In this document: in pieces, positions 1 through 44,045 of the stretch
Layout of the letters: each line of letters begins with the position of its first letter
Position numbering within the stretch: position 1 is the first letter of the stretch
Assembly (NCBI GenBank): GCA_041585205.1
Contig: JBFHCO010000001.1
Coordinates: forward strand, 1-44,045
DNA length: 44,045 nucleotides
DNA from: Candidatus Omnitrophota bacterium
GTDB taxonomy: Bacteria > Omnitrophota > Omnitrophia > Omnitrophales > Aquincolibacteriaceae
Direction: 5' to 3'
Translations under genes and position numbers: made by a program
The notes under the pieces: model-generated
Told to the model about the DNA's origin: nothing
What the model saw: the letters and a program-made list of their open reading frames with translations, nothing else
The model's database searches: none

Positions 1-968
1 CCGTCCACATCCGTTTTATGTATGTTGACGGACGGCGGGCCCAAATAAAATAAAATACCGCGGTCCATCAGTTGACGTTCCGCCATGAACGGAAAATTCA
101 CGATATCCGTCGGAAATTCCGCAAAATCCTCGAGGGGTTCCGGTATGTAGGGAACCACGGGCCATGTCGTGCTTTCCAGCCGGTTGTCACGCTGGGTTTT
201 GAAATGGACTTTCACATAATCGTGAAAGGGATATTCGCGGACATAATCAAATAAATTCTTAACCGCAGCATCATCCGAACTTAAATCAAAACTAAAATAA
301 ATCCGGAACTCTATAATGCGTTTCATATCCTGAAATATTTGGCTTTTCGAATTGGTCACATCTTCAAGTTTAAGCTTGTCTAGTTCCGGTTGAACAATCT
401 CGTGTATCCTGGTGAGCTTTTTTTTGTCACTTTCCACCGCGCCGTCTTTACCCCGGGAATACTTGATCAAAGACTGAATTTCAAAATAACCTTTGGCATT
501 GTTTTTATAGACAGCCCATAAAGCCGGTATCCATTTCATTTGCTCTTCGCGGGAAACGATGTTCTCCGCCCGGGAAAATTCAACGGCCAATATGAGGGTT
601 TGTAAAGCAACGACCGCGTCTTCATTGGATAACTTATCGCCGATATCCATCTCATTGGCCTTGATCATATTAATGTAATTGTTGATCAGCACCTGATGAA
701 TCAAACCCTCCTTGGACCGGACCAATGCCCTTAAAACGGGAGAGCGAATCTGTTCATACGTGAACGCGACGGAGTTATCGTGGGCTTGCAATGCGGTCCT
801 TAATTCTGAACGGAATCCTGAATTTTCGGTGGCGGGTTGGCGAAAAGCCGAAAGCGGAGTCGCCGGAAGGCATAATCCTACGACGATGATCAACGCGACG
901 AGTTTTAAAAAGTAATGACTGTTCGAGGTGGAACGCGACTTTTCAGAAGTCTTAAGGTAACTCGCCAC
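1..968 (-). CDS. Partial CDS (first ~322 codons; C-terminus lies beyond the window start): hypothetical exported protein
   Basis: The minus-strand frame is open from the window edge to a GTG at 966-968. An in-frame TGA lies at 987-989 and an AG-rich stretch precedes the GTG. The ORF is missing from the supplied track because it has no stop inside the window. The N-terminus (SHYFLKLVALIIVVGLCLPATPLSAF) looks like a signal peptide, and an RSELR pentapeptide sits at 798-812. The + ORFs 72..254 and 712..915 are antisense shadows. Confidence 0.6.
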   Translation of the reverse strand, partial: MASYLKTSEKSRSTSNSHYFLKLVALIIVVGLCLPATPLSAFRQPATENSGFRSELRTALQAHDNSVAFTYEQIRSPVLRALVRSKEGLIHQVLINNYINMIKANEMDIGDKLSNEDAVVALQTLILAVEFSRAENIVSREEQMKWIPALWAVYKNNAKGYFEIQSLIKYSRGKDGAVESDKKKLTRIHEIVQPELDKLKLEDVTNSKSQIFQDMKRIIEFRIYFSFDLSSDDAAVKNLFDYVREYPFHDYVKVHFKTQRDNRLESTTWPVVPYIPEPLEDFAEFPTDIVNFPFMAERQLMDRGILFYLGPPSVNIHKTDVD

Positions 969-1182
969 AATACTTACCCTAGCCTTTCATGGAATTTTTA
1001 TGCAACGATTCTTCTGCTGTGAATCACGATGTGCCAGAGGGTAGGAAAAGATAACACGCTAATTTCGAAAAAGCAAGTTTCGGGGGCGGTATTTTCGACT
1101 TAACTATCTTAACTATATGCACTTAAAGGAACTTAGGAAGTGCTTCTAAATGTTATAAATTGCTAGGTAATATGCGGACATC

Positions 1183-4100
1183 TTACGCCGCTCTCTCCAC
1201 CGCCAGCTGAGCAGCCTGGGTATCAAGGAGAGAATTGACATAACGGAGCATGAAGGAAATGGATTCTGCAATAGCTTCCGGGAACGGAAGCTGACTGTCT
1301 GTACGGGTTTTGCTTTTAAAGGCATCGACTGTGACCAGGAGTTTTAAGGCATTCACTTGATCGGCAAAGCGTATGCCGGGGATACGGCCAAAGGAACGGG
1401 CGACCCCTTCCCGGAGCATGACGCCATATTCTTTCATTTGGGTGTCGCTTTGGAATTCAAAAGGCGAACCGATTTCAGCGACAATCAAAGGCGTTTTCCC
1501 CATGCCGTTTCGAACGAGGCGCCTTTCTTCGATGGGTTTATTGACATCATTCCAGCCGGAATCAAGCAGCATGGGATTTTCCCTTAAGAATTGAGTCGGC
1601 TCATAATCGGATTGATTTCTCCCCAAAAAGAAGGCCAAGGCCGCGCGGTCGAAGTTTCGGGAGAGGAATTCCCCCGCCGCTTGACGGGCCTCGGTTTGGC
1701 CGGCATCGGGGAGAAGGATTTCAGGGATTAAAAGTGTTCTGATTTCAGGGATGGTGCCCGGGAATAAGGGCACTCCGTGCTTTTCTATATGGGCCTCATT
1801 TAAGGCCTTCCAGTTCCCCAGAAGGGCGCTCACCCCTTGGATATCGATGCCGGTGGTGTCGATAGTCGTAACGGTCGGCTCGGCCACGAAGAAATCAACG
1901 AGTCGTGGCGCGACCGTCGCGCGAACTTTATCCAGCATCACAAACCCGCGCGTACCCATGGCAAGCATTTGTGCAAGTTGAGGTGAAAACAATTTCGCTA
2001 AAATGGAGTTGATAGTCGTCTCCTCTTCCAAAGCTTGATTGACGCGTACGGTTTGTCCCTGCAGATAGTCTTCAACTCTTCGCAATTCGGAGCGCGCCTG
2101 ATCGCCGAGCCTGCGATTCAAAGCTTCCGGACTCTCGCGCAATGAGGCGCTGATCATGCTCTCACGCGTTTCTCCCGATAAGCTGACCAAAGGAGTTCTG
2201 AGCATCGCATCCATTGCACCCGGCCGCATTTCAGAACGCTTCGTTTGACCTGTTTCCGTATCCACTTCGGCACGGTCAGGTGATTCTGTTGCGGTATCGC
2301 GCATTTCCCCCGGATCCCCCGGCGCTGTTTCCCTCGTAAACTGCCGTTCTGTGATCGGACCCATCGCGGGCCGATTACTTCTCTCAACAAGCTGTCTGAC
2401 CGCTTCTTTCGATGCCTCCCCCCGTCTTGACTGAACGATTTGAAGCCCCTCGTCGTCATCGTAAACAAACTCGATATCCCGCATGTCCATGTAATACTTT
2501 TCGATTTTTATGGCGTTTTCAATCAAGCTGTAAAATTCGATCAAATCATCAAAAGCCCATTCGCTTTGCCCCTGGCGCACCTTGACCTCGATTTCCCCCG
2601 TTTCTTTGTCGTAAATGATACGATCTGTGTCAGCGATACCGCTCACCACATCTTCACCGGGCGTGCGCGCGATATTAATAATAATCCTATTCTGATTAAG
2701 CGTATTGGGATCATTGGTCATCACGACTCCGCTTTTCTTTGATTTGATCATTTTCTGAACCACCACGGCATGATTTAATTGCTTCAAATTCAGACCATTA
2801 TTCAGACGGTACCAGATGGAATTCGGGTGATACAAAGCGGCAAAATTCAGAATAATCGCTTGCATTAAATTGCCGGATGGCACATCCGGGGTCGTAAGAT
2901 TCGCGCCGGCAAAGGGTTTGTCTGAATCCTCATCCACGGCGGAGGAGCGGACGATCACGCGTTCCGCTCCCAACTTCTCAAATTCGTCTTGAACTCCATT
3001 TTCAATCTGCGGCGGGATTTCCGTATCTAATATATCCGCGCGAATGGATTCCAGGATTCCGGCTATTTCCTTTTCAAGGGCCGGTGTTAACCGCCTGCCC
3101 GCTTCGTTGAATTTTCTTTGAATCTCATCCATGCGCCGGTCAATGGCATCTCTTAAAGCAGGGTCTAAAAGCTCTTGAAAAACATTGGTTGTCACAATGA
3201 ACCCTTGGGGAACGGGCAATCCTAAAGCGGACATCACGGCTAAATTGGCCCCTTTTCCTCCCATGGTTTGGACCAAAGCAGCCATATCAACGGCTTCCGA
3301 ATCCAGGCCTGTTTCATCCAATCGGACAAAATCGCGATCACTCAAATCGACACCGGCGGCCCGTGACGCCTGCTGCCGGACATTCCAAGCGGATTCCGCC
3401 TGCGCCTCGCGCTTCATCCAAACTTCAAGCGTTGCGTCATCAATTTGACCCGAGGGGCCTTCCGTGCCCTCCGGCTGAATGGGAAGAGCGCCTTCAGGAC
3501 CTTCCTCACCGTGAATAATCAAGCGCCCCGTTGCGCCGTCAACGGTAACTTGAGCCCCTTCCGCTAATTCGATGTCGGTCGTTTGAACCTGATAAGTTTC
3601 AACCCCGTCAACTACTTGTCGCGAACCATCAACCGCCTGGAGGCTTCTTAGATGCAATTTACCTTTCAGCCAAAAGACGTCACGCAAAATGATATGCGGA
3701 ATGCCGGCACCCCGTGCCGTCAACGCGGCATGACTTTGTTCAGCGCCTTGGGTCGTCACCATACCGATTTCCATGCCGAAAATCGGATTATCATCCGGAG
3801 TCGTGTAGGGAGCCAAATAGATATCACCGTCTTTCAAATTCTGCTTGTTATAGACAAGGCGGCCCGTTTTAACACCCGGGCTTGAAGCTAATCCCTTAAA
3901 AATTGCCTGCTCTTTCGGTAAAACACGTTCGACATCCGTTTGATTCAATACCGCTTGGGCCATACGCTGTTTGCCGGCAATTTGCACCGCATTGGCGGTG
4001 ACCGGAAAAGAACTGCCTAAACGTTCCATCACATTTTTAAGTTTAATATCTGATATCTCGAAAGCACCGGGCCTTCTTACCGTTTGTTCTGTTTGCGCAT

Positions 4101-7100
4101 ATATGATTTGACCGGAAGCAATGTCTCGAAGGACATGAACCGAAATCGTTTCACCGTTTTTATCTTTCACCAATGCGCGTTGATAAAATGCGGCGCCCAC
4201 CGTGCTGACCGTTTCAAAATTCAGAATGGATTGGATGGCATTAAGATAGGCGGCTGATTCAATTCCGTTTTTCAGCTCCTCCGAATCGCCCGGAAGATTC
4301 CGCAAACTGTTTACCATGGATAAAGCGGGATTATAATTTTCATTCTTTTCAAGAGTTCCCTTCCCGTCTTTCATGACAATGCGTATTTGTCCCCGTAAGA
4401 GCGCATTCTGGATGGCGTCATTGACGTAACGATCTATTTCTCTTTGGCCCAGCTTGCTTCCCGCAGGGATCGGATCCAGTCCCAAATCCGAAAGCATTTC
4501 GGAGACGGCCGAAGGCAGTTCACCTCGCACAAGCGCTTCGCGCTGCGCTTTGTAACTTTTAAGAGCTGATTCTGACATACGGTCGATGTTACGGCGCAGC
4601 GCCTGCAATTCATGCGACCTTAAATTCCCCAGTTTCCCGGGTCCGCTTTTCAATTCGTTATACCATATGTGCGCCCACCAGGGGACATAGCCGCCATCCT
4701 GCTCTAATGCCGCAATATAATCATCGCCGAAATTTGTGTTATCGTCCGAATTGGCAATGGCGTAATCTATATCCTTGGCCGTGAAAACTACCCACATCAT
4801 ATCTTGCAGCAATTCTGCAATGTAATTGGCCCGGTTATATCCGGGGCGAAGCGTTCCCGCATCCTTATTGAAATTGGCCCGCAAGGTTTGTTGAATTTTT
4901 GTACTGCTGGTTTCAACGGCAAAGCCCATTTGTTCAAAAGCTTTTTGAATCAGGTTGAAGCGCAATTCGTTCACATCCGTATAATTCAAATAAATCGCTC
5001 CGCCTTCATCCAAGGGCCGATCGTCAATATGAACGGTTGCGGAATGCCCCCCTAAACTTAAATCACCGATGACGTAGCCTTCATCATTGACAAAAAAGGT
5101 GTATTTCGCGTGTCCTTTTAAAACGGATTTGGGCACGCGTCTAAAAGTTGACGCTATTAAATTGGCGGCCGGATGATCCGTAATGGCCATGGTTCCATCC
5201 AGATCAATGATTTCAACGACACCCTTGCCTTCCTCGGCATCGCCGACATCCATGATAAGATCCGCGATTTGGGGAGCCTTAACGATGCCCAGCTGCGCCT
5301 TGATGCTGCTGACTTCGAATTTTTCTATCGATTTGTGTACCGCATCCAATGCTTTTTGATGAACCAGGTTAATGAAGCCATTCAAGGTCCCCATGCGGTA
5401 AATCCTTCCGATTGATTTTACTTCTTGAAGTATCGGCCTGACCAATTTCATTTCCCTGCTATAGGCCTCCATGTTAACTGCCATATCGGCAAAGCGACGC
5501 GTTTCGCGGGCGTCGCTGATGAATCGCTCGAAAGCGGATCCGTCATCATATTCGGGTGTGTACGTCAGCTCGGAGACAATGGATTGGTAACGAGCGACCA
5601 TACTGTCAATTAAATCCATAATGGCTTCCAACTCGGCCGATCTGTTAGGATGAGCCGGCAGCGAGCCGAGCCGCATTAAGATCCGATTATTGATCTCAAC
5701 CAGCTCGAAAAATTGGTTTACTTTTACTTTGATCTGACCTTTAACGCCGGGATCAGCATTTGTCTTGGGCATGCCATAAATCAACATCGTCTTGAATTCC
5801 GGATTCACTGACGTGATTTGAATATTTTCCGGCAAAAAGGATTCTAAAGCGCCGGCGGCATGCTCTGTCACACGCAGGCCCAGCTGAGAGATATCCGTTT
5901 CGCTCTCATGAACGGAAGGATCCGCTAAACTCATATTCGTCAAGTTCTGATCCGATAGATAAATGAAACGTACAGCGCTCAAGGAGTTAAAGGGACGGAT
6001 GGCGCTTTGGTATTCTGATTCTCCCAAAATGGTCCGTGCGCGTCTTAGATTTTTGATCAGATTCAAAGCAGCTTCTTTCGATACAAAAAGCGAATCCTGA
6101 AATCCGTTTAGCGGCCAATCGCGGAAATTGGAAGGTAGAAGCGATTCAAGTTCCGCCACGGTTTCTTCTCCGAGTTGATCCACGAGTCCTTCACGGGCTT
6201 TCCCGTTCGGGCCGATGCGCTGCCGGATTTGCAGCATTAAATCACTGGCAGCATCCTGCTTGAGCCCCATCAGTTGCGCCATGCGGGCCGGCGGTAAGCT
6301 CACAGCGCCCTCATCATCGTCCGCTTCCTCAAGCGGGATAGAAGGCAAATCTTCGCTTCGAGGGGAGCCGATCACGAATCCAAGATCCGGGTCGAATTCT
6401 ACGTCTCCATCTTGCTGCGATCTGATCTCCGACCGCGCGGTTCGGCGGGTTGAAATCTCTTTGGCCGTATCGGCAACCTCTTCCGGCTTCGCGGGATAAG
6501 TTTGCGGTCTTACGGTTGTCGGTAATGGCGCCTCTTTTTCGAGAGCTTGGCTGATTTCGCGCAACTCCTCATCGGTCATCACGCCTTCTTGCACACGCCG
6601 GGATTGAGACAATATGAGTTGAAGCTTCTGAACATCCTGGATTATTTCCGTCATCACCTCACGGATGTAATTGCCGTCCGGATCGGCGGGGGCGAATCGT
6701 CTGGCAGGATTCCGTTTGCCGTTTATTGCGAATTGTTCGATTTCAGTTTCTATATCGATGATTTTTTGAGACAAAGCCCTCACGGAAGACTCGAGCGCGG
6801 GCGGCAATTCGTCCAGCCCCATTTCACGCTGCATGCTTTCCGCCATGCGGGTGGCATTCACGGCATAAGCCTGATGCGCAAGCAAATCCATGCGGCTACC
6901 CTCGTCGCGTTTTCTTAAACCCGTGAGGAATTGATCGAGCGGAAAAACTTCATTGGGCATCCGCTTATGCTGATAATAGTGAAATTTCTGAACATCCCCC
7001 TTTTCATCAAGGAGGATGCTGCCGTCCGGAGCTTTGCGGTCGACGGATACGAATTCAAAGTCATCGGCGGCAATCGACATGTGCTGGCCGTTCGGCCTGA

Positions 7101-10100
7101 ACCGCTGTAACAGCAAGTGATGTGACGGTTTGATCATTCTGCCGGGAATATTCGGATCCGGCTCGGCCCGGTGGTACAATAATTCTTTCAGCATTCCCAT
7201 CATGGCGGTCAAATCCAAAATGCCCCACAGATTATGCGGACTGAGGGATCCCGCCCGCAACTGCTCGAGCAATTTCAGAAGCTGATTGCGGTCCGGAATA
7301 TGACGGCGTGATACGATCGCACTATTGATTTGCCTGATGGTTTCTCCGACATCGGATGAGATTTCCTGATCCGCATCATGATCGATGGAGCCGAGCCGTT
7401 GCGTATTTAAATCGAAAACAAAATTCTCCGCCTTGCGGTCCTGGACGTTAATTCCGACTGCGTTTGCGTCATGTACGAATTGAAGCGCCTGCGATACCGC
7501 ACTGAATGTTGAATTCCAATCAAGCTTGCCTTCGTCATGGAGGCGGCTTAAATCCTCTCCTTCCAATCCTTCAAAAAGCATCGCCGGTCTCGACATTTGC
7601 CGGCCGTCTTCCAAGGTGTAGTTGATGACAGTTAAGCCGATTGGTCTTTGGACGGGAAATGAACGGTCGGCCTGACCGGTTACGCTTTGAAGAATCCGTT
7701 CGGACACCTGATAGCGCATCAAGCTTTGTTCCATTGCCTCAATTTGTGAACTGGCTCCCAATAAAGGTACCGGACGTGCCTGTCCGTCACGCACGATGCG
7801 GTCTTCGGTGCGCGCAATTCTTAAGAATCGGTTTGTACCGCGCTGTCTGTAAACATCCGCATAACCGCCGCTAGTGACGTATTCCAATTCCACCGGAGTC
7901 GGTTGGCCGGGATAAGTCACGGCTATGATTAAGTCATCGATTAAACGTGAATTGTCCTTGGGATGCGGCCTGAAACCCGCATAATTAACCTGAGATGTAA
8001 CGGTCGCCTGACCTGACGCGATTTGAAATTGCCCGTCTTGCACCCCGAATTGAACCGGTGTCAAATCCAGCACATTGCTGGCATCATCCTCCGTGACAGG
8101 AAGTGCAATCGATTCATCCGCATCGACCCGAAGCTCAGAGCGCGTCAATGCGCTGCCCAATACAAATCCCTGATCCTCCTGAATTTCCTGCGCCTCGGTG
8201 AACTCAGCGGTGTCTTGCCTCTTTATATCCGAGCGGGCTGCGGACTGAGATATTGCGCTTTCGATTTGAGAACGGGTCTCGGCACGAGTTTGAGGTTGAG
8301 TCGCCAACGGGCCCGTGGTCACGCGGATGTCACCGATATCAACGGTTCGGACAGGTAATGCTCTCACATCCTGTTCGGGAGATTGCGTCTGAACGGCTTG
8401 ATAGGCTGCTGACAAACCCGCGACAGCGGTACCGGCATCCACACCCGCACGCTGAAGACCTGTGACAAGCGTCTGCGCGGCCGTGTCGACTCCGGGACGT
8501 GCAAGTTCGGCGCCAAATTGGCGCTCCAGCTGCGCGGCTTGCCGCTCGGTTTGAACCATCCGCTCCGCCGTGCGTATCATTTCAGGCGTCACAATCGCGG
8601 GCCTTGCTGCCGGTACAAGCTCCGCGGCCCGTCCGAGAACGGGAGCAAACCCTTCACGCGGAGGAATGATCGTGGCAAGGTCAGCAATAGCCCGTGTCTC
8701 GGCGCGCGATATGCCCGTCCGTATCGTTTGCAGGAATGTATTTGATTGGGGCGCTCCGGGATTAAGTACAACAACACCTGTCGTTTCAACCGCAGCCGGG
8801 CTCACGGCACCGGCCTGATCGATCAAGACAGAGACGTTCTCGGCGGTCAATGCTTTCCGCTCCGTTAAAAATTGAAGTCCTTCCGTAAAGGCATTAAGCT
8901 GAACCTGAAAATGATTCCATAAGTCGGAGAGAGTTTTTTCCCGGAAGGCGTCCAATTCCTCCCGGATAATGGACAGGATGTCCTCCCTTGAAGCAGAGGC
9001 TGGACCTTCCCCGCCGAAGCGGTCGCGATAAACCTTAAAAAGCAAATCTATGTACTGCGTGTACTCTTTGGCTTCCGCGATGCGGCCTTCCTCATTCAGC
9101 TTACGTATGACATTGTCGCGCCACAGCTTCAACGCCTTGCGGAAGTCAGGCTGATTGAGCTCCGCCACCAGCTTGGCCGTCGAATGCTTTGCGAAGGCGT
9201 CATAAAAACTCACATCCAAATCACGCTTGTAGGAAAGCCGGCCGTGCATGAGCTCCGGATAAAACTCATGACCTGCAAGTGAACCGATATTAGGCATGAT
9301 GACAAGATACGATACGCCTTCCGCATCGAGATTTTTTTCGAACCCTTGCGTATGAAAACCACCCGCGACCACAATGGCCGCTTTGGCTTTTTGCTGTTTG
9401 AGTGTCTCCATTAAATTCCGCTTGAAGGCTTCGTCGCGTTCAAGTGCCAAGCGGTAAAATTCCAGGGCGGATTGAAGGTGAGCCCGGGAATCTTTTAACA
9501 GATCCAAGAAGCCGTCCGGATCGTCCCGGAATTCATCAAGCTGCGCCCGCGTCACTTCCAAATTAGCCAAGTCCCCCAAAAGTCTGAGCCGTCTGTAGCG
9601 TTCGATCAACTCACGCTCTTCGGGCTTTTGCACCAGATCATTTTCGATATCCCGGAAAAGGGCTTCCAATTCGTCAAAGAGCTTGGTGCCTTTAATGCTG
9701 GCCAGTGTCTCGCTATGGCCGATCAGCCGCATCATGGCCGGCGTGAGGCGGGGCTTCAGTCCCATTTTGCGCCCGATTTCCAGCATGTATTTCAGGAACT
9801 GGCCCGGCTCCATGCCCCCGGTCACATAGGTTTGATAATTCCGGTGAAACTGCATTTCGTCTTTGATGTTCATTTTTTTCAAAAAGCGGGACTTGAATGT
9901 GGCGGCCATCTCGCGCACCTGCCCGTCCACATTCTCCTGCTGCTCGGCGGCGGATTTTTCGAATTCAAAGGAATCGTAAAGTCTGCTCAGTTGCGGGTAT
10001 TGTTTGATTTTTTCCGAGGCGCCCTCGAGGTCTCCCAGGTATTTGAGAAGCTGTAAAAGGTAAGCGTTTTCGGCCTCGAACGCTTCACGGTGGGCGTGAA

Positions 10101-10719
10101 ATTCTTTGAGTTCTTTTGAAAAGAACTTCTCGCGGCGCTTGTCCAAATCTTTTCTGAGTTCCCCGAGAGCCTGATGAACCGCTTCCTTGTCGCCGTAGGC
10201 GCGTAGATAGGCGTAGTAATTGCGTTCGTACAAATCCCAATCTTCAATTCCGTAATAGCGGCCCTCCTTTTCACTGAAAATCGCGGCCGAACCCGCGCCC
10301 GTGATCTCACCTTTTTCAAGATAGTCCTTGAAGACTTTGGATTTCACCAGCTCATCCGGAAAAGACCGGAACAGTGTTAAGTCCAGCTTCCCGGCGGCGC
10401 CTTCCAAAGCCACCAAATCAATTCCGTAATGGGTCTGCAAATATTGAATGAGCTTTTGAATGTTATGCTGGGCATCCAGCACGGCATGGGCGTTTTGAAT
10501 GAGGATCACGAAGGGGCTGCCGTTACCGTTTTGTGAAGCGACCTGAATGGATGCGAATTCGGTCGGAATTTGCACGCCGTCTGGAAACGGCACCGCGATG
10601 CCGGCTTTCGTGGACAAAGGCACCGCCGCGGGCGGCTGCGCCCATGTCGCGTTGGTTGCGGAAAATATCAAAATTGTAAGCCAGGCCAAGATTCTGAGTT
10701 TTCTGAGTGAATGAATCAT
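1183..10719 (-). CDS. Giant (3,178 aa) exported multidomain protein: TraB/TIKI-like N-module, kinase-like domain, phosphohistidine swivel plus ATP-grasp (PPDK_N-type) dikinase module, shared C-terminal tail
   Basis: Uninterrupted 3,178-codon frame with ATG at 10717-10719 and TAA at 1183-1185. The N-terminus MIHSLRKLRILAWLTILIFSATNATWA/Q is a typical Sec signal peptide (basic n-region, hydrophobic core, A-x-A-like site). The start overlaps the stop of the upstream HTH gene (ATGA). Confidence 0.9.
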   Translation of the reverse strand: MIHSLRKLRILAWLTILIFSATNATWAQPPAAVPLSTKAGIAVPFPDGVQIPTEFASIQVASQNGNGSPFVILIQNAHAVLDAQHNIQKLIQYLQTHYGIDLVALEGAAGKLDLTLFRSFPDELVKSKVFKDYLEKGEITGAGSAAIFSEKEGRYYGIEDWDLYERNYYAYLRAYGDKEAVHQALGELRKDLDKRREKFFSKELKEFHAHREAFEAENAYLLQLLKYLGDLEGASEKIKQYPQLSRLYDSFEFEKSAAEQQENVDGQVREMAATFKSRFLKKMNIKDEMQFHRNYQTYVTGGMEPGQFLKYMLEIGRKMGLKPRLTPAMMRLIGHSETLASIKGTKLFDELEALFRDIENDLVQKPEERELIERYRRLRLLGDLANLEVTRAQLDEFRDDPDGFLDLLKDSRAHLQSALEFYRLALERDEAFKRNLMETLKQQKAKAAIVVAGGFHTQGFEKNLDAEGVSYLVIMPNIGSLAGHEFYPELMHGRLSYKRDLDVSFYDAFAKHSTAKLVAELNQPDFRKALKLWRDNVIRKLNEEGRIAEAKEYTQYIDLLFKVYRDRFGGEGPASASREDILSIIREELDAFREKTLSDLWNHFQVQLNAFTEGLQFLTERKALTAENVSVLIDQAGAVSPAAVETTGVVVLNPGAPQSNTFLQTIRTGISRAETRAIADLATIIPPREGFAPVLGRAAELVPAARPAIVTPEMIRTAERMVQTERQAAQLERQFGAELARPGVDTAAQTLVTGLQRAGVDAGTAVAGLSAAYQAVQTQSPEQDVRALPVRTVDIGDIRVTTGPLATQPQTRAETRSQIESAISQSAARSDIKRQDTAEFTEAQEIQEDQGFVLGSALTRSELRVDADESIALPVTEDDASNVLDLTPVQFGVQDGQFQIASGQATVTSQVNYAGFRPHPKDNSRLIDDLIIAVTYPGQPTPVELEYVTSGGYADVYRQRGTNRFLRIARTEDRIVRDGQARPVPLLGASSQIEAMEQSLMRYQVSERILQSVTGQADRSFPVQRPIGLTVINYTLEDGRQMSRPAMLFEGLEGEDLSRLHDEGKLDWNSTFSAVSQALQFVHDANAVGINVQDRKAENFVFDLNTQRLGSIDHDADQEISSDVGETIRQINSAIVSRRHIPDRNQLLKLLEQLRAGSLSPHNLWGILDLTAMMGMLKELLYHRAEPDPNIPGRMIKPSHHLLLQRFRPNGQHMSIAADDFEFVSVDRKAPDGSILLDEKGDVQKFHYYQHKRMPNEVFPLDQFLTGLRKRDEGSRMDLLAHQAYAVNATRMAESMQREMGLDELPPALESSVRALSQKIIDIETEIEQFAINGKRNPARRFAPADPDGNYIREVMTEIIQDVQKLQLILSQSRRVQEGVMTDEELREISQALEKEAPLPTTVRPQTYPAKPEEVADTAKEISTRRTARSEIRSQQDGDVEFDPDLGFVIGSPRSEDLPSIPLEEADDDEGAVSLPPARMAQLMGLKQDAASDLMLQIRQRIGPNGKAREGLVDQLGEETVAELESLLPSNFRDWPLNGFQDSLFVSKEAALNLIKNLRRARTILGESEYQSAIRPFNSLSAVRFIYLSDQNLTNMSLADPSVHESETDISQLGLRVTEHAAGALESFLPENIQITSVNPEFKTMLIYGMPKTNADPGVKGQIKVKVNQFFELVEINNRILMRLGSLPAHPNRSAELEAIMDLIDSMVARYQSIVSELTYTPEYDDGSAFERFISDARETRRFADMAVNMEAYSREMKLVRPILQEVKSIGRIYRMGTLNGFINLVHQKALDAVHKSIEKFEVSSIKAQLGIVKAPQIADLIMDVGDAEEGKGVVEIIDLDGTMAITDHPAANLIASTFRRVPKSVLKGHAKYTFFVNDEGYVIGDLSLGGHSATVHIDDRPLDEGGAIYLNYTDVNELRFNLIQKAFEQMGFAVETSSTKIQQTLRANFNKDAGTLRPGYNRANYIAELLQDMMWVVFTAKDIDYAIANSDDNTNFGDDYIAALEQDGGYVPWWAHIWYNELKSGPGKLGNLRSHELQALRRNIDRMSESALKSYKAQREALVRGELPSAVSEMLSDLGLDPIPAGSKLGQREIDRYVNDAIQNALLRGQIRIVMKDGKGTLEKNENYNPALSMVNSLRNLPGDSEELKNGIESAAYLNAIQSILNFETVSTVGAAFYQRALVKDKNGETISVHVLRDIASGQIIYAQTEQTVRRPGAFEISDIKLKNVMERLGSSFPVTANAVQIAGKQRMAQAVLNQTDVERVLPKEQAIFKGLASSPGVKTGRLVYNKQNLKDGDIYLAPYTTPDDNPIFGMEIGMVTTQGAEQSHAALTARGAGIPHIILRDVFWLKGKLHLRSLQAVDGSRQVVDGVETYQVQTTDIELAEGAQVTVDGATGRLIIHGEEGPEGALPIQPEGTEGPSGQIDDATLEVWMKREAQAESAWNVRQQASRAAGVDLSDRDFVRLDETGLDSEAVDMAALVQTMGGKGANLAVMSALGLPVPQGFIVTTNVFQELLDPALRDAIDRRMDEIQRKFNEAGRRLTPALEKEIAGILESIRADILDTEIPPQIENGVQDEFEKLGAERVIVRSSAVDEDSDKPFAGANLTTPDVPSGNLMQAIILNFAALYHPNSIWYRLNNGLNLKQLNHAVVVQKMIKSKKSGVVMTNDPNTLNQNRIIINIARTPGEDVVSGIADTDRIIYDKETGEIEVKVRQGQSEWAFDDLIEFYSLIENAIKIEKYYMDMRDIEFVYDDDEGLQIVQSRRGEASKEAVRQLVERSNRPAMGPITERQFTRETAPGDPGEMRDTATESPDRAEVDTETGQTKRSEMRPGAMDAMLRTPLVSLSGETRESMISASLRESPEALNRRLGDQARSELRRVEDYLQGQTVRVNQALEEETTINSILAKLFSPQLAQMLAMGTRGFVMLDKVRATVAPRLVDFFVAEPTVTTIDTTGIDIQGVSALLGNWKALNEAHIEKHGVPLFPGTIPEIRTLLIPEILLPDAGQTEARQAAGEFLSRNFDRAALAFFLGRNQSDYEPTQFLRENPMLLDSGWNDVNKPIEERRLVRNGMGKTPLIVAEIGSPFEFQSDTQMKEYGVMLREGVARSFGRIPGIRFADQVNALKLLVTVDAFKSKTRTDSQLPFPEAIAESISFMLRYVNSLLDTQAAQLAVERAA
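2420..3342 (-). other. PPDK_N-type ATP-grasp nucleotide-binding domain
   Basis: LVQTMGGKGANLAVMSALGLPVPQGFIVT (GGKGANL at 3241-3261), VIVRSSAVDEDS..FAG, SGVVMTNDP, PGEDVVSG, IEFVYDDDEGLQIVQSRRG. These are hallmark motifs of the PEP synthase/PPDK N-terminal domain. Here it lies C-terminal to the swivel domain, which is a permuted order. Confidence 0.75.
3595..3897 (-). other. PEP-utilizing-enzyme mobile (phosphohistidine swivel) domain
   Basis: GLASSPGVKTGRLVY ... MVTTQGAEQSHAALTARGAGIPHII. The putative phospho-acceptor His codon is at 3730-3732. This matches the GGxxSHAAIxARExGIP signature of PPDK, PEP synthase and rifampicin phosphotransferase. Confidence 0.7.
7180..7917 (-). other. Protein-kinase-like domain
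   Basis: Gly-rich SGGYADVYR followed by FLRIAR. Catalytic-loop-like VQDRKAENFVF (DRKAEN at 7423-7440; compare HRDLKPEN). IDHD at 7375-7386 lies 19 residues after the putative catalytic Asp (compare the HRD-to-DFG spacing). Confidence 0.45.
9230..10560 (-). other. N-terminal module, copy 1 (TraB/GumN/TIKI/ChaN-superfamily-like putative metal-dependent hydrolase)
   Basis: Ordered motifs: FVILIQNAH (IQNAH at 10486-10500), LVALEGAAG, YYGIEDWDLY, ALERDEAF, VVAGGFH (GGFH at 9352-9363). The pattern of an N-terminal His, a mid Glu, ERD, then G-G/A-x-H matches my memory of the TraB/GumN/TIKI family. It is paralogous to the modules at 11359-12930 and 38690-40160. Confidence 0.5.
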
Positions 10720-11144
10720 GACGCGCCTCGCTCGCCCGCTTTCGGACTGCCATCGGATTTGCGCTCCATCACAATCCCTTCCATTTCAAACGACCGAACA
10801 TTGCCGTTTTCCTGAATTTTGAAAACGATATGAACCGAGTCCCCAACCCCCAAATGACGAAATGCCGATTCGCCGGAATTCACCAGGAGAACCGGCCTCG
10901 AGCATCCGTGAGACATGCCATTTCCGTTTGTCTCTCCCTGCGTTCCGGAATGGCTCAAAAAGGAATGAATATCATCCGCCTTGTAGCGCCAATGCTTGCC
11001 AACCTTGACACCCTTGATGCGGCCGCGCTTGCTTAAACCGTAAAGCGTGGATAAAGGAATTTTCAGATAGAGGCACACTTCCCTTGCCGTTAATACAGAC
11101 TGACTATTCATCTCGGGCATGTCGATCATTCGCCGTTTCTCCAA
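10716..11144 (-). CDS. Excisionase-family (MerR-superfamily, HTH_17-like) DNA-binding protein with a small C-terminal beta-rich domain
   Basis: LTAREVCLYLKIPLSTLYGLSKRGRIKGVKVGKHWRYKADDIHSFL fits the excisionase-type HTH. The TGA at 10716-10718 overlaps the ATG at 10717-10719 of the 3,178-aa ORF. The track start is a TTG at 11142-11144. An ATG at 11127-11129 with GGAG 9 nt upstream is the more likely start. Confidence 0.75.
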   Translation of the reverse strand: MEKRRMIDMPEMNSQSVLTAREVCLYLKIPLSTLYGLSKRGRIKGVKVGKHWRYKADDIHSFLSHSGTQGETNGNGMSHGCSRPVLLVNSGESAFRHLGVGDSVHIVFKIQENGNVRSFEMEGIVMERKSDGSPKAGERGAS

Positions 11145-11358
11145 TAATTGCTGTTATCGCTAAGCAGAACGCAAACTGATTGCTTTAGCTTGCCAAAGCA
11201 GCTTAATTTTCTCTCTAGTTACTACTTTTATAATTCTTTTAAATACAATATAAGTATCGCATCTGTGCGGGTGGGGTACAAATGCTGGGAGGTAATACCG
11301 AAGAAATGCTATATTTTGCTAGCTATTGATCCTTTGAAAATAGCATCAGGAAAGGGCT

Positions 11359-12930
11359 TTACGTTGCAGATTCAAGATTTGCGGCTTCGGGGCTATCCCC
11401 CATATGAAGGCGTGTTGTGCGGAACCAGGTGCTGCCGTCGCCCCATTTCTCGCGTAAAACTTCGAAATAGGGGCTCGGTTCCTGTCTGATTTGAAATTTC
11501 GGAATGATGCTCAGGATGGATATTTTTTTTGCCTCAAATTGCTTGATCAGATCTTTGGCGTGAAAACCGCCGATCACGAGGGCATAGATTTTCTTCTTAT
11601 GCATGCGCATGAACAGAAGCGAATTTTCCACAATGGATTCTTCGCGCTGCCTGGCTAATTCATAGATTTGAACGGCGCTTTTCACATAGGCTTGAAGCTC
11701 CTGAAATGATTCCTTATCGTCAAGCAAAGCGCGTAAATCTTCCCGCTTCCAGACCGGCTCGAAATTATTAAATTCGGCTTCATCCCTGGGTTCCCAGCGG
11801 ATATCAAATAATTTTCTGACCAAATGCGCATAGTCCGACAGATTGGCGACAATTTTTGCATCATGATCCGGCAGCTCCTGATCCCTGATGGTTTTATAGA
11901 GTTTCTCGGCCTCTGCGTACGTCGCCTCCAAATCCGTCCCGATCAAGCTCTGGATCACCAGCAAAGCCCGCTCAATTTCTGTCACGGAATATTTTCCGTA
12001 GGCATCCGGATTTTCATTTTTAAGCCGCATCAGCGTTTCCAGAACCGCGGCCTCCCCTTCCGTTCCGGGGATCATGCGCGCCGCGTGCAAGGGGTAGAGA
12101 TCTTCCTCTGACAGCGTACGCGTGAGCACGCGCAGCAATTCCTTCTTTTCCAATTCCAGCTTACTCTGATCCAACGCCTTATTTTTGGCCTGTATCTCAT
12201 TCCACGCTTCCATATGCAGCGTTTGTTCCGCCGCGATACCAAGCGCTTCGGCGCGGCGCGTGAGCTCATCAAGATATTTGAACAACACAGAAACATTTTG
12301 ATCTGCCTGCCGACGCAGTTCGGAAAGCGCTTCCAGGGCCGGCGGGTAAAACCGAGTTCGAAGTTCGGACAGATTTTTTTCAAGCGTCTCAAGCGTGGCC
12401 AGCGCGGTTTTTTGGTTTCCGTAAAAATCGAGATAGGCCTGCATGTTTTGACTGTAAAGGACGGGATCTTCGACGCCCCACAATTTCAGATCCTGATCCT
12501 CGAGCGTCAGATCCAAAAACTCCTCAGCTGATAATTTGCCTTGCTTCAAGTAGCGCAGCGCCACGGTTTGCAAATGACGGGGGTCCACACCATTCCGCAT
12601 ATAGGACAGGTCGATATTGCCGGATCCGCCCTCCGCCATGACATACTCCAATTGATAATATTGGACGAGGTAGCGGAGGATTTCGATCATGCTTAGCTGG
12701 GCTTCGTAGCGCGCATGCGCGTCTTGAATGATCACGAGCACGGGCGCCTCAGAATCCCCTGATTCAACCGTGCGCTCCGTGATGGCCAAATGGGAAGGAA
12801 TGGTGACGGGAATGGGGTCCGGATCGGCTGCCGCAGAGCCTATCATGATCTGCGCCATGAAGCCCGCGGCAATCGGGAGCAAAAGCGTTCGAAACAGCCT
12901 GCATTTATTATGAGATGTCCGGTCCGCCAT
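11359..12930 (-). CDS. Exported stand-alone copy of the TraB/TIKI-like N-module (523 aa from the ATG)
   Basis: ATG at 12928-12930 with AAGGTG 7 nt upstream (the track uses a TTG one codon earlier). Signal peptide ...LLLPIAAGFMAQIMIGSAAA/D. Motifs VLVIIQDAH (12715-12729), VMAEGGSG, LWGVEDPVLY, ARQREES, LVIGGFH (11560-11571) are colinear with the N-termini of both giant ORFs. Confidence 0.85.
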   Translation of the reverse strand: MADRTSHNKCRLFRTLLLPIAAGFMAQIMIGSAAADPDPIPVTIPSHLAITERTVESGDSEAPVLVIIQDAHARYEAQLSMIEILRYLVQYYQLEYVMAEGGSGNIDLSYMRNGVDPRHLQTVALRYLKQGKLSAEEFLDLTLEDQDLKLWGVEDPVLYSQNMQAYLDFYGNQKTALATLETLEKNLSELRTRFYPPALEALSELRRQADQNVSVLFKYLDELTRRAEALGIAAEQTLHMEAWNEIQAKNKALDQSKLELEKKELLRVLTRTLSEEDLYPLHAARMIPGTEGEAAVLETLMRLKNENPDAYGKYSVTEIERALLVIQSLIGTDLEATYAEAEKLYKTIRDQELPDHDAKIVANLSDYAHLVRKLFDIRWEPRDEAEFNNFEPVWKREDLRALLDDKESFQELQAYVKSAVQIYELARQREESIVENSLLFMRMHKKKIYALVIGGFHAKDLIKQFEAKKISILSIIPKFQIRQEPSPYFEVLREKWGDGSTWFRTTRLHMGDSPEAANLESAT

Positions 12931-12955
12931 CAATAATCACCTTAAGCTAAATAAT

Positions 12956-12984
12956 ACTCTATACTTAAGAATTCTTACTATCAA
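12956..12984 (-). promoter_or_regulatory. Candidate sigma70 promoter for the 523-aa gene
   Basis: On the minus strand: TTGATA (12979-12984), a 17-nt spacer, then TAGAGT (12956-12961), about 25 nt upstream of the ATG. The spacer contains a perfect 12-bp palindrome, taagaattctta (12966-12977). The region is AT-rich, so chance matches are possible. Confidence 0.3.
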
Positions 12985-13031
12985 TAATTAGACGAGCCGA
13001 TCAAGGAGGCTATTCGAATCAAAAAGAAACG

Positions 13032-13105
13032 CGCCCGGGACGGGACTTGAACCCGCAACACCCAGATCGACAATCTGGTACTCTAACCAATTGAGCTACC
13101 CGGGC
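13032..13105 (-). tRNA. tRNA-Asp (anticodon GTC), no encoded CCA
   Basis: The reverse complement folds as a cloverleaf. Acceptor stem GCCCGGG/CCCGGGC, D arm GCTC-AATTGGTTA-GAGT, anticodon arm CCAGA-TTGTCGA-TCTGG (GTC at positions 34-36). Variable loop GTGTT, T arm GCGGG-TTCAAGT-CCCGT, discriminator G. Confidence 0.9.
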
Positions 13106-13125
13106 AGGTGTTAGAGAAGACGGAT

Positions 13126-13154
13126 ATTGTAGTCAGGATGGCACCGATTCTCAA
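13126..13154 (-). promoter_or_regulatory. Candidate sigma70 promoter for tRNA-Asp
   Basis: On the minus strand: TTGAGA (13149-13154), an exact 17-nt spacer, then TACAAT (13126-13131). This lies 20 nt upstream of the mature tRNA 5' end, and each hexamer matches consensus at 5 of 6 positions. Confidence 0.5.
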
Positions 13155-13199
13155 GGGAAAAAGGAACGCCCGGAAAGAATCGGAACGGCTCGGACGAAA

Positions 13200-13319
13200 C
13201 ACTCGCACTCTTGTGCGAGTGCGGCTCGCACCTAATCGCCATGATTAGGTACGTCATCGCGACAGCCTTTGACGGCTGTCTGCGATGGCGGCGGGAGCTT
13301 GAGGCTCCCGTCCGGGCCG
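13200..13319 (+). repeat. Multi-hairpin intergenic element, copy 1 (possible structured RNA; strand call tentative)
   Basis: Positions 13230-13319 align without gaps to 40619-40708, with about 76 of 90 positions identical by eye. Hairpins: cactcgcac/gtgcgagtg (13200-13221), the overlapping alternative gtgcgag/ctcgcac (13213-13231), cctaatc/gattagg, cgtcatcgc/gcgatggcg enclosing gacagcc/ggctgtc, and ggcgggagc/gctcccgtc. It lies between the giant-gene terminator and the tRNA promoter. Confidence 0.8.
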
Positions 13320-13320
13320 A

Positions 13321-13353
13321 CAAAAAAAGCCCCCCGGATTAAATCCGGGGGGC
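13321..13353 (-). terminator. Rho-independent terminator of the 8,957-aa ORF
   Basis: On the minus strand: GCCCCCCGGA-TTTAA-TCCGGGGGGC (a perfect 10-bp GC-rich stem, 13329-13353) followed by TTTTTTT (13322-13328). It starts 36 nt after the TAA stop. Confidence 0.85.
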
Positions 13354-13389
13354 GCCCTGGCAAACCGGCCCGAACCGACGCAGTATTGC

Positions 13390-16300
13390 TTACGCCGCCC
13401 GAGCGGTTTCGCGTTTGCCCGCGAATTGTGCCACGATATTGGACAGAATCGCGGAAACTGTTATTTCCTGGCTGCCCGGCAGGGTAAGATCTCTGTCGGT
13501 TGCGACCACGATGCGGCCTTCGGCCAATTTCACGGCACCGATCAAGACACTTGTGACAAGTTCCGGTGCCGCAAGCCGCGCCGTTTCATCCACGCGTACT
13601 TGCAAGGTGTCATTGAGGGTGAGCTTGCGCGCCGCGGCAAGCTGTTCAATGAAGCCTGTCAACGTCCAAACCGCACGGATGTCGAGCTCATCGGCCACAA
13701 GACGCTTGACCGCCAATTCAGCCGCAAAGTCATTTCGGACTTGAGCCAGCACGTCTTCAGCGCCCGCCATAGCCGGATCGATGAAGAGCACGAGCTGGGT
13801 TTCACCTGTCAATTGTCGCAGGGCCTGTTCGATAAACGCCCGGTCATAAGTCTCGACCGACACTTCAAGAACATAAGCACCCGCCACATCAATATGACCC
13901 GGAACCAAATCCACCACGAATGGTACCAAGTCGTTTGTTAATTGAATAATTTCATTTTCAAGATTCATTCCAAGCTCCAATGCACGCTGATTCAAAAAGG
14001 CGATTTCCTGTTTCAATTGCTGCATCGCCGCAGCCGCTTCGGAAAGCGCGACCACTTCGACAAACTCCGTTTCACGGCGTAACTCGGCGCGTTGCACATT
14101 CGGCATGGCATCCATGATGGCCTTGCGGCGCTTTTCGCTGATTTCGCCGCTGGTGACAAGCACGGATAAGGCATCCAAAAGCTGTAAGCGGGCTTCGGTG
14201 GCAACGCGCTTAAACTCGGATCCCTCGGGCTCCGCATCGATGCGTTTGTCCATGGCTTCAAAGACCTGTTCGACCTGAGCCTGAGAAGCGCTCGGAGCGC
14301 CCAGTTTTTCGAATGTTCGAACGGCGCCCTTGAAGATATCGGGATCCGTCTCCTGGTTTAAAACGGCGCGCAGGGTTTCCACTTCATGACCGCTGTAAAT
14401 GCCGTGCTGACGAATGACATCCATGGCTTCGGTTTTCATCGCTTTTACGGTTTCAGGATCCCGCTCATTAAAAAGCAGCCAATGCGTGTAAATCTGCGCC
14501 AGCATTTCACCCGGTACTTTCAACTGTTTTGTCAATCCTTCGCGAATTGTTTGACGGACTGACGCGCTCGTATCGACATCTGCCGGATTGGTAATTTTCG
14601 TATCATTATTGAAACCCAAAGACTCGGTCAGGAGCTGAACAATGCGCGTCTTCACATCCCTTTCGGCTTTGACGCCGGTGCGGACCAGCGCATTGACGGC
14701 ATCCACACGAACGCCTTCCTCGCCATGTTTCAAGCCCTTCTGATAAATATCAGTTAAATCGTTATTGTTCACTTCAACCGTCATCGACCGTAATGCACGA
14801 ATGGCTTTACGGCGGACAATGCCTTCATTATCCGTCACAGCATCTGTTAATGCCGCAATCGCTTTCCGGCCCCCCAATTGGGTTAGGGCCTCGATCGCAG
14901 TCACACGCTCTTCCAAGACGGCTGCTTGCGTTTCCTGATCCGCTCCCTGCGGACCCCGGTCCTGCAAGCGCGGAATAATTACATCCGCCACGCGCCGGTC
15001 ACCGACGCGGCCCAAGGCACGAACGGCGGCCACGCGAATTTCAGGATCCGCATCTCCCACTTTGACGCTCAGCGCCTGAATGGATCGCTTATCCGCCAAT
15101 TCACCGAGAGAAGCCAACGCCTCGAGTTGAACGGGCTTTTCGGGGCTTTGCAGAGCCATCACATCAAATTGCACCAAATCTTTTTTAGAGGCGTTGAGCT
15201 TTTTCAACGCAACGCGCGCAGCGAGCCGGACCTTCTCATTCGCATCCTCGCCCACAACTTGACCTAATGCTTCGATGGAGTTGCGCGTTCCTATTTGACC
15301 CAAATTTTCGGCGGCCGCCAATCTGACTTCAGGTTCCGCATCCTCGGTCAACGATTCCAAAAGAGTGCTTTCAACCTGCGCGGCCGGAAATTGACCCAAA
15401 ATACCCACTGCAAGGACACGCTCTTCCGCATCCGCGGTTCTCAACTTTTCCGTCAAAATGCTGACTGCCTCCGGTTTGCGAAGCGCGCCAAGCGCCTGAA
15501 TCGCATCACGACGCACGCCCTGACTCGGATCATTCTGCAGTCGGTCCAGCACTACTTGATAAACAGCATCGCGCAGGGACTCGTCTTTAACACGCGCTAC
15601 CGCATCCGCGATCGATTCGACGATTTGGCGTCTCATCAACGCGGTCTTGTCGGGATCCGGCTGAGTTCCCGGCGCCGGCTTCACGCGGTTTAAAACATCC
15701 GTGTAGATTTCTACCAATTCTTTTTTGTTCCGATACCCTGCTTCCTTCAGGCCTTCGGCGACCGCAAACGCCACATCGGTCACATCATTTTTCTTTGCGG
15801 CAATAGCGCGCATAATTTTATTACGAAGTTCACGCGTTGCCGCGGTCGGCTTTTCGACTCCATCCAATGCCACCGCCAATCTGGCCAAGGCCGTAACCGC
15901 AGCTGCGCGCACTTGCACGCTTGAATCATCCAATCTCTCGATCAAGGCTTCCGCCACGGAAGGTTTGGGATGTTCCAAAACACCCAGTGTTTCGGCCGCG
16001 TCCCGGCGCACCCCCGCATTCGTATTTTCAAGCGCGCGTACATACACCGCGGCCAATTCATCCGGATCAAGATCCAGTTCTCTTAAAACACCCCGCACGG
16101 CATTACGCACGTCGTGATTCGGATCCACGGTGCGGGACTTCAGCGCATTTTGGATCGACGGGGCAATCAGATCAGGATCCGTCTCAGCAATATCCATCAG
16201 GCCTTCCGCCCCTTCCCGGCGTATGGCGGCATTATCGTCGTTATTCAATGATTTCACATAGACATCGGATGCCAAGCGCGCCTTATCAATATCAAGATTG

Positions 16301-19300
16301 CGAAGCGCTTCGGTCGCCGCCGTGCGTACATTCGCGTTCGCGTCCGAGCTGGCAACTTGCATCAATTCGTTCACCACACTGTCCGAGGCGACGCCGAGAT
16401 TACCGAGCGCGGTTGCGGAATCCACGCGGATGCCCGCATCGTCTTTATTTAACGCTTCAAGGTAATGATTCGCCAGCTCTTCTTTAGGAACATTGAAGCG
16501 GGTTACGACTTTGCCTTCATCATCCATTTCCCATAGCGCCTTGGCCGCCGCATTGCGGACTTTTTTAACGGGATCTAATTTCAAAATGGCAAGCAAGGCC
16601 GTCGCGATCTCTTCCCGCCGGTTCAGAGGAATTTTCTTGGTTTTTTCGAGTTCACCCAAGGCCGCAGCCGCTTCCTGGCGGATATTGCCATCCTGGCTTT
16701 CCAAATTATTGAAATAGACCTGTGTCAATACAGCGGCGTCTGTAACGATTTTGGCAAGGGCTTTACCTGCCGCACGGCGTACACGCGCTTCAGGATCCGA
16801 TTGCACGCTCAGAATCAACGGACTTTCGGCAATTTGATTGCGCAGCCGGCCTAAAATCGAGGCGGCCGCACGACGCACTTCACGCGATGCCGTCCAGGCT
16901 TCCCGCTTTGCATCCTCGCGGCTACGCGTCGCAAGTAATTGATTTAAATATTCCGTTACAGGTTTGGATACGGCATCTGACGCCAACTCACGATTGGATT
17001 GGCGTTCAAGTTCCGCCCAATTGCGATCCTGATTCCAACCCTGCTCGCCCGTGACCAGGCGTTCATTTAGGGTATGGACGAACGCGGCAGTCCTGCGGGA
17101 CTGATCAGTAACCGGGGCATTGGCCGGTAAGATGAGGGTCAGGGATTCCGCCAACTTTTCGCGCATTCTTTCATAAAGCGCGACCAAGGCCTTCTCCTTG
17201 GTTCCGTAAGCTTGCAATAACACATTCTGTTCGGTAGTCAGCGTATGTTTCTCGAAAAGTCCGGAAGGAGTCATTACGGTCACAACCACGCCGTTCCAAG
17301 CGACGCGCTGCGCTTCTTCCAGCCGCTTATCACCTTCGAAATCTTCGGAGACCGAACTGATCATACGCAACCGCTCTTCTCCCGGAAAACTCGGATGCTC
17401 CCAATAATCCACCGCATTCCATCTCTGCTCTGCGATGGCCACATGCACACCTTCGACGGCAGTGCGGACTTGATCATCGGCAAGCCAGCGGCCCACGATA
17501 TCATTCACGATTTGATCGGCTTGTTCCGGTGCGACAGAGGGTTCTTCCGTAGGGGCAGGCGTTACCGGCTCCTCATCCGCGGGCGGAGCGGGCGGAGCAA
17601 CATCAGAAGGCGGTGCGGCCGGAGGCGTCGGCGGCGCAATCAGGGCCAAAATGCCGGGTAACCGGTTGATGAGCTTTCTATAAAATTGCAGAAGCGCTTC
17701 ACGTTCATTATTGCGATAATAAGCCAAGACAAATGCTCTTTCATCCGCGGTCAGCACTTTGGCTAAGATCCGTTCCATCAAGGGTGGTGCGTTAATGTAA
17801 GGAAGCAGCGCTTCTTCATAGGCAAATTGCTTAGCCTCTTCTTCGTTTAATCCGGACTGCGCCATTGCAACGTTCGCTTCATCCGGCCTGTTGGTGGTCA
17901 TCCATTGCCAATGGGACACGGGGTCTTTCACATCCGCCGAGACCCAAGACTTTAAGTCTTGCACGCGATAAACATATTTAAAATCTTCGGTTTGCAGCAC
18001 GCGGTCGGCAATCTTATTGATGCGGTCATCATCCTGCGTTATAACCGGAATGACATACGGAACAGAAGGCGGAGGCGTCGCCGTCACGCCCGTTACGTCG
18101 GTGGTTTGACCCGGAATTTTGGTATCCGCCACGCGGGCCATCATTTTGGTCAAGGATTCCTCTTGCTTTGGTTCCTCAGCAACCGGCTCAGGTTCTTGCG
18201 CAGGAGCTTGAGCCGTTGTGGGTTTCGGTTCATAAGGTTCTTCCAGAATTTGCATATCCACGTCACCCTGCTCTTCGGAAGGCGCCTCTTCAGAACCCGC
18301 AGGCCGAACTTCTTCATCGCGTGGTATTTGACCTTCAACCGGCACGGCCACTTGAGAAACCGGCCGGGTCACGGGTTTATCCTGCTGATCAAGAGCCATG
18401 ATTACCTCCGTGGTAGAAGGACCTTGCTTTTCTTCCACAGGCGTGGGCGCGGGAGCTTCTTCAGCCGCAGGCGCCTCAGTCGGCGCAGGCTCTTCGGCTT
18501 TGTCATCCAGCCAATCCGGCAGCCCTGAATCCGTTGCTTGAGATTCTTCTATCGGTTGAGCAGCGGGCGCAGCTTCTTCGACCGGAGCCGGTGTAACAGG
18601 TTGCTCTGCCGGCTGTTCGGCGGCAGGAGCGGGCTCTGCGGGTTTTTCTTCTTTCATCCAATCCGGAAAATCGTCATCTGATACGCGTGCGCCTTCGGAC
18701 GACGGAGCGGTTTTCGGAAACATTTCATCCAGTGAAACGTCCCCCGCCTCCTTCGGAAGTTCTTCCTGTTTTTCAATTTTATCGAGGGTTCTTAACAATG
18801 CGGAGATTTCGTCATACACGGCTTGACCGATGGCGATTACATCACGTCCTTGAAAACCGTGCGTACGTAAATGTTCCCAGCTCGCCTTGGAAATGATTTC
18901 CGGATCCACATTGACGGTATTGGTAATGAAGCCGAAAATGGCTGTCCCCTCGACAAATTTCTGGCCTTGGGTAATGATAAAATCATGCAATTGTTCACTG
19001 TACTTTTGAACTGCCCGCTGAGCACCGTCTTTGATGATATCAAGGCTTATTTGAGTCACGGCCGGTGCACTCGGCGCCTGCGGGGCCGGAGATGGCGGTG
19101 CAAGCGGGAACTCACGCATCGCACGCGTTGCCGGACGCTGGCTCACAAAACGGACAGCGGCTCCGTAAACGGCTTCCGCTAATTTTAATGTTGCCTCAAC
19201 GCCGTATTTATCCTGCGTATAATACTCACTCAAGAGAATATTAAACTCCCTCAGCGCTTCTCTTTGCGCTCTGACACGCTCCTGTCCTTGCCGCGACAAA

Positions 19301-22300
19301 AATCCCTTAGCCGCCTCCTCTTCCGCGCGGCGCGCTTTAGCTTGAATATTGGAGATAATCTCCAGCATATGCATATGAAGAGACGCATTATCACCCTGAG
19401 CCGTCCGCCATTGCGCGCCCTTGTTGATGAAATCCTCGAGCGGATCGATCAGCTGCTCCTTAGCCGCGGCGTCTTTCACATCAAAGAGTTTTCTCACGAA
19501 ACCATCCAACAGCTCTTGCTGATGGCCGATTTCAATGCTTTCAAAAGCTTTCGTGATCGATTCAAACGTCCGCTCGGGCTGGGATTGAACGTACCGGACA
19601 ACCGCCTGATACAATTCGCGATTGAGCTTCACGGCGCCTTCTCTGCCCTTATAATTATCGTCTCTCAGGAAAACTGAAAATTCCTTATCGCGGATGCCAG
19701 CGCCGGAGCGGTCCTTGCGGATTTGCTCCATCAACTCTCTTATTTCCTCACTGTCCTCGTAGCGAATTTGATTTTTCACGAAATCAGCCAGCCGGGCTCC
19801 ATACCGCTCTCCTTTGACCAGCCGCTCGGCTATAACATTACGCAAATCAACCGCTGCACGCAATTCGGAGCGTTTTTCAATGCGGCCCGCATCCTGCAAT
19901 TTATGATAAAGCGCTTTTTCCGGTTCGCTTTCCCCGCCGATTTCGACAAAAATGGCCGCGGCATCCGCCGCGTTCATCGCATAAGTCATGATCGGATCCA
20001 TGGCCAACCGCTTAATGGCGGGCCAGGCATGCTGATCAAGCGCATACGCTTGTGCTTTGGCGATATCGCCGGGATAACGGGACTGAGCAAGCATGCGCGC
20101 CGGTTCGTCCAGAACTGTGTGCCAGTAAGTATCTATGGATCCGTGATCAGCAATGACGTCCTGTATAACCCACTCGCGGACCTTGTTGATGCGGTCCAAA
20201 TATTCCTGTGGTATTTCTGAAGCAACGCGATCCAAAATGGGAGTTGCGCTTGGCTCTTCTTCCGCCACCGGTTCTTCGACCGGCGCCTCTTCAGCCGGAA
20301 CTGGAGCCGGTGTCGCAGGCGCTGTTGAGCGCGCTGCTATCGCATCCGCCGCTATCTGATGAATGCGACGCTGGCCGAACCACAAGAGCACATACTGCTC
20401 AATCATCAAGTTGGCGTAATTGTTGATTTTCTTCGCATCGGCCTCGGGATGCTCATCCAGCCATTTTTTGAAAACAGCTTCATACTCCCTATCGCCGAAA
20501 ACCTTCGGAAATAGTGTGCTTAAATAGGAACCTCTGATCCAAGTCCAGACACCGATCATATAACCGATAATACCCAGATAAATCGCGCCGTAAATAATCG
20601 TGTTAAAGAATACCGAGAAATACCACGGTAAACGCAGGATTTCAGAAAACATCAACTGTGTCGGCAAGAGAGCGCTCGCGCCGCCGTCACCGGTCGGAAT
20701 ATAAGCGCCGATCATCGGCATACCGGAAAGTATGGGCGGACCCAGCGTAAAAAATGCCGCAATCGCAATAATCGCAACGCCGTGCAGCGCGGCTGTCCAG
20801 CGCGTGCCCATAGCAGCACCGGGATAAGTCGGAGGCGTACCGGGAGTCTTTTGAACGTTTGTCATGCGGCCTATAAAATAAGCGATGCCCGGACCCATAA
20901 TAAATGACGAAATAAGAATCGGGCCTGCGCGCATCACCAAATCAGCCGGAATCACACCCGCAAACAGCGGCCCCAAAAATCCCGCGGCAATTAAAATCAC
21001 CACCGTCGCAATGGAGCCAAAATACACCAATTTCGTTTCAGGTACTTGTTCCTTCTTCATTTTTTCAAATGTTTCTTTATTGATGGTCATGGAAGCGAGC
21101 GGAAACAGGCCGAATAATATAGCCGCAATAATTCCGATCCAGGCATAAGCTGTCAACCCCAGGAACGTAGCCTGCGCGACGAAGGCAAGCGGCGCGAATC
21201 CCGGCAAGGCCAAAAGGACGATGCCCAATCCGATATTAAAGACGAGGCGCATTTTCATCAGATAGGCAGGCAGCGGTAAGGTCCGTTGACTCTCCTCAAA
21301 AGAAGGCCATGTCCCCTCGCCCTTTTTGCCGCTGAGACGCTCTCTCATTTCCTTGTAGACACGAATTGTTGCCATCATCAGTTCATATTGTTTGATGATG
21401 ATTTTTTGAAGATAGACACCGGTCGAGGCCACAAATTCAAACGCGGCCGACGGAATATCAAGGGCGATAAACCATCCGATTTGCTTTGCGGGATATTTCA
21501 CCCAACGGTCGAAAAAGCCGCTGAACTCCCGGGGCGACCCGTCATCACGAAGGGGTGGATTCACAACGGCATAAAGCCGGTTGAGCAATCGGCCGGTAAA
21601 CTTGGTATGCACAAGCGTGATCATGATGAAAAGGAACAGGATTTCTCCCAGAAACGGGAAGGCCACTTCCAACGTTCCGGGATGAATCATCGCATAGAAA
21701 GTGATGATCAGCTGAACCAACCAAATCGGTTCCGAAAAGAGTCCGCGTGTGACCTGATTTTCCGCGTATTTTCCGCGCAACGGAATTTTCGGAAGCCGGT
21801 CATATTTTAATTTTTCAATCGGGGCCCTTAATTTTCTTTTATCATTATCTGTCAGCGCAGTATTTTGCTCGATCATTTGCAATATGGCGTCAGGGGCCTC
21901 CATCCCGGCCATGACATTGGTCACATATCCCGTATCGGACGGATGGAAAATCGTCGCCGGCAGACCGGGTACGGCTAAACGCTGCAACGCAGCGCTCAGA
22001 TTGTTTAATTCAGCGTTCACGCGTGCGTTCAGATCCGTAACATTCTCCGCGCCCGCCACAATATTGCTTATCTTTTCTTGATACCATTTTTCAATCGCTG
22101 CAAGAATTTGATTATTCACATCCGAGCCTGCGATGACGCCTGTCGCGCGAATTTGCTCGAGCAGATAATAAACGATTGCGGCCTTGATTTTACCCTGCCC
22201 CACCGCATGATAGAGTTTGTGGAAAATGAACGCGAGCACACCCGAGAGAGCGCCCACACTGAGAAAGAGAGTCGCGTAGGGCGCAAGAAAAGCCGTGATG

Positions 22301-25300
22301 AGAAAAGCAGCTGAGATGACCCCGAATGTTAAGCGGAATGCACCTAAATTCCTCAAGGTGCGGTTGATGGGCGTGTGTAAGACGACAAAATTCCGGAAAT
22401 CAAAGGTCGGCAGCCATTTTGTTTCTTCCCGGCCCAATTCATCCAGAAAGTTTGCCGGCGTGGATTCGAAGATGACGGCATCCGGCACATAAGCGACACG
22501 ACCGAAAATGTTCCGGAAGGCGTCTTCACTTTGCACATAAGTGGGGTCCAGCGCAAACATCAGAGCATACTGGTTATCCTTGGCTTCCGATTCAAAATAC
22601 AGCCTGGGTCTTACGAAATATTTACCTGCGCTGCGAACACCGCCTTCGATCTTTGCGGTACCGAGCTGAGACATGATACCCAAGCCCTTATTCGGAACCT
22701 CTTTCAAGGCATAGGCGTATAAACTGACCGCTTCGTTATAATAGGCAATACGAGCCTGCCACACCGAAAAACTGTCATCCATGGTGTTGATCATACGGAG
22801 AATGGTGTTTGCGGCGGTGTAATTGTCCTGGTCCAGGATGACACCGTTTTGAATGAGTGGTCTATCCCGGCCGTCGCGCGGACCTTCATTGCGCAGTCGC
22901 AATAAATTCTGGGCCCCTGCCGCCGTGGTCATGATACCCACACGTCGATTATCCGAAGGATCCACTCCGATTCTGACCACACCGCTCGGATCCTGCAAAT
23001 ATGCCGGATGACCCGGGGTCGGCATCGGATCTTCTGACCGAAGACCATAGATCCAGCCTTCAGTGACGGCGTCTTCGCCTTCCGATTGCATTTCAAGCCA
23101 ACGTTCCCACTTGAGGACGTTATGGGGCTTACCAATCCCTTTCATCATCATCACAATAAAACGGTCTTTCACATGCTGCGGAATCGCAGGATTTCCATCA
23201 TTGTCTATGTCGTTATTTTCAAAAACCATTCTGCGTAAAATATCCTGATAACGCGCCAAAGTCGCCGCATTATTACCTTCGGCTTGCAAAATCATGACCG
23301 CTACAAAGTTGTTTGAATTGACCGACTTTAACAGATCAATGTTCTTTTGGATGACTTCAATCAACTGATTGTCATCCGTAGGACGCAAGGGGCTGATCAC
23401 TTCAAAGCTCTTTTCGTCAGTAATATGTTCGGGCAATATCGCTGCATTCAATGTCGGACTGACGCCCGGAATGAACCGCGGCAGCAGCAAATTCACAAAA
23501 AACTTGCCGATGTTGATTTCAAGCACGACATGAATCAAATAAACGAAAGTAATCGCGTACAGCGCCAGCACAACCGGATCCACAAAACTGAATCCGAATA
23601 TGAGAATGGCCGTCGCGGTAATAAATAAATTAAGGAATGTCATCACAACATGATAAGGAAAGCTTCTGTACCATATTTGCCTGAATTCACGGCTTTGCTC
23701 CACCGCGTTCGGATCCGGCGCGCCTTCCAATACCGGTTTGGCCCACGGACGCGTTGCGGCCAACCGGATAAACTTAAGAAATCCGACCGCAATGGTAAGG
23801 ACGGAGGCCGCGATCAACGCAAGCGTTAAATTACCGACGGGGGTTCCGCTGAAATAACGCTGACCGAAGATTTCAACACCGCGTCCCAAGAACAGGTTGT
23901 AACGGGCCTTCTCGATTTCAGACCAATGCTTTTGCCAGACGGATTCCGGTACTTCCTCACGCAGACGGTCTTCAAGGACGTTTTTATACATTGAATTCAT
24001 GGGTCGCTGGAACCGTTCCATTTTCTCATCCGAATAATCCCAGGTTTTCGTCAATCCAATGCGCTTGGTGGGATCCACCATCAATGTATCAGTGATAACC
24101 AGAAGCTGCTTGCCGGTAAGCCACAGGTTCAAATCATAGGTGCCGCGGGGCGCTTTGGTGCGGTCGGAAGTCACGGATTTCGCGGCGTCTTTTTCGGCAG
24201 AATCCACGATGAGTTCGCGCAATCTGAGGGTTTGATCGGCCAAATTTTTGAAAGCAATCGGCGGAATCTGCTTTTCCACCATCACTGCCGTGATATCATC
24301 GGCGGCCGTATCCGGAAATTCGACGCGTTCGACACCCAACTCCTTCAGTCTGCGGTTCAATGTATTCAATTCGGAGAGTACAACGGGTTTCACGTCTTTT
24401 GCCGTGATCTCAATTTTGGCCGGAATTTCAGCCAGACCGACCTGATACCATCCGTCCACCGAATAAAGGATGCGGTCCATCATAGGTCCATCCACCGCAA
24501 TGTCTTCCTTCTTAATTTTTTCACGAACCGATATGGAGGTATCAATCCACCGGGTTATTTTTTCAGGAGACACTTCACTCATGAAGGCGTTGTTGCCTAG
24601 CAGTATCAGCTTCTTTTCATCCGGCGTACGGTTAATGCGGCCTAATTCAACCTTAAGATGCGCGCTGAGTTTTAATATCTCTTCCAACCGGCCGAGTTCG
24701 AGGTCCGCGTACTTTTCACGGGTTAAATTCTGAACCTTGGCGTCATAATCCGACAGTTCCTTACGGATGGATTCCGGAATATTGGTATCCTTCAATCGCG
24801 GTTCGAGATATCCGCGGATGCGCGTTTCTGTTTCTTTCAATATTTCGCTTTGGAGACCGTCACGGGAATCCGTAAAATCGACCCTTTCGGCGATTTGGGC
24901 GGCAATGCCTCCGATAAATTCCCATTCTTCCTTGGTAAAGAGCTCGCGGATATTGTCCTTATAGGATTCATAAAGATCCGGCTTCATGATGCGCGCATAT
25001 AGATCGGCGACGCGATGCGGCACCACTTCATATTTATAGATAACGCCATCAGCCGTATAGCCGTCACGTGCCATGAATTTCACAAGCAGCGCCGCTGAGG
25101 CCGAGCTGATTTCAAGGCCATAAACCTCCTTGGCTTTGGCTTGGACGGTCAAGATTTCGTTCAAGAGACCTTTACGGTCAGCAACTCTGGCCTGTGTTTC
25201 AAGGGCTTGGGCATTTCGTTCCAGACGAATTTGTTCCAGCACCTTTTTCGCTTCCAGTTCTTCCAATATTCGGGGAAGCGTATTAAAGATTTTGTCATTG

Positions 25301-28300
25301 GCACGCATCATGGTTTCGCGGCCGGAACTTTCCAAAATCACCTCGAATACGCCCGGCGCGACCTCACCGCGCAGCTCCCAAAGCGTCCGGTTCAAGTGAT
25401 CACGGATATTCAGGGTCTCGTCCCTGTTATAAATACCCGGCGCGGCCAAATCCATAAACCCGTAATACACGCTGCTGCTGCGCTCAATCAAGTCGCCCAG
25501 GGTCGTTTCAACATCACCTTGGCCATACCCGCGCTGGAGCATCTCCGCTTCAAGCTGTTTGAATTCTTGTGTCAGGGTATAAATCTGATCTTTGGTAAGG
25601 ACTTCATCCAAATCCTGCTGCCATTTGTAGTAAACGAAAGCCCGCCGCTCGTAATCTTCCAGATTCATCAAAGAAAGTACTTCTTTATAAGTGGAGGCAA
25701 GCCGCCGCGATGCCCGGTTCATTTCATATTCGGATAAGGGAATATCGTCCCCGCCGCGAAGCTCTCTTAAGAATGAAGGCAGCAAATGCCACGGTAGGAA
25801 TTTCTTGTCCTGTGTTTTGTAGACTTCAGATTGCGTAAAGGCCATATCGCTAAAATCCTGCGAAAGCCTTTTGTCAAGATCCTGATACTGGTTCAGACCC
25901 TGTTCATGGAGTCGCGCTACATATCCTTCTACCTGGCCGCGGCGAGTCGGAAGCGGAACGTCTTTGGCGATCTCCGGATTTTCAAGACGGCTTGCGACAT
26001 CCACCTGCATCCGGAATGCCATACGCCACGTTTTGGCGGAGTATTTAATGAACTTACCCAGTGTTTCCTTGCTGAAATCGGGATTTTTCTTGAGACGTTC
26101 GACCATTTCCCCCACCTGTGAATCAAACATCTGAATGGCTTCTTCATAGACATTCTTGTTATGAATCATAAAAATTCCCTGCAAATAGGTTTCTACGATC
26201 AGACGCTTGAATAGTCGGTCCTGAATAGCCGCCGAAACCTTCGGATCAATTAGGGATTCACCTTTTTTGAGTTCCTGGAACATGCGTTCTGTCCCCATGT
26301 AAAAGGCCTCTTTGTCATCGACCTTCTGATCCCGCAGAACCGCCAAGTGCTTCAGGAGTTCATCACGTTCTCCGGCTGTTTCCCAAGGTTCGGGTGATTC
26401 GTTATTCGTGATTTTCAGCTTAACTTCATCAATCAAATGCGTTCCGGCGCGTTCGCGGATGCCGCGGGCATAAGCGATGTTTTCAAAAATGCGGCTGATA
26501 ATTTCACGATTGCCGAGGTCAATTCCTGCTTCCGGGTATTTCTGCGCCAATTCTCGCAGCTGATTGACGTAGAAACCGATGGCTTCCTCCTGAATGACTC
26601 TGCCCCATCTATCCTGGGCGGCGTGAAACACATTCAAACGGTGTCGTAGTTCGACTTTGAGATCTTCCACCGTGTAGGTCTTGCCGCTTTGTTCCGCGAT
26701 CTTATTCATGCGGTCCACAAAATCAGTCCAATGCTTCAAGGCGCCGATGTAGTCCCCGATAAAGCGGGGATCTTTTCGGTATTTGTCCGCGGTATAATCA
26801 ATGCCCTCGATGGTTTTGTGATACTCATAAAAATTCGCTTTAAATTTTTGATCCACGGCGGGAATGGGTCGTATCAGTTGGCGCATCATTTCAAAACGCG
26901 CTTCTTCCAGTTGGATACGATCCGCTAACGGTACGCTATTCAGCGCGTCCCTTTCGGTTTGTGTTAAATCATCCCGTAACGGCGGATAGGCAACGATCAA
27001 CGAATGGCCAAGCAAAATACCCGCGTCGTCGCCTTTCTTATCGCGCAGATTCAACTTACGTCCCAGCACCGATTCAAGATCATCTTTGAGGTTAACGGCA
27101 ACCTCCAAGGCATCGCTGTAAGCTTGGGTACGATCCTCAAGAGACAATTGATTCCAAACATTTTGCGCATGCGGTGTGGCAAATTCCCAGCCCCACAAGG
27201 CCTTAATCATGAAAGCATGGCCGAAGACAAATCCGACATCATCGGGATTTTCAAGATCCAGCTTAAATCCAGGCTCATCTAAAGCGAGTAATTTCTCAAG
27301 ATTCGGGCTGATCTTGTAGGCGATGCCAAGCACTTCCTTATAAACTTCGATTCTTTGCTCAAGCGGAAAGCCTCTCCATATTCTAATTACGTGGTCCGGC
27401 GCTTCCTTCCAGCCGGAATAACCGATGATGGTACCTACATGGCCCATCAGGAGGCCGATATCGTCCGGATGATTAAGGTCGAGCTTGCCGCGCAGTTCCT
27501 TCACGCGGTCCTTTAAGGATCCGACAACATAGATGATGAGCTCAAGCTCCGCTTCGGTCAGGCTATAGCGGCGCGCATAGTCATACCAAGCCGCCACGAC
27601 GCCTTTTTGACGCGCATCTTTCAAATCAAGCGCCGTGTAAAGCCCCGACTTTTCGAGGATCTCGCGGATACGCGGCGCCTTATCGTAAAAGTCAACGACC
27701 GACGCATAAACCGCGTCGATATCCCCATCCGTCATTTGATCAAGCGGTTTGCCGAACTTCTCAGCGGCGCTTAAAGCCATAAAGACCGTTTCGCCCATAA
27801 AAAGGCCGTCGCGCAATTTTTCCTTTTCGGCCTCAATATTCTGTTCCAGCTTATAGATGACATTCGGCCCGAGCGTCACACCGGCTGCTTTTTGAGCTTC
27901 AAGATTCGCGATCAACGCGCGCAGAAGGCTCGCATCCGGAAGCGCGATCAGCGCTTCATCGCTTGCTTCGGGATAAATGGCGTCATAAAGTCCGGCGCGG
28001 TTGTCTTTTAATTTCTTAACGATTTTGACAAGATTCTCAAGACGCGCCAGGCGCAGCTCGGGATCCGCATCATAAAGCGATCCCGAACGGCTCAAGAATT
28101 CCCACGCCGTGATAATGGCGATATCTTCCACATTGCCGTGCAGCGCGAGCGTCTTACCGGTCGGATCTTTGTAAAGATCCAAGATACGGTTACGGGCTTT
28201 TTGGAACTCGGCTAAGAGGTCCTGATCCCGGTTGAACTTGAAATGAATCCGGAAGGCTGTATCCGCGCGGCTTTCTTCCACCCATTTAATGAATTTGTCA

Positions 28301-31300
28301 CGGATAAACTCCGCGTCCGTACCGGCGGGATAAACCTGCGTCCACTGTTTGTAATCAATGCGGTCGGCGGCTTCCCTGGCATCAGCGGAGAAAACACCGT
28401 CTTGCTTCAAGAACTCCAGATCCTCACGCGAAACATTCAGCACACCCGGTTCGAGCATTTCCTGAATTTGTATTTTTAAGAAAATGACATGTTTTTGAAT
28501 GGCCCGCTTAATATCCGGGTTCACTTCCAAGGTTTTTTCAACGATGTTATCCGCCGTGGCATGGGGATCATTCAGCATCCCCTCGGGCAAGTGGGCCAGT
28601 AAGCGCATGGCGAAATAATCATAAAACCCAAGCAAGCGCAAATCGACGGCCTTGTCCAACGCCGTTGCCGTATCCAGGCCCATATAGCCTTTTTGCTCGC
28701 TCGTTAAAGTGTTGGAAAGATGCTCATCCCAACGCACACCTAATTGCGCCGTACGGCGGACACTTTCCGGAAGTTTATCAATGAGAGCTTGAATCTGACT
28801 GACCGGCGCATTCGCATCCGCGCGGGCACCGAGATAACCTTGCGCCGTCAATGCTCTCAAGAGCTTAATCCGGACCTCATTTTCGCGCTCCGTCAGCCCG
28901 CGCGCCTGGCCGGATTTGACCAGAATGTCATCCACAAAAACCGCCTGCGTCACGACATCGCCGATTCTTTCCTCTTGGGTGACTTTATCCGTCACTTTGG
29001 TCGGCTGCGTTAAATTGATTCCGTAGATGCCCTTGGCGACTTCGGCGGCATCCGCGCTTAAATTATCATTCAGAACATTTGTTTTGGGCGTATGCACCGG
29101 CGCCTTGATTTCAACGGAATGCTTTTGGGTCAGGGTGCGCTCGACGCGCGTGCGCTGATCCCCCGCCTCCTTGGTAGCGGCATCCAGCGCCGTGCGCATC
29201 TGTTCCATGAAAGCGATTTGCTGTGCGATTCGAGCCCTCTCGGCCACAACTTCCTCGGCTTTCACGGGGACTTCCGGAGCGCGTCTTGCGATTTCACGGC
29301 GCAGGAGCTCTTCACGTTCGCGTGCGGCGACGGTTTGCTGGTCGGCGCGGTAAGGCAGTTTTTCATAGCGGACTTCCCGCAGAATCTGCACGCCGTCCTT
29401 TTCACCGAATTGCTGCAGCGTATGGCTCAAATTGTTGACGGATTTGTTGAAGTCATTGTGGGCCGCAATCAATGAAAGTTCGGCAATATTTTTGCGGTCC
29501 AAGGCCGTAAACAAATCGGAGCTTTCAATTTTTTTATCAAGATAAAGCCGCAGCATATCCTGATAGCGGTCCTGCGCCATCACATAATCGCCCAGTCTTT
29601 GATAGAGATTTCCTTGCGCGCGCAGATAAGCATAGTATTCGTTCAAGGCCTGGAAACGGATCGAATCGACAAGACTCGGTACCTGGCTGGCTGCGAGTTT
29701 CTGCTTCATTTTTTCGATTTCAATGCGGGCATCGCCTTCGGCGTTCAACAAGTGCAGTCGCAGCTCAATTACCCCGTAAAGGAAAGGCTTCACGTCATCA
29801 ATGGTTCTGTCGCCGAGCGCACGCTTTAAATCATCCATATCCCGGCTGCTGCCGAATAACTTTGATATCCCGGCGGCAAGCGCCACGCGGGATGAAAGCC
29901 AGCGTTCCCAGGTCGACTGAATTTCCCTTAATTTGCCGATGTCCATATTCAGCAGAAAGGCTTTCAGCTGCGGGTCATTTTCGGCAAGCCGGACCAAAGC
30001 CTCGGGTGTGGTCGGGGCCTGATCCACGATCGCCTGCACCACATTCTCTTCCGCCGGAACGACCACTTCCTTTGCCTGCGGAATATTCGTGAGGGTTTTA
30101 AAATTCGTCAGCGCATTCTGATAAGCCCTTTCTTCGGTCGTCGCTTGATACTGCTTTCTTTCGTGATAATCCCGGGCCTTGTTCTGCGTGGTTTCATCGG
30201 CTTCCGCACGCTGTATCATTTCATACAGGGCTTCGAGTTCATCCGCCTGCAGCTGAATCGCATTGGCGAAACCGCGCTGACGCGTCACGTCATAAATCAT
30301 GTTGTGCGTCACGCGTTTTGTTTCATTATTCAGATAGGCTTCTGCATGTTCGAGCTGTCTGGTTTCAAGATCAGCAATGTTATGCAGCTGGCTATACAGG
30401 GCTTCCAATGGATGATAAGCAAATTCAATACCGAAAGAACCGGTAAAGAATCTTTCCGTGCGCCCTTGAATGCCCGGGATCGGCGGATTCGGAGCCGGTT
30501 GAATGATGGGCAATATCGACGGAATATCGATATCCTGAGGAATCAAGCTTGCCTGCGCGCTGATCGTAAGATGGCGCAACCAACGGGTTTTGTGCCTTAA
30601 TTCCGCGACCGCTGCCGCCGTTTGCGTGTTGAGATAAGCGACGCGATTCACCATCGTATCTTTGACGCCTTCCACATTTTCCGGTTTAGCCAGATCCAAC
30701 GCACCGTCCGTGCCGCCCATTTGCTCAAAGCGCCTTTGCTGCTCGTTTGTGTCCGCGGGCGTGATTTGAATTCCCTCGCGGGAGGCAAGGTTTAATTCGG
30801 TGAGCGCATGATTCAGGGATTGAATCTGATAATTATCTTCACGCTGAAGCGTATCGAGCTCCTGCGATAATTTCCAAAGTTCCGCCAGATCGCGGTCGGA
30901 GGTGCCGGCCGCTTTCAATTTATCCGCGAATATTCTGAGTCTGTTTTGCGACTCATCATGAAGACGGCGGCTTTCCGCCAACTGATCGCGTGTGTTAAGA
31001 TTCGTTCTTTCAAGCTGATCCTGATAGCCCCGGTTTCCGTTGCGGGCGGCTTGAAGCGCCACATCCGCCTTGCGAATGCCGTACTCCGCGACCACGCGGT
31101 CGACCGCCAAATCGGACATTTTGCCGAAATGGGCCAATTCGACGGAGGTGAATACGCCGGGTCCGGTGCGAAGCAATAACGGAACCAGTTCCGCCCGAAT
31201 GCCCTGATGCTCATTGGCGATGTCGTAAACGGCCCAGGCGATTAAGAAGTCTTCTTTCGGAATGCGGTCCACTGCGCTCGGGTCAAAATCCTTCACGACG

Positions 31301-34300
31301 TCGCGAAAGGCTTTGACCAACTCCTCGCGGCTGACATCCTTCCCAAGGGCGGGTAATTTGCCGTATTCAAAAGCGACTTGATCATCCACTTTTAAACCTA
31401 AAGAATACTTATAAAGTTTGGCCGCCCGCTCACGTTCTTGATTCAGGGATTCAATGGCTTTATTGATGGAGGCCAGTTCCGTTTCAGCCCATGTAACACT
31501 GGCGTCTATCCGCTCTCTTTGAGCCGGAGCTTTTTCGCGGCGTGCCGTATATTGCTCGATTACCCTTTCATAAGTTGCTTTCTGAGATTCAAACCCCTGA
31601 ATACGCGAATTGATCTGGCGCAAGATGATATGCAGACGCGCCACATTTTTAGCAAATTCAATTTCATTAACTTTTTGCACTTCGCCGGACTTGAGCATGG
31701 AGTGATAAAGCAATTCCACTTCCCCGTGATATTGCTTGCCGATCAAAAATTCAAAATTGACGCCCACACCGCGGTCCGGCAACCCGCGCGCAAATCCCTG
31801 CGGACCCGCTACGTCATCCGGGGCAATTCTGAAGGCTTCCGCGGTGACTTTGACCAGTTTCGAATCACGGAATGATAAGTAATCCGCCGCATTGATGGTT
31901 CCATCCTCTTTCAGCCGCCTGCTGAGATCCTCGACAAGCTGCTGTTCGCGCTGCTGATACATACGGATTTTCTCAAGGTATTCGAGGCGTTCCGACCAGT
32001 TCAACTTGTCTTTTTTCGATTCAAATTCCTTTTCAAGCTCGATGCGCGCTTCACGGACATCTTCCACCCTGTCCTTCCATATACTCGGCATGGCCTTGTT
32101 CATGACGCGGTCCAGTTCGGCATACTTTTCATCTGCATTCTTATAAAGATCCTGAACGTGATCTTTCAGACCCGGTACGTATTTGCCGTCCTGCCAATAA
32201 CCGTTCTTTAAAAGCGGAATTTGGTACTGAAGTTGCGCGCTTTCTTCTCTTAAGGCTTCGATTTCCCTTTGCCTGGATGCAATACGGGCTTCTTTGGATT
32301 TGGTCATAATGAACAGAAAATAAGCGTCACCGACCGTGTCAATTTCATTTTTGAGCGTTTCGATCCGTTCCGCGATTTCAATGATCCGGTCTTCCTTCTC
32401 GCGAATGGTGACCGTCGCTTCTTCGACGCGGTCGAGAATTTCCCATTCCTTATTCTGCAAGTCTTTGAGTTTTTCGGTGACATCGCCTTGATCACGGATC
32501 AGCCACAAATGCCAAAAACCCAAAATGCCCAGGAAGGCGTGGTCATCAAGCTTGAGCATCAGTTTGATTAAGACTTCTTTGACTTCCCTTTGATGGACGC
32601 GCTCAATGGCATTGCGCCAATCCATGCCGTGTTTTTTCAGATCTTCCTTCCAGCTCTCGCTGTTGAATTCCTTGTGGTCCCGGACCGGCTGTTCAAATAA
32701 ATTGACATAAAAATCCTCGTTAAACCGGCCGGCGCGCACGTCGTCCTTATATTGTTTGACGCCCTTGTCCACCGTTTGCGTCAACTCGCGCAATTCAATG
32801 TTCACCCTCTCCACATTGTTGACGGCATCACGCAAACTGAGCGACGCCCGTTCGAAACGTACCTGGGCCGCATGCAGCATTTCCGAGCTTTCACCCTGCT
32901 TGAAACGCTCCACGTACCGGTCGAGCATTCCGCGGGCTTTGGAATACTCTTCCTGAGCAAGTCTTAAATTTTCCTGAGCTTCTTTGACACGCCCGCCTTC
33001 AAAAACTCCGGGCTCGATTTCCCTGCCGCGCAGGTCATCCAACTTCTGCTGAATGCGGTCGATATCACCGAAATAAATGAAAAGATTGCGATAAGCGCGG
33101 TATTGATAAGCCAGAGGCGGGAGGGGTTCCTGTCCTCTCTCAATGGCAATCGGCAGCCACGCGCTCCAGCCGGCCGATGAAATCGGATCCACGAAGAACG
33201 GGAACATGGCCCGCAACCTGAAGATCACCGACCAGGACTCGCGCGCATTGGTGAGAACGCTGTCCATCTGGCGCAGCTCGCGGTTGAGTTCCGCCAGTCG
33301 GATATCCACGATTTGTTCGCCTTCTTCAGCCGGTTCAATGCCGAATTCACTCAAAATTTCTTGCGTGGCCTTTTGAAGTTCCGCTGTTTTTTTGGCGGGA
33401 TCATTGTAAAAGTCCGGATTGGAGTAACGAGGGTCCAGCGTAACTGTGTTGGCTGAGACGCCCATCAAATGCGCAATGCGGTTTTTAATGTCGGATTCCC
33501 ATTCCCGTGCCACCCTTAAACGTTCCTGCAAAGCGCGCTCAAGACGGTTGGCATTCCAGCCGGCATAAGCGTCAAAGCCCTTGCTGTAGCGTTTTTTAAG
33601 TTCCTCGAGCGTTCCTTTTTCATTCAATTCCGTCAAAATCGCTTCGATATCCTGCACTTCGCCGACGGCGCGCGTGTAGTCATTGACGAGTTTGGCGGCT
33701 TCGGTCACGGCGCCGATTACTTCTTTCTGGGACATTTTGAATTTGGCGAGCATTTGCTTATCGGCGAGCGCCGGCCGGATTTCATCGGTGGCGTCATATA
33801 AATAGAAAGACAGTTCCGCTCCTACACCCAAACGCACGCCATCCGAAACCCACGTCGAGGGAATATTCAGAAAATCAGGAATGCTGGCTCTGGCCTCAGC
33901 GATCAAATCCAGTTTTAGAGAACGTTCCGCCTTGAGCGCATCGGCATTGCGTTCGGTAAGCAGCATGGAATTTTCGCGCGGAATGGCATGAGCCAGAACC
34001 GCATATTTGGCGATTTGATCAAAGGTCAGACCTTCGGCCCCGGGATGAATCGGCAGATCACGCACGGTGTCAATGCGCGGCCCGTCAAGCTGGAAAAGAT
34101 CCGCGGTCGGGTCGAAACGCACATCCACGACGCTTTTAAAGGCCCGGCCCAGAATTTCATGATAGCGGTAAAGGTCCGCAATTTCATCCTTGGTGCCTTC
34201 CGGCTGCGGGTAATCATAAATGACATAGACATCGACAATGGTTTTATCGAGCGCGGCGCGGAATTCGGCTTCCGTGGCGCGATAGATCTTGCCTCCCGTC

Positions 34301-37300
34301 AAGCCGGAAAGCGTCTCGACGAAATAATCGAGGAATTTATTCTTCAGGTCCTTGCGTTCATCGAGCTTGCGGCCCACTTCCCCCTGACGGAAAAGAACAT
34401 CCGACAAATCCTTGGCCAGATGCTCGCGCAGCAAATTGCTGTTGAAGCGGGATTCGATAATTTTCGTAAAGGCATCGGCCAATTGATCATGGAATTCATA
34501 AAGTTTCGCCACGTCGTCGCGGGAATAATCCGGCTGCGGATATGAATACAGGACATATTTGTCTTTAACGGTTTTCTCAAGCGCGGCTTCAAAATGTTCG
34601 CGCTCGGCTTCCCAAATCCGGTTGTCCGTCGCGGCTTCGAGCTGCTCGATAAAATAGTCGACAAATCTTTGTTTTAAATCGACGCGGCCGCGCAGCAAGC
34701 GCCCGACAGCGCCTTCAGGAATCAAGGCATCGTCCAATTCTTCGGGTAAATTGGAGCTGAATTCTTTGTAAAGGATTTCGCGGTATCTTTGAATTTCGGC
34801 TTCACGCACCCGTTGCTGGCGTTCGAGCTCCCTCAGATCCTTTTGACGCTGTTCAATCGCGCCTTCCAACGCTTTATCAAGGATACGCGTCATCCAGTTT
34901 GCGAACCCGCCGACCGGGCCGCTTTTGGCGGCTTCTTTCGCATCCTCCACGACTTCCACCGGGGGTTTCGCATTGCGAATGGCGTCGCTCAAGGCACGCA
35001 CGCGGTCGTTTAATTCGGTGATGCGTTTTTCATCCGCAGGCACCCTGCCCGCTTCTTCATTGAGCTGGGCGGTGGCCGCACGGCGCATTTCGCGCAACTT
35101 TTCTAGCGCGGCTTCAAAATCCTTCTTGGTTTTGGCGTCCTGACTTTGACGAATGACCTCTTCCGCGCTTTGCAGAGCCAACCGTTCTCTTATCCGGGCG
35201 GCTGCCGCTTCCATTTCCGCTAAGAGTTTATCGACGTCCGCTTCCGGCACTTCTTGAGGAGCAAGCACTTCCGGCTTGGGCTCTAATTCTTCAAGCAGCT
35301 TTTCTTCTTCGCGCGCTACTTCGACAGGCTCTTCCGTCACGGGTACCGCTTCAGGAGTGACGGCAGGCGCTTTCGCCTCTTCCTTTTTGGTTGCCTTGCC
35401 GTAAATTTCAAACAGCTGCAGGCTGTAAGCCATTTCATTCAGTAGATTGGCTCTTTGTTTGTCATCCGCCGGGCGATTGGCTTTGACTTGCGCGAGTTCA
35501 TTTTCAAAGGAACCCGCGATCCGTTCATCGATAACTTTCCGCTCGCGCATATCCGTCAGCACATTTCCGAATTGCTGAAGGGTTTGAATTTCAGCCGAGC
35601 GCCAGCCCTGCAGGGCCAAATCGCCGGCCTCGGTGTGAACGCCCATCCAGCCCAAAACAGAGGCCGTGGCTTGCATGGTGGTATCGGAAATACCGATACC
35701 GGAATAGGATTCCGCTTTGTTCAGAAGATTATGGCCCCAGTTGATGGCGTTTAATTCGACGAATTCAACCGGGACAGAGATGAATTTAACGAGGGGTTGG
35801 TCGCTGCCTGTCACAAGATTATAAACGGGTGTGGCGGTGTATTTGTCAATCCATTGCGCGGCGCCGTAATGCAGCGTAGGGTCGGGCGTTTCACCCTCCG
35901 GGACATGATGACCCGCCAACCCGGCGATTTCAGCGCTCACAATTACCAAACCGCCCCAGGATTTAATGAAAGCGAACCAAAAAGTGCTCAAAGCCAATGC
36001 GGCAAAGAATCCAGAAATCGGGGCAACAACGTAGCGGTAGAAATAGCCGGGCGCTTTGACTTCAGGCGCGACAGCCGGTGGCGCGCGTGGCGCTTCAGTC
36101 ACGACTTCGGCCGGAATGGGCCGCTTTTCGGCTTCGTCCACCAACCGATTTAACAGTGCTTTTTCGGCGCTTGTCGCAAAACGGACATGCGGCAATAAGG
36201 AACGCAGTTCCAAAACCACATTGCGTTTTTGATCTTCCGGCAAATTGGTTGAAGCGGAAATATCGGTGATTACTTTACGCACGGTCGCGAAATCCAAATT
36301 GGGTAGCTTCTTTAATTGATTGATTTGTTCGATGACGGCTCTATCAATGCGCGCGTTGGACAACTTAGCGGAAAAGTTCGGAATCGTGAGTAAAAATGCT
36401 AAAATAGCTGAGTTGGTAAGAGAACCAAGGGTCAAGGCATTCGCCAAAGCACCTACCACGATTCCTATAATAGGAATTCCCGCTACCCCACTCACAATAG
36501 CCGGGCTCAAAAGGCCGATACCCGCCACGCTGGCAGGCATCAACACCGTGACAAGGCCCATACCGATCGCGCTGAATATAGCCAACTTCCAGCGGCGGTA
36601 AATAAATTGAGATGTTGAAGCAACGAAGGGTTGAATGAGCCATTTGTTAAGTCCGCGGCCGATGCGGCTTGGAACTGAATTGCCATAGCGCATCTGTGCC
36701 GCGCGGCCGACTTTTAAATCCTTGGCATTCAGCATGGCGCCGGCCAACACGTCTAAAGCAATTTCACGCGGCAGCGGCGCAATGCGGCTGCGGAACCAAT
36801 GAAAGCTGATTTTGCGGCGGTAAAAACTGAAAAAGAAGGAATCCAAAAGATGCGGACCGAGCATTAGGATTTTTCCGATCAACTTCCCGATAGATAAACG
36901 CGGAGAGTTGAAAAAAGACTTGATGACATAGCCGGTCTTGGCCAGCAAGGTGTTGCCCGGTATGGGTTCTTTGTGCGGCTGCGCATCCCGGCGCACATAA
37001 TGAAGTTCGGCCGCCTTTTCAAGCTGTTCATAAACATAGCGCCATTGTTCAAGGGATGCATCGCGCGTTAATCCGGTTACCGCTGCAAGCTTATCCAAAT
37101 CGCCGCTGTCAAATCCGTAAGCTTCTAGAATACGCTGAATAATCGCTTCTTTTTCGGCGTCGATACGAATCGCTTTGACCTTTTTAAGATCCGGCAGCGC
37201 CTCCCCCGCATGCTTTGAGACAATTTCTTGAATGACATCCTGAAGGCCGGGTGTCACCGCAGGCGCCGGAGCGACAGCCGGTTCCGCGGGCTTGACTTCT

Positions 37301-44045: not shown

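Follow-up and report, generated by a model that had tools for sequence, protein, structure and literature searches.

The acceptors known for phosphohistidine dikinases are a handful, namely pyruvate, starch, rifamycins and prodigiosin precursors, and the enzymes serving them differ in how their domains are ordered. In PEP synthase and PPDK, an ATP-grasp domain is followed by a phosphohistidine swivel domain and a PEP/pyruvate TIM barrel. The Listeria rifampin phosphotransferase RPH-Lm consists of three domains, ATP-grasp, substrate-binding and His swivel, and has no TIM barrel (PMC4844700). Glucan, water dikinase (GWD) follows a different layout, in which two CBM45 modules and a central domain precede the His domain and a C-terminal ATP-binding domain of the Rph-like type (PMC13553574).

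The window analyzed here, a 44,045-nucleotide stretch of an Omnitrophota contig (JBFHCO010000001.1), carries the gene for P0121, a modular protein with an apparently intact phosphohistidine dikinase cassette in three parts: a domain we call X, a swivel and an ATP-grasp (Table 1). Like Rph (5hv1, 5hv3, 5fbs), the cassette of P0121 is a predicted three-domain dikinase devoid of a TIM barrel, but its domain order is a circular permutation of the Rph sequence ATP-grasp, rifampin-binding domain, swivel, and it likewise reverses the ATP-grasp and swivel of PEP synthase and PPDK. The order of P0121 is thus circularly permuted relative to these enzymes, yet it is the established order of GWD: compared by description of architecture, potato StGWD1 and phosphoglucan, water dikinase proceed in the same way from substrate-side domains to the His domain to the ATP-binding domain (PMC13553574). 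The original prediction had called the cassette permuted because the ATP-grasp leads in the enzymes it took for comparison, a class in which it counted GWD. The swivel-first order stood, but that premise did not, as GWD is itself swivel-first (PMC13553574). GWD and P0121 also both lack a TIM barrel, and the ATP-binding domain, described as Rph-like in GWD (PMC13553574), has Rph as its top Foldseek match in P0121. In contrast to GWD, P0121 is bacterial, begins with a signal-peptide-like segment and embeds its cassette in a much longer modular chain. No dikinase of this type with a circularly permuted order or an export signal turned up in a literature search.

Table 1. Features of the P0121 gene and protein, with nucleotide positions counted in the window
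Feature	Position (nt)	Strand	Residues (aa)	Remarks
P0121 gene	1183..10719	minus	3178 in total	modular protein holding the dikinase cassette; uninterrupted ORF
Signal-peptide-like N-terminus	10639..10719	minus	1-27	MIHSLRKLRILAWLTILIFSATNATWA; sequence read directly
Conserved N-terminal head domain	8791..10608	minus	38-643	~600 aa
RSEIR linker motif	6421..6435	minus	1429-1433	low-complexity linker just upstream of cassette
X domain	3934..5772	minus	1650-2262	conserved core ~1824-2262; putative acceptor-binding domain; adjoins swivel upstream
Phosphohistidine swivel domain	3508..3921	minus	2267-2404	
His2330 codon (CAT)	3730..3732	minus	2330	in QGAEQSHAAL; matches the catalytic His in an alignment with PEP synthase 8a8e
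Flexible swivel/ATP-grasp linker	3280..3507	minus	2405-2480	low pLDDT in model
ATP-grasp nucleotide-binding domain	2398..3279	minus	2481-2774	PF01326
RSEMR linker motif	2224..2238	minus	2828-2832	low-complexity linker just downstream of cassette
RSELR linker motif	2080-2094	minus		second downstream copy
C-terminal module	1186..2079	minus	2881-3178	no detectable relatives

Catalytic domains and their order

Pfam places the swivel of P0121 ahead of the ATP-grasp: PF00391 (PEP-utilizers) matched residues 2296-2398 (nt 3526-3834; E 2.7e-9; 36.9 bits versus a cut-off of 23.1) and PF01326 (PPDK_N) residues 2484-2774 (nt 2398-3270; E 4.2e-52; 177.9 bits versus a cut-off of 27). Both domains of the original prediction are therefore real, and the positions it gave them, 3595-3897 for the swivel (residues 2275-2375) and 2420-3342 for the ATP-grasp (residues 2460-2767), match those found by Pfam. 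A hidden Markov model built from 120 PEP synthases and run over the whole protein revealed a single ATP-grasp (residues 2481-2720) and a single swivel (residues 2267-2404), with no second ATP-grasp upstream or elsewhere. The PEP/pyruvate TIM barrel, PF02896, had no Pfam match in P0121 at E <= 0.1, as had been anticipated.

The ATP-grasp displays the motifs GGKGANL, VRSSAVDED..FAG, VVQKM..SGVVMT, GEDVVSG and DIEF..IVQSR, all of which are kept across 31 cassette relatives (alignment A1). The choice of His2330 as the catalytic histidine holds by its alignment with PEP synthase; this residue is present in all relatives that cover the column of alignment A1, nearly all of which also retain the flanking S-H pair. 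With intact ATP and Mg motifs in its PF01326 domain and a His-bearing swivel above the PF00391 gathering score, P0121 belongs by its domains to the phosphohistidine dikinase superfamily. Overall identity among the cassette relatives is only 20-27%, and the preservation of intact motifs over such a distance indicates purifying selection on the active sites. This conservation makes it very improbable that the cassette is a degenerate, catalytically dead relic retained as a purely structural module of a large scaffold, a reading that the long low-complexity linkers and orphan modules of P0121 would suit, as would the finding of distant cassette relatives only.

By sequence, the ATP-grasp and swivel match PEP synthases and PPDK best (8a8e, E 5.6e-38, ~30-35% identity), and these enzymes have the same catalytic His and nucleotide-binding motifs as P0121. 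In a Foldseek search the PDB structure closest to the ATP-grasp was the ATP-binding domain of Rph (5hv3, E 2.4e-17), followed by PEP synthase, with E values against both ranging from 1e-17 to 1e-14. These matches invite the assignment of P0121 to PEP synthase/PPDK-type enzymes or to rifamycin-type antibiotic phosphotransferases. Such an assignment is barely credible, given the different domain order, the absence of PF02896 and NCBIfam scores that fall far under the cut-offs: the equivalog models of PEP synthase and PPDK give 100-168 versus 456-883 (PEP_synth, 163 versus 740), and RIF_Ptrans_rph gives 122 versus 999. It is further opposed by the X model, for which Foldseek retrieved no rifampin-binding domain (5hv1, 5fbs) at E <= 1e-3.

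The X domain and the cassette family

An exhaustive phmmer search with the region upstream of the swivel recovered 47 distant cassette relatives (E 1e-18 to 1e-3); those with a named source belong to Elusimicrobiota and Omnitrophota. The order X, swivel, ATP-grasp is kept in all full-length relatives. The swivel-first order is accordingly not a one-off rearrangement of P0121 but is fixed across the whole family, while X varies in length between ~450 and 600 residues and the linker between swivel and ATP-grasp between ~40 and ~500 residues. Judging from their sequences, the X-swivel-ATP-grasp proteins are an undescribed bacterial family with a fixed domain order. A hidden Markov model of the X core detected P0121 at E 7.5e-117 (a self-match) and, at E 3.2e-44, P0192, a second giant protein that shares both the cassette and the N-terminal head of P0121.

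Other routes to the family were less productive. Used as a single-protein query against GTDB genomes, the cassette retrieved no relative. A homology search with the cassette alone returned canonical PEP synthases alone, and one with the upstream region alone returned nothing; both are weak negatives because P0121 itself was also missed, the word prefilter seeming to skip modules within very long proteins. P0281 and P0286, considered as family members with an Rph-like order (ATP-grasp first), were dropped since both are partial proteins filling ~5-kb contigs, perhaps pieces of proteins similar to P0244, in which two cassettes follow one another in a single chain. One Elusimicrobiota contig carries three cassette paralogues in tandem. 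For three relatives, the surrounding genes offered no hint of function or substrate.

The AF2 model of X, a confident one (pLDDT 76.4, pTM 0.73), has a mixed alpha/beta architecture and found no structural relative by Foldseek in PDB and BFVD at E <= 1e-3. In every relative found, the core of X is conserved together with the swivel and immediately precedes it. The combination of a fold with no counterpart in these databases and strict co-conservation with the swivel points to X as the putative acceptor-binding domain, which favors the earlier suggestion that the region upstream of the catalytic domains holds the acceptor; X may instead be a regulatory or scaffold domain.

Domain order alone would fit P0121 as a bacterial counterpart of GWD, in which X binds alpha-glucan or another polysaccharide whose sugar hydroxyls are phosphorylated. 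The setting is suggestive as well, as enzymes of glycogen and starch metabolism abound in the head family and in other Omnitrophota giants (starch synthase, phosphorylase, debranching enzyme, amylase, phosphoglucomutase). A low-molecular-weight protein tyrosine phosphatase (LMW-PTP) is fused to the C-terminus of 9 out of 32 cassette relatives, and such a fusion would have its counterpart in plants, where a dikinase and a glucan phosphatase work in a cycle. The plant enzymes that dephosphorylate glucans, however, are of the dual-specificity type, whereas the fused enzymes are of the LMW-PTP type and closest to the arginine phosphatase YwlE. Nor did Pfam reveal CBM45, CBM20 or any other carbohydrate-binding family in P0121 or 31 relatives, and the mixed alpha/beta X differs from the all-helical central domain of GWD1 (PMC13553574). 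We regard a glucan-type dikinase as quite unlikely on this evidence.

Export signals and the proposed reaction

P0121 begins with MIHSLRKLRILAWLTILIFSATNATWA, followed by QPP: a basic n-region leads into an uncharged hydrophobic core of ~12 residues that ends in a T-W-A site, in keeping with the signal peptide originally predicted. Basic residues R6, K7 and R9 lie ahead of the core, the next charge is K38, and the 3178 residues contain no further hydrophobic segment. By a crude rule, signal-peptide-like N-termini were scored in 97 of 112 head-family proteins and in at least 15 of 39 cassette-family representatives, versus 12 of 119 control PEP synthases; by eye, about 24 of the 39 representatives have one. 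Since such N-termini recur in stand-alone cassette relatives, export looks like a trait of the family and not an accident of P0121, which is itself probably exported.

The opposing possibility, that P0121 is membrane-tethered and active in the producer's own cytoplasm, would make the N-terminal segment an uncleaved anchor, or leave it unused, so that the cassette and the other modules draw on cytoplasmic substrates and ATP. The cargo of the head family consists mostly of classical cytoplasmic, cofactor-needing enzymes; some localisation predictions for domains of giant proteins seem highly unlikely (West-Roberts et al. 2023 preprint), and an arrangement on the cytoplasmic face fits about half of the Omnitrophota long proteins (Nielsen and Lui 2026 preprint). 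In P0121, the positive-inside rule, which we apply here ourselves, predicts from the basic residues in front of the core and the uncharged stretch behind it an N-in/C-out orientation. This speaks against an anchor with the enzyme on the cytoplasmic side. The short core and its T-W-A ending are both typical of a cleaved signal peptide, and no second membrane segment is available to return the chain inside. A cytoplasmic location is thus a doubtful alternative.

If P0121 is exported, its need for ATP poses a conflict, since neither the periplasm nor the space outside cells should offer ATP; entry into another cell would resolve it. The most plausible site combining the enzyme with ATP would be such a cell, with P0121 acting as a delivered effector; against this speaks that no secretion or injection apparatus could be linked to its gene.

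The reaction can be sketched by analogy with PEP synthase, PPDK, Rph and GWD. The ATP-grasp would bind ATP; His2330, carried on the mobile domain, would attack the beta-phosphate with release of AMP, the gamma-phosphate passing to water or phosphate; and the swivel would turn to the neighbouring X domain and hand the beta-phosphate to an acceptor bound there. Because the TIM barrel is missing, this acceptor is presumably not pyruvate, and the dissimilarity of X to the rifampin-binding domain means that nothing points to a rifamycin. The common export signals, together with the LMW-PTP fused in some members, suggest instead a macromolecule, either a protein side chain or a glycan, located outside the producer's cytoplasm. 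An intact exported dikinase cassette, with X as the acceptor site and a macromolecular acceptor outside the producer's cytoplasm, is in our view the best overall explanation and a reasonably probable one.

If X is indeed a new acceptor domain, this conserved bacterial family would bring a new substrate class to the dikinase machinery. Export signals as frequent as these, and fused phosphatases, are unusual among phosphohistidine dikinases.

The head domain and the Omnitrophota modular proteins

Apart from the cassette, P0121 contains long low-complexity linkers and orphan modules. Its C-terminal module has no Pfam match and no BLAST match among head-family members, and a kinase-like region at residues 880-1400 has no Pfam match and no PDB sequence match at E <= 1. 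A coverage map identified the head domain as the only part of P0121 common to its 119 relatives. The head model scores E 2.5e-216 on P0121, and all but two of the named GTDB records with a head are Omnitrophota. Proteins of this family share one layout, also seen in P0121, in which a signal-peptide-like N-terminus leads directly into the ~600-residue head, followed by variable modules. The cargo is very diverse, including methyltransferases, kinases, PTS enzyme I and HPr, and glycogen enzymes. RSE[LVM]R linker motifs set the enzyme modules apart and bracket the cassette of P0121 (Table 1). The cassette is thus a single cargo module within a family of modular and giant proteins that is specific to Omnitrophota.

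Multi-enzyme long proteins with signal peptides have been described in Omnitrophota (10.64898/2026.06.07.730766). These 'multi-enzyme metabolic' giants come from the same phylum as P0121 and, like it, carry numerous cytoplasmic-type enzyme domains along with a signal peptide or TM segments, but they differ in size: P0121, at 3178 residues, compares with proteins of >=10,000 residues (Nielsen and Lui 2026 preprint), and proteins of >30,000 residues have been discussed (West-Roberts et al. 2023 preprint). PPDK_N is named in a supplementary figure legend of Pfam domains on giant proteins (in the Omnitrophota giant-protein preprints of West-Roberts et al. 2023 and Nielsen and Lui 2026). In keyword searches of West-Roberts et al. 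and of Nielsen and Lui, neither the X-swivel-ATP-grasp cassette nor the shared head domain nor RSE[LVM]R came up, and a wider literature search gave no report of an RSExR motif in proteins of Omnitrophota.

The cassette family sharpens the puzzle of ATP- and cofactor-dependent enzymes placed behind signal peptides in Omnitrophota long proteins, of which P0121 (3.2 kaa) is a small and experimentally tractable example; its head domain and RSE[LVM]R motifs provide handles for asking whether such proteins are cut up like polyproteins or delivered as effectors. Both Omnitrophota and Elusimicrobiota include very small, host-dependent members. A more far-reaching and speculative scenario, which we consider unlikely, is that the cassette family comprises exported effector dikinases of Omnitrophota and Elusimicrobiota that, once delivered into another cell or onto it, would use the recipient's ATP to phosphorylate a macromolecule of a host or prey through a previously unseen acceptor-binding fold; the LMW phosphatase fused in some members would be the eraser, and in Omnitrophota the cassette would travel as one module of polyprotein-like carriers cut at RSE[LVM]R.

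The head itself has no Pfam match and, by profile search, no PDB sequence match. Its QDAH...EG...GGFH motifs may resemble those of the 'GxxH' enzymes of the Tiki/TraB/ChaN type.

The swivel and ATP-grasp of the 3178-aa protein

The window holds four large ORFs, all on the minus strand, and one of these encodes a 3178-aa protein with a dikinase cassette. The original prediction was right in calling an ATP-grasp and a swivel domain here, as both were found by Pfam at the predicted positions; the Pfam scan found no PEP-utilizers_C TIM barrel in the protein. Matches to the NCBIfam models for PEP synthase, PPDK, rifampin phosphotransferase and PigC/RedH were confined to the swivel and ATP-grasp, with scores far under the cut-offs. 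In a phmmer comparison with PDB sequences, the ATP-grasp and swivel of PEP synthase 8a8e aligned in swapped order, placing QSH2330 of the window protein opposite the catalytic TSH. HMMs built from 120 PEP synthases detected a single ATP-grasp and a single swivel in the entire protein, so there is no additional upstream ATP-grasp that would restore the canonical order and refute the original prediction.

The 'permuted' order, swivel before ATP-grasp, is thus real but not novel: it is already known from the plant glucan,water dikinase (GWD), whose domain order is like that of the window cassette. Rifampin phosphotransferase (Rph) is ordered as ATP-grasp, rifampin-binding domain and swivel (PMC4844700), of which the window order is a circular permutation.

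Coordinates of features in the window and of cited relatives
Feature	Residues	Nucleotides	Strand	Match
Head gene, cassette-bearing	3178 aa	1183-10719	minus	head HMM E 2.5e-216
Head gene	524 aa	11359-12933	minus	head HMM E 1.1e-56
Head gene	8957 aa	13390-40263	minus	head HMM E 7e-92
PEP-utilizers (swivel)	aa 2296-2398			Pfam E 2.7e-9
PPDK_N (ATP-grasp)	aa 2484-2774			Pfam E 4.2e-52
His2330 codon		3730-3732		
R-[SA]-E-[ILMVT]-R copies		8692-8706, 8272-8286, 8128-8142, 6421-6435, 2224-2238, 2080-2094	minus	
GFV[LI]GS elements	aa ~848, ~1445	~8160-8180, ~6370-6390	minus	
Kinase-like region	aa 880-1400	6520-8082	minus	
tRNA-Asp (GTC)		13031-13105	minus	
Relatives cited for fusion or tandem features		P0248, P0249, P0254 (L001 6173-11440); L083 8001-21787; P0244		

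A bacterial family of fixed domain order

The order belongs to an undescribed bacterial family, in which it is fixed. Exhaustive phmmer of aa 1480-2262 against 1.84 billion representatives retrieved 47 relatives (E 1e-18 to 1e-3), the named ones being proteins of Elusimicrobiota or Omnitrophota MAGs, annotated as 'PEP/pyruvate-binding domain-containing' or 'phosphohistidine swiveling domain-containing'. Word-indexed searches with sub-regions returned canonical PEP synthases only, or no match; these negatives need care because the same queries missed the window's own 3178-aa protein, and the word prefilter seems to miss modules buried in very long proteins. Mapping with local HMMs revealed the order X core, swivel, ATP-grasp in all full-length relatives, where X is the putative acceptor-binding domain (aa ~1650-2262). 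Two apparent exceptions were partial proteins on ~5-kb contigs. One relative, P0244, has two complete cassettes in tandem, and P0192, a second Omnitrophota giant, carries the same cassette (X core E 3e-44). Overall identity in the 32-sequence alignment is 18–27%, yet conservation extends to the catalytic His and every ATP-grasp motif, which argues that the enzymes of this family are probably active.

AlphaFold2 with the family alignment gave a pLDDT of 70 for aa 1600-2795, and 76 (pTM 0.73) for X alone (aa 1650-2265), predicted as a helical bundle, an alpha/beta subdomain, further helices and a second alpha/beta subdomain. A Foldseek search with the whole module ranked the Rph ATP-binding domain first (E 2.4e-17), followed by HpeI, PEP synthase and PPDK, with the ATP-grasp alone aligning. 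X alone had zero matches at E <= 1e-3 in PDB or BFVD, which indicates that X, as modelled, is neither a TIM barrel nor a rifampin-binding domain; the GWD1 central domain is all-helical, whereas the X model is not. The idea that the upstream region is the acceptor part gained support, as X invariably adjoins the swivel across the family, and for this reason we infer that X is the best candidate acceptor site. The cassette most likely works by the standard three-step swivel transfer, in which phosphate would pass from ATP to His2330 and then to an acceptor bound by X.

A C-terminal LMW-PTP lies right behind the ATP-grasp in nine of the 32 aligned proteins, and the closest solved relative of this fused domain in a profile search is the arginine phosphatase YwlE. 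Many stand-alone relatives have signal-peptide-like starts: at least 15 of 39 family representatives under a crude rule that also flags 12 of 119 control PEP synthases, and ~24 when judged by eye. Three tandem paralogues on one Elusimicrobiota contig adjoin yajC-secD-secF; the other neighbourhoods examined had no informative content. The N-terminus of the window protein predicts export by the positive-inside rule, which would favour action of the dikinase outside the producer's cytoplasm.

Head domain, linkers and neighbouring features

Searching with the whole 3178-aa protein yielded 119 relatives of 1761–5554 aa, which share with it only aa ~10-650, the head. The cargo beyond varies widely (methyltransferases, kinases, ABC1, PTS enzyme I, HPr, glycogen enzymes, SecA-like domains), and in nearly all of these proteins the head follows a signal-like segment at once. 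Among GTDB genomes, the named head-carrying records are Omnitrophota except two, with several paralogues per genome and a top identity to the window of 48%. Three adjacent window genes each open with a signal-like segment and the ~600-aa head, the 524-aa product being essentially a stand-alone head. The head had no match among Pfam families or PDB sequences; its invariant residues QDAH, EG, GGFH and WRD presumably resemble those of Tiki/TraB/ChaN-type enzymes.

The pentapeptide R-[SA]-E-[ILMVT]-R, self-contained and preceded by a small residue at position -1, occurs 482 times in 120 head-family proteins versus 6.8 expected from shuffles (~70-fold excess), never within the head and at a median spacing of 343 aa. 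There were zero copies in 120 PEP synthases, and it is nearly missing from the X-swivel-ATP-grasp relatives found by exhaustive phmmer (one copy in 51 proteins). The six copies in the window protein lie in low-complexity linkers flanking folded modules, both sides of the cassette included; the 8957-aa ORF has three and a 1065-aa ORF one. The motif, of which the literature searched made no mention, may serve for processing or for docking. In two linkers, the repeated element GFV[LI]GS stands 24 and 33 aa downstream of an RSExR-type motif, with an acidic stretch next.

Two preprints (West-Roberts et al. 2023; Nielsen and Lui 2026) already treat multi-enzyme long proteins of Omnitrophota that start with signal peptides, together with the localisation puzzle this poses, and a supplementary figure legend of one includes PPDK_N among giant-protein domains.

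Read by eye, aa 880-1400 of the 3178-aa protein contain protein-kinase-like motifs, 'VQDRKAENFVF' resembling the HRDxKxxN catalytic loop, with 'SIDHDAD' further on; the region had no Pfam or PDB sequence match. If real, it would place two different phosphotransfer modules in one protein. The 8957-aa neighbour has a HEAT-repeat array (aa ~7840-8440), ~15 hydrophobic TM-like segments and a TolC-like outer-membrane efflux (OEP) domain, which is unusual within a giant multi-pass protein and might tie it to export of the neighbouring proteins. The tRNA-Asp gene lies between the 524-aa and 8957-aa head genes.

Follow-up and report, generated by a model that had tools for sequence, protein, structure and literature searches.

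Hydrolase-like head domains, probably of the erythromycin-esterase/ChaN/TIKI superfamily, on and beside giant proteins of Omnitrophota

Introduction

Omnitrophota encode giant proteins that rank with the longest predicted for any organism, and these may act either as single chains or after being cut. As long as no cleavage points are known, analysis of the giants is blocked (10.1101/2023.11.21.568195). C39 and S8 peptidase domains at the N-termini of some of these proteins have been proposed to cut them into smaller polypeptides (West-Roberts et al. 2023, 10.1101/2023.11.21.568195). Otherwise the N-terminal regions "generally lack identifiable domains" (10.1101/2023.11.21.568195), and since those regions were mostly without identifiable domains, the domain described here went unrecognised in that work. 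Here we examined a window, the whole 44,045-nucleotide stretch of contig JBFHCO010000001.1 that was analysed, in which two giant open reading frames begin with a similar N-terminal region (the head) that also occurs as a separate protein. We asked what this domain is and what it has to do with the giants.

Results

Four long open reading frames were listed for the window, every one of them on the minus strand, as are all features given below. These are D1065 (44025..40828); C8957, a giant of 8957 amino acids made of head and body (13390..40263); B524, a stand-alone head protein (11359..12933) of 524 amino acids when read from a TTG at 12933, or of 523 by the NCBI call, which starts at the ATG at 12930; and A3178, a second giant of head and body with 3178 amino acids (1183..10719). 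The body of A3178 contains PEP-utilizers (aa 2296-2398) and PPDK_N (aa 2484-2774) domains, and a hydropathy scan of this protein found no transmembrane-type segment other than its signal peptide. For C8957 about 15 transmembrane segments were predicted from hydropathy, and its body carries a TolC-like OEP domain (aa 3422-3615) and HEAT repeats (aa ∼7845-8435). We also considered that the giants might be internally repeated and rejected this, as self-BLAST revealed no internal repeats in them. D1065 had no match in Pfam or NCBIfam. When D1065 and the giant bodies were compared by BLAST with 70 related loci no conserved partner gene emerged, and the regions that the bodies had in common with these loci were the PPDK-like and HEAT regions only. 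The gap between B524 and C8957 holds a tRNA gene as well as a terminator-like hairpin, and the giant that follows B524, A3178, already carries a head of its own.

An earlier reading of the window, made from the sequence only, had proposed three paralogous modules, one free and two heading giants, with the 523-aa protein colinear with the first ∼500 residues of both giants. BLASTP and a family HMM bear this out. The A3178 and C8957 heads matched each other with an E value of 1.8e-37 over 587 columns, those of A3178 and B524 in two segments (1.8e-18 and 6.7e-09), and those of B524 and C8957 at 1.9e-15, with pairwise identities of 21-32% and similarity that ends by about residue 570. The family HMM recovered B524 (E 4.5e-141), the A3178 head (aa ∼28-505, 9205..10638; E 4.7e-128) and the C8957 head (aa ∼33-546, 38626..40167; E 2.8e-150). 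Orthologues of B524 (P0002, P0009, P0027 and P0038) are likewise stand-alone proteins. All three N-termini also have the signal peptide that had been claimed for them, in which an n-region with basic residues is followed by a hydrophobic core and an AxA-like site; the calls were made by eye, together with a low-confidence N-terminal helix in the structural model of B524. By sequence reading, the signal peptide of A3178 spans aa 1-27 (10639..10719; MIHSLRKLRILAWLTILIFSATNATWA|Q) with a putative cleavage site at TWA|Q, and that of C8957 spans aa 1-32 (40168..40263; ending in TAFVVAAIFTTTTVAWA|D) with a putative site at AWA|D. In B524 it spans aa 1-36 (12826..12933; ending in LLLPIAAGFMAQIMIGSAAA|D) with a putative site at AAA|D, and includes both a hydropathy segment at aa 13-31 and the low-confidence helix of the model at aa 13-30.

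The extent of the family depended strongly on the kind of search. A word-indexed homologue search returned three relatives with B524 and two with a small alignment; an exhaustive profile search was far larger, with 9782 clusters (defined at 50% identity) at E<=1e-3, 6661 of them at E<=1e-30. Proteins among the matches listed ranged from ∼470 to 7853 aa, so that the largest headed protein has 7853 aa among these matches and 8957 aa in the window. In all 150 of the best 150 of the 9782 matches the head begins no later than residue 92, and it occurs once per protein. Scanning genomes with the alignment of a closer subgroup (A4) recovered 69 loci, nearly all from Omnitrophota MAGs, and a scan with B524 alone gave no loci. 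The members that we looked up are named "hypothetical protein". The family is thus very large and has no name, and in our data it is nearly confined to Omnitrophota; its ∼9800 clusters without a Pfam or NCBIfam model amount to a sizeable annotation gap.

We then aligned the heads for residues that could form an active site. The motifs IQxAH, EGxxG, GxE, AxxR[DE] and GGFH that had been listed from the sequence were all present and aligned in the three heads, and the spacing of 380-405 residues from the first His to GGFH agrees with the His-to-His distances that we measured, 378 in A3178, 385 in B524 and 405 in C8957. The putative active-site positions are N76, H78, E106, R428 and H456 in the A3178 head, D71, H73, E101, R430 and H458 in B524, and D91, H93, E121, R470 and H498 in the C8957 head, so that in each of the three the Glu follows the first His by 28 residues and the second His follows the Arg by 28. 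In B524 the acid-x-His of the IQDAH motif (12715..12729) stands where a β-strand ends (residues 65-71 of the model); motif alignment puts the equivalents of IQDAH at 10486-10500 in A3178 and 39985-39999 in C8957. Alignment likewise locates Glu101, 28 residues past His73, at 12631..12633 (10402-10404 in A3178; 39901-39903 in C8957), and the segment from Arg430 to the GGFH motif with His458 at 11560..11646 (9352-9438 and 38770-38856, respectively). Among 152 heads the first His and the Glu are present in 152 and [DE]-x-H in 150, and the Arg and the second His are each found in 151 of the 151 heads that cover the position. In the A3178 head (IQNAH) Asn takes the place of the first acidic residue, as in only 2 of the 152 heads. 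The catalytic set of EreC is E47/H50/E78/R261/H289, with His-to-Glu and Arg-to-His spacings of +28 (PMC7979712), and the +28 spacing from His to Glu also occurs in Bcr135 (H85/E113) and RRSP (H3902/E3930) (PMC7979712, PMC6254334). In RRSP the set comprises two His, two Glu and an Arg; its acid lies at -2 and the following Glu at +28, and the Arg-to-His distance is +29 (PMC6254334). The acid of the heads also stands at -2, whereas that of EreC is at -3. As read from the alignment, then, the putative catalytic pattern of the heads is spaced as in EreC and is near-invariant in 152 heads.

The AlphaFold2 model of B524 (pLDDT 86.5, pTM 0.81) has an α/β core that is split into two halves by an all-helical insert of ∼290 residues (aa ∼157-445 by DSSP of the model, 11599..12465); deletion of the insert gave a compact core model with a pLDDT of 93.1. 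Both models show a core with a central parallel β-sheet and helices on its flanks. The active-site residues fall at or just past the ends of strands (65-71, 97-100 and 449-455) and on the long helix preceding the last catalytic strand, an order of secondary structure that is consistent with their sharing one pocket. A Foldseek search with the full model returned EreC (6xcs/6xcq) and Bcr135 (3b55/2rad) as top PDB matches, with probabilities of 0.98, 0.96 and 0.82. With the core-only model ChaN (2g5g, 0.94) was the top match and the type III effector HopBA1 (5t09, 0.99) the second-best, followed by Bcr135 (0.80) and EreC (0.77). Other folds were nearly all lower, mostly at 0.1-0.3 with a few at 0.4-0.57, among them class II photolyase at 0.51-0.57. 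The comparison of models with known structures that had been suggested thus pointed to EreC, Bcr135, ChaN and HopBA1, although neither model had a match with E<=1e-3, the E values for the superfamily being 3.5e-3 to 7e-2 and the TM-scores <=0.44. As MakE, SmhB and AhlB were in the Foldseek list, we also considered whether the helical insert could be a bundle like that of ClyA-type pore-forming toxins, but did not adopt this because their probabilities were only 0.1-0.2.

In profile searches the three modules of the window, for which matches to TraB (PF01963), ChaN (PF04187) or erythromycin esterase (PF05139) had been envisaged, found none of these models or any other in Pfam (E<=1) or NCBIfam, and no family member reached a Pfam gathering score. 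Below threshold, ChaN (PF04187) was the match for 17 of 38 full-length relatives (the next family for 6 of 38) and for 12 of 24 cores with the insert deleted, these being relatives aligned to the spliced B524 core. The best score, for relative P0141, was 27.1 bits against a cut-off of 27.7 (E 5e-06), and the match in the relatives covers profile positions 159-207 of 213, the Arg...GxxH region. Erythromycin esterase (PF05139) was seen in 1 of 24 cores with an E value of 0.16, and TraB (PF01963) gave no match. Sequence searches of the PDB with alignments A1 and A3, with the core alignment A5 and with P0141 yielded only spurious helical or Rossmann-like matches such as calmodulin, myosin light chain and MoaB. 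Against an alignment of 40 PrgY/TraB sequences, hhalign reached P values of 1e-3 to 3e-3, aligning only the RD...GxxH half; it paired ERD...GxAH with RD...GGFH and mis-registered the N-terminal half. A comparison with PrgY by itself was likewise weak and out of register there, and because of this weak, mis-registered alignment we do not count TraB membership as supported.

These results bear on whether the likeness is real. The resemblance to TIKI, Ere and ChaN could be convergent or due to chance, the head being an unrelated Rossmann-like α/β domain with a new function. Such a domain would explain why no member reached a gathering score, why the Foldseek E values lie between 3.5e-3 and 7e-2 with TM-scores of at most 0.44 and the hhalign P value near 1e-3, and why the Foldseek list also contains generic folds of three layers, among them thymidylate kinase and KaiC. 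We nevertheless consider it very doubtful, as three independent lines lead to the same superfamily while the generic folds mostly have probabilities of 0.1-0.3, and as the match of five catalytic positions extends to their order, their place in the structure and the exact +28/+28 spacing (PMC7979712), for which coincidence is unlikely. The assignment to an Ere/ChaN/TraB/TIKI superfamily made in the sequence-only reading finds indirect support in the sub-threshold ChaN matches, Foldseek and the spacing, but not in any Pfam or NCBIfam match of the window modules themselves. Its narrower label, TraB/GumN/TIKI-like, is not borne out in that form; the nearest relatives appear to be Ere and ChaN rather than TraB, GumN or TIKI proper. 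We infer from fold and motif together that the heads belong to the erythromycin-esterase/ChaN/TIKI superfamily and have hydrolase chemistry. The wording "metal-dependent" is not supported as it was written, since Ere enzymes and RRSP need no metal to catalyse (PMC7979712, PMC6254334).

Membership in this superfamily could also be shared by a head that does not catalyse, either a ChaN-like binder of haem or another ligand or a fast-folding cap or anchor that, outside the membrane, aids export or tethering of the giant. ChaN, a haem-binding lipoprotein, is both the recurrent Pfam match and the top match of the core model, the head emerges first after the signal peptide, and further invariant residues of the family (Q70, Q79, Y160, Y424 and Y489) lie outside the Ere catalytic set. 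Yet the Ere/RRSP set is complete in ∼150 of 152 heads with identities of only ∼20-30%, and its retention in such divergent heads points to selection for chemistry beyond that for fold. A non-catalytic head thus seems to us highly improbable; a further point against a role in export comes from the neighbours of the stand-alone heads.

For 32 stand-alone heads at least 3 kb of downstream sequence was available, and in 22 of these an ORF of at least 1000 aa lies directly next; about one-third of stand-alone heads have no giant directly after them. Only one of the 22 downstream giants has its own head. From the usual position of stand-alone heads before head-less giants it follows that head and giant go together, be it as one fused protein or as two, and a "stand-alone" head is as a rule one half of such a split pair. 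The pairing of a B524-type head with an A3178-type giant behind it is kept at another locus (L001; 42% identity). The downstream partner giants have their own signal peptide with a position-specific tag just behind it, so that the head is dispensable in cis for export.

The same arrangement has to be weighed against the idea that the head is a TIKI/Ere-type hydrolase effector that acts on external substrates (prey envelope lipids, peptides, polysaccharide esters or small molecules) and that the giant only delivers or positions it. The fold and the catalytic evidence apply equally to such an effector, and giants of Omnitrophota have been proposed to serve in prey attachment and cell-wall digestion (10.1101/2023.11.21.568195). 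Other effectors with the TIKI fold are known, among them RRSP of MARTX toxins, PMT and HopBA1 (PMC6254334); RRSP (DUF5) of MARTX is a TIKI-fold domain within a very large secreted multi-domain protein, a setting comparable to that of the heads, and PMT C1-C2 and HopBA1 (5T09) share this fold. RRSP, though, is an internal effector that cleaves host Ras/Rap1 and HopBA1 a type III effector, whereas the heads are N-terminal and, unlike these two, belong to environmental bacteria thought to be predatory or host-dependent. Effector domains are normally shuffled in position, in contrast to a head that is N-terminal in the best 150 of 9782 matches and present once per protein, and a head that has been split off still adjoins a giant. 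The bodies behind the heads are mutually unrelated; a common effector on unrelated bodies is possible, but a role in the making of giants is the simpler fit, and we regard delivery of an effector as an unlikely explanation.

If the heads act on the giants, short linear motifs would be candidate targets. The motif R-[SA]-E-[LVIMT]-R (in short, R-[SA]-E-[LV]-R) was found six times in A3178 (0.066 expected) and three times in C8957 (0.23 expected). The first occurrence past the A3178 head is at aa 672 (8692..8706) and is a speculative candidate for a processing or recognition site; a motif scan located the others at 8272-8286, 8128-8142, 6421-6435, 2224-2238 and 2080-2094 in A3178 and at 38011-38025, 19858-19872 and 14077-14091 in C8957. 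Across 101 headed giants there were 191 motifs against 7.0 expected, a 27-fold enrichment, and their flanks are less hydrophobic than random windows and hence more polar stretches. No NCBIfam model corresponds to the R-S-E-V/L-R motif. It is present in 44 of the 101 giants but absent from 57 and from whole partner clades, which shows that R-[SA]-E-[LV]-R is not a universal site, and any role for it in processing or recognition is speculative. In its most specific form this idea makes the head the maturation enzyme of the giants, a TIKI/Ere-type peptidase that leaves the cell ahead of the giant's body and cuts the emerging chain at exposed short motifs, the giants being polyproteins. The cuts would then fall at R-[SA]-E-[LV]-R in this clade, and in others at a tag, [LA]-R-[PKQ]-x-[SA], located just past the signal peptide of the partner. 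In this strict form we think the proposal unlikely to be correct, but if it were true the cleavage points of giants would be predictable from sequence.

Discussion

The reading that we favour, and consider probable, is that the three modules are paralogous exported hydrolase-type domains of the Ere/ChaN/TIKI superfamily that act together with a giant partner and presumably on it. In outline, the Sec signal peptide would export the head to the outer side of the cytoplasmic membrane, where, if EreC is a guide, water would be activated by the His/Glu pair and the oxyanion stabilised by the Arg, with no need for a metal. The head would work with a giant to which it is fused as an N-terminal head (A3178, C8957) or which is encoded by an adjoining gene (B524). 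Its favoured function would be that of a maturation or trimming hydrolase acting on the giant itself, with exposed linear motifs as candidate targets, namely linkers with R-[SA]-E-[LV]-R or, in partners, the N-terminal tag just past the signal peptide. That the giant is the substrate we infer from context only.

EreA/B/C and Bcr135/136 (PF05139; 6XCQ, 6XCS, 3B55, 2RAD) are the best full-length structural matches and have the same two-part build of an α/β core and a helical part. Their water-activating mechanism does not need a metal (PMC7979712). Ere enzymes differ from the heads in having ∼410 aa and in opening macrolide lactone rings, whereas the heads have a Sec signal peptide and occur on or beside giants; the helical insert of the heads is also bigger than that of EreC, with a His-to-His distance of 378-405 residues versus 239. 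ChaN (PF04187; 2G5G) resembles the heads in the Arg...GxxH region that was matched in the relatives, and is by name a lipoprotein and presumably outside the cytoplasm. Unlike the heads, it has 255 aa (PDB chain) and lacks a large insert, and it is known for haem binding and not for catalysis.

The domains of TIKI1/2 and PrgY are thought to sit outside the cytoplasm. Mature Wnt is trimmed at its N-terminus by TIKI, and the peptide that PrgY controls comes from a signal sequence. Such N-terminal trimming resembles the proposed trimming of the N-termini of partner giants. The conserved C-terminal half of PrgY is hydrophobic, which suggests a C-terminal membrane anchor, as opposed to the N-terminal signal peptide of the heads. 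TIKI, in addition, needs metal (PMC6254334). [quoted passage not shown]

A conserved and apparently active hydrolase domain, as judged from its sequence, thus heads or adjoins many proteins of ∼1,000-9,000 aa. The head can serve as a sequence marker for giant-protein genes and, as a soluble domain of ∼490 aa, is a small target for biochemistry and structure determination. Together with the enriched R-S-E-V/L-R motif it offers a concrete, testable cleavage hypothesis, and the head family could show how giant proteins mature.

The three heads are paralogous

All long ORFs of the window lie on the minus strand, namely D1065 (44025..40828), C8957 (40263..13390), B524 (12933..11359; annotated by NCBI as 523 aa with an ATG at 12930) and A3178 (10719..1183), each numbered by its length in amino acids, and the layout is giant (C8957), stand-alone head (B524), giant (A3178). 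G+C is ~0.47-0.55 throughout, and cysteine is absent from both giants. B524 aligns colinearly over its entire length with the N-terminal ~500-570 residues of both A3178 and C8957; we call this module the head and the rest of each giant its body. BLASTP E values were 1.8e-37 for the A3178 and C8957 heads, 1.8e-18 and 6.7e-09 for A3178 and B524, and 1.9e-15 for B524 and C8957, bearing out the colinear paralogy proposed in the sequence-only reading. In these comparisons similarity ended with the head and no internal repeats were found. Every motif listed in that reading (IQxAH, EGxxG, GxE, AxxR[DE] and the C-terminal GGFH) was found in register in all three modules, and the His-to-His spacing that it had put at about 380-405 aa measured 378 (A3178), 385 (B524) and 405 (C8957) residues. 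In each N-terminus, read from the sequence, basic residues at the start lead into a hydrophobic core and then an AxA-like site, which fits a Sec signal peptide; a signal peptide had also been claimed in that reading.

C8957 and B524 are probably separate transcription units, since a strong terminator-like hairpin (13329-13353, minus strand; 9 of the 11 bp in its stem are G-C, and a T7 run comes next) directly follows the C8957 stop and promoter-like sites precede the tRNA gene (13126-13154, minus strand; 10/12 consensus matches) and B524 (12956-12984, minus strand; 9/12), hairpin and sites being consensus matches only. The tRNA-Asp (GTC) gene itself (13031-13105, minus strand; Rfam 68.7 bits, ARAGORN concurring) lies between the C8957 stop and the B524 start. 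A 142-aa ORF (10716-11144, minus strand), whose stop codon overlaps the A3178 ATG, has an excisionase-like helix-turn-helix (LTAREVCLYLKIPLSTLYGLSKRGRIKGVKVGKHWRY) and one weak relative among the related loci (E 2.7e-06, in L053). D1065, upstream of C8957, lacks a signal peptide and gave no Pfam or NCBIfam match and no homologue in 70 related loci.

The head defines a very large N-terminal family

None of the three window modules matched a Pfam or NCBIfam model, the models for the superfamily named in the sequence-only reading included. Only three relatives came from a word-indexed protein search. An HMM built on five aligned sequences and searched exhaustively raised this to 9782 cluster representatives (clusters at 50% identity) with E<=1e-3, of which 6661 had E<=1e-30. 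The head match begins within the first 92 residues in all 150 matches listed (the best 150 of 9782), among which the proteins were either stand-alone heads of ~470-580 aa or between 660 and 7853 aa long. A scan of a single genome for each species yielded 69 loci. Omnitrophota MAGs account for nearly all of them; some are labelled 'uncultured Planctomycetia' and one Eisenbacteria. Named members are called 'hypothetical protein' or take their name from another domain. The N-terminal regions of Omnitrophota giant genes were reported to 'generally lack identifiable domains', C39 and S8 peptidases excepted (10.1101/2023.11.21.568195); no head of this kind is mentioned in a 2026 preprint on long Omnitrophota proteins, and our full-text literature search found no paper tying Omnitrophota to TIKI, ChaN or Ere.

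Profiles and predicted structure

The head constitutes a new, very large family, novel in architecture and context, inside a known superfamily; from profiles, predicted structure and catalytic residues together, we consider it very probable that this is the TIKI/Ere/ChaN/TraB superfamily. When family members were scanned singly, 17 of 38 matched PF04187 (ChaN, Tiki superfamily) at E<=1, the next most recurrent Pfam family reaching 6/38. The best PF04187 match had E 5e-06 and 27.1 bits against a cut-off of 27.7, and no superfamily match of the heads or their relatives passed curated thresholds. It is the Arg...GGFH region that matches, against positions 159-207 of the 213 in the profile. Once the helical insert was removed from 24 members, 12 of the remaining alpha/beta cores matched ChaN and one matched PF05139.

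B524 was modelled with AlphaFold2 from a 38-sequence alignment (pLDDT 86.5, pTM 0.81), and the model has strands at residues 50-56, 65-71, 97-100, 104-106 and 150-154, then at 449-455 and 472-478, with residues 157-445 all helical. Its top PDB matches were EreC (6xcs, E 3.5e-3, probability 0.98; 6xcq) and Bcr135 (3b55, 2rad). A core-only model (residues 44-162 and 414-492; pLDDT 93.1) matched ChaN 2g5g (probability 0.94, TM 0.44), HopBA1 5t09 (0.99), Bcr135 (0.80) and EreC (0.77), and these four families are recognised members of the TIKI superfamily (PMC6254334). A rival explanation is that the head is a generic alpha/beta fold with a chance resemblance to the superfamily. Sequence searches of the PDB with the head family did not find a superfamily member. 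Nearly all matches of the core to other folds were less probable than those to the superfamily, mostly at 0.1-0.3 (thymidylate kinase, KaiC), with class II photolyase entries at 0.51-0.57. Alignment of the head family to TraB/PrgY by hhalign was weak and partial. The superfamily idea of the sequence-only reading is probably right, given the sub-threshold ChaN matches, the model matches and the catalytic set, and the head looks nearer to Ere/ChaN than to TraB/GumN/TIKI proper. The helical insert (B524 aa 157-445, window ~11599-12465) gave Foldseek matches at 0.1-0.2 to alpha-pore-forming toxins of the ClyA family (MakE, SmhA/SmhB, AhlB/AhlC), too weak to interpret.

Catalytic residues

The catalytic sets are E47, H50, E78, R261 and H289 in EreC (PMC7979712) and E3900, H3902, E3930, R4001 and H4030 in RRSP, with H85 and E113 in Bcr135 (PMC6254334). 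By alignment, the predicted sets of the heads are N76, H78, E106, R428 and H456 (A3178), D71, H73, E101, R430 and H458 (B524) and D91, H93, E121, R470 and H498 (C8957), so that the His-to-Glu (+28) and Arg-to-His (+28) spacings of EreC recur identically in all three. The head might alternatively be a non-catalytic binding or export cap. Among 152 heads, which share ~20-30% identity, none departs from the His, Glu, Arg or second His at a position that it covers, and the acid position holds Asp or Glu in 150. Neither Ere enzymes nor RRSP depend on metal for catalysis (PMC7979712, PMC6254334), and the 'metal-dependent' site of the sequence-only reading is for that reason not supported.

The A3178 head has IQNAH (10486-10500, aa 74-78), with Asn where 150/152 heads have Asp/Glu, and its activity may be altered; the neighbouring B524 retains Asp.

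Bodies of the giants

The bodies behind the heads are mutually unrelated. That of C8957 has ~15 hydropathy-predicted membrane segments, HEAT repeats and, mid-protein, a TolC-like outer-membrane efflux protein (OEP) domain (aa 3422-3615, 29419-30000; E 4.3e-11). That of A3178 has no predicted membrane segment and carries PEP-utilizer (mobile His) and PPDK_N (ATP-grasp) domains (aa 2296-2774, 2398-3834) in an order circularly permuted relative to PEP synthase; in a protein with a signal peptide, this is an odd place for ATP-dependent chemistry. Inspected by eye only, A3178 aa ~1080-1270 (~6900-7500) contains ...GGYADVYRQRG... and ...NVQDRKAENFVFDL...GSIDHDAD..., which look like a protein-kinase-type catalytic loop (D-x-K-x-x-N) plus a DFG-like motif; Pfam gave no match there at E<=0.01.

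Coupling of heads and giants

In the related loci the head HMM matched N-termini only, once per protein. Complete stand-alone heads with 3 kb or more of sequence behind them numbered 32, and 22 of these have an ORF of at least 1000 aa directly downstream, only one such ORF having its own head. Head gene and ORF frequently overlap or are separated by a few bases, and in L003 and L008 a giant begins 500-600 nt away, just beyond the counting window. These head-less partners have signal peptides of their own. The window's arrangement of a B524-type head ahead of an A3178-type giant is repeated in a JGI contig (L001) at 42% identity. An upstream giant is also present in 11/31 cases. In L013, L029 and L030 glmS (N-terminus MCGIVGYIG...) follows the stand-alone head instead of a giant. 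The gene just upstream in L029 codes for a giant of >3200 aa, so the upstream gene may in some cases be the partner. The linkage of heads to giants, as fusion or as neighbouring genes, argues that head and giant work together. A rival reading makes the head an effector hydrolase against prey or other external substrates.

Short motifs in giants and partners

The motif R-[SAT]-E-[LVIMT]-R occurs 6 times in A3178 (0.066 expected; more than 2 in 0/500 shuffles) and 3 times in C8957 (0.23 expected), and 101 headed giants hold 191 copies against 7.0 expected, a 27-fold enrichment. As R-[SA]-E-[LVIMT]-R, the minus-strand sites are 8692-8706, 8272-8286, 8128-8142, 6421-6435, 2224-2238 and 2080-2094 in A3178 and 38011-38025, 19858-19872 and 14077-14091 in C8957, with another at aa 655 of D1065. 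From GGFH to the first copy the median distance is 250 residues, and hydrophobicity is lower in the flanks of the motif than in random windows (0.285 vs 0.321, P 1e-13). The motif is restricted to some clades (44/101 headed giants) and missing from entire groups of partners; as a candidate processing or recognition site it is a lead, nothing more.

Head-less partners have a position-specific tag within ~25 residues after the signal peptide. In one clade (L011, L015, L020, L021, L022, L039, L041, L042, L047) it is [LA]-R-[PKQ]-x-[SA], e.g. DHLRKPS, DKLRPKA, DALRPLS or AMLRPQA, found solely at this position in most partners, three having one further loose match; in another clade it is ARPLS...R[SA]E[LV]R, just after the signal peptide.

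Proposed role of the head

We favour the head as a hydrolase that would act on its own or a neighbouring giant. It would be exported first and fold on the outer side of the membrane. There, by the mechanism of Ere enzymes, a water activated by His and Glu would attack the giant chain that carries or adjoins the head, and Arg would stabilise the transition state; the chain would probably be trimmed or cut where linear motifs are exposed. We regard the 'metal-dependent protease that processes polyproteins' of the sequence-only reading as still a hypothesis. The head family, hitherto unannotated, is a marker of Omnitrophota giant genes, and with it the processing of giant proteins becomes testable.

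Follow-up and report, generated by a model that had tools for sequence, protein, structure and literature searches.

The 44,045-nt window (the whole stretch of DNA analyzed here) carries two copies, designated A and B, of a genuine, non-chance structured repeat, and the family to which they belong is probably a new one of small, non-coding, modular, structured, and non-autonomous intergenic repeats of the MITE/ERIC/BOX kind. As found, the family comprises seven copies on five contigs with unrelated flanks, with homology ending sharply at the element ends, and is scattered over unrelated positions of two or more uncultured genomes. Its conserved core of ∼120 nt consists of a 5′ hairpin, a fully paired four-way junction, and a 3′ hairpin module; the element is small and non-coding, with a length of 181 to 327 nt in a probable relative of the window's organism and a core of about 120 to 160 nt in the window. 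The unsupported idea of giant genes bracketed by a dedicated regulatory RNA is replaced by a documented new repeat family, which sits in a poorly sampled bacterial lineage.

Every large ORF (at least 100 aa) taken as a gene in the window is carried by the minus strand, and the element copies fill two of the four non-coding gaps. Copy A (∼13200 to 13319) is located between the tRNA-Asp gene and the 3′ end of the 8957-aa gene, and copy B (∼40588 to 40708) is located between the 5′ end of the 8957-aa gene and the 3′ end of the next gene. The features surrounding the two copies are the following:

1183-10719, minus strand: gene for a 3178-aa protein with PPDK_N/PEP-utilizers domains
10716-11144, minus strand: HTH_17 gene of excisionase type, 142 aa, with a 4-nt overlap with the start of the 3178-aa gene
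11359-12933, minus strand: gene for a 524-aa protein
13031-13105: tRNA-Asp, with a promoter-like site
13321-13353, minus strand: GC hairpin and T-run directly 3′ of copy A (terminator scan)
13390-40263, minus strand: gene for an 8957-aa protein (26.9 kb) with HEAT repeats and an OEP domain
40711-40728, strand unassigned: small palindrome TTTTTCGGCGCCGAAAAA directly 3′ of copy B (sequence, and blastn self-inverted match 40706-40734)
40828 to contig end, minus strand: further large gene, at least 1065 aa

The giant proteins encoded at 13390-40263 and 1183-10719 join HEAT_2 repeats, an OEP domain, and PPDK_N/PEP-utilizer domains, and both HEAT_2 and PPDK_N rank with the most frequent domains of the giant proteins reported in Omnitrophota as "Archaeovorin" (bioRxiv 10.1101/2023.11.21.568195), so that an origin of the contig in this phylum is possible. 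An N-terminal domain of ∼500 aa, located after a signal-peptide-like start, is common to the 3178-, 524-, and 8957-aa proteins, with invariant motifs including IQ.AH, E.G, Y..A..R, and GGFH; neither Pfam nor NCBIfam contained a match to it, and 5.8 billion database proteins yielded just two relatives. The HTH model of the MADS1 defence system matched the 142-aa HTH_17 protein weakly, below threshold. The gap of copy B contains two additional long inverted repeats (40476-40510 and 40749-40823), one with 16-nt arms (CCATCGGGGTCAGGTA/TACCTGTCCCCGGTGG) and the other, which immediately follows the stop codon that ends the gene at 40828, with 23-nt arms that are 83% complementary. The GC skew of the plus strand was negative in all 4-kb bins of the window, which makes up an entire public contig.

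Comparison of copies A and B revealed that positions 13230-13319 and 40619-40708, previously judged by eye to align without gaps at roughly 85% identity, share 76 of 90 bases (84.4%) in a gap-free alignment, and blastn inside the window aligned A with B at 80% over 121 nt (E = 4e-26). No third copy was detected in the window, either by blastn or by a covariance-model search with filters off. Each copy was predicted to fold into a 9-bp 5′ hairpin followed by a closed, fully paired four-way junction, in which a closing stem of 6 to 7 bp and three arms of 8 to 11, ∼16, and 8 to 9 bp leave 0 to 1 unpaired bases at the junction. The fold of copy A reached −82.6 kcal/mol (z = −9.4) and that of copy B −69.0 kcal/mol (z = −8.5), and the folding energies of A and B on both strands were far below those of shuffled controls (z from −7.9 to −9.9). 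The helices are arranged as follows:

13200-13221, plus strand: copy A 5′ hairpin (HP1), CACTCGCAC-TCTT-GTGCGAGTG (RNAfold, inverted-repeat scan)
13222-13319, plus strand: copy A four-way-junction core (RNAfold, covariance model R1)
13222-13228 and 13313-13319, plus strand: copy A closing stem
13230-13250, plus strand: copy A arm 1 (ACCTAATC/GATTAGGT)
13252-13290, plus strand: copy A arm 2
13291-13311, plus strand: copy A arm 3
40588-40609, plus strand: copy B 5′ hairpin (HP1), TACCCGCAC-CAAT-GTGTGGGTA (RNAfold, A/B comparison)
40610-40708, plus strand: copy B four-way-junction core (RNAfold, covariance model R1)
40610-40615 and 40703-40708, plus strand: copy B closing stem
about 40618-40640, plus strand: copy B arm 1
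40641-40679, plus strand: copy B arm 2
40680-40700, plus strand: copy B arm 3

The differences between A and B mostly preserve the pairing of this fold. Among 27 differences, 16 fell within the 96 paired columns (15 of them transitions) and 11 within the 27 unpaired columns, indicating that loops change faster than stems (41% versus 17% of columns). Five double compensatory changes were found and 46 of the 48 pairs were kept in B, a retention that was matched in only 0.6% of the trials of a neutral simulation with the same transition bias (P = 0.006); such retention in a pair of copies that have diverged by 20% argues for continuing selection on the fold and is not predicted by simple junk decay. 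The original prediction that several differences preserve pairing thus agrees with the neutral simulation as well as with the pair statistics of all seven copies given below. The compensatory changes that it quoted are present (in arm 3, A:T replaces G:C, and in arm 2, T:A replaces C:G), its reading of arm 3 in copy B as gctTtcgtc has to be corrected to gctCTcgtc, and the first hairpins, described there as entirely different, turned out to be homologous in A and B, with 9 of 22 positions differing (five stem positions and all four loop positions, including two double compensatory changes). The proposal of mutually exclusive alternative folds did not hold beyond one copy, as the alternative helix was significant in copy A alone (−14.1 kcal/mol, P = 0.0025), compared with P values of 0.33 to 0.62 in copy B, L024, and the diverged relative x1. 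A switch of the riboswitch/attenuator type is consequently unsupported, the alternative pairing not being conserved across the members compared.

To extend the family, for which the original prediction had suggested a search, an exact 17-mer (GATTAGGTACGTCATCG) from the invariant arm-1/arm-2 junction was used as the query, and an exact match was demanded. The scan of 596 Gb of GTDB species representatives yielded only eight chance matches of 17 to 21 nt, the scan of viral contigs yielded zero matches, and blastn against plasmids and phages detected no copy. In JGI metagenomes, 19 matches were obtained, five of which were true copies, all in metagenome 3300031576 (L018, L019, L024, and two on L022, designated L022a and L022b). 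The same metagenome also holds the sole JGI homologue of the 524-aa protein of the window, with 42% identity, and its host is on that account probably a relative of the window's organism. At the loci of the only relatives of the 524-aa protein (P0002 and P0003; L009 and L029), the element was absent. A covariance model (R1) built on all seven copies scored them at 79 to 139 bits on the plus strand, compared with 20 to 44 bits on the reverse strands (copy A, 134.9 versus 44 bits; copy B, 122.4 versus 29.6 bits), and produced no additional match in the window or L009, and none with E ≤ 0.01 across 98 kb of unrelated loci. No further copies were recovered with a profile of the minus-strand frame that is open across the core. 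Weak R1 matches (23 to 26 bits) clustered beside the two L022 copies:

L022:778-892, plus strand: diverged family member with an extended first hairpin
L022:10427-10535, plus strand: extra module inside L022b
L022:458-587, minus strand: run of hairpins just upstream of tRNA-Arg

The relative at L022:778-892 carries compensatory changes even in arm 1, which is otherwise invariant.

With seven copies aligned, the 39 junction pairs were paired in 93.4% of cases, compared with 24 to 56% when partners were slid by one to three columns, and 11 pairs had changed on both sides, a number reached by none of 500 shuffles. Arm 1 (ACCTAATC/GATTAGGT) was without any variation among the seven copies, and a 40-nt block (ACCTAATC..ATGATTAGGTACGTCATCG) was invariant between the two organisms; the 5′ hairpin and a 3′ hairpin keep constant positions, with sequences that differ from group to group. 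The excess of G-U over A-C pairs noted earlier amounted to about 6:1 in A and B, and family-wide, G-U occurred in seven pair columns and A-C (G-U on the other strand) in one. Moreover, the plus-strand fold was 2.8 to 8.9 kcal/mol more stable than the minus-strand fold in all six copies tested. Of the plus-strand RNA originally proposed, the strand preference was borne out by both the pair columns and the energies. The scans showed no plus-strand promoter-like site upstream of A or B and no plus-strand terminator following any of the copies that they covered. The preference for the plus strand could also be mimicked by a C-to-T mutation pressure that is strand-biased.

The ends of the element were recognizable in three of the metagenome copies, written here with their flanking triplets:

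L022a, 1043-1223, 181 nt: TTA-CAGGACGCCAT...ATGGCGTCCCG-TTA
L024, 1020-1208, 189 nt: TAA-CCGGACGCCAT...ATGGCGGCCCG-TAA
L022b, 10545 to 10219, 327 nt: TAA-CCGGACGCCGC...ATGGCGCCCCC-TAA

Termini were homologous (CCGGACGCCAT...ATGGCGKCCCG) in all three metagenome copies with both ends available, and a 3-bp TWA direct duplication (TTA, TAA, and TAA) flanks all three full-length metagenome copies. A scan for 11-nt inverted termini with a 3-bp flanking direct repeat, for which a chance solution arises in 3 to 5% of shuffles per locus, returned a single solution in L022a and a single one in L024, the two positions being homologous; the ends of L022b were found separately from that scan and are of the same kind. 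Terminal complementarity was 10/11 in L022a, 9/11 in L024, and 6/11 in L022b. Modularity was evident from an extra ∼110-nt module of hairpins in L022b and a 59-nt insertion exactly at the apex (hairpin loop) of arm 3 in L019, with the same insertion start in L018 followed by unrelated DNA and a missing 3′ part. For A and B, an ungapped scan allowing up to 4/12 mismatches detected no terminal inverted repeats or duplications, and a gapped scan for their ends performed no better than shuffles (45/200 and 167/200), on which ground an end candidate picked by eye for copy B (TTA-CGAGG...ACGCG-TTA) was rejected. Because ends and duplications are undetectable there, it is the core that places A and B in the family, and the two may be old relics or a core-only form. 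In ∼100 kb of related DNA, neither an autonomous IS with matching (CCGGACGCC-type) ends nor a transposase gene was found. A second dispersed, MITE-like repeat of ∼135 nt, unrelated to the element, occurs at L018:5417-5550 and L024:7921-8053, with terminal inverted repeats (GAGTTCTGCATAT.../...ACAGAACTC) and internal hairpins (CCCTCTCCCC/GGGGAGAGGG and CCTTCTCCCCC/GGGGGAGAAGG), and in L018 it is apparently flanked by a GGTTGTAA direct repeat; its presence on the same contigs suggests that the metagenome genome hosts such elements.

The 3′ hairpin module deserves separate consideration in the window. The hairpin at 13321-13353 has an 11-bp stem with nine GC pairs and a TTTTTTT tail on the minus strand in the terminator scan, and by these features it is predicted to be the canonical intrinsic terminator of the 8957-aa gene on that strand. 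The GC hairpin flanked by A/T runs that was originally noted is thus present beside A, as a minus-strand rather than a plus-strand terminator. Since this hairpin occupies the position of the internal 3′ hairpin module of the metagenome copies, it may be part of the element in copy A. The palindrome at 40711-40728 also matches the 3′ hairpin module of the other copies in relative position, and it gave no terminator score on either strand; features of a rho-independent terminator were hence confined to the hairpin beside copy A (minus strand) and not shared by the equivalent hairpin at B. In the metagenome copies, no U-run follows the equivalent 3′ hairpin.

The metagenome copies lie close to the ends of genes, with insertion points 12 to 30 nt from stop codons or overlapping a gene end in the four with known ends:

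L022a: 17 nt past the stop of a Rieske/FMN-reductase gene
L022b: begins 12 nt beyond a Fic gene
L024: overlap with the final codons of a gene for a RES domain, followed by a RelA_SpoT gene
L018: 30 nt after a lipoprotein gene

Toxin-type genes (RES, RelA_SpoT small synthetase, Fic/DOC, and Gp49/HigB-like; L024:146-2288, L022:10561-10959, and L019:1128-1487) adjoin several metagenome copies, which suggests that the repeats gather in variable, accessory regions. The data do not support a functional link of the element with the 26.9-kb gene, nor with large genes generally, given that the five further copies all adjoin ordinary-sized genes. In addition, the R1 search found no copy in the 3′ flank (1-1182) of the 3178-aa gene, and the C-terminal 499 aa of the two genes beside A and B showed no relation, so that, together with the ordinary neighbors in the metagenome, no rule of one element per large gene emerges. 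The unrelated C-termini also ruled out that the two copies are a by-product of gene duplication. The related copies fit a REP/MITE-like scatter regardless of the giant genes, which the original prediction had named as grounds for its own refutation, although at a copy number so far low rather than high.

The account that we favor is that of a mobile-type repeat. The family would have spread in trans through the DDE-type transposase of a TWA-duplicating IS (IS5/PIF-Harbinger-like), and the junction fold would be kept by selection on propagating element lineages, acting either on the folded single strand during mobilization or, alternatively, on an RNA structure that is co-transcribed at gene 3′ ends and blocks exonucleases or assists termination. 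Copies A and B would be old insertions or relics with decayed ends, and their flanking of the 26.9-kb gene would merely reflect the non-coding gaps of the contig next to gene 3′ ends. As the terminator of the giant gene occupies the 3′ hairpin position of copy A, the element there may supply or abut that terminator. Features of this sort have precedents: prokaryotic MITEs, ERIC, BOX/RUP/SPRITE, and QMITE2 have terminal repeats, short duplications, gain and loss of modules, and nesting, and sites just after stop codons are known for prokaryotic MITEs and related repeats (PMC10969869). For MITEs, locations in 3′ UTRs, insertion of one into another, and effects exerted via RNA structure are also documented (PMC10969869). 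Several points count against the MITE reading: A and B have no recognizable ends or duplications; the exact-17-mer search brought the family to seven copies, which could be low for a transposon; the ∼100 kb of related DNA showed no partner IS or transposase gene; the termini could instead form an outer RNA helix; and the pairs kept between A and B argue for continuing selection on the fold. The MITE reading and an independent plus-strand RNA function are mutually compatible, and a role of the element as RNA is possible. It is rather unlikely, by our estimate, that the core is a working single-stranded device (a plus-strand RNA or a DNA strand recognized by a recombinase) carried by a MITE shell; as an RNA, such a device could regulate in antisense or at 3′ ends, or could provide an enzyme of a mobile element with a scaffold/guide, and on this reading it would be conserved in an Omnitrophota-like lineage with giant genes.

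The main rival of the mobile-repeat reading, although an unlikely one, is a plus-strand RNA function, in which the copies are functional ncRNAs (sRNA genes or cis-antisense regulators), the junction is what works, the termini form an outer helix, and the flanking triplets arose by chance. Strong covariation, loops that evolve faster than stems, the preference for the plus strand (7:1 in G-U/A-C columns and by energy in every copy tested), and the 40-nt block invariant across two organisms are all expected of such RNAs, and in L022a and L024, the complementary termini would join to close the entire structure. Yet homology among the metagenome copies begins only ∼20 nt before the first hairpin, which points to a repeated unit without an upstream promoter, and the scans show neither a plus-strand promoter at A/B nor a plus-strand terminator at the copies scanned. 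Pairing involves almost all bases, so that a conserved single-stranded core is lacking; some copies are truncated, others interrupted or lengthened by modules; identical triplets flank three of three full-length copies; and all large ORFs (at least 100 aa) in the window are on the other strand. Selection in place as a cis element of minus-strand mRNAs, i.e., as a 3′-UTR stabilizer/insulator or as a leader for the next gene or tRNA, would explain why both window copies are situated just past the 3′ end of a minus-strand gene and why copy A directly follows a terminator and precedes the promoter-like site of tRNA-Asp. This is improbable, however, given that the strand that would be transcribed in the window pairs worse, with G-U turned into A-C mismatches and arm 2 of copy B disrupted, even though the minus strand still folds very stably (z about −8 to −10). 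The four metagenome copies with a known upstream gene do lie downstream of a co-directional gene (tentatively for L022a, via an unconfirmed ORF), but this makes the orientation mixed, sense in the metagenome copies and antisense in the window; furthermore, a strong terminator precedes copy A, and the 3′ end of the 3178-aa gene lacks a copy.

A third possibility, which we regard as very improbable, is a DNA-level site, i.e., a folded single-stranded or cruciform target of a recombinase or HUH enzyme, with attC-like sites, REP/RAYT-like sites, an IS200/IS605 end, an oriT, and an att site near a tRNA as candidates. Strand-specific pairing is equally expected for folded single-stranded DNA sites, the invariant arm 1 and arm 2 base suggest sequence-specific recognition by a protein, and hairpin apexes have taken insertions; the window also has a tRNA gene and an HTH gene of excisionase type close by. 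None of the scanned loci, however, contained an integrase, RAYT, TnpA/TnpB, or relaxase gene, and neither correctly ordered attC core sites nor a same-orientation array was seen. Elements of the IS200/IS605 type make no target duplication, whereas the metagenome copies have one, and the CGTC motif is paired rather than an unpaired tag as in CGTC REPs (PMC3733652). The GC skew weakly suggests that, in the window, the plus strand does not act as template for the lagging strand, an argument on replication strands that was dropped as too indirect.

Assignment to known classes was also attempted. No RNA family had been recognized originally, and Rfam 15 indeed gives no match in searches of both intergenic regions (gathering score and E ≤ 10) or of four related loci (gathering score; tRNAs only). 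At E ≤ 0.1, no family lay on the element at either window copy, and the best sub-threshold Rfam match overlapping it scored 19 bits against a threshold of 60. A small protein was rejected: the plus-strand frame is open in A and B (43 to 48 aa), yet in the metagenome copies it runs for just 15 codons before a stop, and it has no ribosome-binding site, an ATG buried in a stem, and non-synonymous changes. Protein searches with translated frames across the core returned nothing. A tRNA-like reading was rejected as well, with ARAGORN finding true tRNAs only. An integron attC site was discarded since the core sites (RYYYAAC...GTTRRRY) were absent or misordered by eye and Pfam scans turned up no integrase; the two copies on L022 lie 9 kb apart in inverted orientation. 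REPs are characterized by a single 20- to 40-bp palindrome, an unpaired GTAG/CGTC tag, an 8- to 9-bp stem, and a high copy number (PMC3733652), and a CGTC-REP was rejected on the grounds that CGTC is paired within arm 2, that four or five different hairpins are present, and that there are two copies in 44 kb.

The family represents a clean example of a mobile-type repeat with an internal multi-branch fold kept by compensatory change on one strand, and it offers a test case for the form, RNA or folded DNA, in which MITE cores undergo selection. In these MAGs, it could also be used as a marker for typing strains and checking assemblies. If the 3′ module of copy A is indeed the terminator of the giant gene, a 27-kb gene would have been supplied with its terminator by such an element.

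Compared with known systems, the element shares with Rfam 15 families a multi-stem fold with covariation and a typical small-ncRNA size. Duplications of 3 bp of the TWA/TNA type mark Tourist-type MITEs and the IS5 and PIF-Harbinger groups, and the full-length metagenome copies resemble them in their 3-bp TTA/TAA duplication and, for L022a and L024, in short terminal inverted repeats. The element differs in that no autonomous partner was found, in that its termini match no IS tested, and in that its internal structure is conserved well past the termini, which is atypical of this group. With REP/BIME repeats, it has in common GC-rich hairpins after genes, which are often between convergent genes and are thought to act as RNA hairpins, and, with CGTC REPs in particular, a CGTC after arm 1 and an 8-bp stem with a 4- to 5-nt loop (PMC3733652). 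Unlike REP/BIME, the element is ∼120 to 190 nt long, comprises four or five different hairpins, has its CGTC paired in arm 2, and is apparently low-copy. The pneumococcal BOX/RUP/SPRITE repeats are likewise modular, with stable predicted folds, clustered intergenic locations, insertion into one another, and some terminator-like modules (PMC10969869, PMC3049150). Their sequences and modules are unrelated to those of the element, BOX exceeds 100 copies per genome compared with the seven copies found here, and BOX is built from repeated boxB units, whereas the element has a single conserved multi-branch core fold.

The enterobacterial ERIC/IRU, a 127-bp repeat of MITE type, is similar to the element in being small, non-coding, intergenic, near gene 3′ ends, in either orientation, and strongly structured, with a low-to-moderate, lineage-variable copy number. 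Longer ERIC variants reportedly result from internal insertions at fixed sites (Sharp and Leach in 1996 and Wilson and Sharp in 2006 are said to have described them). The two share no sequence similarity and belong to different host lineages, and the 3-bp TWA duplication distinguishes the window-related family. ERIC copies inside transcripts alter mRNA fate (PMC10969869). ERIC forms one long imperfect hairpin, whereas the element is composed of a hairpin, a four-way junction, and a further hairpin.

Follow-up and report, generated by a model that had tools for sequence, protein, structure and literature searches.

A divergent membrane-embedded glycosyltransferase module, probably of the processive-synthase type, inside a giant protein of Candidatus Omnitrophota

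The window analysed here, a stretch of 44,045 nucleotides from a Candidatus Omnitrophota bacterium, carries an open reading frame for a protein of 8,957 amino acids, within which nt 20530-23850 encode aa 5472-6578 and raise the question of what kind of enzyme, if any, is lodged inside so large a polypeptide. A sequence-only reading had given this segment as an FKS/callose synthase (GT48) core, with a processive GT2 enzyme of the cellulose or cyclic-glucan type as the alternative, and had placed TolC-like and HEAT parts in the same protein. The overall architecture is as follows.

13390..40263, minus strand: giant open reading frame containing the synthase-like module, 8,957 aa (ORF list and translation)
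29419..30000, minus strand: TolC-like OEP domain (aa ~3422-3615; Pfam PF02321, E 2.4e-11)
23884..26676, minus strand: conserved helical region adjoining the module upstream (aa 4530-5460), kept with the module in relatives
14629..16626, minus strand: HEAT-repeat region (aa ~7880-8545; Pfam HEAT_2, E 8e-58, 10 stretches)

The TolC-like and HEAT parts are real. The OEP match reaches 44 bits, where the cut-off is 22, and the HEAT and HEAT_PBS models match the same C-terminal stretch besides HEAT_2; a PDB sequence search with the OEP region found no match. The helical region upstream of the module, which has no Pfam match and no credible match in a PDB search, is conserved alongside the module in the relatives P0001, P0013, P0015, P0016, P0020 and P0025. 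One of these, P0001, belongs to a MAG of Candidatus Omnitrophota (the related locus L004 to another such MAG) and has a weaker OEP match upstream of its module. Only 42 relatives came out of an exhaustive HMMER scan; most are parts of proteins of 2,000-8,000 aa from MAGs of Omnitrophota, "Planctomycetia" and Elusimicrobiota, and the order of the N-terminal domain and the module is identical in the full-length ones (5,233-7,990 aa). Adjacent to the giant protein lies a dikinase-bearing paralogue.

Within the segment, hydropathy (Kyte-Doolittle) and an AlphaFold2 model based on the alignment of 32 family sequences (mean pLDDT 76, pTM 0.78; core pLDDT ~85-97) delimit a soluble core between two membrane blocks.

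23476..23832, minus strand: three N-terminal transmembrane helices (aa 5478-5596), seen as hydropathy peaks and as AlphaFold helices H7-33, H49-84 and H92-125
22348..23475, minus strand: soluble GT-A fold glycosyltransferase core (aa 5597-5972), from AlphaFold and Foldseek
22201..22347, minus strand: hydrophobic helix or hairpin after the core (aa 5973-6021), from hydropathy and model helix H502-550, of low confidence
21826..22200, minus strand: lineage-specific soluble insert (aa 6022-6146), absent at this length from relatives and modelled with low confidence
20533..21825, minus strand: conserved C-terminal membrane block of ~8-9 helices (aa 6147-6577), from homologue matches and model helices

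Three helices thus precede the core and ~9-11 follow it (aa 5973-6021, then 6162-6577), so that the earlier count of 3-4 hydrophobic segments before and 10-11 after was about right. The three N-terminal helices are conserved in P0001, P0002, P0004, P0006 and P0008. The core, of ~375 aa, alternates beta strands and helices in the model, and relatives span the position of the insert with ~30 residues that are somewhat variable. The C-terminal block matches P0001-P0004 and P0009 at E 1e-52 to 1e-74; it carries the conserved stretch PLRGxYAExxVTRGxFSExxW...PGxLE...GE, in which the family alignment marks R6173, G6174, W6181, P6195, G6196, E6199 and E6207 as conserved.

From the model and from sequence conservation, we consider it very likely that aa ~5478-6577 are a GT-A module of the processive-synthase type, complete in itself and embedded in the membrane, and that this module is related, though with great divergence, to the Cgs/OpgH/BcsA/HAS enzymes (GT2/GT84). 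When the model was compared to the PDB with Foldseek, the best match was Cgs (E 1e-6, ~12% identity), followed in the list by the Chlorella virus and Xenopus hyaluronan synthases, BcsA, CesA, GtrB, ArnC and GlfT2, and the best 50 of 375 matches were all glycosyltransferases. Global TM-scores were low (0.2-0.25 on the query) because a long model of several parts superposes badly as one body. Against BFVD, the best named matches were viral chitin synthases and GT2-like proteins.

The core contains the following elements, among them the four motifs LDQDNY, GGVRSAGK, SEDAFRN and EETKW, which the translation confirms in the order and at the positions proposed earlier.

23281..23307, minus strand: strand beta2, FVAVMILQA (aa 5653-5661; model strand E182-189)
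23119..23130, minus strand: KPHN motif after strand beta3 (aa 5712-5715), from the family alignment
22819..22836, minus strand: DxD motif LDQDNY (aa 5810-5815; D5811 and D5813), ending model strand E333-338
22621..22644, minus strand: GGVRSAGK motif (aa 5874-5881), ~65-70 residues past the DxD motif, from the family alignment
22510..22530, minus strand: SED motif SEDAFRN (aa 5912-5918), starting model helix H442-449
22414..22431, minus strand: REETKW, counterpart of QxxRW (aa 5945-5950; EETKW at aa 5946), in model helix H468-492

When up to 17-20 homologues are aligned (denominators vary by column), the residues of these motifs rank among the best-conserved columns of the family, and the four motifs, judged by this conservation, are more than chance. 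D5811 is found in 12/12 sequences and N5814 in 11/12, within a family consensus LDADNY; in distant members YDxGN replaces the DxD motif and the second Asp is missing. S5912 and E5913 are each kept in 16/17 and D5914, the putative catalytic base, in 17/17; R5945 is invariant (17/17), followed by K5949 (15/17), a Lys in place of the Arg of the RW motif, and W5950 (16/17). Conservation extends to KPHN (K 10/11, P 10/10, H 9/10, N 10/10) and to GGVRSAGK (R5877 15/16, G5880 16/16, K5881 15/16), which is directly followed by Y5882 and which might bind the acceptor, to judge by where it stands between DxD and SED, with the FFCGS motif of BcsA taken as the positional model. In the AlphaFold model the DxD motif stands at the end of a strand, the SED motif with its acidic base at the start of a helix, and RExxKW in a helix past the last strand of the GT-A fold, a placement that is usual in GT2 synthases. 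At the end of beta2, where such enzymes have the first nucleotide-binding Asp, the module has Q5660 (12/12), which we infer to be the equivalent of BcsA D179 and Cgs D527 by its place in the predicted fold rather than by alignment or residue-level superposition.

A Pfam-A hmmscan of aa 5401-6650 returned nothing at E<=1, PF02364 (Glucan_synthase) included, and no glycosyltransferase model of Pfam or NCBIfam matched the protein at this threshold. The GT2 families PF00535, PF13641, PF13632 and PF13506 had no match in it, and the best GT2 score among the 13 family members (this protein and 12 relatives) was that of one relative with PF00535 (E 0.18), far below the cut-off. The processive GT2 alternative of the earlier reading agrees with the fold, the motifs and the Foldseek matches, but no GT2 Pfam model is significant, so that the sequence does not place the module in a named family. 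The module is divergent enough for a new family.

A direct search of PDB sequences with the module found no match; searched with the family profile, the whole of the PDB yielded two Cgs sequences only (E 0.036), over ~45 residues around SHD...RW. In this match SED falls on the SHD of Cgs (base D739) and REETKW on R770-Q-H-R773-W774, and in a colinear stretch, below threshold alone, LDxDN falls on LDAD, with D5811 on D624. D624, D739 and R773 are functional in Cgs, D739 being the catalytic base (PMC10901819). The predicted module resembles Cgs in having a GT-A core docked beneath membrane helices, with DxD, S-x-D and R-x-x-(R/K)-W colinear, and in belonging to a very large multi-domain membrane protein. 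It differs in having ~12-14 membrane helices instead of 6, a Gln for the first Asp and a Lys for the Arg of the RW motif; furthermore, Cgs has a cyclase and a C-terminal GH94 phosphorylase domain, neither of which was found by Pfam at E<=1 across all 8,957 aa.

Among the enzymes tested with hhalign, the best sequence-level relative was E. coli OpgH (MdoH), the GT2 glucosyltransferase that builds osmoregulated periplasmic glucans (153 colinear columns aligned at P 1.8e-4; P 2e-3 against the OpgH family profile), whereas the controls PgaC (P 0.74) and E. coli BcsA (P 0.085) were not significant. This similarity is suggestive only: taken alone, the sequence-level statistics, for the Cgs match as for hhalign (probability 13-48%), are marginal. 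The alignment takes in DxD, SHD/SED and PxNxLDELxRxxxW, with the REETKW region on OpgH RDRRW, the OpgH/module pairs being LDADS/LDQDN, SHD/SED and E-x-PPNLLDELKRDRRW / ESTPANFLDELGREETKW. Both are inner-membrane-type GT-A proteins flanked by helices; OpgH, however, stands alone (847 aa) and matches PF13632, PF00535 and PF13506, whereas the module lies inside a giant protein and matches none of them. Similarity to OpgH was not detected in the membrane helices or the N-terminal half of the core, and similarity to known synthases in general is confined to the C-terminal half of the core, none being found in the Rossmann-like half or in either membrane block. BcsA and the hyaluronan synthases (PDB 4P00, 5EJ1, 7SP7, 8SMN; Foldseek E 4e-4 to 2e-3) share with the module the GT-A core, interface helices with a QxxRW-type motif and membrane helices past the core; they differ in that the module has SED in place of TED and RxxxKW in place of QxxRW, and Pfam finds no PilZ domain in the giant protein. 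The bacterial synthases of cyclic glucans, cellulose and hyaluronan, together with OpgH, stand closest to the module; the callose synthase of fungi or plants is more distant.

Could it be a non-processive membrane GT-A enzyme, for example a GtrB/ArnC/DPMS-type polyprenyl-phosphate sugar transferase, or one whose acceptor is the giant protein itself? The Foldseek matches do include GtrB, ArnC and PcManGT (E 0.02-0.2), there is no known polysaccharide product, and the nearest relative, Cgs, makes its own primer by autoglycosylating a tyrosine (Y694, on the IF1-homology loop; PMC10901819). Yet processive synthases rank far higher in Foldseek (E 1e-6 to 1e-3, against 1e-2 to 1e-1), and the module has ~12-14 helices where GtrB-type enzymes have 2-4. 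An RW-type motif marks processive GT2 synthases, and here R5945...K5949-W5950 is kept on the helix past the last strand, aligned with Cgs and OpgH. We therefore find a non-processive enzyme quite unlikely.

That the module is a catalytically dead synthase relic, serving as a membrane anchor or scaffold, appears very improbable. The Gln in place of the first nucleotide-binding Asp, the Lys in the RW motif, the YDxGN of distant members and the extreme sequence divergence would agree with such a loss, but D5914, R5945 and D5811 are invariant and all the catalytic-type motifs are among the most conserved positions of the soluble core, which points to selection on an active site and not on a scaffold; the beta2 Gln is itself invariant, suggesting a specific role. 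A GT48 core making 1,3-beta-glucan is hardly credible: LDQDNY and SEDAFRN do resemble FKS motifs, the soluble core does lie between membrane blocks, and FKS1 has a GT-A, synthase-like core, so that some likeness is expected, but PF02364 matches neither this protein nor the 12 relatives at E<=1, no FKS1 chain is among the best 50 of 375 Foldseek matches, which Cgs, HAS and BcsA lead, the family profile reaches only Cgs in the PDB, and the LDADNY consensus is an ordinary DxD motif. The GT48 assignment was rejected on these grounds, the likeness being confined to general layout, in that both are large membrane proteins whose cytosolic GT-A-like core is framed by membrane blocks.

For a processive-type GT-A module, the catalytic activity, donor sugar and membrane orientation that we infer would be as follows. 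By way of the three N-terminal helices the chain would reach the cytoplasm, and the GT-A core would bind a nucleotide sugar there; D5811 and D5813 would hold its diphosphate via a divalent cation, D5914 would act as the base that activates the acceptor hydroxyl, and R5945...K5949-W5950, on an interface helix, would touch both the diphosphate and the acceptor's terminal sugar, the glycan being extended by one sugar per step. Q5660, the Lys of the RW motif and the loss of the second DxD Asp in distant members mean that activity or donor type may differ. The downstream helices (aa 5973-6021 and 6162-6577) might provide a route for translocation into the periplasm or be an anchor only, as they are in Cgs, whose soluble domains are all cytoplasmic and whose glucan is not threaded through the membrane (PMC10901819). 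Fold and motifs fit an inner-membrane processive synthase, with processivity and translocation putative. The best guess for the product, by analogy with Cgs and OpgH, to which the module is most closely related, would be a beta-glucan.

The earlier proposal that a polysaccharide-synthase-like GT-A core within a multi-helix membrane block is fused into a giant protein is upheld by Pfam, profiles, AlphaFold and Foldseek. It had been coupled to the idea of an export machine, and a coupling of the module to the TolC-like and HEAT parts is hypothetical. In synthase-dependent systems (Bcs, Pga, alginate), a TPR or other repeat scaffold is combined with a beta-barrel porin (BcsC, PgaA, AlgK/E), whereas the giant protein has one TolC-type OEP repeat and C-terminal HEAT repeats, and Pfam found no BcsC/PgaA-type outer-membrane porin in it. 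To our knowledge, all known systems of this kind divide the synthase, scaffold and conduit jobs among separate proteins. That the giant protein and its relatives of 5,000-8,000 aa are instead single-polypeptide, envelope-spanning polysaccharide machines is unlikely, though it can be outlined: an inner-membrane Cgs/OpgH-like synthase would make a glycan, possibly a beta-glucan, and pass it to the protein's own helical periplasmic part of ~4,000 residues and to the TolC-like duct, and the adjacent dikinase-bearing paralogue might modify the product.

Giant proteins of Omnitrophota, of several thousand residues and with many membrane helices, have been described, HEAT_2 and PPDK_N being common domains in them (West-Roberts et al. 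2023, bioRxiv 10.1101/2023.11.21.568195; 2026 preprint 10.64898/2026.06.07.730766). The 2023 preprint (10.1101/2023.11.21.568195) does not mention glycosyltransferases, and the 2026 preprint (10.64898/2026.06.07.730766) has only soluble sugar-metabolism domains, for example GT1 and starch synthase; the literature searched has no description of such proteins with a GT-A synthase module embedded in the membrane. The module gives this rare family of giant proteins its first testable function.

The largest of the four large open reading frames in the window, all of them on the minus strand, runs over 13390..40263 and encodes a giant protein of 8,957 residues. Giant proteins of the Omnitrophota and neighbouring phyla are almost wholly unannotated, and their roles are debated. 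The module studied here is most likely a GT-A glycosyltransferase of the processive-synthase type, embedded in the membrane. Within the giant protein, whose residue numbering is used throughout, it is set among the following features:

N-terminus, minus strand: domain of about 570 residues, common to the giant protein and its relatives (E 5e-153 to the relative P0020)
Residues ~3422-3615, minus strand: OEP (TolC-type) domain, Pfam, E 2.4e-11
Window 23884-26676, minus strand, residues 4530-5460: helical region of about 930 residues, directly upstream of the module and retained alongside it in six relatives or more
Window 20530-23850, minus strand, residues 5472-6578: the module, conserved in the whole-protein comparison with relatives
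Residues ~7880-8545, minus strand: strong HEAT-repeat block, Pfam
C-terminus, minus strand: conserved in one relative, P0025

By hydropathy, the module consists of hydrophobic segments at residues 5481-5594, then a soluble stretch (about 5597-5972), then more hydrophobic segments at 5982-6017, 6175-6222, 6335-6451 and 6495-6573. The structure model has three helices ahead of the core and about 9-11 behind it, which bears out the helix layout proposed in the sequence-only reading. Translation also recovered the four motifs claimed there, in the same order: LDQDNY at residue 5810, GGVRSAGK at 5874, SEDAFRN at 5912 and EETKW at 5946. Comparison with relatives defined the conserved unit as residues 5477-6010 plus 6147-6577. 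The post-core helix is separated from the conserved C-terminal membrane block by a soluble insert of about 125 residues (~6022-6146, window 21826-22200), modelled with low confidence. The insert is peculiar to the giant protein; the relatives span the gap with roughly 30 somewhat variable residues.

The module is detected by no current Pfam or NCBIfam model. Both scans covered the giant protein from end to end, cut into 8 pieces; no Pfam match with E<=1 fell in residues 5401-6650, Glucan_synthase and all GT2 models included, and NCBIfam returned nothing in the module region. For 13 family members, Pfam yielded noise only. Neither the module region, searched by phmmer, nor the TolC-like region matched any PDB sequence, and a word-indexed search of 5.8 billion proteins found no homologue, whether by single sequence or by family alignment. 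An exhaustive HMMER scan of 1.84 billion representatives, on the other hand, yielded 42 relatives (best about 40% identity), most of them parts of proteins of 2,000-8,000 residues or fragments on short contigs. Those with a named source are P0001, from a Candidatus Omnitrophota MAG, and P0013, from an Elusimicrobiota MAG. When each GTDB species, represented by one genome, was scanned with a pattern based on alignment A4 (a tighter family alignment than A1), only six loci came up, in an Omnitrophota MAG, 'uncultured Planctomycetia' MAGs (one with two copies) and unclassified bacteria; a back-translated search of genome contigs with one protein found nothing.

The motifs of the sequence-only reading rank among the conserved positions of the family, as the following counts from the alignment of module relatives illustrate.

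Conservation of core residues in the family alignment
P5625 and P5628 (NPLRP): 12/13 and 13/14
Q5660 (ILQA): 12/12
K-P-H-N 5712-5715: 9-10 of 10-11
D5811 and N5814 (family consensus LDADNY): 12/12 and 11/12
R5877, G5880 and K5881 (GGxRSxGK): 15/16, 16/16 and 15/16
S5912, E5913 and D5914 (SED): 16/17, 16/17 and 17/17
E5933: 16/17
R5945: 17/17
K5949 and W5950: 15/17 and 16/17

The family consensus identifies LDQDNY as the DxD motif. Two active-site substitutions are unusual: Q5660 replaces the first Asp, its place being judged by fold position, and a Lys replaces the arginine of the RW motif, a warning that donor or chemistry may differ. Four more distant relatives (P0013, P0015, P0016 and P0020) keep SED and R...KW and carry YDxGN or MDAGI instead of DxD, the second Asp of that motif being missing in some distant relatives; the N-terminal half of their core was not detected by phmmer, and they may have another metal or donor arrangement or be inactive. 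Four others (P0002, P0004, P0006 and P0023) have a hydrophobic insert of about 70-80 residues inside the core, between GGxRSFGK and SED, which resembles two membrane helices and is unusual for a GT-A domain. Outside the core, the stretch QVTRGLFSEPIW (window 21721-21756, residues 6170-6181) opens the C-terminal membrane block and is strongly conserved, with the consensus LVTRGxFSExxW (R6173 19/20, G6174 17/20, W6181 23/24); it may resemble the FxVTxK gating-loop motif of BcsA.

When all 177,635 distinct PDB sequences were searched with a profile of the 13 family members, the sole matches were two sequences of Cgs (E 0.036). SED aligned on S-H-D739 of the cyclic-glucan synthase Cgs and R5945...K5949-W5950 on R770-Q-H-R773-W774; a colinear second stretch, below threshold taken alone, placed LDxDN on Cgs L-D624-A-D. 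In Cgs, D527 and D624 coordinate UDP, D739 is the catalytic base and R773 is the Arg of the RW motif, the BcsA equivalents being D179/D246, D343 and R382 (PMC10901819). With hhalign, the family aligned with E. coli OpgH over 153 colinear columns (P 1.8e-4) that span LDADS/LDQDN, SHD/SED and EELPPNLLDELKRDRRW / ESTPANFLDELGREETKW, and the alignment was unchanged against a 90-sequence OpgH family profile (P 2e-3). The E. coli controls PgaC (P 0.74) and BcsA (P 0.085) were not significant, nor were comparisons of OpgH with the two membrane blocks and with the Rossmann-like N-terminal half of the core. Taken alone, these sequence-level statistics are suggestive, not conclusive, of a link to known enzymes.

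A single-sequence AlphaFold model of residues 5472-5978 was unusable (pLDDT 42); its beta-alpha-beta pattern was later confirmed by a model of the 1,107-residue module built with a 32-sequence family alignment (mean pLDDT 76, pTM 0.78, about 85-97 in the soluble core). Strands and helices alternate in the core, as in the GT-A fold, and the motifs fall, in model numbering, as follows:

E333-338, a strand: DxD at its end
H442-449, a helix: SED at its start
H468-492, a helix past the last strand: RExxKW within it

GT2-type synthases would be expected to have their motifs placed in this way. In a Foldseek search of the PDB, the three Cgs entries came top (E 1.3e-6 to 6e-6), followed by the Chlorella virus hyaluronan synthase, BcsA and Xenopus HAS1 and, further down, by mannosyl-3-phosphoglycerate synthase, GlfT2, GtrB, ArnC and plant CesA; the best 50 of 375 matches are all glycosyltransferases. 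Global TM-scores are low because the long, multi-part model does not superpose as one body. Chitin synthases and GT2-like proteins top the ranking in a second, independent library, one of predicted structures from viruses. The module is closest to the Cgs/OpgH branch, and too divergent for GT2, GT84 or GT48 by sequence criteria.

A single-transfer enzyme like GtrB or ArnC, or an autoglycosylating one, is less likely, though possible: the module has an RW-type motif and many helices, and processive synthases stand high in the ranking. That the module is a dead scaffold is unlikely, as catalytic-type residues are among its most conserved positions. The sequence-only reading is partly borne out, the module being synthase-like; its first choice, a GT48 enzyme of the FKS kind, is rejected, Pfam giving no Glucan_synthase match for the module region or the 13 family members and FKS1 missing from the best 50 of the 375 Foldseek matches, and the kind is the GT2/GT84 one that it had named, as GT2, for its alternative.

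A processive synthase of this kind would presumably work by the standard inverting GT2 mechanism. The NDP-sugar would be held by DxD and a metal, D5914 would serve as base, the RxxxKW helix would touch the diphosphate and the acceptor end, and one sugar at a time would be added to the growing chain. Since the N-terminus of the giant protein resembles a signal peptide and the first helices have their basic loops on the side of the core, the core is predicted to be cytoplasmic and the ~4,000 upstream residues, TolC-like domain included, periplasmic. A second hydrophobic cluster of about four helices far upstream of the module (window 35965-36582, residues 1228-1433) bears on the overall membrane topology. 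The product might either cross the membrane via the module's own helices, as with BcsA and HAS, or stay inside, as does that of Cgs (PMC10901819). The best guess would be a beta-glucan, solely because the module's nearest relatives are Cgs and OpgH.

The conservation of the architecture in relatives indicates that the fusion is a conserved design, not an assembly artefact. Associations present in the window recur in relatives: upstream of the module, P0001 shows a weak OEP match; downstream of it, P0003 has a PPDK_N domain in the same polypeptide and P0013 an SLT transglycosylase domain. The helical region at 4530-5460 is without Pfam match; a weak WzzB (polysaccharide co-polymerase) match (E 0.05, residues 4530-5470) was lost in a family-profile search and is attributed to chance. 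On the contig of P0003, the next large gene (L003 16095-20620, at least 2,863 residues) carries a phosphoglucomutase domain, PGM_PMM_III, which hints at sugar-phosphate metabolism near the homologous module.

Three consecutive minus-strand genes of the window open with one paralogous domain of about 500 residues, which has a signal-peptide-like start and no Pfam match, and also stands at the start of the full-length giant relatives P0020, P0025 and P0028:

38539-40263, minus strand: residues 1-575 of the giant protein
11359-12933, minus strand: 524-residue protein
8995-10719, minus strand: residues 1-575 of a 3,178-residue protein

Residues 13-572 of the giant protein are 26% identical to residues 8-534 of the 3,178-residue protein (E 4e-37), which the 524-residue protein matches with E 2e-18; an exact-sequence look-up of the latter gave no record. 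The 3,178-residue protein (window 1183-10719, minus strand) also contains a dikinase unit (residues 2296-2774, ~nt 2398-3834) in permuted order: a PEP-utilizers phosphohistidine domain (2296-2398) precedes a PPDK_N ATP-grasp domain (2484-2774), and a PEP/pyruvate-binding domain is absent. Its PDB relatives are PEP synthase, rifampin phosphotransferase-type proteins and PPDK. Glucan-water dikinases share this domain order; such a unit would suit a glycan pathway.

HEAT_2 and PPDK_N both figure among the domains common in Omnitrophota giant proteins, and glycosyltransferases are never mentioned in the preprint that describes them (10.1101/2023.11.21.568195); a 2026 preprint names soluble sugar-metabolism domains only in such proteins (10.64898/2026.06.07.730766). 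A further literature text search found no description of the module, which we regard as a new and very divergent form of a known enzyme kind in an unusual giant-protein setting. With it, the GT-A membrane synthases gain a very divergent branch, whose Gln-for-Asp exchange and RW-motif Lys could point to another donor or another mechanism. If the TolC-like fusion is functional, it would represent a new way of organising polysaccharide export. One giant-protein family carries a conserved, membrane-embedded glycan-synthase module that is probably catalytic. For a giant protein of unknown role, this provides a hypothesis that can be tested, namely envelope glycan synthesis, and it offers a concrete function, open to test, for a conserved segment of giant proteins that are otherwise unexplained.
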